Source: Acidobacteriota bacterium
GTDB lineage: Bacteria > Acidobacteriota > UBA890 > WLXD01
NCBI GenBank assembly: GCA_963666055.2
Contig: CAXWPH010000005.1
Location: forward strand, 64,001 to 128,000
Direction of reading: 5' to 3'
Length of the DNA stretch: 64,000 nt
Part shown: positions 1-64,000 of the stretch, piece after piece
Position numbering within the stretch: position 1 is the first letter of the stretch
How the letters are laid out: every line of letters begins with the position of its first letter
Notes under the pieces: model-generated
Told to the model about the DNA's origin: nothing
Seen by the model: the letters and a program-made list of their open reading frames with translations, nothing else
The model's database searches: none
Position numbers and translations under genes: made by a program

Positions 1-2
1 GG

Positions 3-1472
3 CCGCACCACTGCCATCATCACCACCATGGCTGCGGGCGCCAAGAGAAGCTGGTGTATTCGCGGCGCGGGCTGCTCGGGCGGCTCGGCGGTGGCATTGC
101 GGGCCTCGCCTTTGCAGACCTGCTCAGTCGCGACGGCCTGCTGGTTCCCGCGGCGGCGGCGCAGCAGGCGATCAATCCGCTGGCGGCCAAGGTCCCGCCA
201 CTGACCCCGCGCGCCAAGGCGGTCATCTCGATCTTCGCCTTCGGCGGCCCCAGTCACATCGACACCTTCGACCCGAAGCCCGACCTGATGAAGTGGCAGG
301 GGCAGACGATGGAGGGCGTCGGCGACGTCAAGACGATCATGGGCAACCCCGGCGGACTCTTGCCCTCCCCGTGGGAGTTCAAGAAGCACGGCCAGTCTGG
401 AATGGAAGTCTCGGCGCTATTCCCCCACCTGGCCCAGCACGTCGACGACCTCGCGCTGATCCGCTCGATGTATGGCGTCAGCCCGGCGCACTCGCCGGCG
501 CTGTTCCAGATGAACACCGGTAGCATTCTGGCCGGCCACCCGAGCGTGGGTAGCTGGGTAACCTACGGCCTCGGCAGCGAGGCCGATGACCTGCCGGGCT
601 TCATCGTCTTCACCGACCATCGCGGCGGGCCGATTAACGGCCCGCCGAACTGGGGCAGCGGCTACCTACCGGCAGCCTACCAGGGCACCCAACTACGCGA
701 CGGCGCCACGCCGATCGTCGATCTAAAGCCGGCGGTCGACCGTCATCCCGACGAGCAGCGCCGCTGGCTGCGCATGCTGCACGAGATGAACGAGCGGCAC
801 GCCGAGCAGGACCCGCTTGACACCGAGCTGTCGGCGCGGACCTTCTCCTACGAGCTTGCCTACCGCATGCAGACCGAGGCTCCCGACGCGATCGACATCA
901 GCAAGGAGTCGGACGCGACCAAGCGGCTGTACGGCATCGGCGTGGAGCCGACCGACTACTTCGGCCGCCAGGCACTGATGGCGAGGCGGCTCGTGCAGCG
1001 CGGGGTGCGCTACGTGCAGATCTTCTCGGGCGGCGGCAACTTCCAGCCGAGCTGGGACGCTCACTTCGACCTGGTCGCGAACCACAGCATGCACTGCGCC
1101 GAGGTCGACAAGCCGATCGCCGGGCTGATCGAGGATCTCAAGAGCCAAGGCATGTTCGATGAGACGCTGATCGTCTGGCACGGCGAGTTCGGGCGCTTGC
1201 CGATCTCGGAGCGGATGGACGGACGCGACCACAACAACAAGGGTTTCAGCGTCTGGCTGGCAGGCGGCGGGGTCAAAGGTGGCACGGTGGTTGGGGCCAC
1301 CGACCGGTACGGCTATCGGGCGGAGCGCAACCGCAAGTCCGTCTACGAGCTACACGCCACGATCCTGCACCTACTCGGTCTGGACTTCGAGAACCTGACC
1401 TACCGGTTCAACGGCCGGGATAGGCGGCTCACCGACGTGCACGGGAAAGTGATCACCGAGATCCTCGCTTAG
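3..1472 (+). CDS. DUF1501 family protein (sulfatase-like), 5' end runs off the window
   Basis: Tat-like SRRGLL, GGPSHIDTFDPKP, WDAH, GEFGR and GRDH motifs; the frame is open back to base 3 with a His-rich stretch PHHCHHHHHGC. Confidence 0.9.
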   Translation, partial: PHHCHHHHHGCGRQEKLVYSRRGLLGRLGGGIAGLAFADLLSRDGLLVPAAAAQQAINPLAAKVPPLTPRAKAVISIFAFGGPSHIDTFDPKPDLMKWQGQTMEGVGDVKTIMGNPGGLLPSPWEFKKHGQSGMEVSALFPHLAQHVDDLALIRSMYGVSPAHSPALFQMNTGSILAGHPSVGSWVTYGLGSEADDLPGFIVFTDHRGGPINGPPNWGSGYLPAAYQGTQLRDGATPIVDLKPAVDRHPDEQRRWLRMLHEMNERHAEQDPLDTELSARTFSYELAYRMQTEAPDAIDISKESDATKRLYGIGVEPTDYFGRQALMARRLVQRGVRYVQIFSGGGNFQPSWDAHFDLVANHSMHCAEVDKPIAGLIEDLKSQGMFDETLIVWHGEFGRLPISERMDGRDHNNKGFSVWLAGGGVKGGTVVGATDRYGYRAERNRKSVYELHATILHLLGLDFENLTYRFNGRDRRLTDVHGKVITEILA

Positions 1473-1607
1473 GCGATGGAAGCCGATGGCGACAAGCGGG
1501 AAACCGTGAAGGCCCTCATCTTGGACAAAGAGTTCCAACCGTAGCTCACTGTCCCGTCGGCACCCGCTGCTTCACCAGAGAAACCCGGAGGGACACGGGT
1601 TTAGCAA

Positions 1608-1685
1608 TGGCGCGCCCGGCAGGATTCGAGCCTGCGCCCGCTTGCATTAGAAGCCCGCTGCTCTATCCAGCTGAGCTACGGGCGC
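1608..1685 (-). tRNA. Degenerate tRNA-Arg(UCU)-like gene with encoded CCA
   Basis: Minus strand GCGCCCG-TA-GCTC..GAGC, T-stem GCAGG/CCTGC, CGGGCGC-G-CCA. Acceptor, D and T stems pair; the anticodon stem around CTTCTAA pairs poorly and the T-loop is CTCGAAT. Confidence 0.75.
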
Positions 1686-1741
1686 CCGTAGCTCAGCTCA
1701 GCCGAGTCTCGCGAGCCGAGCTGGAGCACGCTTTTTTGGCC

Positions 1742-1762
1742 GGGTGCCACCCTGGGTGCCAC
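1742..1762. repeat. Tandem GGGTGCCAC x2 (12-bp period), probable integrase arm-type sites
   Basis: Direct repeat about 85 bp upstream of a tRNA 3' half. Confidence 0.5.
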
Positions 1763-1845
1763 TCTGTGCAACTCGTGGCACCTGCACAGAGTTGCATGGC
1801 CCGTAAACGCTGGGTCTATTGGGGTTACGGAAGGCCCCAATAAAA

Positions 1846-1888
1846 CTCATAACCCGAAGGTCGCAGGTTCAAATCCTGCCCCCGCTAC
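1846..1888 (+). other. 3' half of initiator tRNA-Met(CAU); att-site remnant
   Basis: CTCATAACCCGAAGGTCGCAGGTTCAAATCCTGCCCCCGCTAC gives anticodon loop, T-arm and 3' acceptor strand; no 5' half upstream. Confidence 0.85.
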
Positions 1889-1908
1889 TCGCATAAACGC
1901 CCATGAAC

Positions 1909-1942
1909 AAAGGGGATTCGGCCAGCGCGGCCGGGTCCCTTT
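1909..1942. terminator. Hairpin/terminator after the tRNA-Met fragment
   Basis: AAAGGGGATTCGGCC..GGCCGGGTCCCTTT imperfect inverted repeat. Confidence 0.55.
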
Positions 1943-2207
1943 CGTCGTCTTTTCGGCCGAAATGTCACGTACATGCCGCGATTGGGGCTTTTCTTGTGAA
2001 CTAGTCTCGGTACTACAGACGAGAGGAAGGCGAATTTGGACGCGGCAGCTAGTACGAGGTTTGCACGGTTGGAGCCTAGTTCAGCGACAATTGGGGGACA
2101 CTGCGGCACAAAAGGGGCTGCGGGAGACCGACAGGGTTCTATGCGCTGATTGTGGCCAGCGGCACGCGCCTCGCTGCCGATATCGGGCCCGCGCCGCGAT
2201 CTGAGCG

Positions 2208-2887
2208 CTATTGCTGCTCGTCGTCCGGTTCGGTTTCTTCTTGCTCGGTTTCTTCCGCCTCCTCCAGCGGTGGCGTCGGAATCGCGGGCTGAGGGTTGAG
2301 CGGCGCCAGGGTGCGTCCGGACAGGGCGGGATGATCGGCAGGCACCGGGGTCGCGCGGAATACCGCGTTGGGGAACTCACCCACCGGATGCGGCGGTGAG
2401 CCGTCCGGCATGCGCACGTCGCCCGAGTAGGGGTCGCGATACTCCCAGATGATCTCGCCATCGGGGGTGACCTCGAAGAAGCGGCCGTGCGGCCCTGAAT
2501 TGACCAGCGTATTGCCGCTAGCTAGCCGGCTGGCGCCCGAGATGAACGGGGCGAGCCAACTCGTGGGGTCGGTCGCCGTATACGCCCACACAGGCTCGGC
2601 GGGTCCGAACGCCTCCTCCTCGGGAATGATGTAGTTGCCTTCGCTGTCGGTGGGCGGGGCGATCTCGTAGACCGCCGAATACTGCCCGCCCTCGGGACCG
2701 TTGCGGTTGCTGAAGACGGTCAGGTTGCCGGCGCCTGCGTAGCCCTCCGGGATCCAGCGCACGTCGTGCTGGTACCCCAGTTGCTGATCCTCGGCCGTAC
2801 CGCGGCTGTACACGCGCGGGTTGCCCCATCGGTACAGCAGATCGCCGCCATGTCCCCAGCGACCGCCGGTGCAGCCCGCCGCCTGGC
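2208..2887 (-). pseudogene. Arylsulfate sulfotransferase (ASST), C-terminal fragment
   Basis: GGDLLYRWGNP, QHDVRWI, ISGASRLASGNTLV, EVTPDGEIIWEY; N-terminal part absent. Confidence 0.8.
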
Positions 2888-2970
2888 AAGCATGCGAGGC
2901 CCCTCAACGCGGGACTCCCGCCGCCTTGGTTGAAGGGCTGTTTCGAGTTTCAATCTGGTTGTCTTGGGGT

Positions 2971-3570
2971 TCAGATCTCGTAGCCCAGCACTCCCCAATA
3001 AGCAATAACTCTCACCTTATCACCTTCCTTGAATCCTGAACCCTTAACCCTAACCTCGACAAGCAGCGACTCTGTTAGTTCGTGAGCCTTCTCAGTGCCC
3101 CTGCATATCGAGAAATCTGGGCTCGGAATCTGACGGGACGCCGTACCGGATCCATACTTGATTTTTGTGCTTCCTTTGGCCAGCACTTTCGAAGCTCCGT
3201 TGGCGCATAACAACTTCAGCTTCCACACCATTCGTCCCACGCTCACTTCACTTGCGAGATCATGGAAGTTCGACGACGCGCCCGCGGGGGTAGTCAGAAG
3301 AAAAGTGATTGCTAATGAAAGAGCGTCTACCCCATCCGAAATAAGAAATAGGTTCGGTGTCAACACGAGAGCTTCAGGTCTAAAACGCGAAGCCTTCGTA
3401 TCGCGCACAAACTCGTAGTCCATATATGCGCCCGTGCCTGCGATTGGGGTCCCTTCATCTTGTGCGAGAACCTTCGGTGCCAAAGAAAAGGTTCCAATCA
3501 ACACCCCAGCGAGCAGCAGCACGCCAACCGCTGCTTCAGGCAACCGCTTTGACAGCAAGAATACGTTCAT
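2971..3570 (-). CDS. Hypothetical exported protein, lower GC than neighbours
   Basis: Signal-peptide-like N-terminus (LLLAGVLIG..VLA-Q); GGAG upstream of the ATG. Confidence 0.55.
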   Translation of the reverse strand: MNVFLLSKRLPEAAVGVLLLAGVLIGTFSLAPKVLAQDEGTPIAGTGAYMDYEFVRDTKASRFRPEALVLTPNLFLISDGVDALSLAITFLLTTPAGASSNFHDLASEVSVGRMVWKLKLLCANGASKVLAKGSTKIKYGSGTASRQIPSPDFSICRGTEKAHELTESLLVEVRVKGSGFKEGDKVRVIAYWGVLGYEI

Positions 3571-3922
3571 GGGCATCTCCGTGCGCTGCCGCCAGGGACG
3601 GGTCCTGGACCAGATCAAGCGCGGCTACATGGGAGACGCCCCAGCGCGGGATTCTCGCCGTCAGGGCCTCTCCTCCGAAAGTTCCAGTGCTGCCCGCTAG
3701 CGCCGGCGGAGCCTGCGTGACGCATCCCGCGCCGAGAGGTAACACCATCCTAGACCCCCAGCACCCCGACCGGGTAGTGTCAGGCCGTGGCCCTCCCCGT
3801 GGTGCGCTCGAGGAACGCAGCTATGCGAGTCGTCAGGGTGTCCCGTGGCGGGTATGAGACGATTAGGGGGGTTGTGGGGAAGTGGGAGCGAGCTTGTGAG
3901 GGATTCGAAGGCAGCGTCGATA

Positions 3923-4153
3923 ATGCGCCTGGCTCCCGGCCGAATCATCTACAAGCAGAAGCAGCACCGCCGCCGCGTCTACCGCTGGTCCATCTGCGAC
4001 GCATGTGGTCGGCTCTGGTACACGCTCGACACCGTCCGCAACGTCATCAAGCGGGATGGCTGCTCACGTTGTCTGTACCCCGGCGCGACCAGGCTGCCGC
4101 CTAAGAAGATTCGCCCACGTACCCCCGGGATGCCGGCCAGGCAGACAATCTGA
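3923..4153 (+). CDS. Small basic putative Zn-ribbon protein
   Basis: CDAC and CSRC pairs; strongly GC3-biased codons. Confidence 0.45.
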   Translation: MRLAPGRIIYKQKQHRRRVYRWSICDACGRLWYTLDTVRNVIKRDGCSRCLYPGATRLPPKKIRPRTPGMPARQTI

Positions 4154-4238
4154 CGCCGGAGAGACGCTGCCTCCCGTGGACCCCCGCGTACCCCGACGAT
4201 AGGCTTCACGCGCCCACCCTCCTCTCTGCGGGAGCGCC

Positions 4239-6927
4239 ATGGAACCCGGCACCAAAAGGCCCCTACGAAGTCACCGAGCAGCTTGGCGCTGGCGGCATGG
4301 GAGAGGTGTACCTGGCGCAGGACACGCGCCTGGGCCGCAAGGTGGCTATCAAGGTGCTGCCCGCCGAGTTCGCCTCTGACCCCGAGCGCCTCGCCCGCTT
4401 CGAGCAGGAAGCCCGCGCTGCCGCCGCGCTGAACCATCCGCACATCGCGGTGGTTCACGATATCGGCACCGAAGGCGACACCCACTTCATGGTGCAGGAG
4501 TACCTGGAGGGAGACACGCTCCGAGAGCCGCTACAGAAAGGTGCGCTGCCGCTCAAGAAGGCGCTCGGCTTGGCAACCGAGATCGCCGAGGCACTCGCAG
4601 CCGCCCATGCCGCCGGGATCATCCACCGGGATTTGAAGCCGGAGAACATCTTCGTCACCAAGGAAGGTCACGCCAAGGTGCTGGACTTCGGCCTGGCGAA
4701 GCTCACCGAGGTGGCGGGGGCAGGCTCACCGGGCGGTGCCACGCAGTCACCCACGATGATGGGGACGGTGGCTGGTCAGGTGATGGGTACTGCCGGCTAC
4801 ATGGCCCCGGAGCAGGTCGAGGGCTCGGAAGAGATCGACCATCGGGCCGACCTGTTCGCCTTTGGCTGCGTGCTCTACGAGATGGCTGCGGGCAGGCAAG
4901 CATTTGCCGGTGAGAGCATCCACGACACCCTCCACCGCATCGGACACCGGGAGCCCAAGCCACTCGATGAGATCGATGACAGCCTCCCATCCCAGCTCCT
5001 GTGGATCGTCCGCAAGTCGCTCGCCAAGGAGCCGGCCAAGCGCTACCAGACAGCCGGCGACCTGGTCGTCGACGTACAGACGCTCGGTACAGACGTGGAG
5101 TCGGGTGCGGCACTCCCGACAACCCCTGTCGCCGTGGAAACGGTTCGCGGCATCCCCTGGAAGCTGGCAGCCCCGATAGCCGTGGCCATCGCCCTTCTGG
5201 CAGCTTTCGGAGTCTGGATCACGATCCCGTCACTGCCAGAGTCCATCGTTCGCCGCTTCTTCATCGACTATCCGCCAGAAACTACTTTCCAGAGGTTTTT
5301 TAGCGCCGGCGTTGCGATCTCACCCGATGGCAGCTCGGTGGTGTTCGCCGCCAACCGGCAGCTTTGGCTCCGAGCGATCGACGATCTGGTAGCCACACCC
5401 ATCCGTGGCACGGAGGGAGCCAGAGGGCCGTTCTTTTCTCCCGATGGCCAACAGCTCGGCTTTTGGGGAAGCGATGGGCAAATGAAGAAGGTTTCGATTA
5501 CCGGCGGTGCGCCGCTGTCGCTGGGGCCAGCGCCTGAGCAAGCGTACGGGGCGAGCTGGGCAGATGACGGCTACATCTACTTCGGGCAGGGTGCCGGAGG
5601 GATCTTGCGTGTCTCGGAGAACGGCAGTGACCCCAAGACAGTCGCCGAGATGGCGGACGGCGAGCAAGCCTACGGCCCCCGACTTCTTCCTGGTGGCGAG
5701 TGGTTGCTGTATACGCTCTTGAGCGGTTCCATCTCGTGGAACAATGCGATCATCGTGGCGCAGCCGGTGGCCGGCGGCGAGCGCAAGGAGCTGGGCATTG
5801 TCGGCACCGATGGCCGCTACGTGCCCACCGGCCACATCGTCTATTCCCTCCAAGACAACCTCCTTGCGGTGCCCTTCGATGCAGGCAACATAGAGGTTGC
5901 CGGTGGACCTGTGCCCATCGTCGAAGGGGTCCGACAAGCGTTTGGTGGCTTCTCGGGAGCAAGCCAGTACGCCTTTTCGGATCGAGGTGGGTTGGTGTAC
6001 ATGCCGGGCGCTGGGGCTTCGGGCGCTTTCCAACTCGCCTGGGTTGATCGTAACGACCAGGTCGAGCTGCTGCCCTTCGAGCCGCGTTCGTCTCTCAACT
6101 TGGACCTATCGCCGGATGACCAGCAGATCGCGCTCGAAATCCAGGGAGATGATGGGGACTGGGACATCTGGATCTACGAGATCGGACGAGGGGGCAGCGG
6201 GGTGCTGCTGACCACGGAGAGCAGCAACCGATTGCCCGTTTGGTCGCCCAATGGAGAGTGGGTGTTCTTCGCGTCGGACCGGAGTGGCAGTAACGACATC
6301 TGGAAGCGGCGGGCTGACCGGAGTCTCGACGTCGAGCCGGTGTTGCATATGGAGACTGCCGTGTGGCCGAGGTCGATCTCGGACGACGGTGAGATGCTGC
6401 TTTTCGAAAGCGGGCTCCCACCGAATCTCGACGTGGGGATACTGGCTCTCGATACACAGGAACCGAAAATGCTCGTCGATACCCCCGCCAACGAGTTTTG
6501 GCCCAGTTTCTCGCCGGACGGTCGCTTCGTCGCCTTTCTGTCGAACGAGACCGGGCAAGACGAGGTATACGTGCGGGAAGTAACGAGCGGTCGAACATTT
6601 CCGGTCTCTACGAGTACCCGTGGCGGTCGTACCCCTCGCTGGTCGCAGGATGGCAGAGAGATTTACTACCGCTCCGCCGTTGGCTCCGGCATCCTCGTCG
6701 CAGAACTGGATGTAGAGTCGTTTTCCGCATCCGACCCTCTCGAACTCTCGAACATCATCACCCCTCTCTTGGGCCCCTTTGATGTCACCGCCGATGGCCA
6801 GAAGTTCCTGGTGACGGTGCCCGCTGGTAATGATGAGACTGGGGGCACGGCACCGGGCACACGACTCAACGTCGTCCTCAACTGGTTCGAGGAGCTCAAG
6901 CAGCGCGTGCCGACGGGAGGCTCCTGA
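4239..6927 (+). CDS. Hanks-type Ser/Thr kinase-TM-TolB/PD40 propeller protein with a frameshift near codon 7
   Basis: [27 protein letters not shown] helix and SPDG repeats. The ATG at 4239 (MEPGTK) is out of frame with GPYEV from 4258. Confidence 0.9.
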
Positions 6928-7106
6928 TGGTCGGCAAGACGCTCGGCCACTACGAGATCCTTCCCCCGCTGGGTGCAGGCGGCATGGGGCAGGTGTACCG
7001 AGCACGCGACACGACGCTGGATCGTGATGTCGCCATCAAGGTGTTGCCGGAAGACTTCGCCAGCGATGCTGGCCGGCTGGCTCGCTTCGAGCGCGAAGCC
7101 AAGCTG
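6927..7106 (+). pseudogene. 5' fragment of a second Ser/Thr kinase
   Basis: [20 protein letters not shown], then abrupt loss of similarity; closely matches the start of the gene at 21457. Confidence 0.85.
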
Positions 7107-7145
7107 CCGCCGGTGCGCATGGCGCATCACGGGCGCTGACCTCGA

Positions 7146-7890
7146 TCAGTAGCTCACGCGCGCGATCTTCGAACTCCAGGCACAGTCACCAGCAACCTTC
7201 GCACCGAACTCACCCGAGATCCATACGTCCTTTGTAGACGACGGGTCCGAGGTCACGCCCACGTAGTCGCCGGTGCGGACCGAATCCTCGTCTTCCGGCA
7301 GCTCCTTGGAGCACTTGCCCGAGGCAAGGAATTTCTGCTTGTCGAACCCGGCGGGGAGCCGCGCCGGGCCAAAGCGCGCGGCTCCTTTTTTCAGCCCGTT
7401 GTAGGCGAGCGAGAGGCGCTTCTTCTTGCCTCCATATTGGAACGCGACGACCACGTCTCCGCCCGAGGTGACCGCAATCCCGGGCATCCAGGCGAAGTGG
7501 TCGAAGACTCCGAACAGGTCCTCGAATCCCACCGCGGCGCCGTTGCCGGTTGGCAACAGCTGCCGGACCCGGATACAGGAAAAGACGTCTTCGGTGTTGC
7601 TGCCGAAAATGCATCCGGACGCGTGGGCGAACCACAGCTGCCCGTCACGGTACACGACCTGAGCCATCATCCGATGGCCGAGCGTGGCGATGTCCTTGTC
7701 ACTGCCCTTCTGGTGTGCTGGTGGAGCAAACGTGTAACCGTTGGTGGTGATGATCTCGTGGCTCACCCTGGGCTTGGCCCGCTCGCCGGCGCGCGCCCCG
7801 TTGGTGATTCGCCAGAGCGCATAGTGCTCCGCGAATCCGACCAACGGCGTGTTGATGGCGAACAGCGGCGTGCCGGCGATGTTGGCGGCT
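7146..7890 (-). pseudogene. C-terminal fragment of an uncharacterised secreted beta-rich protein
   Basis: Coding-like stretch (VYRDGQLWFAH, MPGIAV, RTGDYVGVTSDP, WISGEF); no credible 5' end. Confidence 0.55.
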
Positions 7891-8658
7891 CGTGCCCACG
7901 AACCCCTAGCGGCGTCATGCGGCCACCACGCACAGCGCCACGTACTCCGCGTGGTGTTCGACATCGTGAACGTCGAGGCTACCCAACGAGACGCGGTTCC
8001 CTGGTTGCCCCTCGGTTGCCCACGGGCAACCAGGACGCGCTCCGGTGCGCAGACCAGCGCGCGGGGACACAAACGCTTCGTGTTTCAGCGTGAGCCAGAG
8101 GTAGCGCAGCGTTCACGACCCCTACCCGGCATCCCCGAATTCGGTTGGTGCCAAGAAAGTGCCAAAAACGGCTCCAAACCACCCATTTCCACGGCCTGTT
8201 ACCCCCGAAAACAGGCCGTATCTGCTGGTCCCGGTGAACTCGTTGTTCACTGAACCGACCCGCTGGGCCACATCGTTTCGATCCTAGGGTCGCGGTATGT
8301 GCGCAACGTCCTCGGTGGTTGTGTCGGGAGCTTCTCCCCGAGCCAGCACGCCATCGCGAGCGCCATTCGAGATCATCCGACCCACCCACCTGCGTGCGGT
8401 AGGTCAGATTGGCAGCCGCGGTAAGGTGCTGCTCCAACCCCTGGAGTTCCGAGATCAGGGCCTGGACTCCGGGGAGTTCGGGATCCAGGTGGATGCGCCT
8501 GAAACCGATCAAAGTACGCAACGTGGTGATCGGACGAGTCCGCGAGACTCGAAGATATGGAGGGTGTGCTGACTCGGCATCTCCGCCGTAATCGTAAGCT
8601 GATAGAGCTTGGCTCCGAGTTCCGGCGTTGCTGCAGTCGGCTTCCCTGGATCTTCTGG

Positions 8659-10458
8659 CTACTGCTCTATGGCCGGCGGCGACGCAACCGGTAGCTCGCC
8701 GTGCACTAGCACGCCTTCCATCATCACCGCCGTGGGCTGCACCTCGGGGATGTCCGCGGGATCGAGCATGAAGAGGTCCTCGTCGAGCACCACGAGGTCG
8801 GCGAGCTTGCCAACCTCGAGGGAGCCAATGCGGTCCTCCATGCGAAACGGATAGGCGCCATCGACGGTGAAACCGCGCACGATCGTGCGCAGATCGACAC
8901 GCTCGGTCGCCGGCGGTCGAGGGCTCGCGCCATCGCCCCGGGGCGCCTCCCGCGTATGGGCACCGTGCATGGTTAGATACGGGCTGATGACTGACAGCCG
9001 CCAGTCGTCGCTCGAGAAGGTCACGCGGGCGCCGGCGTCGAATAGCGACTTGGCCATGTAGATACGCGCCATTCGCTCCGGGCCCAGCGCCAGCGCCTCT
9101 GTCTCTTCGGGGTAGGCAGCGCCCACGGCGAACCACCAGGCCGTTAAGTTGGCGGAGACGTCGAGTGTCGCGAGGCGCGGCATGTCAGCGCGATCGATGA
9201 CCTGGACGTGCGACAGCGTGACACGCGGGTACAGCTTTCCCGAGACGGCCGCCCTCGCCGCTTCCACAGCGTCGAGCGCGGTGCGAACGGCGCGGTCGCC
9301 GATGGTGTGCAAGTGCAGGTCGAGCTGCGCCTCGTGCAGCTCGAGCAGGAAGTCGCGCAGCTCGGCCATCGATAACATGGTGTCGCTAGCGAAGCTCGGA
9401 TCATGAGCGTAGGGCTCGAGCAAGGCGCCAGAGTGGTTCGAGAGAATGCCGTCCATGAACAGCTTCACCGTACGAAACCGCAGCCGCTCGCCGCCGTACT
9501 GCCGCTGCAGCCGCCGCATCTCCTGCACCGCCTGAGTGCGGCGCTCGGGAACGAACACCTGGTAGGTGCCCTCATAGCGCAGCGGCAGCCTGCCGGCGCG
9601 TTCGAGACGGGCCAGCAGGCCGTAGACGTGGTCCTCGTAGCCGAAATTGCCGCCGTCGTAGACCGTCGTAACGCCTTTCTCCAGCAGCGTCTGCAGAAAC
9701 GCCACCACGCTGGCCTCGTGCACGTCGGTATCGACGTCGAACTGCGAAGCTAGGTGCTGCCAGCCCGCACCCTCCTTGACCCAACCGGTGGGAACACCGT
9801 TGGCGTCGCGAGCGTACATGGCGAGCCCGGGTCGCGGATCGGGCGTGCTGGCGTCGATCCCGAGCACCTCCAGCGCCTTCGAGTTCAGCCAGTTGCTGTG
9901 CCAGGAGCGGCTGGCGATCCACACCGGCCGGTCTGCAACGATGCGGTCGAGGTCCCGTCGGTGCGGCCCCCTGGACCCGTCGACGAACAGCTCGTTGGGC
10001 CAGCAGCAAAGTCGGATCCAGCCCTCCCCTGGATTGCTCTCGACGTGGTTGCGCAGCGATTCGAGGAACTCCTCGCGGCTGGAGCCGCTGACGGACCCGT
10101 CGTAGTCCTCGAGGTCGATGTAACCCGGATGCGTGTGACCGTCGATGAGGCCCGGGATTACCAGACGGCCCGCCAGATCGACCGTGCGCGTCGCGTCCGA
10201 CACGAAGGCCGCAGCGCCGGCGTCGTCCCCAACGTAGGTGAGCTCGCCGTCCTCGATCGCGACCGCAGTAGCCGACGGGTTGCCGTCGTCCATCGTCACG
10301 ATGTCGCCGCCGGTGAGCACCCAGTCGGCGCCAGCGGCGGATCCACCGCTCCCGTCGTCCCCGGCGTCGCAGCTCACCGTCAGCACGATCGTTCCCACCA
10401 GAGCCAACAAGAGGCTACCCGAGAGGATCGCGCCGCGCGCTCGCGTCCATAGAGTCAT
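8659..10458 (-). CDS. Amidohydrolase 3 (YtcJ-like) lipoprotein
   Basis: PGLIDGHTH, VKLFMDG, HLHTIGDRAV, GSLEVGKLADLVVLD; lipobox-like TVSC. Confidence 0.9.
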   Translation of the reverse strand: MTLWTRARGAILSGSLLLALVGTIVLTVSCDAGDDGSGGSAAGADWVLTGGDIVTMDDGNPSATAVAIEDGELTYVGDDAGAAAFVSDATRTVDLAGRLVIPGLIDGHTHPGYIDLEDYDGSVSGSSREEFLESLRNHVESNPGEGWIRLCCWPNELFVDGSRGPHRRDLDRIVADRPVWIASRSWHSNWLNSKALEVLGIDASTPDPRPGLAMYARDANGVPTGWVKEGAGWQHLASQFDVDTDVHEASVVAFLQTLLEKGVTTVYDGGNFGYEDHVYGLLARLERAGRLPLRYEGTYQVFVPERRTQAVQEMRRLQRQYGGERLRFRTVKLFMDGILSNHSGALLEPYAHDPSFASDTMLSMAELRDFLLELHEAQLDLHLHTIGDRAVRTALDAVEAARAAVSGKLYPRVTLSHVQVIDRADMPRLATLDVSANLTAWWFAVGAAYPEETEALALGPERMARIYMAKSLFDAGARVTFSSDDWRLSVISPYLTMHGAHTREAPRGDGASPRPPATERVDLRTIVRGFTVDGAYPFRMEDRIGSLEVGKLADLVVLDEDLFMLDPADIPEVQPTAVMMEGVLVHGELPVASPPAIEQ

Positions 10459-10551
10459 CGGCCTTAGTAGTCGGACTGCTGCGAGATGCCGTTCACCGGG
10501 CGGTTCGCCACGACGCTCGAGGTTAGCGGCTTTATCGCTCTTCCTACTCAT

Positions 10552-10584
<33 letters not shown>

Positions 10585-10781
10585 TACCTGTACCTCGTCG
10601 CTCGCTCCATGCAGCTGCGATCCTATCGTACCGCAGGGGGCGACCCGTTCGGCCCCTGCAAAGCAACCGAGGCGACCGAAAACGCCCTCTGACGGCCGTC
10701 GAGGCTTGGGCGCAACCAAGTCGCGGAGGCCACTCCGGGGCCGTAACTCGGCCCACGAGCGTTTTGGTTCGCTGGTTCGCG

Positions 10782-12392
10782 CTAGAACCTGGAGGCAGTG
10801 ATCCAGGTGTCACTTCTGGCAGTGCTCTGGGCGAAGTCTCGCTCCACCTCTGGGTCGGTCTTGCCTTGGGCCTCCAATGCGGCTCTCAGGCCGTGGAGCG
10901 ACCAAACGTTGTGCGGATGGTCCGCGAGCTCGGTCCGGTACACGTCCTCCGCTTCGGCCGGGCGCCCGGCCTGAAGGAGTGCTGCGCCAAGCCAGTGGCG
11001 GGCTGCGAACGGGATCGGCTCGGGCTCGTCGTATTGCTGCTGGTCGTCGAGAGCGGCCGCGCGCTCGAATGCGTCGATCGCGGCCTGGAGGTCGCCCTGG
11101 GCGCGGAGGATCTCGCCTTCGAGGATCGCCGCTGCCAGGCCCATCAGCTGTTTGGCTGGGTGAAACCCGAGCGTTGCCTCGGAATGCTGCGCCAGTTCCT
11201 GAACCCGCGCCAGATGCTTGTGCGCGGCCGCAGCGTCGCCGGCCCGCAGCTCGGCATAGCCTTGGGCGAACTCCCAGAAGCCGCGAGCAACCTCAGCCGA
11301 GGGGCGCTTCTTGACTTGGAGGATCTCGTCGAAACGACCGAAACGCAGAAGGGTCAACACCTGATGCATCGTGTTGCCGCCGAGTTTCGCGAAATCCTTG
11401 CCCGCCTGCGTCGCGATCGCGCCTTGTCCGTCCATCGAAGCGGCGAACAGCAGCATGTGCAGGTTGTGTGTCCTCCCGTAGGAGAAGCCGAGCTTCTTCG
11501 CCGCCTTTTGGTCCGAGTGCCAGGCCGCAGTGTTGGCCTGGACCGACCGCCCCCACAGACCGACCTCGTTCCAGGTATGCGAGGGCATGTGCTGGACGTG
11601 GCTGGCTACCGGCACCGCCCGACCGAGATGTTCGACACACTCGAGCGCCAACTCCGGGTGCTGGCTCGATTCCGTGGCGTGTACGTAGAGGTGGCAGGCG
11701 CCCGGATGCTCGATGTCGCCCTCCAGGACGCCGGTCAGCACTCCGTGAAGTCGAATCAGATCGGGGTCCTCGACATCTCGGTGACCGAGTCTCTCCTCGA
11801 GCAGGAACAGAGCCACCGCATAGACGACCGCTACCTCGTGATGGTCCGGGTACTTCTCGTACACCTGCGCCATTTCCTCGGCGAACGATTCGTCGACTGG
11901 GCGCCGTTGTTCAGGGTCGTAGTCCGCCGGGTAGCGATCTCGCGCCGCCAGGATCAGGTCGCGCTCGACAGCTGTCGCGCTGCTGGAAAGAGCGACTGCT
12001 TCCTCGATCGCCGCGTGTGCCCGCCGCGATCGATCGACGCTCATGCCGCCGTTGAGAAACGAGCCCAGGGCGAAGGCCTCACCCCAGAAGCACATCGCGC
12101 ACTGGGGATCCAGGCGCCTCGCCTCGGCCATCGAGCGAGCTGCCTCCGTCACGTTGTAGGCATACCGGAGCTGCATTCCCTGGTCGAAGTATTCCTGGGC
12201 TCGTGGCTCGCTGGTGCTGATGGTCCAGGAGAAAGGTCCGAGAGCGGACGGAATCAGATCGATCGGTTGGAGAAACTCAGGCGCGCCGCCAGTTCCCGGC
12301 GCCGCAACCACGGATCGAGTGTCGGCACCCCGGCTGGTCGCGCAGGCCGACAACAAAACACCCGCAAGGGTGACGGCAGCAAGACTTCTCAT
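10782..12392 (-). CDS. TPR-containing lipoprotein
   Basis: LLSAC lipobox, AQEYFDQG, HPGACHLYVH, HVQHMPSH, TPR-like helices. Confidence 0.85.
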   Translation of the reverse strand: MRSLAAVTLAGVLLSACATSRGADTRSVVAAPGTGGAPEFLQPIDLIPSALGPFSWTISTSEPRAQEYFDQGMQLRYAYNVTEAARSMAEARRLDPQCAMCFWGEAFALGSFLNGGMSVDRSRRAHAAIEEAVALSSSATAVERDLILAARDRYPADYDPEQRRPVDESFAEEMAQVYEKYPDHHEVAVVYAVALFLLEERLGHRDVEDPDLIRLHGVLTGVLEGDIEHPGACHLYVHATESSQHPELALECVEHLGRAVPVASHVQHMPSHTWNEVGLWGRSVQANTAAWHSDQKAAKKLGFSYGRTHNLHMLLFAASMDGQGAIATQAGKDFAKLGGNTMHQVLTLLRFGRFDEILQVKKRPSAEVARGFWEFAQGYAELRAGDAAAAHKHLARVQELAQHSEATLGFHPAKQLMGLAAAILEGEILRAQGDLQAAIDAFERAAALDDQQQYDEPEPIPFAARHWLGAALLQAGRPAEAEDVYRTELADHPHNVWSLHGLRAALEAQGKTDPEVERDFAQSTARSDTWITASRF

Positions 12393-12643
12393 TCTTCCAT
12401 CTTCCTTGGCTGGTTTTCGACACACGCGCGCGCCGGGACCTGGCGTCGCCCCGCGATGCGGTCGATAGTGTAGACGGCGAAGGAGATCACTCAGGCAGTC
12501 GTGCTCGATAGCGACATCGAGCACAACCCCAGCGGCTCGTGCCGACGGACCCGTAGCACCCGTTGCGATAGCAGCGAAAAGGGCGAGGAAAACTCGCCAT
12601 GACGTATGCTTGACTCCCGATTTCGAGTCTGGAAGGAGAGGTC

Positions 12644-14518
12644 GTGCGCCACCCCGACGACGACAGCACCGTAACCGCGCGGACAAGCCCGATACGTCGA
12701 CCGCGCTCTCCCCGACTCCTGCTCGCCCTCTCGCTTCTCTGCGCATCCCTCGCGGCGCCGGGTCTCGAGGCGACCGGCAACAGCACCGCCGCCGGGCCCG
12801 CCGAATGGATCGGCGACCTCGACCCTATCGGCCCCGCCGATTGGAGCTACGAGCGTGCCGCTCATCTGATGGAGCGCGCCGGCTTCGGTGCGACGCCGGA
12901 AGAGATCGAGCTTCTGGCCAAAGCGGATCCCCGCCAGGTCGTGCGACGTCTGGTCGACTACCGGTCGACCGCCAATCCCTCGGTGGGCCCGTTCGAGCAT
13001 TCCGGGATCTTCGACGAGGGTATGGACCCGTTTCCGCCGAGCCGGGCCGAAGCGGTCCGCATCGGCAGGGAAAAGGGTCGCGCTCTCGGAGTCGACATCC
13101 TTCCGGAAGGGTCGTCGCGGCGCCTTCAGCCGGTGGTCGACAAGTTCTTCTACGGTCTCCGGGCCGACCGCCTCGAGGCGCTTCGACTCGGCCTGTGGTG
13201 GGGCGAACGCATGCTGAAGAGCAAGCGACCGCTCGAAGAAAAGCTCACATTCTTCTGGCACGGTCACTTCGCCACCTCCGACGTCAAGGTCCGTGACTAC
13301 CGCAAGATGCTGGTCCAGAACCAAACATTGCGCCGGCACGCCAACGGCAACTTCCGCAACCTGCTGCTGGCGATCATGAAAGACCCGGCGATGCTCGTCT
13401 TCCTCGACAACGGCGAAAACGTCAAGGACCATCCCAATGAGAACTTCGGCCGCGAGCTGCTCGAGCTCTTCACCATGGGAGACGGCAACTACAGCGAGCA
13501 CGACATTCGAGAGGCATCGCGTGCCTTTACGGGTTGGACCAACGATGTCCTCGAGTTTCGCTTCGACGGCAAGCTGCACGACTATGGAGAAAAGGAGTTC
13601 CTAGGCAGGAAAGGGAAGTTCGACGGCGACGAGATCATCGACATCGTCCTCGAGCAGCCGGCGACGGCTGACTTCATTGCCGCGAAGCTCTATCGCTTCT
13701 TCGTCGCCGAAGAGGCGCCGCCGGGCATCCTCGCCGAGCTCGCGGCGCTCTTTCGCGAGTCGGACTACGAGCTCCGTCCGGTGCTCGAGAGGATCTTCCT
13801 GTCGCGTGATTTCTACGGCCCCAGGTCCTTCGCCACCCAGATCAAGAGCCCGGTGCACCTGGTGGTCTCGACCTATCGCAAGCTCGGACTCGAGAAGCTG
13901 CCGACGGTTCCAGATTTCAACGGGCTCACCGCGAGCCTCGGTCAGTCCCTCTTTTACCCACCCAACGTGGCGGGATGGGCCGGCGGTCGGACCTGGATCA
14001 CTCCGGCGACTCTCCTCGAGCGCGGCAACCTGATGCGCAACATCCTTTTCCCGCCCGACCTGGAGTCCTATGGGGCACCCGACCGCCGTATGCCCGGGAT
14101 CTACCGACAGGTGGGACGCCGTCTGGCGGAGGGAGCCAACATCACCTCCGCGACCCAGGTCGGCGACTCGGCGTCCAGCATGATGGCCGACGCCGATGAG
14201 GACTACAACACTCGCTACGGGGGCTACCGCGGATACGTCATGGCCTACGAAAGGGTCAAGCTCGTTCCTCGCCACGCCATCGATCTCGACCTCGTGGGGA
14301 TGCTCTCGGCCGAGGGCGCAGAAACCAGCGCCGAAGTGATCGATCGCCTCGCTCGCCGGTTTCTGCACATCCCTCTCGAGCGCGATGCGCAAGCGGATCT
14401 CGCCGCCTTCCTGGAGAAGCGACTCGGTGAGAGCGGATCGTCAGTCGGCGGCAGGGAGGACGCTCTACGGGCAGTCCTCTACCTGGTCTTGAGCACTCCT
14501 GAGTACCAGCTGGGGTAA
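12644..14518 (+). CDS. DUF1800 family protein
   Basis: LEEKLTFFWHGHFAT, PNENFGRELLELFTMG, PPNVAGW, PEYQL. Confidence 0.92.
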   Translation: MRHPDDDSTVTARTSPIRRPRSPRLLLALSLLCASLAAPGLEATGNSTAAGPAEWIGDLDPIGPADWSYERAAHLMERAGFGATPEEIELLAKADPRQVVRRLVDYRSTANPSVGPFEHSGIFDEGMDPFPPSRAEAVRIGREKGRALGVDILPEGSSRRLQPVVDKFFYGLRADRLEALRLGLWWGERMLKSKRPLEEKLTFFWHGHFATSDVKVRDYRKMLVQNQTLRRHANGNFRNLLLAIMKDPAMLVFLDNGENVKDHPNENFGRELLELFTMGDGNYSEHDIREASRAFTGWTNDVLEFRFDGKLHDYGEKEFLGRKGKFDGDEIIDIVLEQPATADFIAAKLYRFFVAEEAPPGILAELAALFRESDYELRPVLERIFLSRDFYGPRSFATQIKSPVHLVVSTYRKLGLEKLPTVPDFNGLTASLGQSLFYPPNVAGWAGGRTWITPATLLERGNLMRNILFPPDLESYGAPDRRMPGIYRQVGRRLAEGANITSATQVGDSASSMMADADEDYNTRYGGYRGYVMAYERVKLVPRHAIDLDLVGMLSAEGAETSAEVIDRLARRFLHIPLERDAQADLAAFLEKRLGESGSSVGGREDALRAVLYLVLSTPEYQLG

Positions 14519-14522
14519 CGCC

Positions 14523-15791
14523 ATGAGACGACCACGTATCGGACGGGCACATATCGGTTGCCCCTACTCGCGGCGCGACTTCCTGCGTCGCGGCCTCTAC
14601 GGTCTGGGAGTGACCGCCGGACTACCGATGGTTCTGGACCGCACCTCGGCGGCTCTGGCGGCTCAGGCGCTCGGTGGAACCGCTGAGAAGCACCCGCAGC
14701 GAATCCTCGTCGTCGTCGAGCTCTCCGGCGGCAACGACGGTCTCAATACGGTGGTGCCGTTCGGCGACGACGCTTACTACCGAGCGCGTCCGAATCTCGG
14801 AATCCCGAGGAACGACCTCCTGCCGATCACCAATGAAGTGGGGTTCCACCCGTCCCTGGTCGGTTTCGAACGGCTCTACAAAGACGGCATGTTGGCCGTC
14901 GTCGAAGGTTGCGGCTATCCCAACCCCAGCTTGTCGCACTTCACCTCGATGGGCTTCTGGCACACCGGCGTCCCCAACGGCGGCGAAAAGCTCGGTTGGG
15001 TGGGTCGCTTCGCCGACGCTCACACCCCCGACGGCAAGCGCAACTTGATCGTCAACATCGCCAACTCGCAATCACTGGCGGTGCGCGGAAAGGTGAACTC
15101 GCCGCTGGTCTTCAACGATCCCGGCCGCTTTCAGCGTCAGGGAGAGGAAGACGAGATCGCAGCTCTTACTCGACTCTCGGGTGCCCACGCGACCAGCAAC
15201 AGCGAGCTCGACTTTCTACGTGCAACAGCGGAGAACGCCACTGAGAGCTCCGCCTTCGTGCGTCAGGCCTGGTCCGGCTATCGCACACCGGTCGACTACG
15301 GTCTCGGCGGCGCCGATCTGCGCAAGGTGGCGGCTCTCATCGCCGCCGACATGCCCACTCGCGTCTACTACGTCAGCTTCAGCGGCAACTCCTTCGACAC
15401 CCACGTCCACCAGGCCGACCTCCACGCCCGACTGCTCATGTACATGTCCGACGCCGTACGTGGCTTCATGGAGGATGTGCAGCGCCTCGGACGCGCCGAC
15501 GATGTCGCGGTGGTCCTGTTCTCGGAGTTTGGCCGGCGAGTCGAGGAGAACGCCAGCCTCGGCACCGATCACGGTACCGCCGGGCCGATGTTCGTGGTGG
15601 GAAAGAAGCTCGAGGGCGGCTTCTACGGCAAGACACCGGGTCTCACCGATCTCGACGACGGCAATCTCGTGATGACCACCGACTTTCGACGCGTCTACGC
15701 CACGGTGATCGACGAGTGGATGGGCTACAGCGATACCGGGGCTATCCTCAAGGGCGACTATCAGCCTCTCGGCGTCTTCAGCGCATCTTGA
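14523..15791 (+). CDS. DUF1501 family protein (Tat signal), partner of DUF1800
   Basis: SRRDFL, GGNDGLNTVVP, FDTH, SEFGRR, GTDHG, DFRRVYAT. Confidence 0.92.
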   Translation: MRRPRIGRAHIGCPYSRRDFLRRGLYGLGVTAGLPMVLDRTSAALAAQALGGTAEKHPQRILVVVELSGGNDGLNTVVPFGDDAYYRARPNLGIPRNDLLPITNEVGFHPSLVGFERLYKDGMLAVVEGCGYPNPSLSHFTSMGFWHTGVPNGGEKLGWVGRFADAHTPDGKRNLIVNIANSQSLAVRGKVNSPLVFNDPGRFQRQGEEDEIAALTRLSGAHATSNSELDFLRATAENATESSAFVRQAWSGYRTPVDYGLGGADLRKVAALIAADMPTRVYYVSFSGNSFDTHVHQADLHARLLMYMSDAVRGFMEDVQRLGRADDVAVVLFSEFGRRVEENASLGTDHGTAGPMFVVGKKLEGGFYGKTPGLTDLDDGNLVMTTDFRRVYATVIDEWMGYSDTGAILKGDYQPLGVFSAS

Positions 15792-15800
15792 GCTTCGGCT

Positions 15801-15824
15801 GCCGCGGTGACCACGGCCTGCTAG
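15801..15824. mobile_element. Collapsed remnant of the MITE seen at 43704
   Basis: ACCACGGCCTGCTAG (15 nt) is identical to the MITE right end and is preceded by GCCGCGGTGA, resembling its left arm. Confidence 0.6.
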
Positions 15825-18361
15825 CGAGTCGCTTCGGACAGAAGCCGTTGGTAAATCGCCCGCGCCTCGTCGAACTGGGCGAAAACGTGCGCCCGCTCCC
15901 GGTCCGAACGCCAGCCGGGCCACGCCTTGGCCATCTCCCGTAACTTGTCGATCCATCGGATCGAGTACTCGGCCGAGGCACGATCGCGCACCGGCTGATC
16001 CCCGACGTCGACCCAGATCGGATTGGTTAATCCTTGCGCATAAACGGCATCGAGCGGAAAGCGCTCCTCCGGGTCGCCCTCGGCACGAAGATGGAACCAG
16101 CCACTCTCGCTCACGGGATAGGACTTCTTCAAGTCGAAGCTGGTGCGCTCCCCGGACGGCGCGAACTCCTCGATGACCTCTCCGTTGTAAACGAGGAGGA
16201 TCGCTTTCAGCGGCGTGATGCTGCGGACCCTCGCCTCGACCTCGACGCTTCCGCCCCCCGGAGCGAGCGCCACCCGATCCCCAGGCATCTGCCCGTCGAC
16301 GGTCAGCTCGACCAGCGGTCCGGTGGAGACGAACGCACGTCCTTCACGCAAGCCCTCGAACCACGCTTCCATGTCGAGCCCGCGCTCACCGGTGTAGACA
16401 TAGGTGCGCACCGATCCGACCAGCTTGCTCAAGTGCAGGTTGCTGATCGAGTCTTCACCTCCGGTCGCGGTGACGTGGACGCCGTTGTTGAGCGTCGCGT
16501 ACCACGGATAGAAGCCGGAACGGCCCGCCTGCGACCATTCGACCGCGTCCGTGGTGCCGAGCGCGGCGTCGACCATGTACCCCTTGGCTCCGCCTAGATT
16601 GCCTTCGAGCGGATCGTTCTCGCCGGAAAACGCGTGCACGTAGCCGACGGTCGCGCCCTGCGCTCTCGCTTTGCGGAACATGTCCGTGTTGCTCGGATAG
16701 AGGCTCTCGATGGCGGTACCCTCATAGCCGGTCGTATAAGGCGAGATGAGATGGTCCTCGAGGCCGAACATGAACACGTGGCCGTAGAACGGCGGCCGGT
16801 ACTCCTGGCCCACCACGAGGATTCGGTCGGGCGTCGACAGCGGATGCGGCCCGCCGCCGGGAACGAAGAATTGATAGTCGAGGATACGGTTGTCCTTGTT
16901 CGCCACCTGCTCGTTGACGATGTCCTGGTCCTCCGCCTCCGACATCATCATCAGATTCTCGAGCGTGTTGTGCAGGTTGCCAGCGTAGTTCATGTGGACA
17001 TGGGTCGAGCCGCTGTACCAGCCCTTCGCGGCCATGTCCGTCATCGGCTCCAGTGCGACGGTGAGCTGGCTCACCCCGCCCGCCTCGATGTCGGCCTCGA
17101 GCGTCTGCGGCCAGTACTCGAACCCTTTCACGATGGTGAGCTCCACGGGCCCGGGCGGCACCTCGACGCGGAACGTGCCTTCGTGATGGAAGATATCGTC
17201 GCCAACACCGGTGCCGCGCGCATAGGCCGTGGTCGGCGCGTAGAACTTTCCATCCGACGCGCGCAGGTGAACCCGCGAGCCTACGGGCGCGGACGATCCG
17301 GCCACGACGGTCCGTACCGATAGCACGCCCATCGGACGGCGCCAGCGACGATCGGTGATGTAGATCGTCCTCTGGGCCCCCCCGTAGGTCTCGAGGAGCT
17401 CGAGCTGGGGTAGACCCTCCTTGTTGCCGATGTAGGCGATCCACTCTCCATCCGGTGAGAACCGCGGATGAAAAGCGTCGTGACTGAAGAACGTCATCTT
17501 GTACGGCTCACCGCCCACCGTGGGCTGGACGTAGAGGTTGGTGAACTGATCGGCGGAGCCGCCCGTCGACGCGTAGATGAATCGCTTGCCGTCGAGAGAC
17601 ACGTCGGGACGGGTCCGGTACAGGGTTTGCTCGGACAGCACGGTTTGGGATTCCTCGATGCTCGAAGGAGCTACCGCCGCCCGCAGCACGTTGCCCGAGC
17701 CGAGGGGCGTGTTGCGGTTCGACACGAACAGGAGTTCCCGCCCATCGGGGAGCCACGTCGGGGTAATCGCCATATCCCACGCGCCGAAGTAGAGGCGGTC
17801 GTTGCCGTAGTTGTTGTCTTCGGTGATGGCGATCTCCTCGCCGTCCCATTGGCCGTCGCGCACGCCGCGGACATAGAGGTTGAAGTAGCCCGAGGGCTTC
17901 GTGGATACATACGCGAGGCGCGTGCCGTCGGGAGAGAACACCGGGTCGACATATATCTGGTCGTCGTTCGTGAGGGCGTGGCTCTCCCCGGTCTCGAGGT
18001 TCAGCATCTCCAGCTGGATCGTGCGACCGCCGTCGTCCGCCGTATAGACCAGCCACTTGCCGTCGGGCGAGATATCCGGAAGCGAGTGATACTTCTCGTT
18101 GTAGGTGAGCTCGCGCGCCTGACCGGTCTCGGGATCGACACTCCAGATCGACCCGTTCATGGCCACCGCGATCCACGTGCCGTCGGGAGACCAGTCGGGA
18201 GCCCATGGGGTCGAGCTGGGCGCCGGCGGGAAATAGAAGTTGTGCATGTAGTTCCCACCGTGTCTCGACGCCGGATAGCGACCCTGGGCCAGCACGCTTA
18301 CAGGAAGGATGAGAAGTAGAAGAGCCCCGACCGTTAGCCGGAACCGTGAGTTTCGCGTCAT
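15821..18361 (-). CDS. PD40/TolB propeller plus CehA/McbA-type (PHP-like) metallohydrolase
   Basis: Signal peptide from ATG 18361, SPDG repeats, WYSGSTHVH, GQEYRPPFYGH, YVH, GGED. Confidence 0.85.
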   Translation of the reverse strand: MTRNSRFRLTVGALLLLILPVSVLAQGRYPASRHGGNYMHNFYFPPAPSSTPWAPDWSPDGTWIAVAMNGSIWSVDPETGQARELTYNEKYHSLPDISPDGKWLVYTADDGGRTIQLEMLNLETGESHALTNDDQIYVDPVFSPDGTRLAYVSTKPSGYFNLYVRGVRDGQWDGEEIAITEDNNYGNDRLYFGAWDMAITPTWLPDGRELLFVSNRNTPLGSGNVLRAAVAPSSIEESQTVLSEQTLYRTRPDVSLDGKRFIYASTGGSADQFTNLYVQPTVGGEPYKMTFFSHDAFHPRFSPDGEWIAYIGNKEGLPQLELLETYGGAQRTIYITDRRWRRPMGVLSVRTVVAGSSAPVGSRVHLRASDGKFYAPTTAYARGTGVGDDIFHHEGTFRVEVPPGPVELTIVKGFEYWPQTLEADIEAGGVSQLTVALEPMTDMAAKGWYSGSTHVHMNYAGNLHNTLENLMMMSEAEDQDIVNEQVANKDNRILDYQFFVPGGGPHPLSTPDRILVVGQEYRPPFYGHVFMFGLEDHLISPYTTGYEGTAIESLYPSNTDMFRKARAQGATVGYVHAFSGENDPLEGNLGGAKGYMVDAALGTTDAVEWSQAGRSGFYPWYATLNNGVHVTATGGEDSISNLHLSKLVGSVRTYVYTGERGLDMEAWFEGLREGRAFVSTGPLVELTVDGQMPGDRVALAPGGGSVEVEARVRSITPLKAILLVYNGEVIEEFAPSGERTSFDLKKSYPVSESGWFHLRAEGDPEERFPLDAVYAQGLTNPIWVDVGDQPVRDRASAEYSIRWIDKLREMAKAWPGWRSDRERAHVFAQFDEARAIYQRLLSEATR

Positions 18362-18389
18362 GTCAGCATCCTCGACTAAATGCGACCGA

Positions 18390-18598
18390 CTATAGCAGCA
18401 GCTTTTCCAGCGACAGGCGAGGAGACGGGCGATTCCGAACAAGACCAACGCGCTCACGAGAAGAACCGACAGCTCCGGCCACAGCTCGCTCGCGGGAGCA
18501 CCGCGCCTGTACACTTTCGTGTACCCGTCGAGTGCCGATGCGTTGAACGTGATCCGCCCGAACGCCTGCATCGCCTCGCTCATCGCGTAGCGAGGCAC
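18390..18598 (-). pseudogene. C-terminal fragment of an ABC-2 permease
   Basis: PRYAMSEAMQAFGRITFNASALDGYTKV..LWPEL plus a TM helix; artificially joined to the next ORF in the ORF track. Confidence 0.55.
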
Positions 18599-18647
18599 CT
18601 ATTGGCCGGGTAGTCTGCGGGCGTTCTCCAAGCAGCCGGGGTGCTGA

Positions 18648-21371
18648 ATGGAAGCAGGTAGCAAGCTCGCCCATTTCGAGTTAATCGAGCCGCTGGGTGC
18701 AGGCGGTATGGGCGAGGTGTACCTGGCGCAGGACACACGCCTGGGTCGCAAGGTGGCCATCAAGGTGCTACCCGCCGAGTTTGCCTCTGATCCCGAGCGC
18801 CTGGCCCGCTTCGAGCAGGAGGCCCGTGCTGCCGCCGCCCTCAACCACCCGCACATCGCGGTCGTTCACGATATCGGCACCGAAGGCGACACCCACTTCA
18901 TGGTGCAGGAGTACCTGGAAGGGGACACGCTCAGGGAGCCGCTACAGAAGGGTGCGCTGCCACTCAAGAAGGCGCTCGGGTTGGCCACCGAGATCGCCGA
19001 GGCGCTGGCAGCAGCACATGCCGCCGGGATCATCCACCGGGATCTGAAGCCGGAGAACATCTTCGTCACCAAGGAGGGGCACGCCAAGGTGCAGGACTTC
19101 GGGCTGGCGAAGCTCACCGAGGTGGCGGGGGCAGGATCACCGGGCGGTGCAACGCAGTCACCCACGATGATGGGCACGGTGGCCGGTCAGGTGATGGGTA
19201 CTGCCGGCTATATGGCCCCGGAGCAGGTCGAGGGCTCCGAGGAGATCGACCATCGGGCCGACCTGTTCGCCTTCGGCTGCGTGCTGTACGAGATGGCGAG
19301 CGGTCGGAGGGCATTTGCCGGCAAGAACGTCATCCAAACGCTCGATCGAATCGTCAACGAAGAGCCAGGACCGCTTACCGACGCGAATCCCGACCTGCCG
19401 TTACATCTCGGGTGGGTGGTGACGAAGTGCCTGGCGAAAGCCCGGTCGGATCGTTACCAGACAGCGGCAGAGGCGGCGATCGATCTGAAAGCCCTGAGTG
19501 CGGCAGTTGAAGCAGGAACTGCAATTCGGGCGGCGAGTCTGACCGGCAGTGGCCAGCACCCTTCAGAGACCCGCCTGCTAGTGCCGCTGGGCGTATCCAT
19601 CGCCGCCACAGCGATCGTTTTCACAGCAGCCGGGTACTGGGCTGGAGTCGGGGGCAGCGAAGCTGTTGATGCAGCGGGCCAACAGGGTCGCGTCAGCACG
19701 GCAACCGAGATCAGCCTTCCGTTGGAGACGCCTCTCCCGCTCGGCGGACGAGCCTCTGAGGTGGGCTTTGACAGCCCTTCGATTGCTCTTTCACCGGATG
19801 GTTCGTTGCTTGTTTTCGTCGGTATGTCCGGTGCCACAACGCAACTGTACCGGCGGGAGATGAACGGTTTCGATGTCAACGCGATCCCCGGCACGGAGGG
19901 AGCCACTCACGCTTTCTTCTCGCCCGATGGCGAGTCTCTCGGGTTTCTCACCAACAACCAGGTGAAGAGAGTGTCGCTTCGGGGAGACCCGCCGCAGACC
20001 CTGTGTAATGCACAGAGCCCGGTTACCGCAACCTGGGCACGCGACAACGCGGTCTACTACACGTCGGGGCAAGGACGGTCGTTGTGGCGAGTCGACGCCG
20101 GGGGCGGGGAATGCCGGGAGGTTGGGTCTGCAGTTTATGGCCGCCGCAGCTACGGCAAAGTACTGCCTGAGGGCAAATGGGCGTTGATCGGCGACAGTGG
20201 CGTGCACACCGCCGGTGACTACTCTGACATTCAATTGCTGTCGCTTGAGACCCTCGAAACGAGGCTGCTCATCCGTAATGGGTACGACGCTCGCTACATC
20301 GGCACGGGCCATATCCTTTTTGGGCGCTCCGGAGGACTCTACGCCGTTCCCTTCGACCTCGCCGGCCTGACGGTGACGGGCGAGCCGGTGCTGGTGGCTC
20401 GTGACGTTCGCATGGACTCGTTCTTTTCCATCATCCAGGTGGCGGCGTCTGACAATGGCGTCGTCGCCTATGTCCCGGGAGGCGACGCCTCGGTCGGGAA
20501 AATGGCCTGGATTGATCGTGACGGCACTACGGAGTATCTGCCCCCGGAGGAGCGGCTCTACGGCTCCCTTGACCTGTCGCCGGATGGAAATCGGATCGCC
20601 GTGCACGTCGCGGACGTGAACGACTACATCGGGATCTACACGATCGATCGCAACGAATGGAAGAGGCTGCGGGCTCCAGAAAACGATGGCTGGCCTGCAT
20701 GGTCGCCCGACGGCAGCCAGATAGCTTTCATCAGCCGGCAGGAAGCCGACGCGAATCGAGTTGTGATCCAGGACGTTGACAATCCAGACTCAGCACAGGT
20801 GTTCTCCAGTTCCGACCGAATCGCCTATTACGTGTCTTGGAACCCTACCGATCGGGTCATGGTTCTAGGACTTCTCGCCGCCGCCAGGAGAGGTTCCGGG
20901 TTCTTGGCCTTGTCGGACGATGCGAGTTCTTCGTCGGATTTGGACCCTGTCTTCGGAGGTGGTTTGGCCTCGTTTTCTGGCGACGGAACCCATGTCGCCT
21001 ACAACTCAGACGAGTCGGGACAGACTCAGATATACGTCCGCTCGTATCCTGGGAACGCGCTGACCGGACCGATCTCCGACGGGTACGGCATCGAGGCGCG
21101 CTGGTGCACGCGGTGCAATGCACTTTTCTACCGCAGCAAGAACCAGTTCTTCTCGACCCTGGTTCAGCTAGAGTCGGCCTTCGCATACGAACCGCCCATG
21201 AGTGTTTTCGAGACGGACCGCTTCATCGACACCCCCGGGCTGTCCTACGACATCACATCGGACGGCCAACGGCTGCTGGTGGTCAAACGGGCCAGAGAAA
21301 TGCCGCGCACCACAATCCATGTGATTCAAAACTGGTTGGAGGCGACGGACGGCGCGTCTTCTCCGAACTGA
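18648..21371 (+). CDS. Ser/Thr kinase-TM-TolB/PD40 propeller protein
   Basis: Complete kinase motifs (KVQDFG variant), TM helix, SPDG repeats, C-terminal VIQNW. Confidence 0.93.
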   Translation: MEAGSKLAHFELIEPLGAGGMGEVYLAQDTRLGRKVAIKVLPAEFASDPERLARFEQEARAAAALNHPHIAVVHDIGTEGDTHFMVQEYLEGDTLREPLQKGALPLKKALGLATEIAEALAAAHAAGIIHRDLKPENIFVTKEGHAKVQDFGLAKLTEVAGAGSPGGATQSPTMMGTVAGQVMGTAGYMAPEQVEGSEEIDHRADLFAFGCVLYEMASGRRAFAGKNVIQTLDRIVNEEPGPLTDANPDLPLHLGWVVTKCLAKARSDRYQTAAEAAIDLKALSAAVEAGTAIRAASLTGSGQHPSETRLLVPLGVSIAATAIVFTAAGYWAGVGGSEAVDAAGQQGRVSTATEISLPLETPLPLGGRASEVGFDSPSIALSPDGSLLVFVGMSGATTQLYRREMNGFDVNAIPGTEGATHAFFSPDGESLGFLTNNQVKRVSLRGDPPQTLCNAQSPVTATWARDNAVYYTSGQGRSLWRVDAGGGECREVGSAVYGRRSYGKVLPEGKWALIGDSGVHTAGDYSDIQLLSLETLETRLLIRNGYDARYIGTGHILFGRSGGLYAVPFDLAGLTVTGEPVLVARDVRMDSFFSIIQVAASDNGVVAYVPGGDASVGKMAWIDRDGTTEYLPPEERLYGSLDLSPDGNRIAVHVADVNDYIGIYTIDRNEWKRLRAPENDGWPAWSPDGSQIAFISRQEADANRVVIQDVDNPDSAQVFSSSDRIAYYVSWNPTDRVMVLGLLAAARRGSGFLALSDDASSSSDLDPVFGGGLASFSGDGTHVAYNSDESGQTQIYVRSYPGNALTGPISDGYGIEARWCTRCNALFYRSKNQFFSTLVQLESAFAYEPPMSVFETDRFIDTPGLSYDITSDGQRLLVVKRAREMPRTTIHVIQNWLEATDGASSPN

Positions 21372-21456
21372 CGCGGGCAGAAGCGCCGAACTCAAGTCGT
21401 TGGGAGAGTCTGCTGGTCCCGTTGTCCCTACGCGCCGTCGTGCGTAGAGTCGGGCG

Positions 21457-24165
21457 ATGGAACCCGGCACCCGACTCGGCCACTACGAGATCCTGTCCCC
21501 GCTCGGCGAAGGCGGGATGGGGCAGGTGTATCGAGCACGGGACACGACGCTGGATCGTGATGTCGCCATCAAGGTGCTGTCAGAGGACTTCGCCAGCGAT
21601 GCCAACCGACTGGCACGATTCGAGCGGGAAGCAAAGCTGCTTGCCTCGCTGAACCATCCCAACATCGCCACCATCTTCGGATTCGAGGAATCGGACGGTG
21701 TGCTCTTCATCGCCATGGAGTTGGTGGAGGGTGACAGCCTCGCCGAACGCATCGCGGCCTCGGGGCGCATCGAGATCGACGAGGCACTGGAGATCGCCCG
21801 CCGGATCGCATTGGCGCTTGAAGCGGCTCACGAGGCTGGTGTCATCCATCGGGATTTGAAGCCTGCCAACGTGCAGGTGTCACCCGATGGCACCGTCAAG
21901 GTGCTCGATTTCGGGCTTGCCAAAGCCTACGAGGTGGAAGGCAGCGATCCGTCGTCGGATCTGAGCCACTCACCCACGATGATGGCCGCCACTGGCACCG
22001 GCGTGATCATGGGTACGGCTCCGTATATGAGCCCCGAACAGGCACGAGGTACACCGGTCGATAAACGTAGCGACATATGGGCGTTCGGCTGTGTGCTGTA
22101 CGAGATGCTTGCCGGCAAGCGTGCTTTCGGCGGGGAGACCGTCAGCGACACCATGGCGGCAATTCTCAGAGCGGAGCCGGATTGGAGACTGCTGCCAGAA
22201 AGCACGCCATGGGTGATCCAGCGGCTGGTGAAGCGTTCCCTAAAGAAGAACCCCGCTGAGCGCCTACATGACGCAGCTGATGCTCGGGTCGAGATCGTAG
22301 ACGCCATCGCCGATCCGGACGCCGGCTTCGTACTCGTGACTGGCTCTGGTGGGGCTGGGAAGCCGTCGTGGCGACGGTACGTTCCAACTCCCGTAGCCGC
22401 CGGCCTCGGTGTCGCGGCTGTTGCAGCCACGTTCCTTGCAGTCTCGACCTCGATGCGCCAGGTACCGACAGCGCCGGGACCAACAATGCGCCTGGAGGTG
22501 CGACTCACCGATGATCTCCTCCTCCCTACGGGTGTTGTTTTATCGCCGGATGGCACACAGATCGCCTACGTCCTGAGTAGTGGGGTGGCCCAAAGCGAGC
22601 TATACGTTCGCTCATTCGATGAGCTAGAAGGCATTCGCCTGGTTTCTGGCTCTCCACACTCACCCTTCTTCTCACCAGACGGCCAGTGGGTCGGTTTCTT
22701 CACGGGCTCGGACCTCAAGAAAGTGCCCGTCACCGGGAGCATCCCCCAGACTGTCGTTTCCTCCGACGTGCTCCCCGCCACTGGGGCCTGGGGGGTTGAC
22801 AACACAATCATCTTTGGCTCCGTCGGCGGTGGCCTGTTCCGTGTGTCGGCCAACGGCGGGGAGCCGGAATCATTGACACGGCTGGATCAGGCAGAGGCCG
22901 GGCACGTTTTCCCGCAACTGCTGCCGGACGGCAAGGCGGTGCTGTTTACGTCCGTTACCTTAGACAATTCGATGGCCACCGAAGTGCTGCATCTGGAGAC
23001 GAGACAACGACGTGTCGTGCAACCGGGTGGCCAGGGACGTTACGCACCTACCGGGCATCTGGTGTATCAAGATCAGGGAGCCCTGTTTGCCGTCCCGTTC
23101 GACCTGGGACAGCTGCAGGTGAAGGGCTCGGCGGTACCCGTCGTGCAGGGGCTTGCCACCTTTTTTGATGCGCAATCCGCGCAGTTCGACTTCTCGAGTA
23201 CAGGAACACTGGCCTATCTGGGCGGTGCCGCTAGCGGCTCTCAGAGGTATCCCGTCGTATGGGTAGACCGGCAGGGCAACACGACACCGCTGTGGGACGA
23301 GCCCGGCGTCTACAGTACTCCTCGGTTGTCTCCGGACGGCACACGACTGGCCGTGCACGCCTCGCGGAACGACAACGAAGATGTGTGGATCTATGACCTG
23401 GAACGGGATGCGCCGACCCGGCTGACGTCTGATGCAGCCCGCGACACGAGTCCTGTCTGGTCGCCGGACGGGCAGTTTCTCGCATTCCAGTCGAACCGCG
23501 ACGGCACGTTGAACATCTATCGGACTCGTGCCGACGGCTCAGGAACCGTGGTGCGGCTGACAGACAGCGACAGGTCACAGTTCCCGGAGTCATGGTCTGT
23601 GGATGGAGGTTTTCTGGCCTACGCTGAAGTCGGCGTCGGGACCAACTGGGACCTGTGGGTGTTGCCGCTCGAGGGGGATGGGGAACCGCGGGTCGTCGGG
23701 AACAGCGTTGCCGCCGATACGTGGTCCGCATTCTCGCCGAATGGTCGCTGGATCGCGTACGCATCTTTCGAATCAGGAAGGAATGAAGTCTATGTCCGGC
23801 CCTTTCCTCCTGGGCCTGGGAGGCACCAAGTCTCCATCGGCGGTGGCGGCCAACCCAAGTGGTCAGGCGATGGACGTGAGCTTTTCTACCGAACCCATAC
23901 AGGGATCATGGTGGTTGCTGTAGAGACGGAGGGTGATTCCTTTGGCTACGGTACAGCCGAGCAGCTCTTCGAAGGGAGTTTCCGTGGTGGGCTATACGGA
24001 ATGATCGACACCGGTTTCGGATACGCGGACTATGACGTTACGGCCGACGGTCAGCGGTTCGTGATGTTCCCTGGCGGGAGTCAACGCCTGAGAGACAGCA
24101 GCCATGTGACGTTGGTCACCAACTGGTTCGACGAGCTGAAGCGGCTCGTGCCGACGGACCCGTAG
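21457..24165 (+). CDS. Ser/Thr kinase-TM-TolB/PD40 propeller protein
   Basis: HRDLKPAN, DFG, SPE, TM helix, SPDG repeats, C-terminal NWFDELKRLVP. Confidence 0.93.
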   Translation: MEPGTRLGHYEILSPLGEGGMGQVYRARDTTLDRDVAIKVLSEDFASDANRLARFEREAKLLASLNHPNIATIFGFEESDGVLFIAMELVEGDSLAERIAASGRIEIDEALEIARRIALALEAAHEAGVIHRDLKPANVQVSPDGTVKVLDFGLAKAYEVEGSDPSSDLSHSPTMMAATGTGVIMGTAPYMSPEQARGTPVDKRSDIWAFGCVLYEMLAGKRAFGGETVSDTMAAILRAEPDWRLLPESTPWVIQRLVKRSLKKNPAERLHDAADARVEIVDAIADPDAGFVLVTGSGGAGKPSWRRYVPTPVAAGLGVAAVAATFLAVSTSMRQVPTAPGPTMRLEVRLTDDLLLPTGVVLSPDGTQIAYVLSSGVAQSELYVRSFDELEGIRLVSGSPHSPFFSPDGQWVGFFTGSDLKKVPVTGSIPQTVVSSDVLPATGAWGVDNTIIFGSVGGGLFRVSANGGEPESLTRLDQAEAGHVFPQLLPDGKAVLFTSVTLDNSMATEVLHLETRQRRVVQPGGQGRYAPTGHLVYQDQGALFAVPFDLGQLQVKGSAVPVVQGLATFFDAQSAQFDFSSTGTLAYLGGAASGSQRYPVVWVDRQGNTTPLWDEPGVYSTPRLSPDGTRLAVHASRNDNEDVWIYDLERDAPTRLTSDAARDTSPVWSPDGQFLAFQSNRDGTLNIYRTRADGSGTVVRLTDSDRSQFPESWSVDGGFLAYAEVGVGTNWDLWVLPLEGDGEPRVVGNSVAADTWSAFSPNGRWIAYASFESGRNEVYVRPFPPGPGRHQVSIGGGGQPKWSGDGRELFYRTHTGIMVVAVETEGDSFGYGTAEQLFEGSFRGGLYGMIDTGFGYADYDVTADGQRFVMFPGGSQRLRDSSHVTLVTNWFDELKRLVPTDP

Positions 24166-24238
24166 CGGCGTCAGCGGAGTGTCGCGAGCCGATTCCCGTT
24201 GCACTATTTCTTGCACCACCGCGACCACACCCACCCGG

Positions 24239-25255
24239 CTACCTGTGCTCCTCGCTTCTGTCCTCATAGCGCGCGCCGCTCAACGAGTTGGAGAGGGAGT
24301 AGTTGCCTTCGTGACAGGAATACTCGTAGAGCAAGTCGTCGAAGCGCTCGAACAGAACCTCGCCGCCCCAGGTGCTCGCATACATCGTCGGGTCGTCGAT
24401 GGTGAACTCGTAGTGAATGGTCTCCTCATCGACTAGGGTGAAGCGCTCGATCACCTTGGCATCTTCCGAGGGAGGGACGCCGCGGTCCTCGACGTCGGCC
24501 GCGTTATCGCTGTGGAGCGCGTTATCGGGATTCAAGTTGGTGGTCTCGACAACGAGCGTGTCCCCCTCCCAACGACCCCACGAGTCACCGAACCAGGGGC
24601 GAACGTGGTTCGGAAGCGGTACGGGCTCACCGAGCCGGATGATCCGGACGTCGTGCACCATCTCGGTCATGATCATCACGTGATCGGCGTTCTGCACGAT
24701 CGTGTAGTTGCTGAGATAGAAGTAGTTGGGGAGCATCGGCGGACCGGCATTGGAGCCGAACGATACGAGGCAACGGTCTGCCAGCAGTAGGAGCTCGGGA
24801 TGATCGTTAGGACCAAACTGGCTCCTGAGCGCTGCACGCTCCTCGACCCGCCGGTGTCCCTCCAGCGTTAGCTCCGGCACGCGGCCATCCGCCGGATGTG
24901 TGATCAGAGAGCTTCTGGGCTCGCCATTGACGACCGTCACGCGCTCACCGGCCTCGCTCGGCGTCGTGCTGCAGCTCCAGCATTCGCCTGGCCCTCCTCG
25001 ATCCTCGATCTCCGCAACCTGTTCCGGGTTGAGAACGGCCCCCAGCCCTGGCGGACGCTGGACGGGAGTAAGTGTGGCGTTGGTCCAGTTCCCCTGGAGA
25101 TTCGGGTGGCCGTGCGGCGTCCTCGGCACCTGCCACTCTGCGGCGTCGGAGGCAGCATTCTGTGCCGCTGCGGTCGACCACAGTGTCGCCGCCGAAAACG
25201 AGATCACTGCTGTAGCCATGGCGCACAGCTTGAGCGGCAGCGCACATCGTCGCAC
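24239..25255 (-). CDS. Conserved hypothetical exported protein
   Basis: PRTPHGHPNLQGNW, GDSWGRWEGDTLVVETTN, YEYSCHEGN; start codon uncertain. Confidence 0.8.
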   Translation of the reverse strand: MRRCALPLKLCAMATAVISFSAATLWSTAAAQNAASDAAEWQVPRTPHGHPNLQGNWTNATLTPVQRPPGLGAVLNPEQVAEIEDRGGPGECWSCSTTPSEAGERVTVVNGEPRSSLITHPADGRVPELTLEGHRRVEERAALRSQFGPNDHPELLLLADRCLVSFGSNAGPPMLPNYFYLSNYTIVQNADHVMIMTEMVHDVRIIRLGEPVPLPNHVRPWFGDSWGRWEGDTLVVETTNLNPDNALHSDNAADVEDRGVPPSEDAKVIERFTLVDEETIHYEFTIDDPTMYASTWGGEVLFERFDDLLYEYSCHEGNYSLSNSLSGARYEDRSEEHR

Positions 25256-25271
25256 CAGGCCGGGCCAATAA

Positions 25272-26837
25272 CTACTGAATGAGCAGGAGCTCTCGTTGCG
25301 GCGGAGACAAACGCTCGACCCCATTTTCAGTGGCGATCGCTTGTTCATGGTTCCAAAAGGTCAAGTATTGGTCTTCGCCTTCGTCGGCAGGCGACGGCAT
25401 ATAGAAGAAGTACTCCAGAACGAAGTGGTGATTGGACGAGAGCGGCATGTCGAAAGCCCATTCCGGACCATAGGAACCCATTCTGGGGCCTAGGCCGGCA
25501 TCGAACCTCGCCTCACGCGCTCCCTTTCCCACCCCGTGGAGGTCGAAAGTAACCTGGGTATTCTCGGGGTCGAAGCCTTCAGGATAGACGTGAGAATCGT
25601 TGTCCCAGCACCCTTCCTCCATATATTGATACTGGCCGAGCACCGGCTTCAGGAAGCAGAGGCTCTCGAAGAGGTTCGGCTGAACCATAGGCACTTGCGG
25701 ATCTCTGACAATGATGCCGGCGTCGGCAAGCTTCTGCTGGTAGCTCTTCATTATTTCGCGGGGGGTAAGACCCGCCCGGATGGTCTCCGACAGGATCTCG
25801 GCGATCGTCAGATGTTCCTCCCACAACCTCTTGATGTCGGCGGGCGGTTCGGTCTCTCCGTCACGAAGCACATAGGCGAACAGTCCCTGGCTCGGCGCTG
25901 CAAGGATGTCGCCTCCTTGAACCACAGGGTCTTCCAAACCTTCACTGTTTCCGCGTTGCGATCGTCCGGCGCGCATACGGCGAAAGACAGTCAGGTCCAC
26001 CTCGCGAGTCTTGGTTACGCCCGGCACGATGTCGGCAAGAGCGCCCTTGAGGCGTTCGAGCTCGTCCGCGCGCATCTTCTTGAGCAGCTCGACCTCGCTC
26101 GGCACCGGACTGATGTTGTAGTCCATGATCAGATATTCGGACGACACCAGCCTGTCGGCGTATTCCTCACCGAGCTCCTCAGCTAGCAGGAGGTAGTCTG
26201 CGTGCGAAATCCCGTCGTCTGTTCTGGTGGAGGTCGCCCACGGAGCGAGACGGTCTCGGTAATTGACCGCGATGCGCTCCGGGTCGCGCGCTTCGACGAA
26301 GGCTCCGAGGCCCTTGAATCGGTAGTCATACTCCGTCATCGGGCTCGACAAGGGTTCGCCATAAACAACCGGCTCGCCGACGATGTCGTAGACGCCGAGC
26401 GCTTCCATCGGATCCGTGTAGTCGCTGCGGCTCTTCGCCAGCTCAGCCGACCAGTCCGAAAACAGGACACGCTGTGAAGCTCGCCAGCGACGCCCGATAA
26501 TTGCCCGCTCGATCCGATCAACACCACGGTCTGTGAAGACGAAGACACCGGAGGTACTGCCCAGCTCTTCCGCCCCGAACGGATCGGGAATTGCGGCGCG
26601 CATCACATGGATCCACATGTCGATGCCACGGTTCTGCATGATCTTCGGCAGGATGAGGTCGAACTTGTCCCGACGAATCTGGTTGTTCTCTTCGACGTAG
26701 CGTGAGGATCTGGCGCGCTCTTCTTGAGCCGAGGCAGCGGCGGGCAACAGGGTTGCAAGACCGAGCAGCAGCAACAGGCTCAAGGGGTTGGAGCAAGTCG
26801 TGCGGGAAACCGTCGAAGTGCTCCGCATGTGCGTCAT
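25272..26837 (-). CDS. Exported Xaa-Pro aminopeptidase (M24)-like protein
   Basis: AGGAG RBS, signal peptide, IRRDKFDLILP..IDMWI, DLHGVG, HEQAI. Confidence 0.6.
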   Translation of the reverse strand: MTHMRSTSTVSRTTCSNPLSLLLLLGLATLLPAAASAQEERARSSRYVEENNQIRRDKFDLILPKIMQNRGIDMWIHVMRAAIPDPFGAEELGSTSGVFVFTDRGVDRIERAIIGRRWRASQRVLFSDWSAELAKSRSDYTDPMEALGVYDIVGEPVVYGEPLSSPMTEYDYRFKGLGAFVEARDPERIAVNYRDRLAPWATSTRTDDGISHADYLLLAEELGEEYADRLVSSEYLIMDYNISPVPSEVELLKKMRADELERLKGALADIVPGVTKTREVDLTVFRRMRAGRSQRGNSEGLEDPVVQGGDILAAPSQGLFAYVLRDGETEPPADIKRLWEEHLTIAEILSETIRAGLTPREIMKSYQQKLADAGIIVRDPQVPMVQPNLFESLCFLKPVLGQYQYMEEGCWDNDSHVYPEGFDPENTQVTFDLHGVGKGAREARFDAGLGPRMGSYGPEWAFDMPLSSNHHFVLEYFFYMPSPADEGEDQYLTFWNHEQAIATENGVERLSPPQRELLLIQ

Positions 26838-27037
26838 ACTTTCTCCTCTACAGTGAAGGTGGCCGAACTCTGCCACAGGCACTGGCTGGTTTCCCGCAAA
26901 GCGCCGGCGAGATCCAGACATTCCACGAGCCACCGCTATCGCCGTTCGAGAGCGCAGGACTACCCACGCGCCGCGCGCGGTTCTGAACCACCGGTCAAGA
27001 TCAGACGCGTATCTCGATAATCTCCAGAGGGACCGAC

Positions 27038-27796
27038 ATGGACTTCACCGACAAGCGAGTTCTGGTAACGGGGAGCAGTCGGGGTATCGGCTTTGCGATT
27101 GCCAAAGCCTTTGTCGAGGCTGGCGCCCGCGTCGCCATCAACGGCAGAACAACGCACTCCGTGAGCGCCGCCATCGAGAGACTGGGCGATGGTGCGCGCC
27201 TGGTCGCAGCGCCCGGCGATATCGGCACCGTTCCTGGCTGCGAGTCGGCAGTGAGCACTGCGAACGAGGCTTTTGGCGGCCTCGATATTCTGGTGAACAG
27301 CGCCGGTATCGTGTCGGCCAAGCCCATCGAGGACAGCGACGAGGCGATGTGGGACGCTCAACTCGACATCAACCTGAAGGGCACTTTCTTCTGCTGCCGC
27401 GCGGCAATGTCCGAGTTGCGCAAGTCGAACGGCAATATCGTCAACATCGCCTCGGATGCCGGGCTGATGGGGTATTCAGGGGTCGCCGTCTACTGCGCGT
27501 CGAAGGCAGGGGTCGTCAACATGACCCGTGCCATGGCGTTGGAGGTCGCGCCAGACGTACGGGTCAATTCCGTATGCCCGGGCTATGTCGATACCGACAT
27601 GATCCGCCGCGACAATATCGACAAGAAAGAAGACCCGGCCGCGGCCGAGCAGAGGATGATCGACTACGCGCCGATGAAGCGCATCGCAACGCCAGCCGAG
27701 ATCAGCCACGCGGTGCTCTATCTGGCTTCATCCGAAGCGCGTTTCGTCACTGGTGCGGCGCTGGCGATTGATGGTGGCGTGACCGCTGGCCGTTGA
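27038..27796 (+). CDS. SDR family oxidoreductase
   Basis: TGSSRGIG, NSAG, YCASK. Confidence 0.93.
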   Translation: MDFTDKRVLVTGSSRGIGFAIAKAFVEAGARVAINGRTTHSVSAAIERLGDGARLVAAPGDIGTVPGCESAVSTANEAFGGLDILVNSAGIVSAKPIEDSDEAMWDAQLDINLKGTFFCCRAAMSELRKSNGNIVNIASDAGLMGYSGVAVYCASKAGVVNMTRAMALEVAPDVRVNSVCPGYVDTDMIRRDNIDKKEDPAAAEQRMIDYAPMKRIATPAEISHAVLYLASSEARFVTGAALAIDGGVTAGR

Positions 27797-27871
27797 GCTC
27801 TCGTCTGGCCCACCGGCAAGATCGAGCACCATCGTTGCCCTCGAGGTGGCCCCGTCTCGAGGGGGGATTTC

Positions 27872-29302
27872 TCAGGCGTATCCGATCCATACAGCCACGG
27901 CCAATGCGATCGAGCCCACGATCCAGATCTTCACCATGAAGGGCAGGATAAAGCGCAGCCAACGGTCGTACGGGATTGCCGCCATGGCCAGGGCCCCGAC
28001 GAGCACGGCCTGGGTGGGAACCAGGACATTGCTGAACCCGTCGCCGAACTGGAAGGCCAGTACCGCCACCTGCCGGCTGACGCCCGCGAGGTCAGCGAGG
28101 GGCGCCATGATCGGCATGGTGACATAGGCCTGACCGGTTCCCGAGGGGATGAAGAAGTTGGCGAGGCTCTGAACGAAGAACATCCCGACGGCGGAGAGCG
28201 CCCCTGGAAGCTCCTGAATCGGAAGGCTGATTCCGTAGACCAGCGTGTCCACGATGCCGCCCTCGTTCAGCACCACCGAGATGCCCCGGGCCACGCCGAT
28301 CAGCAGGGCAACGCTTGTGAAGCTCGCTGCGCCGGCGCCGAACTCCACCGCTGTGCGGTCGGGCCTCATGCGGGCGATGATCGCAATGATCAATGTGAGA
28401 GCGACGAAGAGTGCTTGCATCTCGACCAGAAACCAGCTCCATTGGCTCAGCCCGTAGACAAGCACGATCTGCGAGATGGCAACGGCGGCCAGGACCTGCT
28501 TGTGCGTAGTGGTCATCGGGGGATGGTCGGCGCCGGCCTCTCCATCTCCGCCACTGGAGATCGACGCCCCTTCGGGGGCGCTCACGTCGGCCACCAGGCT
28601 CGCCGCCGGATCCCGCCCCACCTTCTTGGCATAGGACCAGACGTGGTGAATGCCGATCGGCAGGAAGACGACCATGAGCACCATGCGGTACCAGAGCCCC
28701 GATGCGGGTTGGAGTCCCGCGATGTCCTGGGCGAGAAGAACGGTGAAGGGGTTGATGAGGGCAGCGCCGAAACCGACGCCATACCCGATCATGATGATCC
28801 CCACAGCCGTGATCCTGTCGTATCCGAGGGCGAGAGCCAGGGTGATGAGGACGGGTACGAAGGGAAAATACTCTTCGCCGAATCCGATGGTGCTCGAACC
28901 GACAGCGAACAAGGTAGTTCCGCCGGCCACCAACCAGAAAGGCCGATCCCCCCATCGCCTGAGGAGGGCCCCTATGACGGCATCCACCGCCCCCGTGGCG
29001 CGTAGAACGGCGAACGCACCCCCGATGATGAGGAGTAGGAAGATGATCTGGTGCGCTCCGCTGAGCCCCTTGGGAACGGCGGTCAGGCTGGCCAGGGGCG
29101 ACAACGCCGGAGCGTCGACGGTGAACTCGAAGCTACCGGGAACGACCTGGAGTCGCCCAGCGGCATTCTCCACTCGTTCGAACGACCCGGCGGGAAGCAG
29201 GTAGGAGAGGACCTGGCCCAGGATCACCATCGCGAACAGGATGACCAGCGTGTGTGGGACCTTCAGCCTACTTTCCGTCACCACCGGATCCTTTCTGCTC
29301 AC
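27872..29302 (-). CDS. YfcC/DcuC-like membrane transporter
   Basis: KVPHTLVI, NPFTV, PSGTGQA, AFQFGDG; many TM helices. Confidence 0.88.
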   Translation of the reverse strand: MSRKDPVVTESRLKVPHTLVILFAMVILGQVLSYLLPAGSFERVENAAGRLQVVPGSFEFTVDAPALSPLASLTAVPKGLSGAHQIIFLLLIIGGAFAVLRATGAVDAVIGALLRRWGDRPFWLVAGGTTLFAVGSSTIGFGEEYFPFVPVLITLALALGYDRITAVGIIMIGYGVGFGAALINPFTVLLAQDIAGLQPASGLWYRMVLMVVFLPIGIHHVWSYAKKVGRDPAASLVADVSAPEGASISSGGDGEAGADHPPMTTTHKQVLAAVAISQIVLVYGLSQWSWFLVEMQALFVALTLIIAIIARMRPDRTAVEFGAGAASFTSVALLIGVARGISVVLNEGGIVDTLVYGISLPIQELPGALSAVGMFFVQSLANFFIPSGTGQAYVTMPIMAPLADLAGVSRQVAVLAFQFGDGFSNVLVPTQAVLVGALAMAAIPYDRWLRFILPFMVKIWIVGSIALAVAVWIGYA

Positions 29303-29554
29303 GAGCTTCGTTCGTACGCGGGGCGCCCAAGCGATGGTCGCTGGGGCGAGGGTGCGGGTGAACGCGATCTCGCCCCGGCTACGTACTCACCCCGATGTAG
29401 CGGGCAGAGTACACTGCCGCCACGCTCGATTCGGTGAAGCGGAAGACCGTTCGGTCGACACGCGAAGCCGGAGGAGATCGCGGCACCGTTCGCCTCCGGC
29501 CGCCCCCGGGCGGGACGCCGGAGCAGCCGCTAATCAAGAAAGGGAATCGCTCGC

Positions 29555-30316
29555 ATGAGATTGGAAGGCAAGGTGGGCCTGATCACCGGGGGCACCGCCG
29601 GAATCGGCACTGCCACCGCGGTGCGCTTCGCGCGCGAAGGGGCATCCGTGGCACTGACGGGACGCAACTCGGAGCGCGGCGAGGCGGTGGCGCAGTCGAT
29701 CGCCGACGCCGGCGGCGAGGCGATGTTCATCCGCTCCGACGTGCGCCTCGCCGAGGATTGCCGGCAGGCCGTAGAGCAGACGCTGGAGCGCTTCGGCCGC
29801 ATCGACATCCTGTTCAACAACGCCGGGGTGTTTCATCCGAAGACCGTTCCGGACTGTACCGAGGAGGAGTGGGACGAGACGATCGACTCCAGCCTGAAAG
29901 GGGCCTTTCTCATGTCGAAGTACGTCATCCCGTCGATGATCGAGAGCGGTGGCGGCTCGATCATCCACACCAGCTCCGGCTGGGGCATCCTCGGCGGCGA
30001 CAAGGCGGCGGCGTACTGCGCGGCGAAGGGAGGCCTGATTGTCATGGCCAAGGCGATGGCGATCGACCACGGCCCCGACGGCATTCGCGTCAACTGCGTG
30101 TGCCCTGGCGACGTCGATACCCCGATGCTCCCCGACGACGCCGCCAAGCGTGGCCAGTCGTGGGAGGAGTATCTCGCCGGCTGCTCGGCACGGCCGCTGG
30201 GGCGCATCGGCACCGCAGACGAGATCGCGGACGCGGTGGTCTTCCTCGCCTCCGACCAATCTTCGTTCGTCACCGGCGAGTTTCTGGTCGTGGACGGTGG
30301 TGGCATCGCCGGCTGA
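29555..30316 (+). CDS. SDR family oxidoreductase
   Basis: TGGTAGIG, NNAG, YCAAK. Confidence 0.93.
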   Translation: MRLEGKVGLITGGTAGIGTATAVRFAREGASVALTGRNSERGEAVAQSIADAGGEAMFIRSDVRLAEDCRQAVEQTLERFGRIDILFNNAGVFHPKTVPDCTEEEWDETIDSSLKGAFLMSKYVIPSMIESGGGSIIHTSSGWGILGGDKAAAYCAAKGGLIVMAKAMAIDHGPDGIRVNCVCPGDVDTPMLPDDAAKRGQSWEEYLAGCSARPLGRIGTADEIADAVVFLASDQSSFVTGEFLVVDGGGIAG

Positions 30317-30367
30317 GCGCCCCAAGGGCAGAATCGCGCTCCGCCTTTGACAGCGCACGTGGTCGAT

Positions 30368-30811
30368 TTATCGCACCGTCGTGGCACCACCGATTCGGTC
30401 TTCAATCGCGGCCCTCTCTTCCGGCGTAATCGGTCGATCCGGTTCCGATGTAACGCGCTCGTGAAGCGCACGAAATTGCTCGACTAACTCCGGACTGTCC
30501 ATGAAATAGACGACCTTTAGGGGCTCGTCATTGTCCAGGTTCTCGATGCGGTGAACCGCGCTCTGTGGCACAAGAATCACGTCACCAGGTTCAATTGCTT
30601 CGGTTTTGTCACCCAACGTCGCGGCGCCCCGACCTGACACGACATAGAAAAGCTCATCGCCCTGGTCGTGAGTGTGAAGATTCGTTGTGTAGCCCCGCTG
30701 GAATGTTTGTTCAACCAGAATAGAGCCCAACGTTCCGGTCGTCGGCGATGCCTTGACGACAATGCCGTTCAGCAGCGGTTGACCCTCTCCCGTCTTGAGA
30801 ACGAATCCCAC
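30368..30811 (-). CDS. Cupin domain protein, 5' region probably decayed
   Basis: HTH..DELFYV and AVHRIEN; an in-frame lipoprotein-signal-like stretch (IILIGVGAC) lies upstream beyond a TGA. Confidence 0.8.
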   Translation of the reverse strand: MGFVLKTGEGQPLLNGIVVKASPTTGTLGSILVEQTFQRGYTTNLHTHDQGDELFYVVSGRGAATLGDKTEAIEPGDVILVPQSAVHRIENLDNDEPLKVVYFMDSPELVEQFRALHERVTSEPDRPITPEERAAIEDRIGGATTVR

Positions 30812-30979
30812 CTGCTCCCTCAGTCCGCGTCGCTGTCATCGGCTCCATCTCGCGCAGAGCCTGGGCGGAGTCTCTTCGGTGCACGCTCCAACTCCGATCA
30901 AAATGATCGCACAGAGAACCGTCGCATCATCGTTAGGACCAAACTGGCTCCTGAACGCCGCACGCTCCTCGACCCGCCG

Positions 30980-31057
30980 GTGTCCCTCCAGTTGGGGAGC
31001 AGGTCACTGCTTGTCTTCAAAGACGGTGGCGGTGGCCCAAACACTTGGGGCAGGTCA
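30980..31057. mobile_element. Two solo IS3-family inverted-repeat-like ends
   Basis: ..TTGGGGAGCAGGTCA (ends 31006) and TGGCCCAAACACTTGGGGCAGGTCA (31033-31057) resemble the IS ends at 49228 and 54032. Confidence 0.55.
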
Positions 31058-31111
31058 GTACCGCCTGGACCACGAACCGCTATGTAACGCAGTGTCTCCT
31101 GTGCGCGGATC

Positions 31112-32530
31112 TCAGTAGGGCAGAAAGTAGAGCACGATCGCCAGAAATGGGACGAGCAAGATCATCATGGTGATCGCGTAGCCGAACATGTCCCGAGCAC
31201 GGAGGCCGGTGATGGCTAGCAACGGGATGGCCCAGAACGGGTTGAGGAGGTTCGTGTGTGCGTCCCCGACCGCGTAGGCGGCGATCGTTTGGCCGTGAGG
31301 GATACCCAACTCGGCACCGGCCACCATCATGGGGCCACCGATGATCGCCCACTCGCCTCCGGCTGACGGCACGAAGATGTTGAGGACCCCTCCGGTGATC
31401 CAGGCGGTTACCGCGAAGTTCTCCGGTGTGGCGATCGAGAGCAGCGAGGCGGTCATGGTATCGACCAGCCCCGTTCCGGTCATGATTCCGATGATGCCGG
31501 CGTAGAACGGGAAGAGCAGGACGACTCCCGCGCTCCCCTGAACGGCGTCGTAGAACTCGCGCAGGTATTTGGTGGGACTGACGTAGAGCAAGAGTCCGAT
31601 CATCAGGAACCCGAAGTTGAAGTTATTCAGGTCCAGCGCCCCGAGGCCTTGCGTGAAGAACTGCCTCAGAAACAGCACGACACCGGTCAACGCGAGGACG
31701 CCACCGAGGATCCTGCTGTTGTCGATTCTGTCGGCTATCGCAGGCTTGGCGGCGCCGGCGCGATCCTCGGCCGGGGTCGGCTCCGGTGGCGCATCCCCAC
31801 CGTCGTCGTCCACGTAATACCCGATCGGCCTGCAGTTCTCATCGGGCGGGCTCAGCAGATACAGCATGATCGAGCAGAAGATGATCGACAGGACTGTGAG
31901 AATCAGCGGATAGGGATGGAACACCCACTCCGTCGAGGGGATCACGCGATCGACGAAGCCCATCTGCATCAGCGCATTTCCCTCGGTCGCTTGAAGGAGA
32001 CCCGCGGAACTGGACAGCCCCCATCCCCACGTCAGGCTCATCCCCATGTAGCCCGCCACGGCCAACAACGGATAGTGGGCAGCCATCCCGTTTCGTGCCG
32101 CCTGCTTGCCCATCTCACGGGCCATGATCCCCCCGAAGATGAGCCCCAAACCCCAGGAGACCCATCCGGCCAGCATCGACCCCACGCCTACCAGCACGAC
32201 GGCCTGCCGACCGTTCTTGGGAATCCGAACGAGGCTCAGGATCACACCCCTCACCCGTGGGTGATACGCCACCACATTGGCCGTCACGAGGATGATCACC
32301 ATCTGCATCGCGAACTGCAGCAGGGCCCAGAAGCCTCCGTACCATGACAGGGCGATCTCGGTCACTGCGGACCCTTCCGAGATAAATGCGGCGCCCGCCG
32401 CGACGTAGGTCAGGAGGATCGCGAAGAGGAACGGGCTCGGCATCCACCGCTCTACCCGGTCGGCGATCGCCTCCCCGAACTTTTGGACGGGAGTCATATT
32501 CGGCTCGATGACCTGCTCGGCAGTTGTCAT
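31112..32530 (-). CDS. atoE: Short-chain fatty acid transporter (AtoE family)
   Basis: ERWMPSPFLFAILLT, FAMQM, WGLGL, FPFYAGI, FVPSAGG, PFWAIPLL. Confidence 0.9.
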   Translation of the reverse strand: MTTAEQVIEPNMTPVQKFGEAIADRVERWMPSPFLFAILLTYVAAGAAFISEGSAVTEIALSWYGGFWALLQFAMQMVIILVTANVVAYHPRVRGVILSLVRIPKNGRQAVVLVGVGSMLAGWVSWGLGLIFGGIMAREMGKQAARNGMAAHYPLLAVAGYMGMSLTWGWGLSSSAGLLQATEGNALMQMGFVDRVIPSTEWVFHPYPLILTVLSIIFCSIMLYLLSPPDENCRPIGYYVDDDGGDAPPEPTPAEDRAGAAKPAIADRIDNSRILGGVLALTGVVLFLRQFFTQGLGALDLNNFNFGFLMIGLLLYVSPTKYLREFYDAVQGSAGVVLLFPFYAGIIGIMTGTGLVDTMTASLLSIATPENFAVTAWITGGVLNIFVPSAGGEWAIIGGPMMVAGAELGIPHGQTIAAYAVGDAHTNLLNPFWAIPLLAITGLRARDMFGYAITMMILLVPFLAIVLYFLPY

Positions 32531-32950
32531 GCTCGGCTCCTTGCCCTGTTTTGTTTCATATGACACCTATGACACCTGGAAGGGCTCCTCTTATGTTGGG
32601 TCGAGATGGATGGGAGCCACGACCGGTGATCCTAGATGAGTTCGATGCCGATTTCACGACCGGCGAGCTGTCAGGATTGATCGAGGTGGTGGACGGACGT
32701 TGGGGCGCTTCGTTGGAGATCAACCGACCTCGTCCAGAAGTACACCGCCTTTCTGGAGGAACAGTTCGAGGCCCACCTCGCCCTGTCGCAGTACTTCACG
32801 CCGTCCGGTGGGGGCCGAGATGACCCCCGGGGCAATCTTGCTGATTGACGATCAGCAGTGCTAGCCAGCCAAAAAACGCCGACCCTCTTTCAGACAAGGG
32901 TGCTCATCGCTCGTGGAAAGACAGAGCAAACTTAGATCTAGTTTAACCTG

Positions 32951-32979
32951 TTGTTCAGTAGTACTGAACATATTAGTAT
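32951..32979 (+). promoter_or_regulatory. Putative abiE promoter overlapped by a palindromic operator
   Basis: TTGTTC-17 bp-TAGTAT ends 7 nt before ATG 32987; perfect inverted repeat TGTTCAGTA-G-TACTGAACA at 32952-32970. Confidence 0.65.
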
Positions 32980-32986
32980 TATAAAC

Positions 32987-34015
32987 ATGCGGACCGACCT
33001 TCAGACCTACCTTGGACATATCCGACAGCTGCCCTTCGTGCGAGGTCTGCAGGTCAAGCTCGAACAAGGCCTCGCGCCAGAGCGGGCAGACACGATCCTC
33101 CAGATCGAGCTGCCTGACGGAACCAGAAAAAACATGGTCGTCGAGGTCAAGAGAACAAACCTCACTTATGCACTTGCACAGGCTCTCCGCAATCGCGCCG
33201 AGCGTGTCTACCCGTATCCTCTACTCGTCACCGCGCCGAAGATCACCCGGGGAGTCGGACAAGCACTCGCCCATCAAGGCATTAACTATGTAGATGCAGC
33301 CGGTAATTGCCGGATCAACCTCGAAGATCAGTACGTCGCTGTTATCGAGGGACGCCACCCGATCGCGAAAGAAACACCTCGAGGACGAGGCCTCGGTGCC
33401 GCCGGATACCAAGTTCTGTTCACCATCCTGGCCTGGCCCGACGCCGCCCACGCGACGCTCCGTGAACTGGCGCGCCAAGCAGGCACCGCGCTGGGGACCG
33501 CTACGACCACCTTGAGAAGACTGGAGGCCGAGGGCCTGCTACTCAGAGGCCACCCTGGGGTGCTTGTCCACGACCGTCAAGAGATCCTGGAAAGATGGGT
33601 TCATGGATACCAAGACCAAGTCCGGCCGAAGTGGTTGATTGGACGTTACCGAACTCCCGATCAAGACCCCGACAACTTGGAAAGGCGGCTCACGCAGGCT
33701 ATCAACACCTGGCAACCCGAACTAGGCTGGGCTTGGGGCGGCGGCGCGGGCGCAATGCGTCTCACTCGATGCTTCCGCGGTCCAGAAACCGTCCTCTGCG
33801 TAAAGGCGCCGCCGCACAACCTGACGAGGGAACTCAAGGCGCTTCCGGACGCGAAAGGGCCGCTAGTGCTGCTCGAAGTCCCGACCGACCTGTTCCTAGC
33901 CGGCCCCGAGGATCATGTTGTTCATCCCCTGCTTCTCTACACCCAACTCCTGGCGATGCATGACGAACGCGCCCGGGAGGCGGCAGCGGAGCTACATGAT
34001 CGCTATCTGCGATGA
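32987..34015 (+). CDS. Type IV TA antitoxin, AbiEi family
   Basis: VEVK, GINYVDAAGNC, HTH (TLRELARQAG), WGG, VHPLLLYTQLL..RAREAA. Confidence 0.85.
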   Translation: MRTDLQTYLGHIRQLPFVRGLQVKLEQGLAPERADTILQIELPDGTRKNMVVEVKRTNLTYALAQALRNRAERVYPYPLLVTAPKITRGVGQALAHQGINYVDAAGNCRINLEDQYVAVIEGRHPIAKETPRGRGLGAAGYQVLFTILAWPDAAHATLRELARQAGTALGTATTTLRRLEAEGLLLRGHPGVLVHDRQEILERWVHGYQDQVRPKWLIGRYRTPDQDPDNLERRLTQAINTWQPELGWAWGGGAGAMRLTRCFRGPETVLCVKAPPHNLTRELKALPDAKGPLVLLEVPTDLFLAGPEDHVVHPLLLYTQLLAMHDERAREAAAELHDRYLR

Positions 34016-34800
34016 GAGCTCACGGACTAGACGCAACACAACTGGACACGTTGCACGAGCTCGTCGATTGCTGGGGTAAGGACCGCTTCGCTCTTATCGG
34101 AGCGCGCGCGCTGGGCTGTTTCCTACCATTGGATTGGCGTCTGACGGAGGACCTAGACGTCACCGTCCTGACATCCCTCGAGGACTACCCCGACGGACTC
34201 GATCGCCGTGATGGCTGGAATCAGGACACCCGGATCGCGCAGCGATGGCACTCCCCGTCCGGGGTGCGAGTAGACGTACTGCCGGTTGGCCCGGACGGCG
34301 CCCCAACAGAGCCCTTGCACTGGCCCGGCGAGGACCGGATCCTCAGCACAGTCGGACTCCGTCTTGTCGATGTGCACTCGGTCGAAATATTGCCGCGAGA
34401 CGATCTGACGATACGAGTCGCGCCGGTTCCAGTGATCACAGTGCTAAAGACGATCTCGTTCTTGGATCGGCCAGACGAGCGGCTCCGCGACCTACAGGAC
34501 TTGGCTCGTGTCCTGATCGGCTATCCGGAGCTAGAAGAGCGCTTCCCCGACATCGTTATCGAGCGAGGCCTCGACTACGATCAGTCGGGTCCCTTCATCC
34601 TGGGTCGCGAGATTGCATGTCTGGATCTGGAGCCGGTTGAACAGGACCACCTGGAACGATTCCTGACTCTCGTTGAAGACACCGATGCGATCGCTGGACG
34701 AATCGCCAGCGAGATCGACCGGGACCTGGATCACGTACGGAGGTTGCTGGACGCGCTATCCCTCGGTCTTCGGTCGGCGGAAAGCCCGTCTCGATCTTGA
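34012..34800 (+). CDS. Type IV TA toxin, AbiEii-like nucleotidyltransferase
   Basis: LIGARA..R.TEDLD, VDVLP, LK..RDLQD; ATGA overlap with the antitoxin. Confidence 0.85.
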   Translation: MRAHGLDATQLDTLHELVDCWGKDRFALIGARALGCFLPLDWRLTEDLDVTVLTSLEDYPDGLDRRDGWNQDTRIAQRWHSPSGVRVDVLPVGPDGAPTEPLHWPGEDRILSTVGLRLVDVHSVEILPRDDLTIRVAPVPVITVLKTISFLDRPDERLRDLQDLARVLIGYPELEERFPDIVIERGLDYDQSGPFILGREIACLDLEPVEQDHLERFLTLVEDTDAIAGRIASEIDRDLDHVRRLLDALSLGLRSAESPSRS

Positions 34801-35277
34801 TCTCGAGCAACTCGCCGACGCAGCGCATCGGCTCTCTCGGGAGCGATGGGCGTCTCCAAACCGTCTCCAAGACCCGGGTGCACTCCAGTAGATTCCAGAC
34901 GACTGGAGTCGGCTACCTGAGCCGCCGTAAACGGATACCTGTCAACGAGAACCGGCGAAAGCCGTGCGCCATCAACTATTCCTGATGGTTGTGATCGCCA
35001 GTGCGAACTTTCTCCTGGCGAAGCACTGGTCGATGCGACCGCATACGATGAACCCGACAATCGCTTGTTCATGGGTCCAAAACACCAAGAACTTGGTCTT
35101 CGCCTGCGTCAGCCCGTGGATTTGCACGCCCGCCATGCTATTTTAGTCAGCGCGAAACCTTGCTGAATCGTGAAGGGCCGTGCGTCTAGCCAGGCGCCCA
35201 TGAGTTGACGGATTGAGCTCGGCCATGCCGGGGATCAGCTGGCCTGTGGCGGCGCCCGCGGTCCCCTGAGGACGGGG

Positions 35278-37740
35278 ATGAAGACGTTTGCCGCAGGTGC
35301 TGCGGTCGTTACGATCTGGCTGGCTGCCGTAAGTCAGCCAGAAGAGAGCGGTGCGGCCGTTAGGCAGGCCGCAGACCTGTTCGCCGTTGCCCATGCGATC
35401 ACCGCAACGTCCCCGCCTGCGCCGGCGAAGCTGAACCCGGTCATCCGACAGTACTGCGTCCGCTGCCACAACGACCAGATGCTGCGCGGCAACCTCTCGC
35501 TCGAGACGTTCGATGTCGCCGCAGCGCACGAGCGCGCTGCGACGGCCGAGAAGATGATCGTCAAGCTCCGGGCCGGGATGATGCCGCCACCCGGCGAACG
35601 CCGGCCGGGCCCCGACACGCTCCGGACGCTCGCCGAGGCTCTCGAGAGCGTCGTCGACGAGGCCGCCGCGGTGGATCCGAATCCCGGGGCGCGCCGATTC
35701 CAGCGTCTCAATCGGGCAGAGTACGAGCGCGTGATTGGTGATCTCCTGGCGCTCGAGGTGGACGCCACTCGGTGGCTCCCCGCCGATATCTACCTGGGCA
35801 ACTTCGACAACATGTCGGACGCGCAAGGGCTTTCGACTACGCTGCTGGAAGCGTACCTGCGGGCCGCTGCGGATGTCAGTCGGTCGGCCGTCGGCAACCC
35901 GGCGGCGCTTTCCAGCAGTGCCAAGTACACCAACCGCATCGAGGTGTCGCAACACGCCTGGGACCACATCGAGGGAGCACCCTTCGGGACGCGTGGCGGG
36001 ATGGTTGTTACGCACGACTTCCCCGCCGATGGAGAGTACGTGTTCTCGATCGAGACCCAGTTCGGGAAAGGGATGGGAGTCGAAGACATCGACATCTCGA
36101 TCGATGGCGAAGGTGTGGCTCTCCTGGCTCTGGCGCTGCCGCGTACGGAACGCCGGAGGCCCGGAGACGCTGCCGACGTTCCGTTCCGCACCGAGCCGGT
36201 CTTCGTCCGCGCCGGCCAGCGCCGCGTCTCGGCGGCGTTCGTCCGCAAGATCGAGGGTCCGTACGAGGATCGTCTGAGCCCGCATGCGTCGTCGTCTGTC
36301 GGGGGTGAGGACTCCGAGGCCTGGGCCAACTATGGGCTCACCGTGTTGCCGCATCTCAAAGTATTGATGATCACCGGGCCTCAGCGCCCGAGCGGCCTCT
36401 CGGACACGGCCAGCCGCCAGAAGATCTTCAGCTGCCGCCCGTCTACCCCCGACGAAGAACGTCCGTGCGCCGAAGCGATCGTCTCGCGCCTCGTCCTGGA
36501 GGCGTACCGCCGGCCGGCCACGGCGGAAGATCTCGCTGGCCCCATGTCCTTCTATGATCGCGCCGCCGCGGACGACGGGTTCGAGATCGGAGTGCGAACC
36601 GCGCTTCAGGCGATCCTGGCGAGTCCGTTGTTCATCTACCGCCTCGAGCGCGAACCCTCCGGCCTGCGGCCGGGGGAGAGCTACCGTTTGGGCGACCTCG
36701 ATCTTGCCTCCCGTCTCTCGTTTTTCCTGTGGGCCACCAGCCCGGACCACGAACTGCTCGAACTGGCGGCAAAAGGCCAGCTTTCCGAGCTGGGAATCTT
36801 GGAACAGCAGGTCGAACGGATGCTGCAGGACCCGCGCTCGGAGGCGCTCGCGACGCGCTTCGCGTCGCAGTGGCTGCGCCTGCAGGACGCCGACGACAAC
36901 GAGCCCGAGCCCTTTCTTTATCCTGATTTCACCGGCCAGCTGCGCGACGACCTGGTGCGCGAGACCCAGCGGTTCTTCGACTACCTCGTCCGCGAGGACC
37001 GCAGTCTTCTCGAGCTGTTCACGGCGGACTACACGTTCTTGAACGAGCGCCTGGCGCGTCACTACGGAATTCCCGGCGTGACGGGCTCCCACTTCCGTCG
37101 GGTCAGCTATCCCAACGATATGCGGCGCGGCGTCCTCGGCCACGGAAGCGTTCTGTTGCTGACCTCGATGTCGGCCCGCACGTCGCCGGTGCTCCGCGGC
37201 AAGTGGGTGATGGAAGTGCTCATGGGTACGCCACCACCCCCGCCGCCGCCCGACATACCGGCGTTCGAGGAGACCGAGAGCAGCGCGGCGGGTCGCCGCC
37301 TGACGACACGCGAGCGGCTGGAGATTCACCGCGCCAACCCGACCTGCCACTCTTGCCACCGTTTCATGGACCCGATCGGTTTGGCGCTGGACAACTACGA
37401 CGTGACGGGCCGATTGCGAATCCGCGAGAACGGCGCGCCGCTCGACACGCGGGGCACGTACTACGACGGCACGGATGTGAGCACCCCGAGCGAGCTCATC
37501 GACCTGCTCATGAAGCGTCCGATCCCGTTGGTGCGGAACTTCGCGGAGAACTTACTCGCGTACGCCATGGGTCGACGCGTCGAGTACTACGACCAGCCCG
37601 AGATCCGCGCCCTCGTACGTGAAGCGGAGGCCAACGACTACCGAATGTCTTCGTTCATCCTGGGGGTCGTGAAGAGCGTTCCGTTCCGGATGATGCGATC
37701 TCAAGCGATCGTTGACCAACAGACCGAGCCAAACAACTAG
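35278..37740 (+). CDS. DUF1592/1588/1595/1585 (PSD/PSCyt) cytochrome c-like protein
   Basis: CVRCH, RLNRAEY, LASRLSFFLW, TSPVLRGKW, CHSCH. Confidence 0.92.
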   Translation: MKTFAAGAAVVTIWLAAVSQPEESGAAVRQAADLFAVAHAITATSPPAPAKLNPVIRQYCVRCHNDQMLRGNLSLETFDVAAAHERAATAEKMIVKLRAGMMPPPGERRPGPDTLRTLAEALESVVDEAAAVDPNPGARRFQRLNRAEYERVIGDLLALEVDATRWLPADIYLGNFDNMSDAQGLSTTLLEAYLRAAADVSRSAVGNPAALSSSAKYTNRIEVSQHAWDHIEGAPFGTRGGMVVTHDFPADGEYVFSIETQFGKGMGVEDIDISIDGEGVALLALALPRTERRRPGDAADVPFRTEPVFVRAGQRRVSAAFVRKIEGPYEDRLSPHASSSVGGEDSEAWANYGLTVLPHLKVLMITGPQRPSGLSDTASRQKIFSCRPSTPDEERPCAEAIVSRLVLEAYRRPATAEDLAGPMSFYDRAAADDGFEIGVRTALQAILASPLFIYRLEREPSGLRPGESYRLGDLDLASRLSFFLWATSPDHELLELAAKGQLSELGILEQQVERMLQDPRSEALATRFASQWLRLQDADDNEPEPFLYPDFTGQLRDDLVRETQRFFDYLVREDRSLLELFTADYTFLNERLARHYGIPGVTGSHFRRVSYPNDMRRGVLGHGSVLLLTSMSARTSPVLRGKWVMEVLMGTPPPPPPPDIPAFEETESSAAGRRLTTRERLEIHRANPTCHSCHRFMDPIGLALDNYDVTGRLRIRENGAPLDTRGTYYDGTDVSTPSELIDLLMKRPIPLVRNFAENLLAYAMGRRVEYYDQPEIRALVREAEANDYRMSSFILGVVKSVPFRMMRSQAIVDQQTEPNN

Positions 37741-37758
37741 AACCAGGACACTATAGCC

Positions 37759-39183
37759 ATGGAATTTATCACCGGGAAACATCTCTCGCGCCGCACGTTC
37801 ATCCGGGGTACGGGCGTGAGCGTGGCGCTGCCCTTCCTCGACGCGATGGTGCCCGCCGGGCGGCTCTGGCGACACAGCACGGTCGAGCCAGGCTTCACGC
37901 GGCTGGTGTGCATTGAAGAGTCGATGGGCGCCGCCGGTTGTAGCGACTGGGGCGCCGCCCGCCACCTCTTCGCTCCGGCGAAGATCGGCCGCGACTTCGA
38001 CTTCGCTACGGGCAGCCAGCTGGCGCCGCTCGCCGACTTCCGCGAGCACATGACGATCGTGAGCAATACGGACTGTCGGTCGGCAGAAGCGTGGCGTGCG
38101 GAGGAGATCGGCGGCGACCACGACCGATCGACGGCCGTGTTCCTGACCCAGGCGCACCCCAAGCAGACGCAGGGCTCGGACGTCTTCCTCGGAACATCGC
38201 TCGATCAGCTCCACGCGCAGCGTTTCGGGCGCGACACCGTACTGCCTTCGCTCGAGCTATGCATCGAGGACACCGACCGCGGCGGTGGCTGCAATTACAA
38301 CTACCACTGCGCATACACGAACTCGCTGTCCTGGGCGTCTCCCGACCAACCGCTCCCGGCGATCCGAGAGCCTCGGGTAGTGTTCGAGCGGCTGTTCGGT
38401 GCCGGCGACACGCCGGAAGACCGTGCGGCCCGACGTCGCACGGACCGGAGCCTGATCGACTGGATCGCGACCGAGGTGACGCGCCTCAAGCGGAGCCTGG
38501 GAGCCGTGGATCGTCGGGCGCTCGACCAGCACGTGGAGTACATCCGAGAGATCGAGCGGCGGATCCAGCTTGTCGAGGCACGCAACAGCAGTGGCGTGGA
38601 GCGCGAGATGCCCGAGGCGCCTTCAGGTGTCCCGGACTCGTTCGATGAGCACATGCAGCTGATGTTCGATCTGCAGGTGCTGGCGCTACAGAGCGATCTC
38701 ACGCGTGTTATCACGTTCAAGACGGGAGTCGATCTGTCGAACCGCGTCTTCCCGCAGAGCGGGGTCACGAAGTCGATTCACGGGACCTCGCACCACGGCA
38801 ACGTCTCCGCGGAGATCATGGACTTCCACAAGATCAACACCTACCGCCTCGGCCAGCTCGAGTACTTTCTCCGCAAGCTGCGGGACACGTCGGACGGCGA
38901 CGCTTCGCTGCTCGACAAGACGGCGATTATCTGGGGATCTCCGATGGCCGACCCCAATCTTCACAACCACCGTAGGGCGCCGCTTCTGTTATTGGGAGGC
39001 GCCAACGGGGCCCTCGAAGGCGGCCTACACGTACGCGCCGACGACGGCACGCCCATGGCGAACGCACTCCTGAGTGTGATGCAGAAGATCGGGCATGAGG
39101 AGATGGAGACGTTCGGCGACAGCACCGGCACGCTATCGCTGGACTACGCGCCCCAGGCCTCGACCGGAGGTGACGCCCGATGA
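37759..39183 (+). CDS. DUF1552 (HXXSHH) protein
   Basis: SRRTFIRG Tat-like signal, HGTSHH, FGDSTG. Confidence 0.92.
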   Translation: MEFITGKHLSRRTFIRGTGVSVALPFLDAMVPAGRLWRHSTVEPGFTRLVCIEESMGAAGCSDWGAARHLFAPAKIGRDFDFATGSQLAPLADFREHMTIVSNTDCRSAEAWRAEEIGGDHDRSTAVFLTQAHPKQTQGSDVFLGTSLDQLHAQRFGRDTVLPSLELCIEDTDRGGGCNYNYHCAYTNSLSWASPDQPLPAIREPRVVFERLFGAGDTPEDRAARRRTDRSLIDWIATEVTRLKRSLGAVDRRALDQHVEYIREIERRIQLVEARNSSGVEREMPEAPSGVPDSFDEHMQLMFDLQVLALQSDLTRVITFKTGVDLSNRVFPQSGVTKSIHGTSHHGNVSAEIMDFHKINTYRLGQLEYFLRKLRDTSDGDASLLDKTAIIWGSPMADPNLHNHRRAPLLLLGGANGALEGGLHVRADDGTPMANALLSVMQKIGHEEMETFGDSTGTLSLDYAPQASTGGDAR

Positions 39184-41147
39184 GAGCACGCTCGCTCGTG
39201 GCCGTGAGGCCAGTCCTCTTGCCCGCCTTGATCGCGTTCCTATGCGCCGCCGCCTTCTCGCCTGCGATCCCCATCATCGATGCGGCGCGCCGGGGAGACG
39301 TCGATGCCGTTGGCGCGCTCTTGGAGAGCGGTGCCGACGTGAACGCCGCGCAGGGCGACGGCATGACCGCATTGCACTGGGCGGCAGAACGCGGCCAGGC
39401 GATCGTTGCCGAGCAGCTGATCTCGGCGTCCGCCGACGTCAGCGCCAGGACACGCATCGGTAGCTACACGCCGCTGCATCTGGCGGCTCGCAGTGGGCAT
39501 GGTTCGATAGTCCACCTGTTGCTCGAGGCTGGTAGCGACCCCGGAGCGGCCACTACGAACAGCGGCGTAACCCCCCTGCACCTCGCCGCTGCAGCGAGCG
39601 GTGGCGCCGACGCCGTCGCCGCGCTCCTGGCTCACGGTGCCGACCCCAATGCCCTGGAATGGTCGGCCGGCCAGAGCCCGTTGATGTTTGCGGCCGGATC
39701 CAATCGTGCCGAGGCCGTGCGGGTGCTCCTCGAGGGCGGTGCAGATCAGGCGATCAGCACGGAGGTCGTCGACGTCCTGCGGCGCCTGGCAATGGACCGC
39801 GAGGCAACACGGCGCTTTCAGGAGATGCTCGATGAGCCGGGAGCCGCCACGGACGGGTTCGCGCCGGCAGCTGACGCGGCCACCGCGTCCGGGAAGCCGA
39901 GCCCCGCCCAGGTGCGCGCCGCTGTCGGCGTCCAGCGGGAGTTCCTGCGGTCGGGACACGATGTCGAGGAGGTCGACCCGTACTCCCTGGCGAGGGTGCG
40001 TCCCGACTATCCCGGCGGCCCGGATATTGCGCGGCCTCCTTGGCGGGAGACCCTGGTGAGGATGACCGGAGGCATGACGGCGCTGCTGCACGCGGTCCGG
40101 GAAGGTCACATCGACGCCGCCGTCGCGCTGCTGGACGGCGGTGCGGACGTGAACCAGCCAAGCGGGGGAGATCGAACCAGCCCGCTGCTGATGGCGACGC
40201 TCAACGGTCAGTTCGACCTGGCGCTGATTCTCCTCGAGGCGGGCGCCGACCCTGACCTGGCCGCTTCCACCGACGGAGCCACGCCCCTGTTCGCCGTCCT
40301 GCAAACACAGTGGGCCCCGAGGTCGATCTATCCGCAGCCCCGGGCCCAGGATCAACAGCCGGCCGGGTACCGAGAAGTGCTGGAGGCCCTGCTCGAGGCC
40401 GACGCTGATCCGAACGTCCGGCTGACGACCCACCTGTGGTACTGGGAGTACGGGGTAATGAAGATGGGGCTCGATCTGACCGGCGCGACGCCCTTCTGGC
40501 GCGCTGCGTTCGCCCAGGATCTCGAGGCCATGAAGCTGCTGGTGGCGCATGGCGCGGATCCAAACATCCCGACTCGCTGGCCGGCGATCGGGATGCGCGA
40601 GAGACGGCAGCAGGACGGGCGATTGCAGGAGGACTCAGGCCTCCCGCAGATTCCTGAGGGGGCGCCGAACGCCTATCCGATCCATGCAGCGGCGGGCGGT
40701 GGATATCTCGGGCTCGGTGCCTTCAGCGTACAGAGCGTGCCGGACCAGTTTCTCCCGGCAGTGAAGTACCTGGTTGAAGAGCATGGTGCCGACGTGAACC
40801 TCCCCGACTCCTGGCTCTACACGCCGATGCACTACGCCGCATCGCGCGGCGACAACGAGCTTATCGAGTACCTCGTGGCGCAGGGCAGCGACGTGACCGT
40901 ACTCACACGATTGGGACAGTCGACCGCCGACATGGCGCGCGGCGGGCAGGCTGGCTTCTTCAAGCGCGCGGCGTACCCCGAGACGGTCGAATTACTCACC
41001 ACCCTGGGCTCGACCCTCGAGTGCCTCAACACGCATTTCCTCGGCACCGGAGATGTCTGCGAGCGCGCCGGCGCCAACGACCCGTGGGCGCCGCCTGCGG
41101 ACGGTGACGAGTCTGCGCCATCGGGGAGCCCACAGACACCGCGTTAG
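39180..41147 (+). CDS. Exported ankyrin-repeat protein
   Basis: Multiple G.TALH.AA and GADVN repeats. Confidence 0.92.
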   Translation: MRARSLVAVRPVLLPALIAFLCAAAFSPAIPIIDAARRGDVDAVGALLESGADVNAAQGDGMTALHWAAERGQAIVAEQLISASADVSARTRIGSYTPLHLAARSGHGSIVHLLLEAGSDPGAATTNSGVTPLHLAAAASGGADAVAALLAHGADPNALEWSAGQSPLMFAAGSNRAEAVRVLLEGGADQAISTEVVDVLRRLAMDREATRRFQEMLDEPGAATDGFAPAADAATASGKPSPAQVRAAVGVQREFLRSGHDVEEVDPYSLARVRPDYPGGPDIARPPWRETLVRMTGGMTALLHAVREGHIDAAVALLDGGADVNQPSGGDRTSPLLMATLNGQFDLALILLEAGADPDLAASTDGATPLFAVLQTQWAPRSIYPQPRAQDQQPAGYREVLEALLEADADPNVRLTTHLWYWEYGVMKMGLDLTGATPFWRAAFAQDLEAMKLLVAHGADPNIPTRWPAIGMRERRQQDGRLQEDSGLPQIPEGAPNAYPIHAAAGGGYLGLGAFSVQSVPDQFLPAVKYLVEEHGADVNLPDSWLYTPMHYAASRGDNELIEYLVAQGSDVTVLTRLGQSTADMARGGQAGFFKRAAYPETVELLTTLGSTLECLNTHFLGTGDVCERAGANDPWAPPADGDESAPSGSPQTPR

Positions 41148-41201
41148 CGCGGGGAGCTGCGACGGCACACGGCTACCCCGCTAGCCACTCAGGGAGAGGC
41201 C

Positions 41202-42356
41202 ATGAGGACTCGTTGCGCTCCGCTCGTCGTGGTGTGTGCCTTCGTGGCGGTCTTGCCCGCCTGCGTGGACGAAGACCCGGTTCCACCGCTTGCGGATTCG
41301 AACGAAGCGATTACCAAGGGCGGCGACGACAGGACGGGGCATTACGACGTCGCGGAAGGTTGGTGGAAGGCTGCACCTGACCACGACGACGAGTGGTCGT
41401 GGGGGCAAGTGGCGGGCGTCGCGGTGGACCACTCCGACCGGATCATCGTGGTGACGCGCGGCGACTGGCCGGCGGACCGAGCGCAGCCCAGGGAGGGGCG
41501 GCTGCGCCGCACCAACTTCATCGTCGTCGCCGATGGAAACGGCAACATCGTCGAGCAGTGGAGCCAGTGGGACTCGATCTTGACCCTGCCGCATCAGGTC
41601 TACATCAGCCCCTACGATCCGGAGCGACACGTCTGGGTCATCGACAGCGGCGGCGCTGACGGCCACCACCAGGTCTTGAAGTTCAGCAACGATGGCAGCG
41701 AGCTGGTGATGCAGCTCGGCGAGCGCGACCACCCCAAGACTCGCGAGGCGGCCCGCGCACGGTTCGACTGGGGTCCGCATACCTATGGCTGGCCGTCGAA
41801 GCTCGCCTTCCTCCCCGACGGCAGCTTCTTGCTGGCCGACGGGTACTGGAACTCACGCATCCTCAAGTACACCGAGAATGGCGAGTTGGTGATGCAGTGG
41901 GGAGCGCTGGGAAACGGCCCGGGCGAATTCGATCTGCTCCACGGTCTCGCCGTCGATGAGGATCGCGTCTATGTTGGCGACCGGCAGAACCAGCGCATCC
42001 AGGTGTTCACCCACGAGGGCGAGTTCATCGAGGAATGGCCGAACATCTTCGATCCGGTCAACATCTGGGTCGACGAGAGCCATGCGGTGTAGGTGATCGA
42101 CGCGAGCTTGAACCGGGTTCTCAAGTACAGCCGCGAAGGTGAGCTCCAGTACCACTGGGGGACCTATGGCCAGGCAGCTGCGCTGGGGCGGGCGACCTGG
42201 CCGGGCGGCCTGTCACGTCCGCATCAGCTCGACTTGGATGCGGACGGCAACCTTTACATTGCCTCCTACACCGGCGGCTGGGTGAACAAGTTCATCCCGA
42301 AGCCGGATGCCGATCCGAGCAAGCTCCTCGGCAGGCGGCTGCTGCTCTTGAACTAG
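41202..42356 (+). pseudogene. NHL-repeat (PAL-like) lipoprotein with an in-frame TAG at 42090
   Basis: PAC lipobox, LADGYWNSRI, GPGEFDLLHG, DRQNQRIQVF; the frame continues after the TAG to 42356. Confidence 0.85.
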
Positions 42357-42414
42357 GCGGGTTACTTCAATCCTGTCGCCGAGGTTGAGGGCAACCCATG
42401 TTTGGGCGGGCGCG

Positions 42415-42441
42415 TGACCCGGCCCCCCAAACGGATCCAGA
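42415..42441. mobile_element. Solo IS3-family (IS407-group-like) end
   Basis: TGACCCGGCCCCCCAAACGGATCCAGA closely resembles the end at 49228. Confidence 0.65.
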
Positions 42442-42663
42442 TAGGCGAGCCCCTGCAATAGCGGCGATCCGTCCGCCCGGCGCGTTCTGACACTTTCCCT
42501 ACAACTTCCGAACAACCTCGTTGCAGCTTGCTTGCTGGGCCCCCACCCCTATTTACCGGCCGGAGCATACCTTCTCTCCGCAGGTTGATAGCTGGCTCTG
42601 AGCGCCGCGCAGACAACGCGGCGGGCATCCTGACGCTGGGCACCCAGAAAGAGGGACATAGAC

Positions 42664-43665
42664 ATGAAGCGACCAAAACGGCACAACCAAATCCTGTGTC
42701 TCCTCATTAGTGCTGCGGTAATGATGGCCTTCCTCCCGGCTGGTAACCGGCAAGAGTCCGGCTATCAAAACCTGCGGGTGCTGCCGCCAGATATCGAGCC
42801 CGACAAACTCGGCGACATCATGCTGAACAGCTTGCTCGGGCTCGGCCTGCCAAGGCGCGACGGCGAAGGATGCTTGTACTGCCACGTCGGCGACCTGAAT
42901 ATGACGCGCGACACCTGGGACTCTGCTTCCGACGCCAAAGTACAGAAGCGCAAAGCACGCACGATGATGGCGATGGTGGCGTCGATCAACGACCACCTGG
43001 CGGCGCTAGAGGCACCCATCGATGCCAGTGTGCGAGTTGGCTGTGCCACTTGCCACGCCGGGCGCACCGATCCGCGTCCGCTGCCGGGCGTGCTGATGTC
43101 GACCTATGAGGAGTCCGGCATCGAGGCAACGATCGAGCGTTACGAGCGCCTACGGGAGCGCTACTTTGGTGGCGACGCCTACGACTTTCGTCCGCCGGTG
43201 CTGGCGCGTTTGGCCGAACAGATCGCCGCGACCAACGCCTTCGCCGACGCCATCGCACTGGCGAATGCCAACCTCGAGGTTTATCCGGAAGACGGCACCG
43301 CCAACCGCACGGTGTTGGTATTGCGACTTCATGAGGCCTACGCCGACGGCAGTGTGGAGTCGGCTCTTACCCTCGCCGACGAGCTTGCAACAGGCGACGA
43401 GGCGGCGTAGTTTACGTACCATACACTCGACTCATTCGGCTGGTCGATCTTTCACCAGCGCGGCGACGAAGTCGAGGCGGTCGCCATTTTCCGCAGCAAC
43501 CTCGAGCGCTTTCCGGACGAGTACATCCCACACGAAAGCCTGGCCGACGGCATGATCTTCACTGGCGAACCGAAGGCGGGAGGGGCATTGTACGAGAGCT
43601 GGCTCGAGAGGTACCCGGATCACGAGATCGCCCGCCGTCGGCTCCGGTCATTCAGGAGACAGTAG
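42664..43665 (+). pseudogene. Di-haem c-type cytochrome plus TPR-like protein with an in-frame TAG at 43408
   Basis: NLRVLP, CLYCH, KARTMMAM, CATCH; the frame stays open for 84 codons after the TAG. Confidence 0.8.
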
Positions 43666-43703
43666 CCCGGGGTCCAATTGTCCGGCGGCGCAGCCAACCG
43701 GGC

Positions 43704-43877
43704 CTAGCAGGCCGTGGTGAAAGTGTGGTGTAACCCTTCGGGCGACACGGGGTTGCGCGCGTATGCTGCGTCGTTCCTCGTCAACGATGGGGTAACCATC
43801 GCCTCCTCCTCTCTCCTTGCCTGCGCCTCGCAAGGCCCTGTCGCCAGGCCCACCACACTTTCACCACGGCCTGCTAG
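43704..43877. mobile_element. 174-bp MITE with 27-bp perfect terminal inverted repeats including CTAG
   Basis: CTAGCAGGCCGTGGTGAAAGTGTGGTG ... CACCACACTTTCACCACGGCCTGCTAG; no transposase. Confidence 0.85.
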
Positions 43878-46241
43878 TTGGCGTCGAGCGCTGTCAACGG
43901 ATCGATACGCGCGGTGCGTAGCGCTGTCGGAACGATCGCTAACACAGCCGTGCCGACGATGATCGCGGCCACCGCGGCAAACACACGAACGTCGGTCGCG
44001 CTGACCTCGTAGAGCATGCTCGCCACCACGCGGCCGAGACCGAGGGCACCAACCAGCCCGAAGCCGAGGCCGATCAGCACCGGTGTCACACTGCCACGAA
44101 AAATCAATCTGACGATGCGGGATGCGTCTGCCCCCAACGCCATGCGCACGCCGAGCTCCGGGATCCGCTGTGACGCCGTGAAGCCGACCACTCCATAGAT
44201 CCCAACGGCACCCAACAAGAGCCCGGCAACGGCAAAGAAGCCGACCAAGAAGGCCCGCACGCGCGCGCCCGCCACGGAGGCGTGCCGATCGCTCGATAGT
44301 TGGCGCACGTCGGCGATCGCCTGCTCGGGATCGATGCGTTGCACGGCCGTGCGCACCGCTTGCGTCAACGCCAGCTCATCGCCGCCGGCGGCCCGCACGA
44401 TGACCGAGGCTTCCGACCTCGATAAGCGGATTTGGCCAAACGGCACGTACATGGTCGGGCTAGGCGGCTGCGTCAAGTTCACGTGTCGGACATCGCTGAC
44501 CACGCCCACGATGGTGATCGCCGGCCGGCTTTGTCCGGAGGTGTAGCGGAATCGCTGACCGACCGGGTCCAGGCCTTCGAGGTACTCGGTCACGTATGCC
44601 TGATTGACGAGCGCCACGGGCGGCGCAGCCGCCGTATCGGTCTCAACGAGCCAGCGGCCGCCCAGCAGACGCATGCCCAAGGCCTCACCGTAGTTCGCCG
44701 AGACGCCCTCGAGAAGCGTCGGCGGGCCACTGTTCGCTGCCACCGGCTCGCGCCCTTCGACCCGCGAAGGGAAGTAGAGGCTCGAACCACGAAGCGGCAG
44801 GCCAGTGGTAAAGCCGACGGCTTCGACTCCTGGGACGGTTACGAGCTCGCTCTCCAGTTGGCGCATCATCATCCCGAGTCGTGCCGGGTCGATTACACCT
44901 GGCTGGGTGGGGTCGCTGTACTTGCTTGCTGCGAACGTCATGTCGAATGCCAGCGTTGATGAAGCGTCGAACCCGGCGTCGATGTTGTCGATGCTGGCGA
45001 GCGTGAGCAGCATCAGCGTGGCACCAACCAGCAGCACGAACACGAGCGCGGTCTCGGCGGCGGTGAGAGTCTGCTGGGCCCACGTGGCGCGGCGGCTACC
45101 GCGGCTGCGGCTTCCTGCTTCTCGAACAGCTGCCTCGAGGGGTAATCGCCAGAAGCGCCACGCGGGCAAGAGCGCCGCACCGCAACCGGCGAGAACGGCC
45201 GCCGCCAGCCCAAACACCACAACGCCGAGATCCAGCTGAATATCAGCGGCACGCGGAATCGCGCCCAGCGGACCGGCAACTCCCCAACGCAGCGCGCTCC
45301 AACCGAGCAGCAGGCCGAGCAAGCCACCGGCGAGCCCGAGCATGGCGCCCTCCAGGGTGAGCATGCGCGCGACCCGCCCGCGGCTAGCCCCCAGTGCCAC
45401 GCGTAGCGAGAGCTCGCGCCGTCGAGCGCTGACGCGCGCCAGCATCAGATTGGCGACATTCACCGCACCAACCAGGATCAGAAAGAGCGCCGCCGCAAAG
45501 ATCAGATACACGCTCGAGGCTACGGACCCGGTCATGGCGGTCTGCAGTGGCCGGACATGGGCACCCCAACCGTGGTGCCAGTCGGGATCCTCCACCGCCA
45601 GTCGCGCCGTGATGGCTTCCAGCTCCCGGCTGGCCGAGTCGGCAAGCGCTTCAGTTCGTAGCCGGCCGAAGACCCTCAGCCAGTGGTATTTGTAGCTCGC
45701 CATGCCAGGCTGCGCCGGCGCCGTATCGAGAACTCCGGCGATCCAGAACTGCTGCCGGCCCGGGAACCGAAGGTCGAAGCTCGGTGGCATGACGCCAACA
45801 ACGCGATGCGACGCTCCGTCGAGCCGGATCGTGGCGCCGATCAGGCCCGGATCGGCGCCGAAGCGTGATGACCACAAGGCGTGGTCGAGGATGATGCTCG
45901 GCACCGTCGCATCGCCGCGGTCGGAGTCGTCGAACGTACGCCCGAAGGACGGACTGACACCGAGCGCACGGAAGAAGTTCTTGGTAACGATCGCACCGTC
46001 GATGCGCTCCGGCCGCTCCGGCGTCGCCAAATTTCGGCGCACGCCGCGGCTGCCGGCCAACTCCGAGAAACTGCTGTTGCCGTCGCGCCATGCCGCGAAG
46101 ACTACTGGCGAAACACTGACGTCGCGATAGTGCTGAATGGTTTCCGACACCGCCATGAGCTCAGCCGGCTTCTCATAGTCGAGCGGACGAAGCAGGACCC
46201 CGCTGACGACGCCGAAGACGCCCGTACTGGCCCCCAAACCG
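43874..46241 (-). pseudogene. ADOP-type (MacB/FtsX) ABC permease, 3' part
   Basis: GASTGVFGVVSGVLLRPL, NVANLMLAR..RRRELSLRVALGA, ELGVRMALGA, IDPLTAL. Confidence 0.92.
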
Positions 46242-46249
46242 TCCGCCAT
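46235..46249. repeat. Left att junction: CAAACCG core plus TCCGCCAT half-site
   Basis: The 7-bp core recurs at 60309-60315; TCCGCCAT is the inverted partner of ATGGCAGA at 60301-60308. Confidence 0.85.
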
Positions 46250-46759
46250 AGTAATACAACGAAAGTATTTGTTCACAATAGTTTACAGGAACTTCTAGTG
46301 GACTATCACCTCACTATTCCCACCATTAAGTCTGGGAATAAAGCGAACTTCTCCGGACCTTTGGGGAGCCCTGAACACACCGAGCGCCGAGGCCACAATC
46401 GCACCCGGGGCTGCAACTTCACCACGCATCGCTGCCTCTGATTGCCCTATCTTCGGGTCGCTAGCACAGGGAGCCGACCTTCACCGGCGCGCCCGAGCCG
46501 TACCCTTCACCCGTCCTGCTCCTCCAGGTGCCCAGGGCACTGCCTGGTCCCATAGCGCCTCCAGGGCTTCGGTGTCGCCGGCAGCGCGGGCGCGTACGAG
46601 CGCTGCCAGGAGTGCCCCATCCATCCGGAACACGTCTGTGCCATAGAGAGGCTCCGGCGGCGCCCGCGCGCGCGCGCACGCGAGGCTCCAGGCCCGACGA
46701 AGTAGCACCCTGTTAAAAACATCGGCGGATCACGGATCGGCGGATCATCGTTTCGCGGA

Positions 46760-46967
46760 TCAGGCTCGGGGACGACGGCCCAAGTACTCCGAACGGCAGC
46801 AACGCAATATCGTCGCGCGCTTCCATAACTGGAATCGGGAAGACACCGGCGGCGACTGTTGCGTGTGCGGTTGCGATATCGGCCCCGCTCGCTCCATTGC
46901 CCGGACTTGCTCCCCGAGGTGCAGAACGCAACTGCACCGGATGCGCGCGAGGTATAGCCCGCCATGA
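46760..46967 (+). pseudogene. Zn-finger protein remnant without a canonical start
   Basis: Hand translation: RGRRPKYS..CCVCGCDIGPARSIARTCSPRCRTQLHRMR*. Confidence 0.5.
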
Positions 46968-47054
46968 TTACCGATGCGTTTGTGTGGCTCGTGATTTTCC
47001 TGATTGGCTGCGCAATCTCTATGTCCGGCGAGTAGCTAACACTCCGCGGCCCCC

Positions 47055-47078
47055 GGGGGGGGGGGGGGGGGGGGGGGG
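47055..47078. repeat. G24 homopolymer
   Basis: 24 consecutive G following C5. Confidence 0.9.
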
Positions 47079-47292
47079 CGACGGCATGCATGCTGCGCCG
47101 GTACCAGGTCGGTGGCCCTCCAGCCGCGGTGAGCTCCACTGCCTGATCGGTCACGGACAGCACACGCCGCAATGCGGCGCGCCCACCCGCCATGCGGCAC
47201 ACAACCAGCTGGCCTCTCTTCATGCAGCACGATAAGAGCTTAAGCTAGGAAGTCTCGGGTGAACCCCTAACCTACTGACGAGAGACAAGGTA

Positions 47293-47883
47293 ATGGCTAT
47301 CAGCAAGGCCGTTCGTGACGGACTCCAAGCAGAACAGGCGAGCGTTGCGGATGAGATGGCTCAGCTTGAGGCACGGCTGCAGTGGCTGACAACACGACAG
47401 ACCGCCCTCCGCTTAATCCTGGAACAAGAGGCAGCACCTCCGGAACAAAAGGCCCCGCCGGACACCGGATTACGTCGACTCGGTGTTCGTGATGGGGTTC
47501 GAGCGGTACTCAAGGAAGCTGGGGCGCTGAAACCTGCCCAGGTTACGCGGAGTCTGCGCGATCGTGGCTATCAGTTCAAAGGAAAGACGAAGCCGGGTGC
47601 GCGTGTCGGACAGGAGCTTTGGGCGATGGCCAAGTCGGGCACGCTGAGCAAGAACTCCGCTGGAGAGTACTTCTTGCCCGGTGAGGAACAAGACGAACCG
47701 GACACGGCTGCGCCACCACCGCCCAGCTCCGATGAGGATGCCTTAGCCGTTGTCCGGAACGAATCAGCCGGCGCAGGTGCGGACAGCGGTACCGAGGCAG
47801 TAAGGGTCAGGAGCATCGAGTTGACGGTCTTGAGGTCGGTGCCGGTGAGTTCCACCTCCATTCGAGCCGTCACTGCCGGGTGA
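47293..47883 (+). CDS. Coiled-coil plus winged-helix-like hypothetical protein; 3' end possibly chimeric
   Basis: Heptad N-terminus, then VRAVLKEAG.LKPAQVT.SL.DRGY..GEYFL. Confidence 0.55.
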   Translation: MAISKAVRDGLQAEQASVADEMAQLEARLQWLTTRQTALRLILEQEAAPPEQKAPPDTGLRRLGVRDGVRAVLKEAGALKPAQVTRSLRDRGYQFKGKTKPGARVGQELWAMAKSGTLSKNSAGEYFLPGEEQDEPDTAAPPPPSSDEDALAVVRNESAGAGADSGTEAVRVRSIELTVLRSVPVSSTSIRAVTAG

Positions 47884-48079
47884 TGGACCTTAGCCCCTTC
47901 GGCGGCGCTCAGGGTCCGGTGGCGTTTGTCTTTCACGACGGCGGCACGATGCCGCTCGATCTTTCCTTTCACTTCCTCGACGCCGATGGCGGTTCCGAAG
48001 TTACCCCGGAACTGTGCGCCGCCGAGACCGGTGGCCGCGTCCATGCATCTGCTCGAAGTCCGCGAGCGAGAAGCCGGCC

Positions 48080-48136
48080 TTAGGTTCAGGACCTAGTGGG
48101 CTTCGGCCCGTGGGGGTTCAAGTCCATCCTTGGGCA
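48080..48136 (+). other. 3' part of tRNA-Leu(CAG); att-site remnant
   Basis: TTAGG-TTCAGGA-CCTAG anticodon arm, GGGC-TTCG-GCCC variable arm, GGGGG-TTCAAGT T-arm, CTTGGGCA; no D-arm or 5' strand. Confidence 0.8.
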
Positions 48137-48170
48137 CTCGGTGTAACCACTTATAAAATAAGAAGATACC

Positions 48171-48202
48171 AAGGGGAACCGAGCATTACGTTCGGTCCCC
48201 TT
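48171..48202. terminator. Hairpin after the tRNA-Leu fragment
   Basis: AAGGGGAACCGAGC..GTTCGGTCCCCTT. Confidence 0.6.
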
Positions 48203-48409
48203 CCGCCGCTTTAGCGGCGAGAGTTAACAAACAGTTAACAAAACGGTCGCGAATGCGTCGGCAGCGGTAGTAATGATGCCGGTTGCCGACGGGGACATCG
48301 TACGCTCGATGCAGTGGGCCGACATGGCATAACAAGTTCCTTATCAAGCTTTGCCGACTCTCTCGGCATCATCAAGAACCACCAGGCTAGATCATGCCCG
48401 CGAACTTCC

Positions 48410-48604
48410 GCCGCCATGCGTACAAACGTCTGCGGGCTCACTCCCATCTTCCGGCAGATCTAGCGCACCGGCGTCCCCGCCTCCGCGCGTACGCGATCTG
48501 CTCGTCCGTGTCCCTCTTCTTCTTCATCGATCCTCCCTGTTCGAGGACCACGTTACTCCGATTCCGTCAACCTCCAGCTGGACCAGTTCTCGGGGTTTGG
48601 GTCA
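48410..48604 (-). mobile_element. IS3-family left end with decayed orfA
   Basis: TGACCCAAACCCCGAGAACTGGTCCAG end, then MKKKR.TDEQIAYA..EAGTPVR*ICRKMGVSPQTF. Confidence 0.75.
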
Positions 48605-48704
48605 CGACTCGGCCTGCAGTCATGTCCGCCCAGCCTCACTCTGCACCCCGGCGCGCCTTCCTCACTTCTATCTGGCGCCCGCAGCCCACATATCCCCGTA
48701 ATCC

Positions 48705-49227
48705 CTACGCGGCCTCGTAGGTGATCGAGAAGATCGTGTCCGTCAGCCACCGGCGGAACGACTCGTTGTCGCTGAACTGCTTGAACAGCTCCGTGTCGTC
48801 TTTCAGCAACGCCGTCATCACCCGCCGGAGCGCCTTGTCGTGCTCGATCCGCGCGTTCTGCTTGTCGGAGTTCTGCTTGGCGTTCTGGTAAGCACTGTCG
48901 GCCGCCACGCGGTTCGGGATGTCCTCCGTGATGAGTCGGTGGACGCGGTCGCTATCGGTCCAGGGGATGTTCCCGAACTGGTCGTTGAAGGTCTTGAGGA
49001 TGTTCGAGAGGCAGTCGAGTTCGGGTTCCGGCCTGTGACCAGCGCCGGTACCCGGCACCGGCTTGATCTCGGCGTCCTCGTCCATCAGTTGGACCTGTCT
49101 CGCTGCCTTCTTCTCGACCCGGTAGCTGTCCATGTCGATGAGCTCAAGAATGCCTTGGGACAGATCCTCTTGCACCGGTGCGGGGAGCTTCGGCACCAGG
49201 AAGTTCAGGAAGATAGAGAGCTTCTCC
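48705..49227 (-). pseudogene. hsdR: Type I restriction enzyme R subunit, C-terminal fragment
   Basis: EKLSIFLNFLVPKLP, IDMDSYRVEK, LSNILKTFNDQFG, LFKQFSDNESFRRWL; cut exactly at an IS end. Confidence 0.8.
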
Positions 49228-49885
49228 TGACCTGACCCCCCAAAACGGATCCAGAGGTAATCTCACGATCTGGGTCGAAAAGGGGAGGTCAGAATGCCGA
49301 CGAAGAGGCACAGCGCCGAGCAGATCGTGCGCAAGCTCCGGGAGGCTGAAGTGGAGCTGGCGCAAGGCGGGACGGTCAAGGATGCCTGCCGCAAGCTAGC
49401 GATCACCGAGCACACCTACTATCGGTGGCGGCGGGAGTACGGGGGGCTGAAGGTCAACCAGGCCAGAAGGCTCAAGCAGCTGGAGAAAGAAAACGCCCGG
49501 CTCAAGAAGCTGCTGGCGGAAAAGGAGCTCGACCTGTCGATCCTCAAAGAGGTGGCGGAGGGAAACTTCTGAGCCCGGCACGGCGGCGTGAGGCAGTCCT
49601 ACACGCGTGCCGCAAGGTGGGCGTTTCTGAGCGCCGGGCCTGCTGGGTGCTAAAGCAACCGCGCACGAGGCAGCGGTAGGTACCGAAACCGCCAGTCGAC
49701 GAGCACGTCTTGAGCGAGAGGATCATCCAGCTGGCGCGGCAATACGGCCGTCACGGATACCGGAGGGTCACGGCGTTGCTATGTATGGTCGGCCCTTTCG
49801 CCTGCTGAAGATCGTCGACGAGTACACGCGCAAATGGCTGGCGATCGATGTGGAGCGAAAGCTGAGCTCCGAAAGCGTGTTGTGA
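49228..49885 (+). mobile_element. Truncated IS3-family (IS407-group) element: left end, orfA 49294-49572, decayed orfB
   Basis: KRHSAEQIVRKLREAE..LKEVAEGNF, GGGAAAC orfA/orfB junction, HGYRRV, IVDEYTR. Confidence 0.88.
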
Positions 49886-50135
49886 GGGCGTCCGCCATCA
49901 CTGAGGTGGGGTGCTTTTCCGCCTGCATGTCGGCAAGCTCCTTTATGGCCTTCAGGTCGCCGTGGAGAATCGGTGTCGCTCGTCACCGTCTAGAGTCCTC
50001 GTCGTCGGCACGCATCGGAAACAGCCGAGCGCGGAGGCCCGCGTTATTGCCTTCTCTGGCATTGGGAAACAATCCAGGCAGCCTCTATGCTCCAAGGTTG
50101 CTCACCAAGTTCGGTCGTTCCGGAGGATGCGCCGG

Positions 50136-50933
50136 ATGCCACTCAAGCCCGAAGAACAAGCACGCGAGATCGTAGCCCACTCGATACCGAGAGATGAGGC
50201 AAAGTCTTTTCTCGCGCTGTGCCAGGACATCGCCGTCTTCTGTGAGCGCGAGCTATCCGAGTTCGGTGTCGTTCCGAAATGTAAACCGTCGGAACTACTC
50301 GTGGTGCTGTTCGCACGCAGCATAGAGCTATACCTCGGCGTGCTTAGGCTGGCATCCCACGGCCATCCAGCTGCGGCACGTATCGTGGCCCGCAGCTTGC
50401 TCGAAGCGAGCTTCTTCTTCCGCGCCGCGTACGCGGGCAAAGTCACGCCGGACGACCTGGTCTCTGAGCATGCGCGTTGGCGTGAGAAGCTGATGAACAA
50501 GCTGCAAAACCAATTCGCAGCCGAGTTGCGCGAGGGTTTCGTCGTAACAGATGAACTCCGCGACGAGATCGTTCGCATGTCCGCTGAGGTGGGCTCAGGA
50601 AAGCTCTCGGTCGAGGAGGTAGCGCGGCGCGCTGGCGCACACGACGAGTACCTGCTCGCCTTTGAGCGTCTTAGTTCTACTGTGCATGTGACCAAGCGGG
50701 ATCTACACCAGCAATTCGTTCGGCTACCAGATGGCGGCTCGCGGCTCGTCGTTATCTCCGACGATGTAGACGTCACCACCGTCGCTCTGGCCGCCCAGAA
50801 AACCCTGGTGATGGCGGTTGACGTCGCGGAGATGAATGGCCGAGACGTAGAGGCGGAAGCAGCGCGCAGCTCATCACAGGCTTGCAGCCCTTCACCGCAC
50901 GAGGTGAGCTGTAGCCTTATAGCAGGCTGCTGA
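50136..50933 (+). CDS. DUF5677-like all-helical protein; 3' end probably truncated
   Basis: GGAGG RBS, ARSLLE, SVEEVARRAG, Y...ERLSSTVH. Confidence 0.65.
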   Translation: MPLKPEEQAREIVAHSIPRDEAKSFLALCQDIAVFCERELSEFGVVPKCKPSELLVVLFARSIELYLGVLRLASHGHPAAARIVARSLLEASFFFRAAYAGKVTPDDLVSEHARWREKLMNKLQNQFAAELREGFVVTDELRDEIVRMSAEVGSGKLSVEEVARRAGAHDEYLLAFERLSSTVHVTKRDLHQQFVRLPDGGSRLVVISDDVDVTTVALAAQKTLVMAVDVAEMNGRDVEAEAARSSSQACSPSPHEVSCSLIAGC

Positions 50934-50937
50934 AAAA
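50920..50937. mobile_element. IS5/IS1182-like terminal repeat remnant
   Basis: TAGCAGGCTGCTGAAAAA resembles the MITE terminus TAGCAGGCCGTGGTGAAA. Confidence 0.45.
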
Positions 50938-51074
50938 CGGCCGCGACAGGCCATTTCGGGCTCTCGCATGGCGAACGGGTAGCCTGATTTGACTCGGTGT
51001 GGCAACGCAGTTACCACCGATGGCACCGCATCGAGGGTCGTTGGTTGTTGGTTGTTGTACCGTCACGTCGCCGC

Positions 51075-51725
51075 CTCAAGCGCTTCCTGCGAACCATTCA
51101 GTCGGCCCCGATTCGTGCCATCGAGATCAAGCCGAGCCAGGGCGCCAAGCCCGGCCTCGGCGGACTTCTGCCGGAGAAGAAAGTGTCCGCCGCAATTTCG
51201 GCGATCCGGAGCATACCCGTTGGCCAGAGCTGCGTGAGCCCGGCACGTCATTCGGTGTTCTCGGATGCGGACCGCATGCTCGATTTCGTCGAGATGCTAG
51301 CCGAGGAAACCGGTTTGCCGGTGGGTATCAAGTCCGCCGTGGGCGAAATTGACTTCTGGAGGCAGCTGGCCCGCCTGATGGCGGACACGGGGCGCGGTCT
51401 CGATTTCGTCACGATCGATGGAGGTGAGGGAGGCACCGGAGCCGGCCCGCTTGTATTCACCGACCACGTGGCGCTTCCGTTCAAACAGGGCTTTAGTCGC
51501 GTCTATCGAGAATTCGCTGAAGTCGAAGCTCATGACTGTTTCGTGTTCATCGTTTCTGGACGGCTGGGCTTTCAGAAATCTGCGGTCTTTTGGTCTGGGC
51601 TGCGGCATGATCAATGTGGGGCGTGAGGCCCATGATGGCCGTCGGCTGCATCCAGGCACAACGCTGTCACACTGGCCACTGTCCTACGGGCGTAGCCACC
51701 CAGAACCGATGGCTCACCCGGGGCC
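51075..51725 (+). pseudogene. FMN-binding glutamate synthase family fragment
   Basis: IEIK.SQGAKPG, DGGEGGTGA, GCIQAQRCHTGHCPTGVATQ; frameshifted. Confidence 0.85.
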
Positions 51726-51786
51726 TCCCTTGCATCGCTTTCGATATCACGGCGGACGGTACTGCTGCGACGGACATCGAGCACAT

Positions 51787-51985
51787 TGACCTGACCCCCG
51801 AAAACGGGTCCAGATGTAATCTCACGATCTGGGGCCATGACCCCACCCCGAAATCAGTACCAGTCAGAGGTTTAGGATTCGGTGTTCCGAAGCCTCCGGT
51901 TGCCAGCCCCTGGCGAACTCCGTAGGAGTTCGATCGTTCAGTGAGCTGTGTGGTCTGTGGGTATTGTAATCAGGCCTCCACCAGG
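51787..51985. mobile_element. IS3-family solo left end (51787) abutting a right end and orfB tail on the minus strand
   Basis: 47-bp near-copy of the 49228 end; TGACCCCACCCCGAAATCAGTACCAG at 51838; DYNTHRPHSSLNDRTP. Confidence 0.8.
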
Positions 51986-52598
51986 ATCGTGCGTGTGCGC
52001 GTCCGTTTGTTTCAGGGAGACGCGCCAGCAATCCAACGGGGGAAGGACCGCTCATTTGGCCATATTAATTTGTTCCATAGGGCAAGAACTTTGAGTTTTG
52101 CGAGCCGATTGAGGCTCTCTAAATCTGCAAGGGAGCGGGGACGGGTCTGATGTGGGCACGTTCGACGTGCCGGACGGACTCTCGGCGGTCAGTGTCTTTC
52201 GACACCTCGACGAAGCCCGAGACGCCGGTGTCATGGGGCGCTTCTGAAATCGGCGTTCGTTCCGACCCACAGCGCGTCGGCCTTGAACGCGAGGCCGAAG
52301 CCGTTGCTGCCGCCCAGGACCTGACCCCGGCCGCCGGGCGTGCAAGACGAAGAGTTGGAGGACTCCACGGGGCGCATGTATCAGAGGTGCGTCGCCAGGA
52401 CAGCTACACGAGCGCTGGGGAGTTCGAGAAGCTGCGGCCAGCGATCGGCGTGGTGCTCGAGGTGCCTAATCCTGGAGGCTGCTTTGCCGACGGGGCAGCC
52501 GGTCGCTAGCGCATTCGCCCTGCTGCGCCTGCATCGATAGCCGGCCTGGTCGCTTCAATTGGCCGGAGAATCGGATCGAGGGCTCTTATTCTGCGACG

Positions 52599-53897
52599 CT
52601 AGCGCACGGCGGTCCCCGCGCTCCTTGTCCCTTCGGCCCCGCGATCGGCAACAGCGCTGAGCGCCCGCTCCACGTCCCGCCCCGTCGGACTCTGGAACAC
52701 CCGCAGGTCAAACTCCGGCACCACCGCTAGCAGGTGGTCGAAGATGTCCGCCTGGATCGCCTCGTAGCGGCTCCAGTCCTGATCGCTGCTGAACACGTAG
52801 ATCTCGATCGGGAGCCCGTGGTCCGTCGGCGCTAGCTGCCGGACTAGGAGTGTCATGTGCTGGTGCAGCATCGGGTGGTGGCGGAGGTACGCCACCACAT
52901 AGGCGCGAAACGTCCCGATGTTCGTCAAGTGGCGGCCGTCGGCCAGGCTCGCCGGGTCGACCCCGCGCTCCTCGTTCCAGCTGGCGACCTCCTCGTGCTT
53001 GGCCTTCAGATACTCGGCGATGTACTGAATCTTCGAGAAGCGCGCCAGCATCTCCTCATCGCAGAAGCGGATCGAGCTGACGTCGATGTACATGGCTCGC
53101 TTGATCCGCCGGCCACCTGACTCCGACATCCCGCGCCAGTTCTTGAACGAGTCCGTGATCAGCGCGTAGGTGGGAATCGTAGTGATCGTCTTGTCCCAGT
53201 TCTGGACCTTCACTGTTGTCAGCCCCACCTCGAGCACGTCGCCATCGGCACCATGCTTCGGCATCTCGATCCAGTCGCCGGTCGAGACCATCCGGTTCGC
53301 CGACATCTGGATGCCGGCGACGAAACCAAGGATGGCGTCCTTGAAGATCAGCATCGTCACCGCGCTCATCGCGCCGAGGCCGCTGAGCAGCAGCAGCGGC
53401 GAGCGGCCGAGGGCGAGCGACAGGACGCTGATGCCCGTCACAGCGCACAGCACCAGCTTGAGCACCTGAGCGAGACTCCGGACCGGTAGCTCCCACGGGA
53501 GCTGCGACCCTCGGACGATCTCGATCCCCGCGTTCACGGCGCTGTCGACCGCCAGCGCCGCGATGACGATCATGTAGATGAGCGCCCCTTGCCGCGCGAC
53601 GGCTGTCAGCTGTGCGTATCCGGCCAGCACCGGAGTCGCAAATTGATAGACCACTAGCGCGGGTGCGAGATGCGCGACCCGGTGCAGCACCCGGTGCCGC
53701 AACACCACATCGTCCCATTGCGCACTCGTCCGCTGCGCGAGTCGTGTGATGCTTCGCACCACGAAGCGCTTGGTGACGTAGTCAGCGATCAGCGCCACGA
53801 GCAGGACTAGCAGAACGCCTGCGAGGCGCGTCAGCAGCGTGGCGGCCGCCACCGTTAGGCCCCACCCCAGCAGCCGGTCCTGCAGCGCGTTAAGCAC
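52599..53897 (-). CDS. MscS-family mechanosensitive channel (YbdG-like)
   Basis: GDWIEMPKHGADGDV, VKVQNWDKT, SGGRRIKR, QADIFDH. Confidence 0.92.
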   Translation of the reverse strand: MLNALQDRLLGWGLTVAAATLLTRLAGVLLVLLVALIADYVTKRFVVRSITRLAQRTSAQWDDVVLRHRVLHRVAHLAPALVVYQFATPVLAGYAQLTAVARQGALIYMIVIAALAVDSAVNAGIEIVRGSQLPWELPVRSLAQVLKLVLCAVTGISVLSLALGRSPLLLLSGLGAMSAVTMLIFKDAILGFVAGIQMSANRMVSTGDWIEMPKHGADGDVLEVGLTTVKVQNWDKTITTIPTYALITDSFKNWRGMSESGGRRIKRAMYIDVSSIRFCDEEMLARFSKIQYIAEYLKAKHEEVASWNEERGVDPASLADGRHLTNIGTFRAYVVAYLRHHPMLHQHMTLLVRQLAPTDHGLPIEIYVFSSDQDWSRYEAIQADIFDHLLAVVPEFDLRVFQSPTGRDVERALSAVADRGAEGTRSAGTAVR

Positions 53898-54031
53898 GCG
53901 GGATCTCCATACCGCAGGATACTATCGTCGATGGTTCCCAAGCGCCTGTCGAGAGGTTAGGCTCGCGCTCCACTAACAGGTAGCTAACCGGTACGATGGC
54001 CCCGTTAGAGAACCGGGCAACGAGACGAGTG

Positions 54032-55135
54032 TGACCTTGCCCCGCTTTCCCGGACACTTAGTTAAGATCCATTGTCGTAGTCGTAGTAGCGGCTGTGGGA
54101 GCTGTTGGCAACGCGGAGCGTTGTCCAAGCGACGGTGGAAATCGGGAGTCGATTTCCACGGGCGCGTCAGCTTCCACAGCTGATTGGCCGCTCTGGCCTG
54201 GCCGCCGCATTGCCGCCTCGAACTGAGCCGGACTCTGGTCTCCGATCGAGGTGTGCATGCGAGCCCGGTTGTAGAACACTTCGATGTAGTGGAACAACTC
54301 GGCTCGGGCCGCCGCCCGGGAACTGAAGCAGCCACCGAGTTCGAACTTCAGGGTAGAGAAGAAACTCTCCATCGGCGCGTTATCCCAGCAGTCTCCTTTC
54401 CTGCTCATGCTGATGGTGAAGCCACGGTCACGCAGCTTGTCTAGGTAATCGTCGCTGCTGTACTGGCTGCCGCGGTCGCTGTGATGGAGCACTCCGGAAC
54501 CGGGACGGCGTTGCTCCAAGGCCTGATCCAGGACCGCCAGCGTCAAATCGTCCGTCATCGTCTCGCTCACCGCCCAGCCGATGATCCGTCGCGAGCACAG
54601 ATCCATCAGCACGGCCAGGTATAGCCATCCTTCCTGCGTCCACAGGTATGTCAGGTCGCCCACCCAGACGCTGTCCACGGCATCCACCGTGAAGCGCCGT
54701 GCCAGCACGTTGGGCGCCGCTGACCGCCCAGGTGTGGGCCGTGTTGTCACCCGGAACCGACGGGGTTGGCGAGCTCGAAGTCCTTCCTGGCGCATCAGCC
54801 GAGCTACCCGCTTGCGAGAGCAGCGGATCCCTCGTTGCCGAAGTTGCTTGTGGATGCGCGGACTTCCGTAACGGTCGCGGCTCTCTCGGAATGCAGCTCT
54901 GATCTGCACACGTAGACGGCGATCTTCTCGCGCTCTCGGGCTCGGCCCCCTTCCTCGCCACTCGTAGTAACCGCCGTGAGACACCTCGAGCATCTTGCAC
55001 AACCGCCGCACCGGGAACTTGCCGGACAGTTGCTTGATGATCGGGTACTTCATCGCGGGCGTTCCGAGAAGATCGCCAACGCTTTTTTTAGAATGTCGCG
55101 CTCCTGCCGTACTCGCCGCAGGTCCCGCCGTAGCC
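54032..55135 (-). mobile_element. IS3-family element lacking its left end; orfB intact
   Basis: orfA tail ERDILKKA with an A7G slippery site, YGSPR, WVGDLTY, HSDRGSQY, WDNAPMESFF; right end at 54032-54057. Confidence 0.92.
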
Positions 55136-55226
55136 AACTCTCCAGGACCTCGCGCACCGCGACCTCAAGCTCCGCCCGGATGGCGGGACCCGCTAATTCG
55201 CTTCAGCTCGCTATCCTCTAAGTGCC

Positions 55227-55652
55227 TCATCGGCAACCCTCATCGCGCGCCATCGCTCGCACTGCATCTGCGTGAGCGGCGCTCACGATCCACTCCGCGG
55301 CGGTCAGCGTCTCAAGGTCCCGGCCCCACCATTGCCGGAGATTCTCGAGTGCCTCGTCCTCTGGCCAGCGCTCACCGTCGAAGTGAGCCACCAAGGCCGC
55401 AGCACCGAGGAACTCACGGCGGGACCCGTCCAGGCCGTACAACTGTGCGAGCTGGTGATCGATGTCGAGGGGTCGGTGCCGTTCGCCGGGCGCGATCAGG
55501 GTCGCGAGCAGTTCCGCCTTGTGCGTTCGAAGATCCGTCAACAGCTCCGTCGTCAGGACGGATCTGCGCGCTCGGTAGCAGAGAGACCCGCCGTCGACCC
55601 ATAGCTCGATGCCGTCGGCTCGACAACGGGAGAGCAGATCGATCGAGGTCAT
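55227..55652 (-). CDS. Small protein with a TubC N-terminal-like domain
   Basis: LLSRCRADGIELWVDGGSL.YRA..L..HKAELLA. Confidence 0.6.
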   Translation of the reverse strand: MTSIDLLSRCRADGIELWVDGGSLCYRARRSVLTTELLTDLRTHKAELLATLIAPGERHRPLDIDHQLAQLYGLDGSRREFLGAAALVAHFDGERWPEDEALENLRQWWGRDLETLTAAEWIVSAAHADAVRAMARDEGCR

Positions 55653-57301
55653 AGCTGACCTTCTGCGATGGTTTCGTCGCCGCCGGTGGTGACAACCGGC
55701 GACGGCGACAAAACCCCCAAGAGCTGACGTTCTGTCGCCGGTTCTGTCGCCACTGAATAGCCCCGCTCCTTATGGGTTTTCTTAGTTGTGTCGCCATATA
55801 GGGTTCTGTCGCCATTGGAGGTTTCGTCGCCACTGTCGGCCAGTACGAATTCCCGAGTGGGACGCCCACCCTCGGGACCACGGTCGGGTTCGTGCCACTC
55901 CCCGGCACCCATCGCGACCAGCTCCTCAAGGGCTGCTGCCGCGGCGCCCGAGGTGCGGTAATGCCGCGGGCCCCTCGCTAGGTCGCGTTCGGTAGTACGG
56001 CCGCCGCGTTTCTGAATCCACCGCAAGAGCTGCCGATGATCCCCCTCGGTGGCTGACCCGAGCATGTCGGTGACGGTTACGCCCTCGGCAGTACCTAGCC
56101 ACTCGATACCGGATGTTGGTATCGGCCCGTCTGGACCGATGACCTCGCGCCCTTCAATCCGAAGACGAAGAGGTTCCATCCGCGGGCCTAGGTTGCATTT
56201 GCCATGCGCGAGAACACGATCCGGCCCCTCTTCCGTGTCGTCGTCTGGGTCGCGGGTTAGCAGCAGCACCGAACGTGCCGCGGCGCTCAACGCCACCGAT
56301 CCACCGACACGCCGAATGAGATCCGCTACCTGCGACTTGTTGAGATGCGCGATACCGATTACGGCGGCGTCAGTCGCCTCGGCCATGCGGCAAAGGGGCG
56401 CAAGGGCACGGCGTAGGCTCGCATCGCGATGGGAGTCCACCTTGCCCGACAGATGACCCATGATCGGATCAATAATGACTAGGCGCGCGCGCTCCTGTTC
56501 CACTCGGCGCTGCAGCTCGGGGACGTCGTCCGGCAGTGTAATGCTGCCGGCGAGCCCATCGCGCTGCATCACGACGAAACTGACCTTATTGAGATCCGCG
56601 CTGGCCGCTTCTAGCCGTGCCCGCAGGACCGTAAGGGCATCCTCCGCGGTCGCGATCAACACGGGCACCGGCCGGCCGTGTAGGTCTCCGGGAAGATCAC
56701 CCTTCGACACACGCGCGGCTACCTCGACGGCCGCCGTCGTCTTGCCAAGTCCTGGATCGCCCACGAACAACGACAGGGCCCCGAGCGCCACGCGGCCATC
56801 CCACGCCCAGTTCACACGCACGGCGTCGATGTCAGCCGCGCGAACCAAGTAGAGACCACGAGATGCCGGATCGGTCCTAACCGCTTCCAGATTTTCACAC
56901 AGGCGCTCGATGATCTCGTCGGTATCGGTTCCCCTCTCCATCGCTTCGATAACCGCCGCGTTGGCCACCTCGACCATCCTGCGGCGCCGGGCGGCAGACT
57001 TGACGATACGCGCGTACTGATCGACGTTCGCCGCCGCCGGCAACCCATCGATCAAGCCAGAGATATATGCCGCTCCGCCGGCACGCTCCAGCACATCGCG
57101 TCGCACGAGTTCCTCGCGCAGAGTCACCATATCGATGGCCTCGGAGCGCTCCGACAAACACGCCATGGCTTCGTAGATCAGCCGGTTGGCATCGCTGAAG
57201 AAGTCCTCGGAAGCGAGGACCTGGGCTGCGGCGTTCAACGAGTGGTTACCGAGCAGCACCGCGCCGAGGATCGCCCTCTCGGCCTCGACATTGTTCGGCA
57301 T
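55649..57301 (-). CDS. DnaB N-terminal domain fused to a RecA-like (AAA_25/RepA) helicase and a C-terminal wHTH
   Basis: PNNVEAERAILGAVLL, Walker A GDPGLGKT, LVIIDP, HLNK; start codon uncertain. Confidence 0.85.
   Translation of the reverse strand: MPNNVEAERAILGAVLLGNHSLNAAAQVLASEDFFSDANRLIYEAMACLSERSEAIDMVTLREELVRRDVLERAGGAAYISGLIDGLPAAANVDQYARIVKSAARRRRMVEVANAAVIEAMERGTDTDEIIERLCENLEAVRTDPASRGLYLVRAADIDAVRVNWAWDGRVALGALSLFVGDPGLGKTTAAVEVAARVSKGDLPGDLHGRPVPVLIATAEDALTVLRARLEAASADLNKVSFVVMQRDGLAGSITLPDDVPELQRRVEQERARLVIIDPIMGHLSGKVDSHRDASLRRALAPLCRMAEATDAAVIGIAHLNKSQVADLIRRVGGSVALSAAARSVLLLTRDPDDDTEEGPDRVLAHGKCNLGPRMEPLRLRIEGREVIGPDGPIPTSGIEWLGTAEGVTVTDMLGSATEGDHRQLLRWIQKRGGRTTERDLARGPRHYRTSGAAAAALEELVAMGAGEWHEPDRGPEGGRPTREFVLADSGDETSNGDRTLYGDTTKKTHKERGYSVATEPATERQLLGVLSPSPVVTTGGDETIAEGQL
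55671..55831. repeat. Iteron-like cluster GTTBYGTCGCC (6 direct, 1 inverted)
   Basis: Copies at 55671, 55729, 55741, 55785, 55803 and 55821; inverted copy at 55704. Confidence 0.8.
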
Positions 57302-57348
57302 CGAACGCTCCCGCGGCCGCGGCTGGGCTCGATCACGTAGCTGCCCCA

Positions 57349-57609
57349 CTACGCGACCTCGCCTCGGTCGCCGACACGGGCGGCGGTACCGTTGAGCCCG
57401 TTGGGCTGTCGAATGTCCAGACTCCGGCCCGCTAGGGCTTCCAGGACCGCCTCCTGCATGCATCCGGCGTGACAGTGCACCAGCACCTGCCCGTCGCGCT
57501 CTGTCGCGCTCAGGCTCGGGTTGCGGTCCTCGTGCGCCGGGCAGGGGTCCATGCCAGGTCCATTGGATCGACCCTCGAGCGCGCGGACGATCTGCTCCAG
57601 GCTGGCCAC
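57349..57609 (-). CDS. Primase-type Zn-binding domain, stand-alone or frameshifted from the helicase
   Basis: [21 protein letters not shown]. Confidence 0.75.
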
Positions 57610-57610
57610 G

Positions 57611-57835
57611 TCACGTTGACTGCTGGGGAGGGGCAGGTTGATCGCCCCCCGGCAGGGCGGTCGGACGGCTCGCTAACCACGCCTCGATGTCCGCCAGCCG
57701 CCAGGCTACGGCTCGGCGGCCGATGCGCACCGGACGGGGGAACTCCCCCGCATCCATCGCAGCGTAGATCGCCGAGCGTGACAGTCGCGTGATCTGCTCG
57801 ACTTCAGGACGCTTGATGAGGACTTGCTGCTCCAT
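57611..57835 (-). CDS. alpA: AlpA family regulator/excisionase
   Basis: [34 protein letters not shown]; GGAGG RBS. Confidence 0.92.
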
Positions 57836-57946
57836 GAGGAACCTCCTTGGTTTTGGTGGTTCCTCACACTATGCAGGCGTACCTCGTGCCTGTCATGGGT
57901 GCGAGTTTCCGATAACCCGCCCCCACGGCCAGGGTGGCGCAGCCGA

Positions 57947-58606
57947 CTACCGCTTACCCCGCCATATGTCGCGCATGGTGTTGTACGAGCTCACGTCGTG
58001 AATTCTCTCCTTGAGCACCCCGAGCACGATGTCGCAGGCGGACGGACGCTCCATCGCGTCGGTAGCCTCATTGCGCTCAGCATGCATGCCACACTCTGTC
58101 AGGATGTGGACCGCCCATCGGAGCACGTCATTTCGCTCGGCCATCTTGGGGGCCGGCCCTCTGCTGCCCTTGCCGCCTTTCGGTCGCGGACACCGGCCGT
58201 GGATTACGTCGCCTACCCAACGGTGCAGGGCTTGCCCGAGTGGACGTTTGCCTTCGGTGTGCGCGAACGTCCACGCCAGCGCGTCCCAATCTACGGGGCT
58301 AGTACGTGATCCTTCGATAGTGGATTCGATATCCTCGCGCGGGGTGTTGTCTTCGCCCTGAAGAAACAACGCAGCGTACATCCATACGTTGTAGTTGTGG
58401 GCGATCTCTGGGTTTCTCCACGACGGGTCCAGGTCGAGCCACAAGCCCACAAGCGCGCGCGCATCGTCGTTGGAAATGCGCTCTTTCTGCTCAATGAATC
58501 GTGTCCGGTGCTTATGGTGCAGCTTGGCGAACTCATCGTTCCGGGATTTGTCCAGGACGGCACGCACAGGCAACACTAGTTGCCTCGCGCGCTCTTTTTT
58601 ACCCAT
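57947..58606 (-). CDS. Hypothetical protein between integrase and alpA
   Basis: 219-aa ORF co-oriented with the module. Confidence 0.65.
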   Translation of the reverse strand: MGKKERARQLVLPVRAVLDKSRNDEFAKLHHKHRTRFIEQKERISNDDARALVGLWLDLDPSWRNPEIAHNYNVWMYAALFLQGEDNTPREDIESTIEGSRTSPVDWDALAWTFAHTEGKRPLGQALHRWVGDVIHGRCPRPKGGKGSRGPAPKMAERNDVLRWAVHILTECGMHAERNEATDAMERPSACDIVLGVLKERIHDVSSYNTMRDIWRGKR

Positions 58607-58905
58607 GAGGCAGCGCCGGCGCGATGGTCTGGATCAGTGCGGCCGAGTGCAGCCCGGGCCCACTGATCGATGGGTACAGCAGCATCAGGCCCAGGATGAC
58701 GGCCGGGATCAGCCTCAGCACGCGGCCCGAAAGGTTGATCCTGAGCGGGAGGAGATCGCCCATCCTCACGTTGCCGAACTCACCTCTGTCCATATCATCT
58801 CTCCGTAGGCACGGGGGCGGTGGGGTAGACACGTCTTCAGGGTAGCGTGCGTGGCCGTCTGCCAACCCGCCCAGTTCGGCAGGGAACCGACACGGGTATT
58901 GCTCC

Positions 58906-60150
58906 CTAGACAGGCCGCAGCATCGGCACCACCTTACCGCCCTCAGCACTCAGGTAAGCGGCCCAGTCTTCCATCAGCTTCCGGCGCCGCTCCAGCAGGT
59001 CCGAGCGCGCATAGGCCGCCTCGGTCGGGTCGCGCACCGCATGCGCCAGCGCCGCCTCCATGACCGCCCGCGGTGCGTTGGTGCACTCCGCCGCCCAGTC
59101 CCGGAACGATGAGCGAAACCCGTGCGGCACCGCTTCAATGCCCAGCTGCCGCAGCACCCGGGAAAGGGTCGCGTCCGCCAGCGGCCTGCCGGCCCGTGCA
59201 CCGGGAAACACCAGCCCCTCGCCATCCCTGAGCCCCCGCGCCTGGCGCAGGATCTCCATTGCCCGGCCCGATAGCGGTACCCGGTGGGCCCGGTTCGATT
59301 TCATGCGCTCGGGTGCAAGAGTCCACTCCCTCGCCTCCAGGTCCATCTCCTGCCAGGTAGCCAACCGCACCTCGCCGGAGCGGGCCGCCGTCAACACCAG
59401 AAACTCCAGGGCCAACTTCACCACCCCGGAGGCATCCGAAGCCCGCACCGCCTCGATTGCACCGTCCACCTCGGCATGCGGCAACGCCCGCATGTGCTGT
59501 CGCCGCTTGCGGTGCCGTGGCAGCGCCTGGGTGATCGCCTCACCGGCCGGGTTGTCGCCACGGTACCCCTGCGCCACGGCCCACTTCATCACCGTACCGA
59601 TGCGCGCCCGCACCCGCCGTGCGGTCTCGGCCTTGTCATGCCAGATCGGACCCAGTACCTCCAACACCTCGGCCGTTGTCACCTCCGACACCGGCATCTC
59701 ACCGATGCGCCCGTACGCATAGGTGCGCAACTCCGTTTTCCATTGCGCCGCATACTTGGCGTTGCGCCACCCGGGGCGGTGCATCTCATACACCTTGGCC
59801 GCTGCTTGCGCGAACGTCGGCATGCCCTCGGCCCGGCGCTTGTCTGCCAGAGGGTCACCGCCGGCACGGGCCAGCTTGCGGTTGGCAAATGCCACCTCGC
59901 GGGCCTCCGACAGTGACACCAAGGGGTAGCCTCCGAGACCCAGTTCCCGGCGTCGGCCCTGGATCACGATCCGCTGTACCCAGCAGCGCGCTCCGCTCGG
60001 GATCACGTTCAGGTACAGGCCGTGTCCATCGCAGTACCGGCCCGGCTTCATTACCGTGCGTACGAACGCCGCCGACAGGGCCCGCTCCGGGTGCTTGCCG
60101 CTCTTGCGCCGTGGGCTGGGTTTCGGTGTAGTTGCTTGCGCATCGGACAT
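58906..60150 (-). CDS. P4-type tyrosine integrase with an arm-binding domain
   Basis: DGHGLYL..RRRELGLGGYP.VSLSEAR; catalytic ARSGE, MK, HGFR, LAH and AY. Confidence 0.95.
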   Translation of the reverse strand: MSDAQATTPKPSPRRKSGKHPERALSAAFVRTVMKPGRYCDGHGLYLNVIPSGARCWVQRIVIQGRRRELGLGGYPLVSLSEAREVAFANRKLARAGGDPLADKRRAEGMPTFAQAAAKVYEMHRPGWRNAKYAAQWKTELRTYAYGRIGEMPVSEVTTAEVLEVLGPIWHDKAETARRVRARIGTVMKWAVAQGYRGDNPAGEAITQALPRHRKRRQHMRALPHAEVDGAIEAVRASDASGVVKLALEFLVLTAARSGEVRLATWQEMDLEAREWTLAPERMKSNRAHRVPLSGRAMEILRQARGLRDGEGLVFPGARAGRPLADATLSRVLRQLGIEAVPHGFRSSFRDWAAECTNAPRAVMEAALAHAVRDPTEAAYARSDLLERRRKLMEDWAAYLSAEGGKVVPMLRPV

Positions 60151-60300
60151 ATTCTGCGTCCCCCTCTCATTCCACCATTAGAGGCTGGAATATAGCGGAT
60201 TTCACGGGAACACGCAAGATGGCCGAATACTCGTAACTATCTGACTCTACTGATGCTTAGGGACTAATAGGTCAACTTAGGAATGCACCGGATCTGAACG

Positions 60301-60315
60301 ATGGCAGACAAACCG
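60301..60315. repeat. Right att junction: ATGGCAGA half-site plus CAAACCG core
   Basis: Second copy of the 7-bp core. Confidence 0.85.
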
Positions 60316-60656
60316 AGGGCCAGCGTCAGGGTTGCGGTGATCGTGTGGGAAGGCGCGGCGCGCAAGCTTCGCAGAGCCTGCCGGAAGTCGTCGAGCAAGG
60401 CGGTCACGCGGTCCTCGAGATCGGGGGATGGGCTGCTGGCGGAACCTCGGGCGAACACCTCTCGCACATACGCCGCCGGCACGCGGGCGCCGAACACCAC
60501 CAGCTCACGCCAATACCAGATATGCGCTGGCAGGGCCCCGCGCGTGCCGCGGATGCGCTCGAAGCGTTCGCACAAATCGCCGATCGCTTCCTCGGCACCA
60601 GGGCCGCGCAGCAAGCGCCGCAGGAGAACGATCGAACGGGGTGCGCGGACGCTCAT
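60309..60656 (-). pseudogene. ADOP-type ABC permease, 5' part (116 codons)
   Basis: EEAIGDL.E, WYWRE, DFRQALRSLRAAP..TLTLALGL; its ATG overlaps the padR stop. Confidence 0.9.
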
Positions 60657-60988
60657 GCGTTTCCGTCGCGCAGCGTCGGATCGAGCCCGTCCCACATAGC
60701 GAACAGGGCGCCGGCGGCCGAGCGTAGTCGCTCCCGCCCCAACTCGGTGACCTCGAAGTAGCGCTTTGCACGTCCGCCGCGCTCGTGGGAAGCGTCACCG
60801 ACACGCGCCGCCACGAGCGCCTTTTTCTCGAGCCGTTGCAAAGCGATATAGGTGGCCGCCTGCGACACCCGCCGGCTGGTCCGCTCTTCCACCTCGCTCA
60901 AGATCGAGACGCCGTATGCGTTGTCACCGAGGCGCAGGATGGCGAGCAGGATGAGGTGCTCGAATTCGCCGAGTGCGTGTCTGGCCAC
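60653..60988 (-). CDS. PadR family regulator (acidobacterial type)
   Basis: LGEFEHLILLAILRL..AYG, RLEKK, RGGRAKRYF. Confidence 0.93.
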   Translation of the reverse strand: MARHALGEFEHLILLAILRLGDNAYGVSILSEVEERTSRRVSQAATYIALQRLEKKALVAARVGDASHERGGRAKRYFEVTELGRERLRSAAGALFAMWDGLDPTLRDGNA

Positions 60989-61082
60989 GGAAGCACCTAC
61001 GTTGGGGTTGGAGTACGCCGATCAATGTACCTAGCAACGATAAGTAGCATTGCTGAGGAAATCAAGGACTCGCCCCGAAGAC

Positions 61083-62311
61083 TCAAGCCTCGATCAGCGA
61101 GATGAGACGTTCGACCGCCTCCTTTACGAACGCCGGATCCTCGGCGTGCAGGTCGGCGCTCGAGTAGCTCCGATGTTATCCGGCAGCCCGGCCTTGATCT
61201 CCGCCAGGAAGGCCTCGTCGCCGACCGGGTCGTGGAGCTGGGCGCCCCTCCACCGCGTAGCGGCTGGTGCCGCGCTTGGGCATCATGAAATAGGCCTTGT
61301 CGGTTGTATGCGAAAGGCGTCTGTTCACCTCCTGCGCCACCGCCACCATCTCTTCCACCTTCAGCCGGATCGCCAGAATGATCGGGTTGTGGGAAGGCCA
61401 CCTCGTAGTCCCGGTAGCGCTCCGGAATCGTGTTGGGCTCGGTCAGCAGACCGATGTGCTCGAGCCCACCCGGACAGATGACCTGTGGCAGGCCGAGATC
61501 GCCGGCAACGGTCAGGCGCTCCGGCCCCCCATCGCGTAGGCCGTCGAACATGTGGTCAGGGATCTCTCCGAGACCGTAGTCGAAGACGGCGCCGATGAGG
61601 CCGTCCTTCATCATCTGCTCCATGGCGCGGCCGCCGGAGCCCACCGCGTGGAAGACGATCACCTCGTACCCGGCGTCGTGGGAAGTACCCGAGCGCCAGC
61701 ATCGCCCCCTCGGTGAGCACCCCGAGGTTGGTCATGCCGACAAGAGGCTTGGCGCCGGGGGCGATGTCCAGCGTGACGCGCGAGCAGGCCATGCCATAGG
61801 TGGCGGCGGCAGCGTTCGCCAGCATTTTCCTGGTAACCGGGTTGAGCCCGAGGATGTCGCCGACGCTGAACATCATGGTGATGTCCTTAATGCCGACGAA
61901 GGCCGAGGTGTCGCCCGATGCCGCGGTTGAGACCATGACCTTGGGGAAGCCGTACGGCAGCCCCTGCATGACGCCCGTGCAGTTGGAGGTGCCCTGGGTG
62001 CCGCCGAGCCCCGACGACGCCGTGGATCTCGCCCTTGCGAGATACGCTCCAGCAGCAGGCGCATCGCACCGGCGACCATCACCGGCGAGGCTGCCTGGCG
62101 CGTCGGAGCCTCGAGGATCTCGTCGAGCGGCGTTCCACCCGCCGCCGCGACCTCGGCGCGTGACACGCCTGGCTCGACGGCGGGATCACCGACGACGCCG
62201 ATGTCCATCAGCAGCGTGGCGCCGCCCATCGCCTCGATCTGGTCCGGCGACGTAGCGCGCCTCGTTGCCCTTGGTGTCGAGGGTCGCCAGCACGACGACG
62301 GTCTTGCTCAC
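61083..62311 (-). pseudogene. Tm-1-like (UPF0261) ATP-binding protein with multiple frameshifts
   Basis: LATLDTKG.E, LPYGFPKVMVST, VFHAVGSGGRAME; several frame switches. Confidence 0.85.
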
Positions 62312-62319
62312 GTCACTCC

Positions 62320-63178
62320 TCAGCTGCCGAAGGACAGCTCGCGAAACTCGGCCGCCGTGGCCAAGACCGCGCGCTCGATCGGCAGGCGCTCGGTCGAAGA
62401 GCCCGTCCAGAACCCGTTCCCGGTGGTGTGGTTGAGCATGTATTGCGCGTCGTCCGGATTCTCCATCGCGGCGCCGTGCGCGATGAGGATGGTCTCCGGG
62501 TTGATCTCGCGGACCTTGGCGTACACTTCCTCGGTGCGCTCGGCCGTCAATTCGATCGTCTCGCCCGAGTCGTAGCCACGGATACCGCCCTTCGTGGTTC
62601 CGGCGTGGAAGCAGAAGACGTCCGGGGCGGCCTCTTCGATCATGCGGATGCTGTCCTCCATGTCGAAGGCGAGGCCGACGCTCACCATGTCCATCTCCTT
62701 GGTCAGCTTGAGCATGTCGATCTCCACCTGGAAGGTGATGCCGCTCTGGCGCAGCACCTTGCGAAGGTTGGAGTCCTTGTCGACGTAGCTGACCGACGGT
62801 CCGATGTTCGAGGCCGACGCGACCCCCATGTTCTTGAGGTCCTGGAGCACCGTGCGCATGTCGCGCAGCGGATCGTTCGGATTGAGACAGGCGCAGATGA
62901 ACGCGTCGCCTTTGATCGCCGGCAGGATGTCCTGCTGGGTGTAATCGAGGGTCTGTTTGTTGGAGTCGATGCTCGGCCACATCATCGACATCGTTCCCCA
63001 GCCGTTGGCGCGCAGTCGAGCGCCGCAGAACGTGTTGATACAGTCGACACCGGCCTGCTCCAGTAGCTTGGCCACCAGCCCGTTGCCGGCGCTGGAGATC
63101 ATGATCGGTGTGTGTGCGTCGAGCTTTTTCTGAAGCTTGTTGAGGATTTCTTGGCCGGGAGGTGCGGGGTGAGATCAC
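62320..63178 (-). CDS. PEP-hydrolase-like TIM-barrel protein (UPF0261 partner) with a frameshift near the 5' end
   Basis: AGNGLVAK, HAGTTKGG, HGAAM, GSSTERLP. Confidence 0.8.
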
Positions 63179-63345
63179 GGGAGGAACTCCGTTGGTGTTT
63201 TCGGGAAGGGACGCTCGCAGCCGTGACAGGATTCAGGCAAGTTCGAGTCGGACCGGAGGCCGCGATGGTGGCACGACTTTGACGGCAACCAGGTCCGGCT
63301 GCAACTCTTCGTACCGAACATCATCCAACCTGGAGGTGGCACGCC

Positions 63346-64000
63346 ATGCGCGTTGAATCGACAACGGTCCTTGGAGTCGCCCTTGGCGCGCTGATCTGCT
63401 TGGCGGCGTTTGCCTTTCCGAAGGCCCACGGCCAGACACCCGACAGCCAGGACGGGGTACTGGGAACGATCGCTCCGTTCAACAGCTACGGGCACGTTTA
63501 CGACGAGAACAGCCTCGAAGCCATGCGGCCGCGGATCATGGGAACCCACGGCGCCGTCTCCACCGGACACTACCTGGCTACCACTGCCGGTCTGGAGATG
63601 CTCAAGGCCGGCGGCAACGCTTTCGATGCGGGGGTCACCGCCGCGATGGCGCTGAAGGTGACCAAGATGGCGTATGCCGGCTGGACGGGGGTCGCGCCGC
63701 TGATCCTCTACAGTGCCGAGGAAGACCAGGTCGTCACCCGTATCGGAGCCGGTCGCAGCCCGGCGCTGGCGACGCTCGACCATTTCCTGCAGCACGGCAA
63801 GACGGCCATCAACACCGCGCTGGTGCCGGCCGACGTCGATGTCTGGTTGGCGGCGCTCGAGCGCTACGGGACCATCAGCTTTGCGACATCGGCGCGACCG
63901 GCGCTCGAGATCGCCGAGAACGGCTACCACCTGTACAAGATGCAGAAGTGGCTGATCGAGGAGTACACCGACGACATCCTGCTGTTTCCGTACAACGTCG
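63346..64000 (+). CDS. Gamma-glutamyltransferase family protein, runs off the window
   Basis: GGAGG RBS, signal peptide, GAVSTGHYLATTAG..GGNAFDA, ALERYGT. Confidence 0.85.
   Translation, partial: MRVESTTVLGVALGALICLAAFAFPKAHGQTPDSQDGVLGTIAPFNSYGHVYDENSLEAMRPRIMGTHGAVSTGHYLATTAGLEMLKAGGNAFDAGVTAAMALKVTKMAYAGWTGVAPLILYSAEEDQVVTRIGAGRSPALATLDHFLQHGKTAINTALVPADVDVWLAALERYGTISFATSARPALEIAENGYHLYKMQKWLIEEYTDDILLFPYNV

Follow-up and report, generated by a model that had tools for sequence, protein, structure and literature searches.

A 14-kb element with a P4-type integrase splits an ADOP permease gene at a first-helix motif that its lineage likely uses in many paralogs

In most descriptions, a site-specific integrase has a single address in a given genome. 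Known members of the P4 and CP4-57 type keep to one genomic site, most often the 3′ end of a tRNA or tmRNA, which is restored on integration. Islands specific for dusA, guaA or comM insert into the conserved coding sequence of single-copy genes, multicopy genes are the targets of the eukaryotic R2 and Dada elements, and several REP13E12 copies serve as sites for phiRv1. The latter element, from Mycobacterium tuberculosis, is described as lying within a REP13E12 repeat and as employing a serine recombinase (PMC9317374), and Starship elements are described as targeting 5S rDNA (PMC10104507). Tolerance for differing targets is known from IntDOT, which is reported to recombine mismatched overlaps given identity at the first cleavage site, with the overlap dictating orientation (PMC2817482).

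We analysed a 64,000-nt stretch of an Acidobacteriota genome (the window; its genome is denoted G000), in which a 14-kb element with a P4-type integrase splits an ADOP permease gene within the codons for the first membrane helix. We consider it very probable that this lineage uses that motif in many paralogs as attachment sites. The integrase likely treats the whole gene family as landing sites, because near-identical elements in another genome of the same genus (G019) occupy the motif in at least six other members.

The junction motif TGGC-N3-CAAACCG-N3-GCCA has two exact occurrences in the 64,000-nt window, at 46228-46248 and 60302-60322, and none across 100 dinucleotide-preserving shuffles of it. 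The element is 14,074 bp long counting one 7-bp repeat, with 14,067 bp between the repeat copies.

46242..60308 (no strand): integrative element with 8-bp imperfect inverted repeats at its ends, TCCGCCAT ... ATGGCAGA
46228..46248 (+): attL-like junction, far from the integrase; TGGCCCC (target half-site)-CAAACCG (overlap)-TCCGCCA (element half-site)
60302..60322 (+): attR-like junction, beside the integrase; TGGCAGA (element half-site)-CAAACCG (overlap)-AGGGCCA (target half-site)
46312..46345 (+): candidate arm-type or accessory-protein site in the far arm; TATTCCCA-N10-TGGGAATA
60169..60200 (+): candidate arm-type or accessory-protein site in the integrase-side arm

The two arm sites resemble each other, having CCACCATTA in common along with an aligned 30-bp motif, one per arm; judging from their sequence, they may serve the integrase or an accessory protein. 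The first-pass annotation had predicted the recombined sites as aTGGCAGA-CAAACCG-TCCGCCAt for the element and cTGGCCCC-CAAACCG-AGGGCCAg for the target, each a 7/8 inverted repeat around the 7-bp repeat, and both are borne out. Its suggestion that TCCGCCA looks like a tRNA 3′ end found no support: in relatives this half-site makes up one half of the conserved palindrome TGGCGGA-N7-TCCGCCA, and no tRNA was found at the window's two junctions. Neither an excised circle nor an empty site nor an intact element attachment site was seen.

When the flanks are joined in silico across one CAAACCG, they yield an uninterrupted 916-codon frame reading ...TLTLALGLGASTGVF..., which spans the TM1 motif LTLALGLGAS of an ADOP permease (TIGR03434).

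43874..46241 (-): ADOP permease C-terminal (downstream) part, ~780 codons, ending with one copy of the 7-bp repeat; MacB_PCD and FtsX domains
60316..60695 (-): ADOP permease N-terminal (upstream) part, whose frame continues over the rebuilt site
60653..60988 (-): PadR-family regulator directly upstream of the permease; PF03551, with a TIGR03433 match below cut-off

Against TIGR03434 (cut-off 622.3), the downstream part reaches 709.8 bits over profile positions 23-800, and the target has duplicated halves, with two stretches each of PF12704 and PF02687. The motif codons CTG GCC CTC GGT TTG GGG GCC AGT generate TGGC-N13-GCCA, as had been deduced earlier from a LALGIGAN-type motif.

Alignment with the copies in G019 reveals a common backbone (46242-46641, 47094-48148 and 56999-60308) and variable intervening cargo. 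Positions 46642-47093, inside the region of the 238-aa ORF, form an alignment gap and are extra relative to the G019 copies.

46507..47223 (-): backbone ORF, 238 aa, no family match
47293..47883 (+): backbone ORF, 196 aa, no family match, in the 47094-48148 stretch common to the G019 copies
48043..49788 (no strand): insertion-sequence copies or fragments in the cargo, with copies 82-95% identical elsewhere in the genome
49911..50933 (+): cargo gene with a DUF5677 domain match
52599..53897 (-): cargo gene for an MscS-type mechanosensitive channel (domain match)
54022..55134 (-): IS3-family insertion sequence in the cargo; transposase 54058-55137 with rve and HTH_21 domains
55649..57463 (-): helicase of a replication module, with DnaB-N and AAA_25 domain matches
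57349..57609 (-): short ORF with a primase-like N-terminus (phrog_6088, E = 3.1e-9)
57611..57835 (-): excisionase or AlpA-like DNA-binding protein (phrog_66, 1.8e-13; phrog_2790, 5.4e-13)
57947..58949 (-): two backbone ORFs, 219 aa and 116 aa, no family match, conserved in the G019 copies
58906..60150 (-): P4/CP4-type tyrosine integrase, 414 aa; Arm-DNA-bind_3, Phage_int_M and Phage_integrase domains

The IS3-family insertion sequence, which has at least six copies ~99% identical elsewhere in G000, is a secondary insertion outside the backbone. Apart from the integrase, no recombinase is conserved on the backbone. The arm-binding (PF13356, 1.5e-18), SAM-like central (PF22022, 1.9e-27) and catalytic (PF00589, 5e-16) domains of the integrase follow in that order, and it also matches solved CP4-like integrase domains. 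Tyrosine recombinases share the catalytic motif R, K, HxxR, H/W, Y. The corresponding residues can be read as R257 (AARSGE), K284 (RMKSN), H343 and R346 (HGFR), W352 (RDW) and Y381 (AAYARS), and on its sequence the enzyme is apparently intact.

The sister genome G019 carries eight integrase-side ends of the element and has eight or more copies of it. Four of their integrases are full-length (97-99% identical), three share one in-frame deletion and one is truncated. All eight ends read ATGGCAGA before diverging and have the element half-site TGGCAGA in common; the far-side half-site TCCGCCA likewise recurs at G019 junctions. Five of the eight adjoin the TM1 motif of different ADOP paralogs, one of them in opposite orientation, and their flanks are ADOP N-terminal or C-terminal parts cut at identical codons. 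Among nine far-side matches, two regular ends adjoin ADOP parts, an end with a divergent arm (C9:3151805) adjoins another, and so does a junction found separately (C2:18287). The truncated ADOP genes begin at profile positions 19-24, compared with 23 in the window. In total, the same codon position is occupied in at least seven different ADOP genes across both genomes, at least six of them beyond the window's, and ADOP accounts for 7 or 8 of the 10 or 11 mapped insertion sites; seven of the eight ADOP junction sets face the same way. The proposal that ADOP paralogs offer many landing sites is therefore supported by five of the eight integrase-side ends together with two related far-side ends in different ADOP copies, and the check laid out for it, mapping both ends of close integrase homologs and tabulating their targets, returned the ADOP TM1 motif as the predominant one in G019.

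Three G019 junction sets lie elsewhere: C9:331567/348209, C8:550703 (in an MscS-like gene) and C9:3139870 (beside a LytS-like kinase gene). Two of these three sites have a similar symmetric core (CGGCTGT-N7-ACTGCCG and TGGTGCT-N7-GCTGCCG). Because several copies show mismatched or missing partner ends, G019 is rearranged; the copy at C9:918723 adjoins an intact site and a 542-bp duplicated flank. Recent movement is indicated by copies #5 and #8, which sit in two different ADOP genes yet match at 100% over 1.9 kb, and in which integrase residues ~218-289 are missing.

Wherever both flanks of a G019 insertion could be mapped to G000, they meet there across about 7 bp. Intact empty orthologous ADOP sites are found at C15:569399 (TGGCTTT GGGGATC GGCGCCA) and C11:~193633 (TGGCGCC GATGCCA AGCGCTA); further empty orthologous sites lie at C15:1581780, C11:15311 and C8:21074, and a non-ADOP one at C7:~258355. 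For the window's own target gene, none of four same-genus genomes had an empty site. In four complete pairs, junctions and empty sites define the core as inverted half-sites flanking a 7-bp overlap. The overlaps at paired ends are CAAACCG/CAAACCG, GATGCCG/GATGCCG, GGGGATC/GGTGATC and CAATCAC/CAATCAA, such that the repeat varies from target to target and agrees with the target sequence at either end (7/7, 7/7, 6/7 and 6/7). This is the outcome that the first-pass annotation had predicted for a test of overlap variation, here run on G019.

In many respects the element resembles P4 and CP4-57-type islands: the three-domain integrase with its catalytic residues, the placement of its gene beside one junction, the nearby excisionase-like gene and primase/helicase, and the inverted core half-sites around a 7-bp overlap. 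Unlike those islands, its site lies in the 5′ coding part of a protein gene whose family numbers about 37-54 copies. Many of these copies serve as sites, insertions occur in both orientations, and the overlap sequence varies. Rather than a single tRNA or tmRNA 3′ end, at least seven ADOP genes and three other sites are occupied.

Many target sites per genome, overlaps that vary from site to site and an arm-binding domain are features shared with CTnDOT IntDOT and Tn916 Int, and the 10-11 mapped sites, with both orientations in ADOP genes, conform to that type. From the IntDOT mechanism, mismatched overlaps should leave different 7-mers at the two ends of an insertion. In contrast to the unrelated coupling sequences of those elements, the paired ends agree closely here. 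The integrase also belongs to P4-type Pfam families, the target is a coding motif of one gene family, and no conjugation- or transfer-related family was matched among the 19 scanned ORFs of 43.9-61.7 kb (the element and its flanks, with some small ORFs outside the scan). As with phiRv1, a site-specific integrase has its target in several copies per genome, but phiRv1 uses a serine recombinase and a repeated non-essential element, whereas the target here is a conserved motif of paralogous protein genes. The dusA, guaA and comM islands, R2, Dada and Starships similarly insert where conserved coding or multicopy sequence provides a reliable landing place at low cost; however, the bacterial examples are single-copy, and the multicopy examples are eukaryotic with other enzymes or RNA-gene targets.

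We propose that the integrase would bind inverted half-sites of the form YGGCNNN / NNNGCCR, which the L-A-L-G-I-G-A-N codons would create and which the element ends, ATGGC(A/G)GA, would mimic. It would cut 7 bp apart and swap strands across the overlap, mostly where overlaps agree. The overlap on an excised circle would come from the last site occupied, and therefore the conserved motif would supply many near-matching overlaps. Intact copies are predicted to mobilize in trans those whose integrase is crippled. The window overlap, CGGTTTG, is carried by none of 36 ADOP paralogs in G000, so there is no perfectly matching second site for the element there, and it is present once in that genome. 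Near-identical copies carry very different overlaps (GATGCCG and GGTGATC), which a simple identity-dependent model does not explain.

A bolder version, which we offer tentatively and regard as doubtful in its entirety, is that the integrase acts as a family-targeting 'transposase' that reads a selection-constant coding motif in dozens of paralogs. Its crossover sequence would be re-set at each site occupied, so that the element is re-programmed hop by hop in either orientation, and the in-frame ATG that both ends would put ahead of the cut permease may keep the host gene partly expressed.

It is improbable that the enzyme has only a loose specificity for a symmetric YGGC-N13-GCCR core, with ADOP hits predominating since they are harmless among ~50 redundant permease genes and other insertions being lost by selection. 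The symmetric cores at two of the three non-ADOP sites fit this explanation, as does the size of the family (54 TIGR03434 matches in G000 and 55 in G019). However, G000 holds 2740 YGGC-N13-GCCR and 337 TGGC-N13-GCCA sites. Only 12 of the latter, and only 12 to 16 of the sites counted, are ADOP TM1 sites, and an enrichment to 7-8 of 10-11 insertions would demand that almost every other site be lethal, an unlikely situation in a bacterial genome. The strong orientation bias points to sequence reading beyond the core and also counts against this possibility. The bare TGGC-N13-GCCA motif put forward earlier is not sufficient for targeting, given the 337 sites and its presence in register in just 12 of 36 intact ADOP paralogs of G000.

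Far less probable still is spread by homologous recombination or gene conversion between paralog flanks, or by a DDE transposase with 7-bp target duplication, the integrase being uninvolved. The ends formally resemble terminal inverted repeats accompanied by a 7-bp duplication, the element contains insertion sequences, and G019 shows recombination between copies. Yet the flanks are paralog-specific up to the 7-bp repeat and the paralogs have just the short motif in common, the opposite-orientation insertion could not be produced by flank homology, the insertion sequences are secondary and absent from some copies, and the target half-sites mimic the element ends as expected of a tyrosine recombinase core.

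The least credible explanation, a one-off secondary insertion of a tRNA-targeting P4-type island, draws on distant homologs that adjoin a tmRNA gene (L101), tRNA-Arg (L113) and tRNA-Gln (L006), but it is contradicted by the six or more further ADOP genes occupied at the same codons by elements with 97-99% identical integrases, and by junctions in the window that are free of tRNA. This objection, raised at the outset, is excluded for the 97-99% lineage but retains force further out, where integrases 53-80% identical do sit at tRNA, tmRNA, the 3′ end of one gene and other sites, with no ADOP fragment within 1.5 kb at any of the 32 loci examined. Of five genomes in this genus, two showed use of ADOP sites, and the search of other genomes revealed no further case.

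The reading we prefer, a motif used across paralogs, implies that a P4-type integrase appears to have adopted as its address a conserved motif in the coding sequence of a gene family with 37-54 members. Protein-level constraint on the motif would make these many redundant, low-cost landing sites hard for the host to mutate away. The variable, target-matched 7-bp overlap provides a natural system for studying how overlap identity constrains or permits site switching, and an integrase whose crossover sequence follows its target may be of practical interest for genome insertion tools. More broadly, the line between site-specific integration and transposition is blurred in this lineage, which suggests one way in which integrative elements multiply inside a genome, as in G019 with its eight or more copies.

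Two copies of the 21-base pattern TGGC-N3-CAAACCG-N3-GCCA are present in the window, and none of 100 shuffles contains it; the insertion between these two places is 14,074 bp when counted with one copy of the repeat. Fusing the flanks over a single CAAACCG gives a 916-codon open frame on the minus strand, reading ...TLTLALGLGASTGVFGVVSGVLLRPL..., whose downstream part scores 709.8 bits (cut-off 622.3) against TIGR03434, the family of duplicated permeases called ADOP, with the match running from profile position 23. The interrupted protein carries MacB_PCD and FtsX domains, duplicated, and a PadR gene lies immediately upstream of its gene. In gene sense, the target reads cTG GCC CTC GGT TTG GGG GCC Agt (L-A-L-G-L-G-A), which bears out the suggestion of the first-pass annotation that codons of the conserved first-helix (TM1) motif generate TGGC-N13-GCCA.

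Junctions and key genes of the element in the window
46228-46248: far junction, on the side without the integrase, TGGCCCC CAAACCG TCCGCCA
57611-57835: excisionase/AlpA-like gene
58906-60150, minus strand: tyrosine integrase of 414 aa with Arm-DNA-bind_3, Phage_int_M and Phage_integrase domains, adjoining the junction at 60302
60302-60322: integrase-side junction, TGGCAGA CAAACCG AGGGCCA

Both the domains and the layout of the core site mark this as a P4/CP4-type integrase element. The integrase matches solved CP4-like integrase domains, and reading it against the familiar catalytic motif we take R257, K284, H343, R346, W352 and Y381 to be its catalytic residues. Behind it follow two unknown ORFs, the excisionase/AlpA-like gene, a primase-like stub and a DnaB-N/AAA_25 helicase. 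A motif of about 30 bp common to both element arms may be a candidate binding site for the integrase arm domain or the excisionase. The cargo comprises an MscS channel gene, a DUF5677 gene, a glutamate-synthase fragment and several insertion sequences, among them an IS3-family copy about 99% identical to at least six others in the window's own genome (G000). A 47-base repeat at 49228-49274 and 51787-51833 is 94% identical between the two places, and the repeat also marks the termini of recurring insertion-sequence-like stretches in other parts of the genome. Separately, ARAGORN calls a tRNA at 1608-1685 (minus strand, anticodon CTA, labelled tRNA-Pyl), which could be an amber suppressor, a true pyrrolysine tRNA or a false call.

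G000 holds one copy of the window integrase and one paralog at 80% identity. A sister genome of the same genus (G019) holds four full-length integrases at 97-99% identity, three that share one internal deletion and, in addition, one truncated copy. Searches of G019 with element-arm DNA recovered several far-side ends and eight integrase-side ends; each of the eight integrase-side ends reads ...ATGGCAGA, then seven variable bases, then unrelated flank. The proposal that this lineage uses redundant ADOP paralogs held up once both ends of these close homologs were mapped and their targets tabulated: five of the eight integrase-side flanks are ADOP genes cut at identical codons.

Element ends at ADOP genes in G019 (contig:position)
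#2, C9:918723: integrase-side end, flank ...ILLTLALEI
#5, C9:2186537: integrase-side end, flank ...VAVLTLALGI
#6, C9:1755791: integrase-side end, flank ...TAVLTLALGI
#8, C8:465652: integrase-side end, flank ...AIVSLALGI
#3, C8:640351: integrase-side end, downstream part IGANTAVFSV..., hence opposite orientation
C9:1743841: far-side end, partner of #6
C8:534928: far-side end, partner of #3
C9:3151805: far-side end, arm only 75% identical
C2:18287: far-side end, arm likewise divergent

In a family search, the truncated ADOP genes begin at TIGR03434 profile positions 19-24, and the window's begins at 23. At least six different ADOP genes are occupied in G019, possibly seven if C2:18287 and #8 do not belong to a single gene. 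Counting the window as well, there have been at least seven independent ADOP insertion events.

The G019 copies might instead be duplications of one interrupted gene, but this is ruled out by G000, which retains intact orthologs of five G019 ADOP targets and of one non-ADOP target. The flanks of the #3 pair map to G000 C15:568813-569412 and 569406-570005, sharing exactly 7 bp (TGGCTTT GGGGATC GGCGCCA). Those of the #6 pair meet at C11:~193633 (TGGCGCC GATGCCA AGCGCTA), and those of the non-ADOP pair C9:331567/348209 meet at C7:~258355 (CGGCCGT CGATCAA ACTGCCG). The G019 insertions are thus precise, independent events. For the window's own target, a DNA search of four same-genus genomes with both flanks found no empty site, only weak paralog matches.

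The expectation that the 7-bp overlap should vary with the target was also confirmed, as the paired ends agree closely with each other and differ in sequence by site.

Overlap sequences at paired ends
Window pair: far CAAACCG, integrase-side CAAACCG, 7/7
#6 pair: far GATGCCG, integrase-side GATGCCG, 7/7
#3 pair: far GGGGATC, integrase-side GGTGATC, 6/7
Non-ADOP pair C9:331567/348209: far CAATCAC, integrase-side CAATCAA, 6/7

Unpaired G019 ends carry GATTTCG, GATGCCA, GATGCCG, GATACCG, GGTACGC and GGTGATC, and wherever an orthologous target exists the 7-mer is identical to it or one base off. Because the 7-mers track the target, the crossover lies inside the 7-bp overlap, whose sequence is not fixed by the element. 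Mismatch-tolerant exchange, as described for IntDOT (PMC2817482), would be expected to give an insertion a different 7-mer on either side. Since the 7-mers on the two sides of every paired insertion are identical or almost so, classical identity-dependent exchange fits better. Near-identical element copies nevertheless carry overlaps as unlike as GATGCCG and GGTGATC, and junctions #3 and #4 have GGTGATC in common with different flanks. Either occasional mismatched entries are followed by excision, replication of the circle (by way of the helicase and primase) and re-entry at a matching site, or the enzyme tolerates mismatches better than the paired ends suggest.

Among the 36 intact ADOP paralogs that an N-terminal query recovered in G000, only 12 have the strict motif in register. 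The bare motif is insufficient to specify a target: TGGC-N13-GCCA occurs at 337 sites in G000 (about 202 expected from base composition) and YGGC-N13-GCCR at 2740. A family search finds at least 54 TIGR03434 matches in G000 and at least 55 in G019. Given that ADOP genes make up 7-8 of the 10-11 mapped insertion sites, and that seven of eight ADOP junction sets share one orientation, the integrase must read beyond the bare motif. The host's ability to do without a single member of a family of about 50 probably strengthens the ADOP bias, although it cannot account for that bias alone. Three junction sets in G019 are at other places.

Non-ADOP insertion sites in G019
C9:331567/348209: similar symmetric core
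C8:550703: first helix of an MscS-like gene; site in G000 TGGTGCT GGTACGC GCTGTCG; similar symmetric core
C9:3139870: beside a LytS-like kinase gene; flank begins TTCGCCA

The MscS-like gene among these targets (G019 C8:550703, G000 C15:519921) is also the chromosomal relative of the MscS cargo gene (window 52599-53897, minus strand), at about 73-75% DNA identity.

G019 is heavily rearranged, and several far-side ends are absent or truncated. Both ends of the #3 pair lie at one ADOP site (C8:534928-640351; loci L043, L149-L152 and L046). Between them lie 105 kb of mosaic DNA, in which another copy of the element sits together with numerous insertion sequences and a truncated ADOP gene; parts of this DNA match window 8.6-30 kb (G000 C5:72.6-94.3 kb) at 94-97% identity. 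At C9:908045-919272 (L042), an intact ADOP target is followed 10.7 kb on by the integrase-side junction of #2, where a 542-bp duplicate of the target flank, 98.2% identical, begins exactly at the overlap; this arrangement looks like re-integration, by homologous recombination, of an aberrantly excised element. Copies #3, #5 and #8 have no equivalent of window 59285-59500, a 216-bp deletion (72 codons) that keeps the reading frame and takes out integrase residues about 218-289, R257 and K284 among them. The same joint is present in contigs of the public sequencing run X1. No difference separates copies #5 and #8 over 1.9 kb (100% identity), and #3 matches both at 99.3% over the last 1 kb; the three nevertheless occupy separate ADOP genes, and one of them is reversed. 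We predict that sister copies with intact integrases supplied the enzyme that moved them. When contigs of four public runs were compared with 45800-60800, no joint across the element was among the joints listed, although rare forms would be missed in contigs; those of runs X9, X11 and X14 span both window junctions unchanged. A search of G000 and G019 for the intact element attachment site ATGGCAGA-N7-TCCGCCAT (at most two mismatches) gave chance-like matches and junction #4 only.

More distant integrases use other targets. A scan of species-representative genomes found one integrase at 70% identity (L006) and others at 35-45%, a metagenome scan found none above 55%, and homologs at 47-71% are present in 18 of 401 sampled phylum genomes (a sample that includes the unpublished G166, counted only). 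No ADOP fragment lies within 1.5 kb of the 47-71% homologs at any of the 32 loci examined. One homolog follows a tmRNA gene (L101) and another a tRNA-Arg (L113), and in three phylum genera (L097, L109, L110) an integrase with 60-61% identity to that of the window lies immediately past the stop codon of one shared conserved gene (...VFALPE*), which appears to be a single-gene 3'-end target. Homologs at tRNAs or unrelated sites, put forward at first as the sign of a one-off insertion, are therefore the rule for distant relatives, but not for the 97-99% identical integrases of G019.

The first-pass idea that the half-site TCCGCCA derives from a tRNA 3' end is not supported: no tRNA was found at the window's junctions, and in several relatives a palindrome, xTGGCGGx-N7-xCCGCCAx, precedes the integrase gene by 160-190 bp, so TCCGCCA is a conserved core arm of the integrase family. 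L006, from a Latescibacterota genome, has a perfect palindrome (ATGGCGGA-GAGGGTG-TCCGCCAT, 5812-5834) that precedes the integrase start by 138 bp; the 5' end of a tRNA-Gln gene is 12 bp away from it. Each half-site of this palindrome resembles an element half-site. Of the second integrative element, with the 80% identical integrase, G000 has a single copy (C15:1744463-1745668, plus about 16 kb more) and G019 has two (L049, L050), at three different non-ADOP places. The integrase-side junction of this element reads xxGGCGGA-G(G/A)(G/A)GGTG-ACCGCTAT, and no far end or repeat was definable at any of the three. Across the 401 phylum genomes, the junction signature ATGGCRGA-N7-GGNGCCA has 58 matches in 54 genomes (about 26 for a reversed control), and none of the 30 loci from other genomes examined out of these 58 has an ADOP gene. 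One match considered as an element remnant, C2:2868760 in a further genome (G020), proved to be a chance match. Judged by sequence comparison, the ADOP-targeting lineage is known from G000 and G019 only, two of five genomes of the genus, and was not found in the other searched genomes or the metagenome scan.

The P4/CP4 family usually employs a single tRNA or tmRNA site, a feature that this lineage lacks. Tn916 and CTnDOT resemble it in site number but not in junction anatomy. Elements of eukaryotes that target multicopy genes offer a further parallel. In the literature searched, no paper connects integrases to ADOP permeases or to families of paralogs serving as targets. The nearest printed idea found is phiRv1, which inserts in the repeated REP13E12 element with a serine recombinase (PMC9317374).

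To the observed site, 7-bp repeat, recurrent use of one family in both orientations and sharing of deletion copies, we add a proposed mechanism. Two integrase core domains would bind the inverted half-sites YGGCNNN and NNNGCCR, which the element ends ATGGCAGA and ATGGCGGA would mimic, and strands would be cut 7 bp apart and then exchanged. Both element ends begin ATGGC and therefore place an in-frame ATG before the cut permease in either orientation (ATG GCG GAC GGT TTG GGG GCC in the window, ATG GCA GAG GTG ATC GGT GCC at #3). A sigma-70 scan of the far arm, which may not suit this phylum, found no promoter from which the cut permease could be transcribed. The overlap of an excised circle would be inherited from the site just left, and the two pairs with a single-base disagreement are consistent with moves between sites whose overlaps differ by one base. 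None of 36 other G000 paralogs has the overlap CGGTTTG, which fits the single element copy there. Because ADOP motifs agree at most overlap positions (C-GGN-ATC, gene sense), the family would supply this element with many targets whose overlaps match or are one base off.
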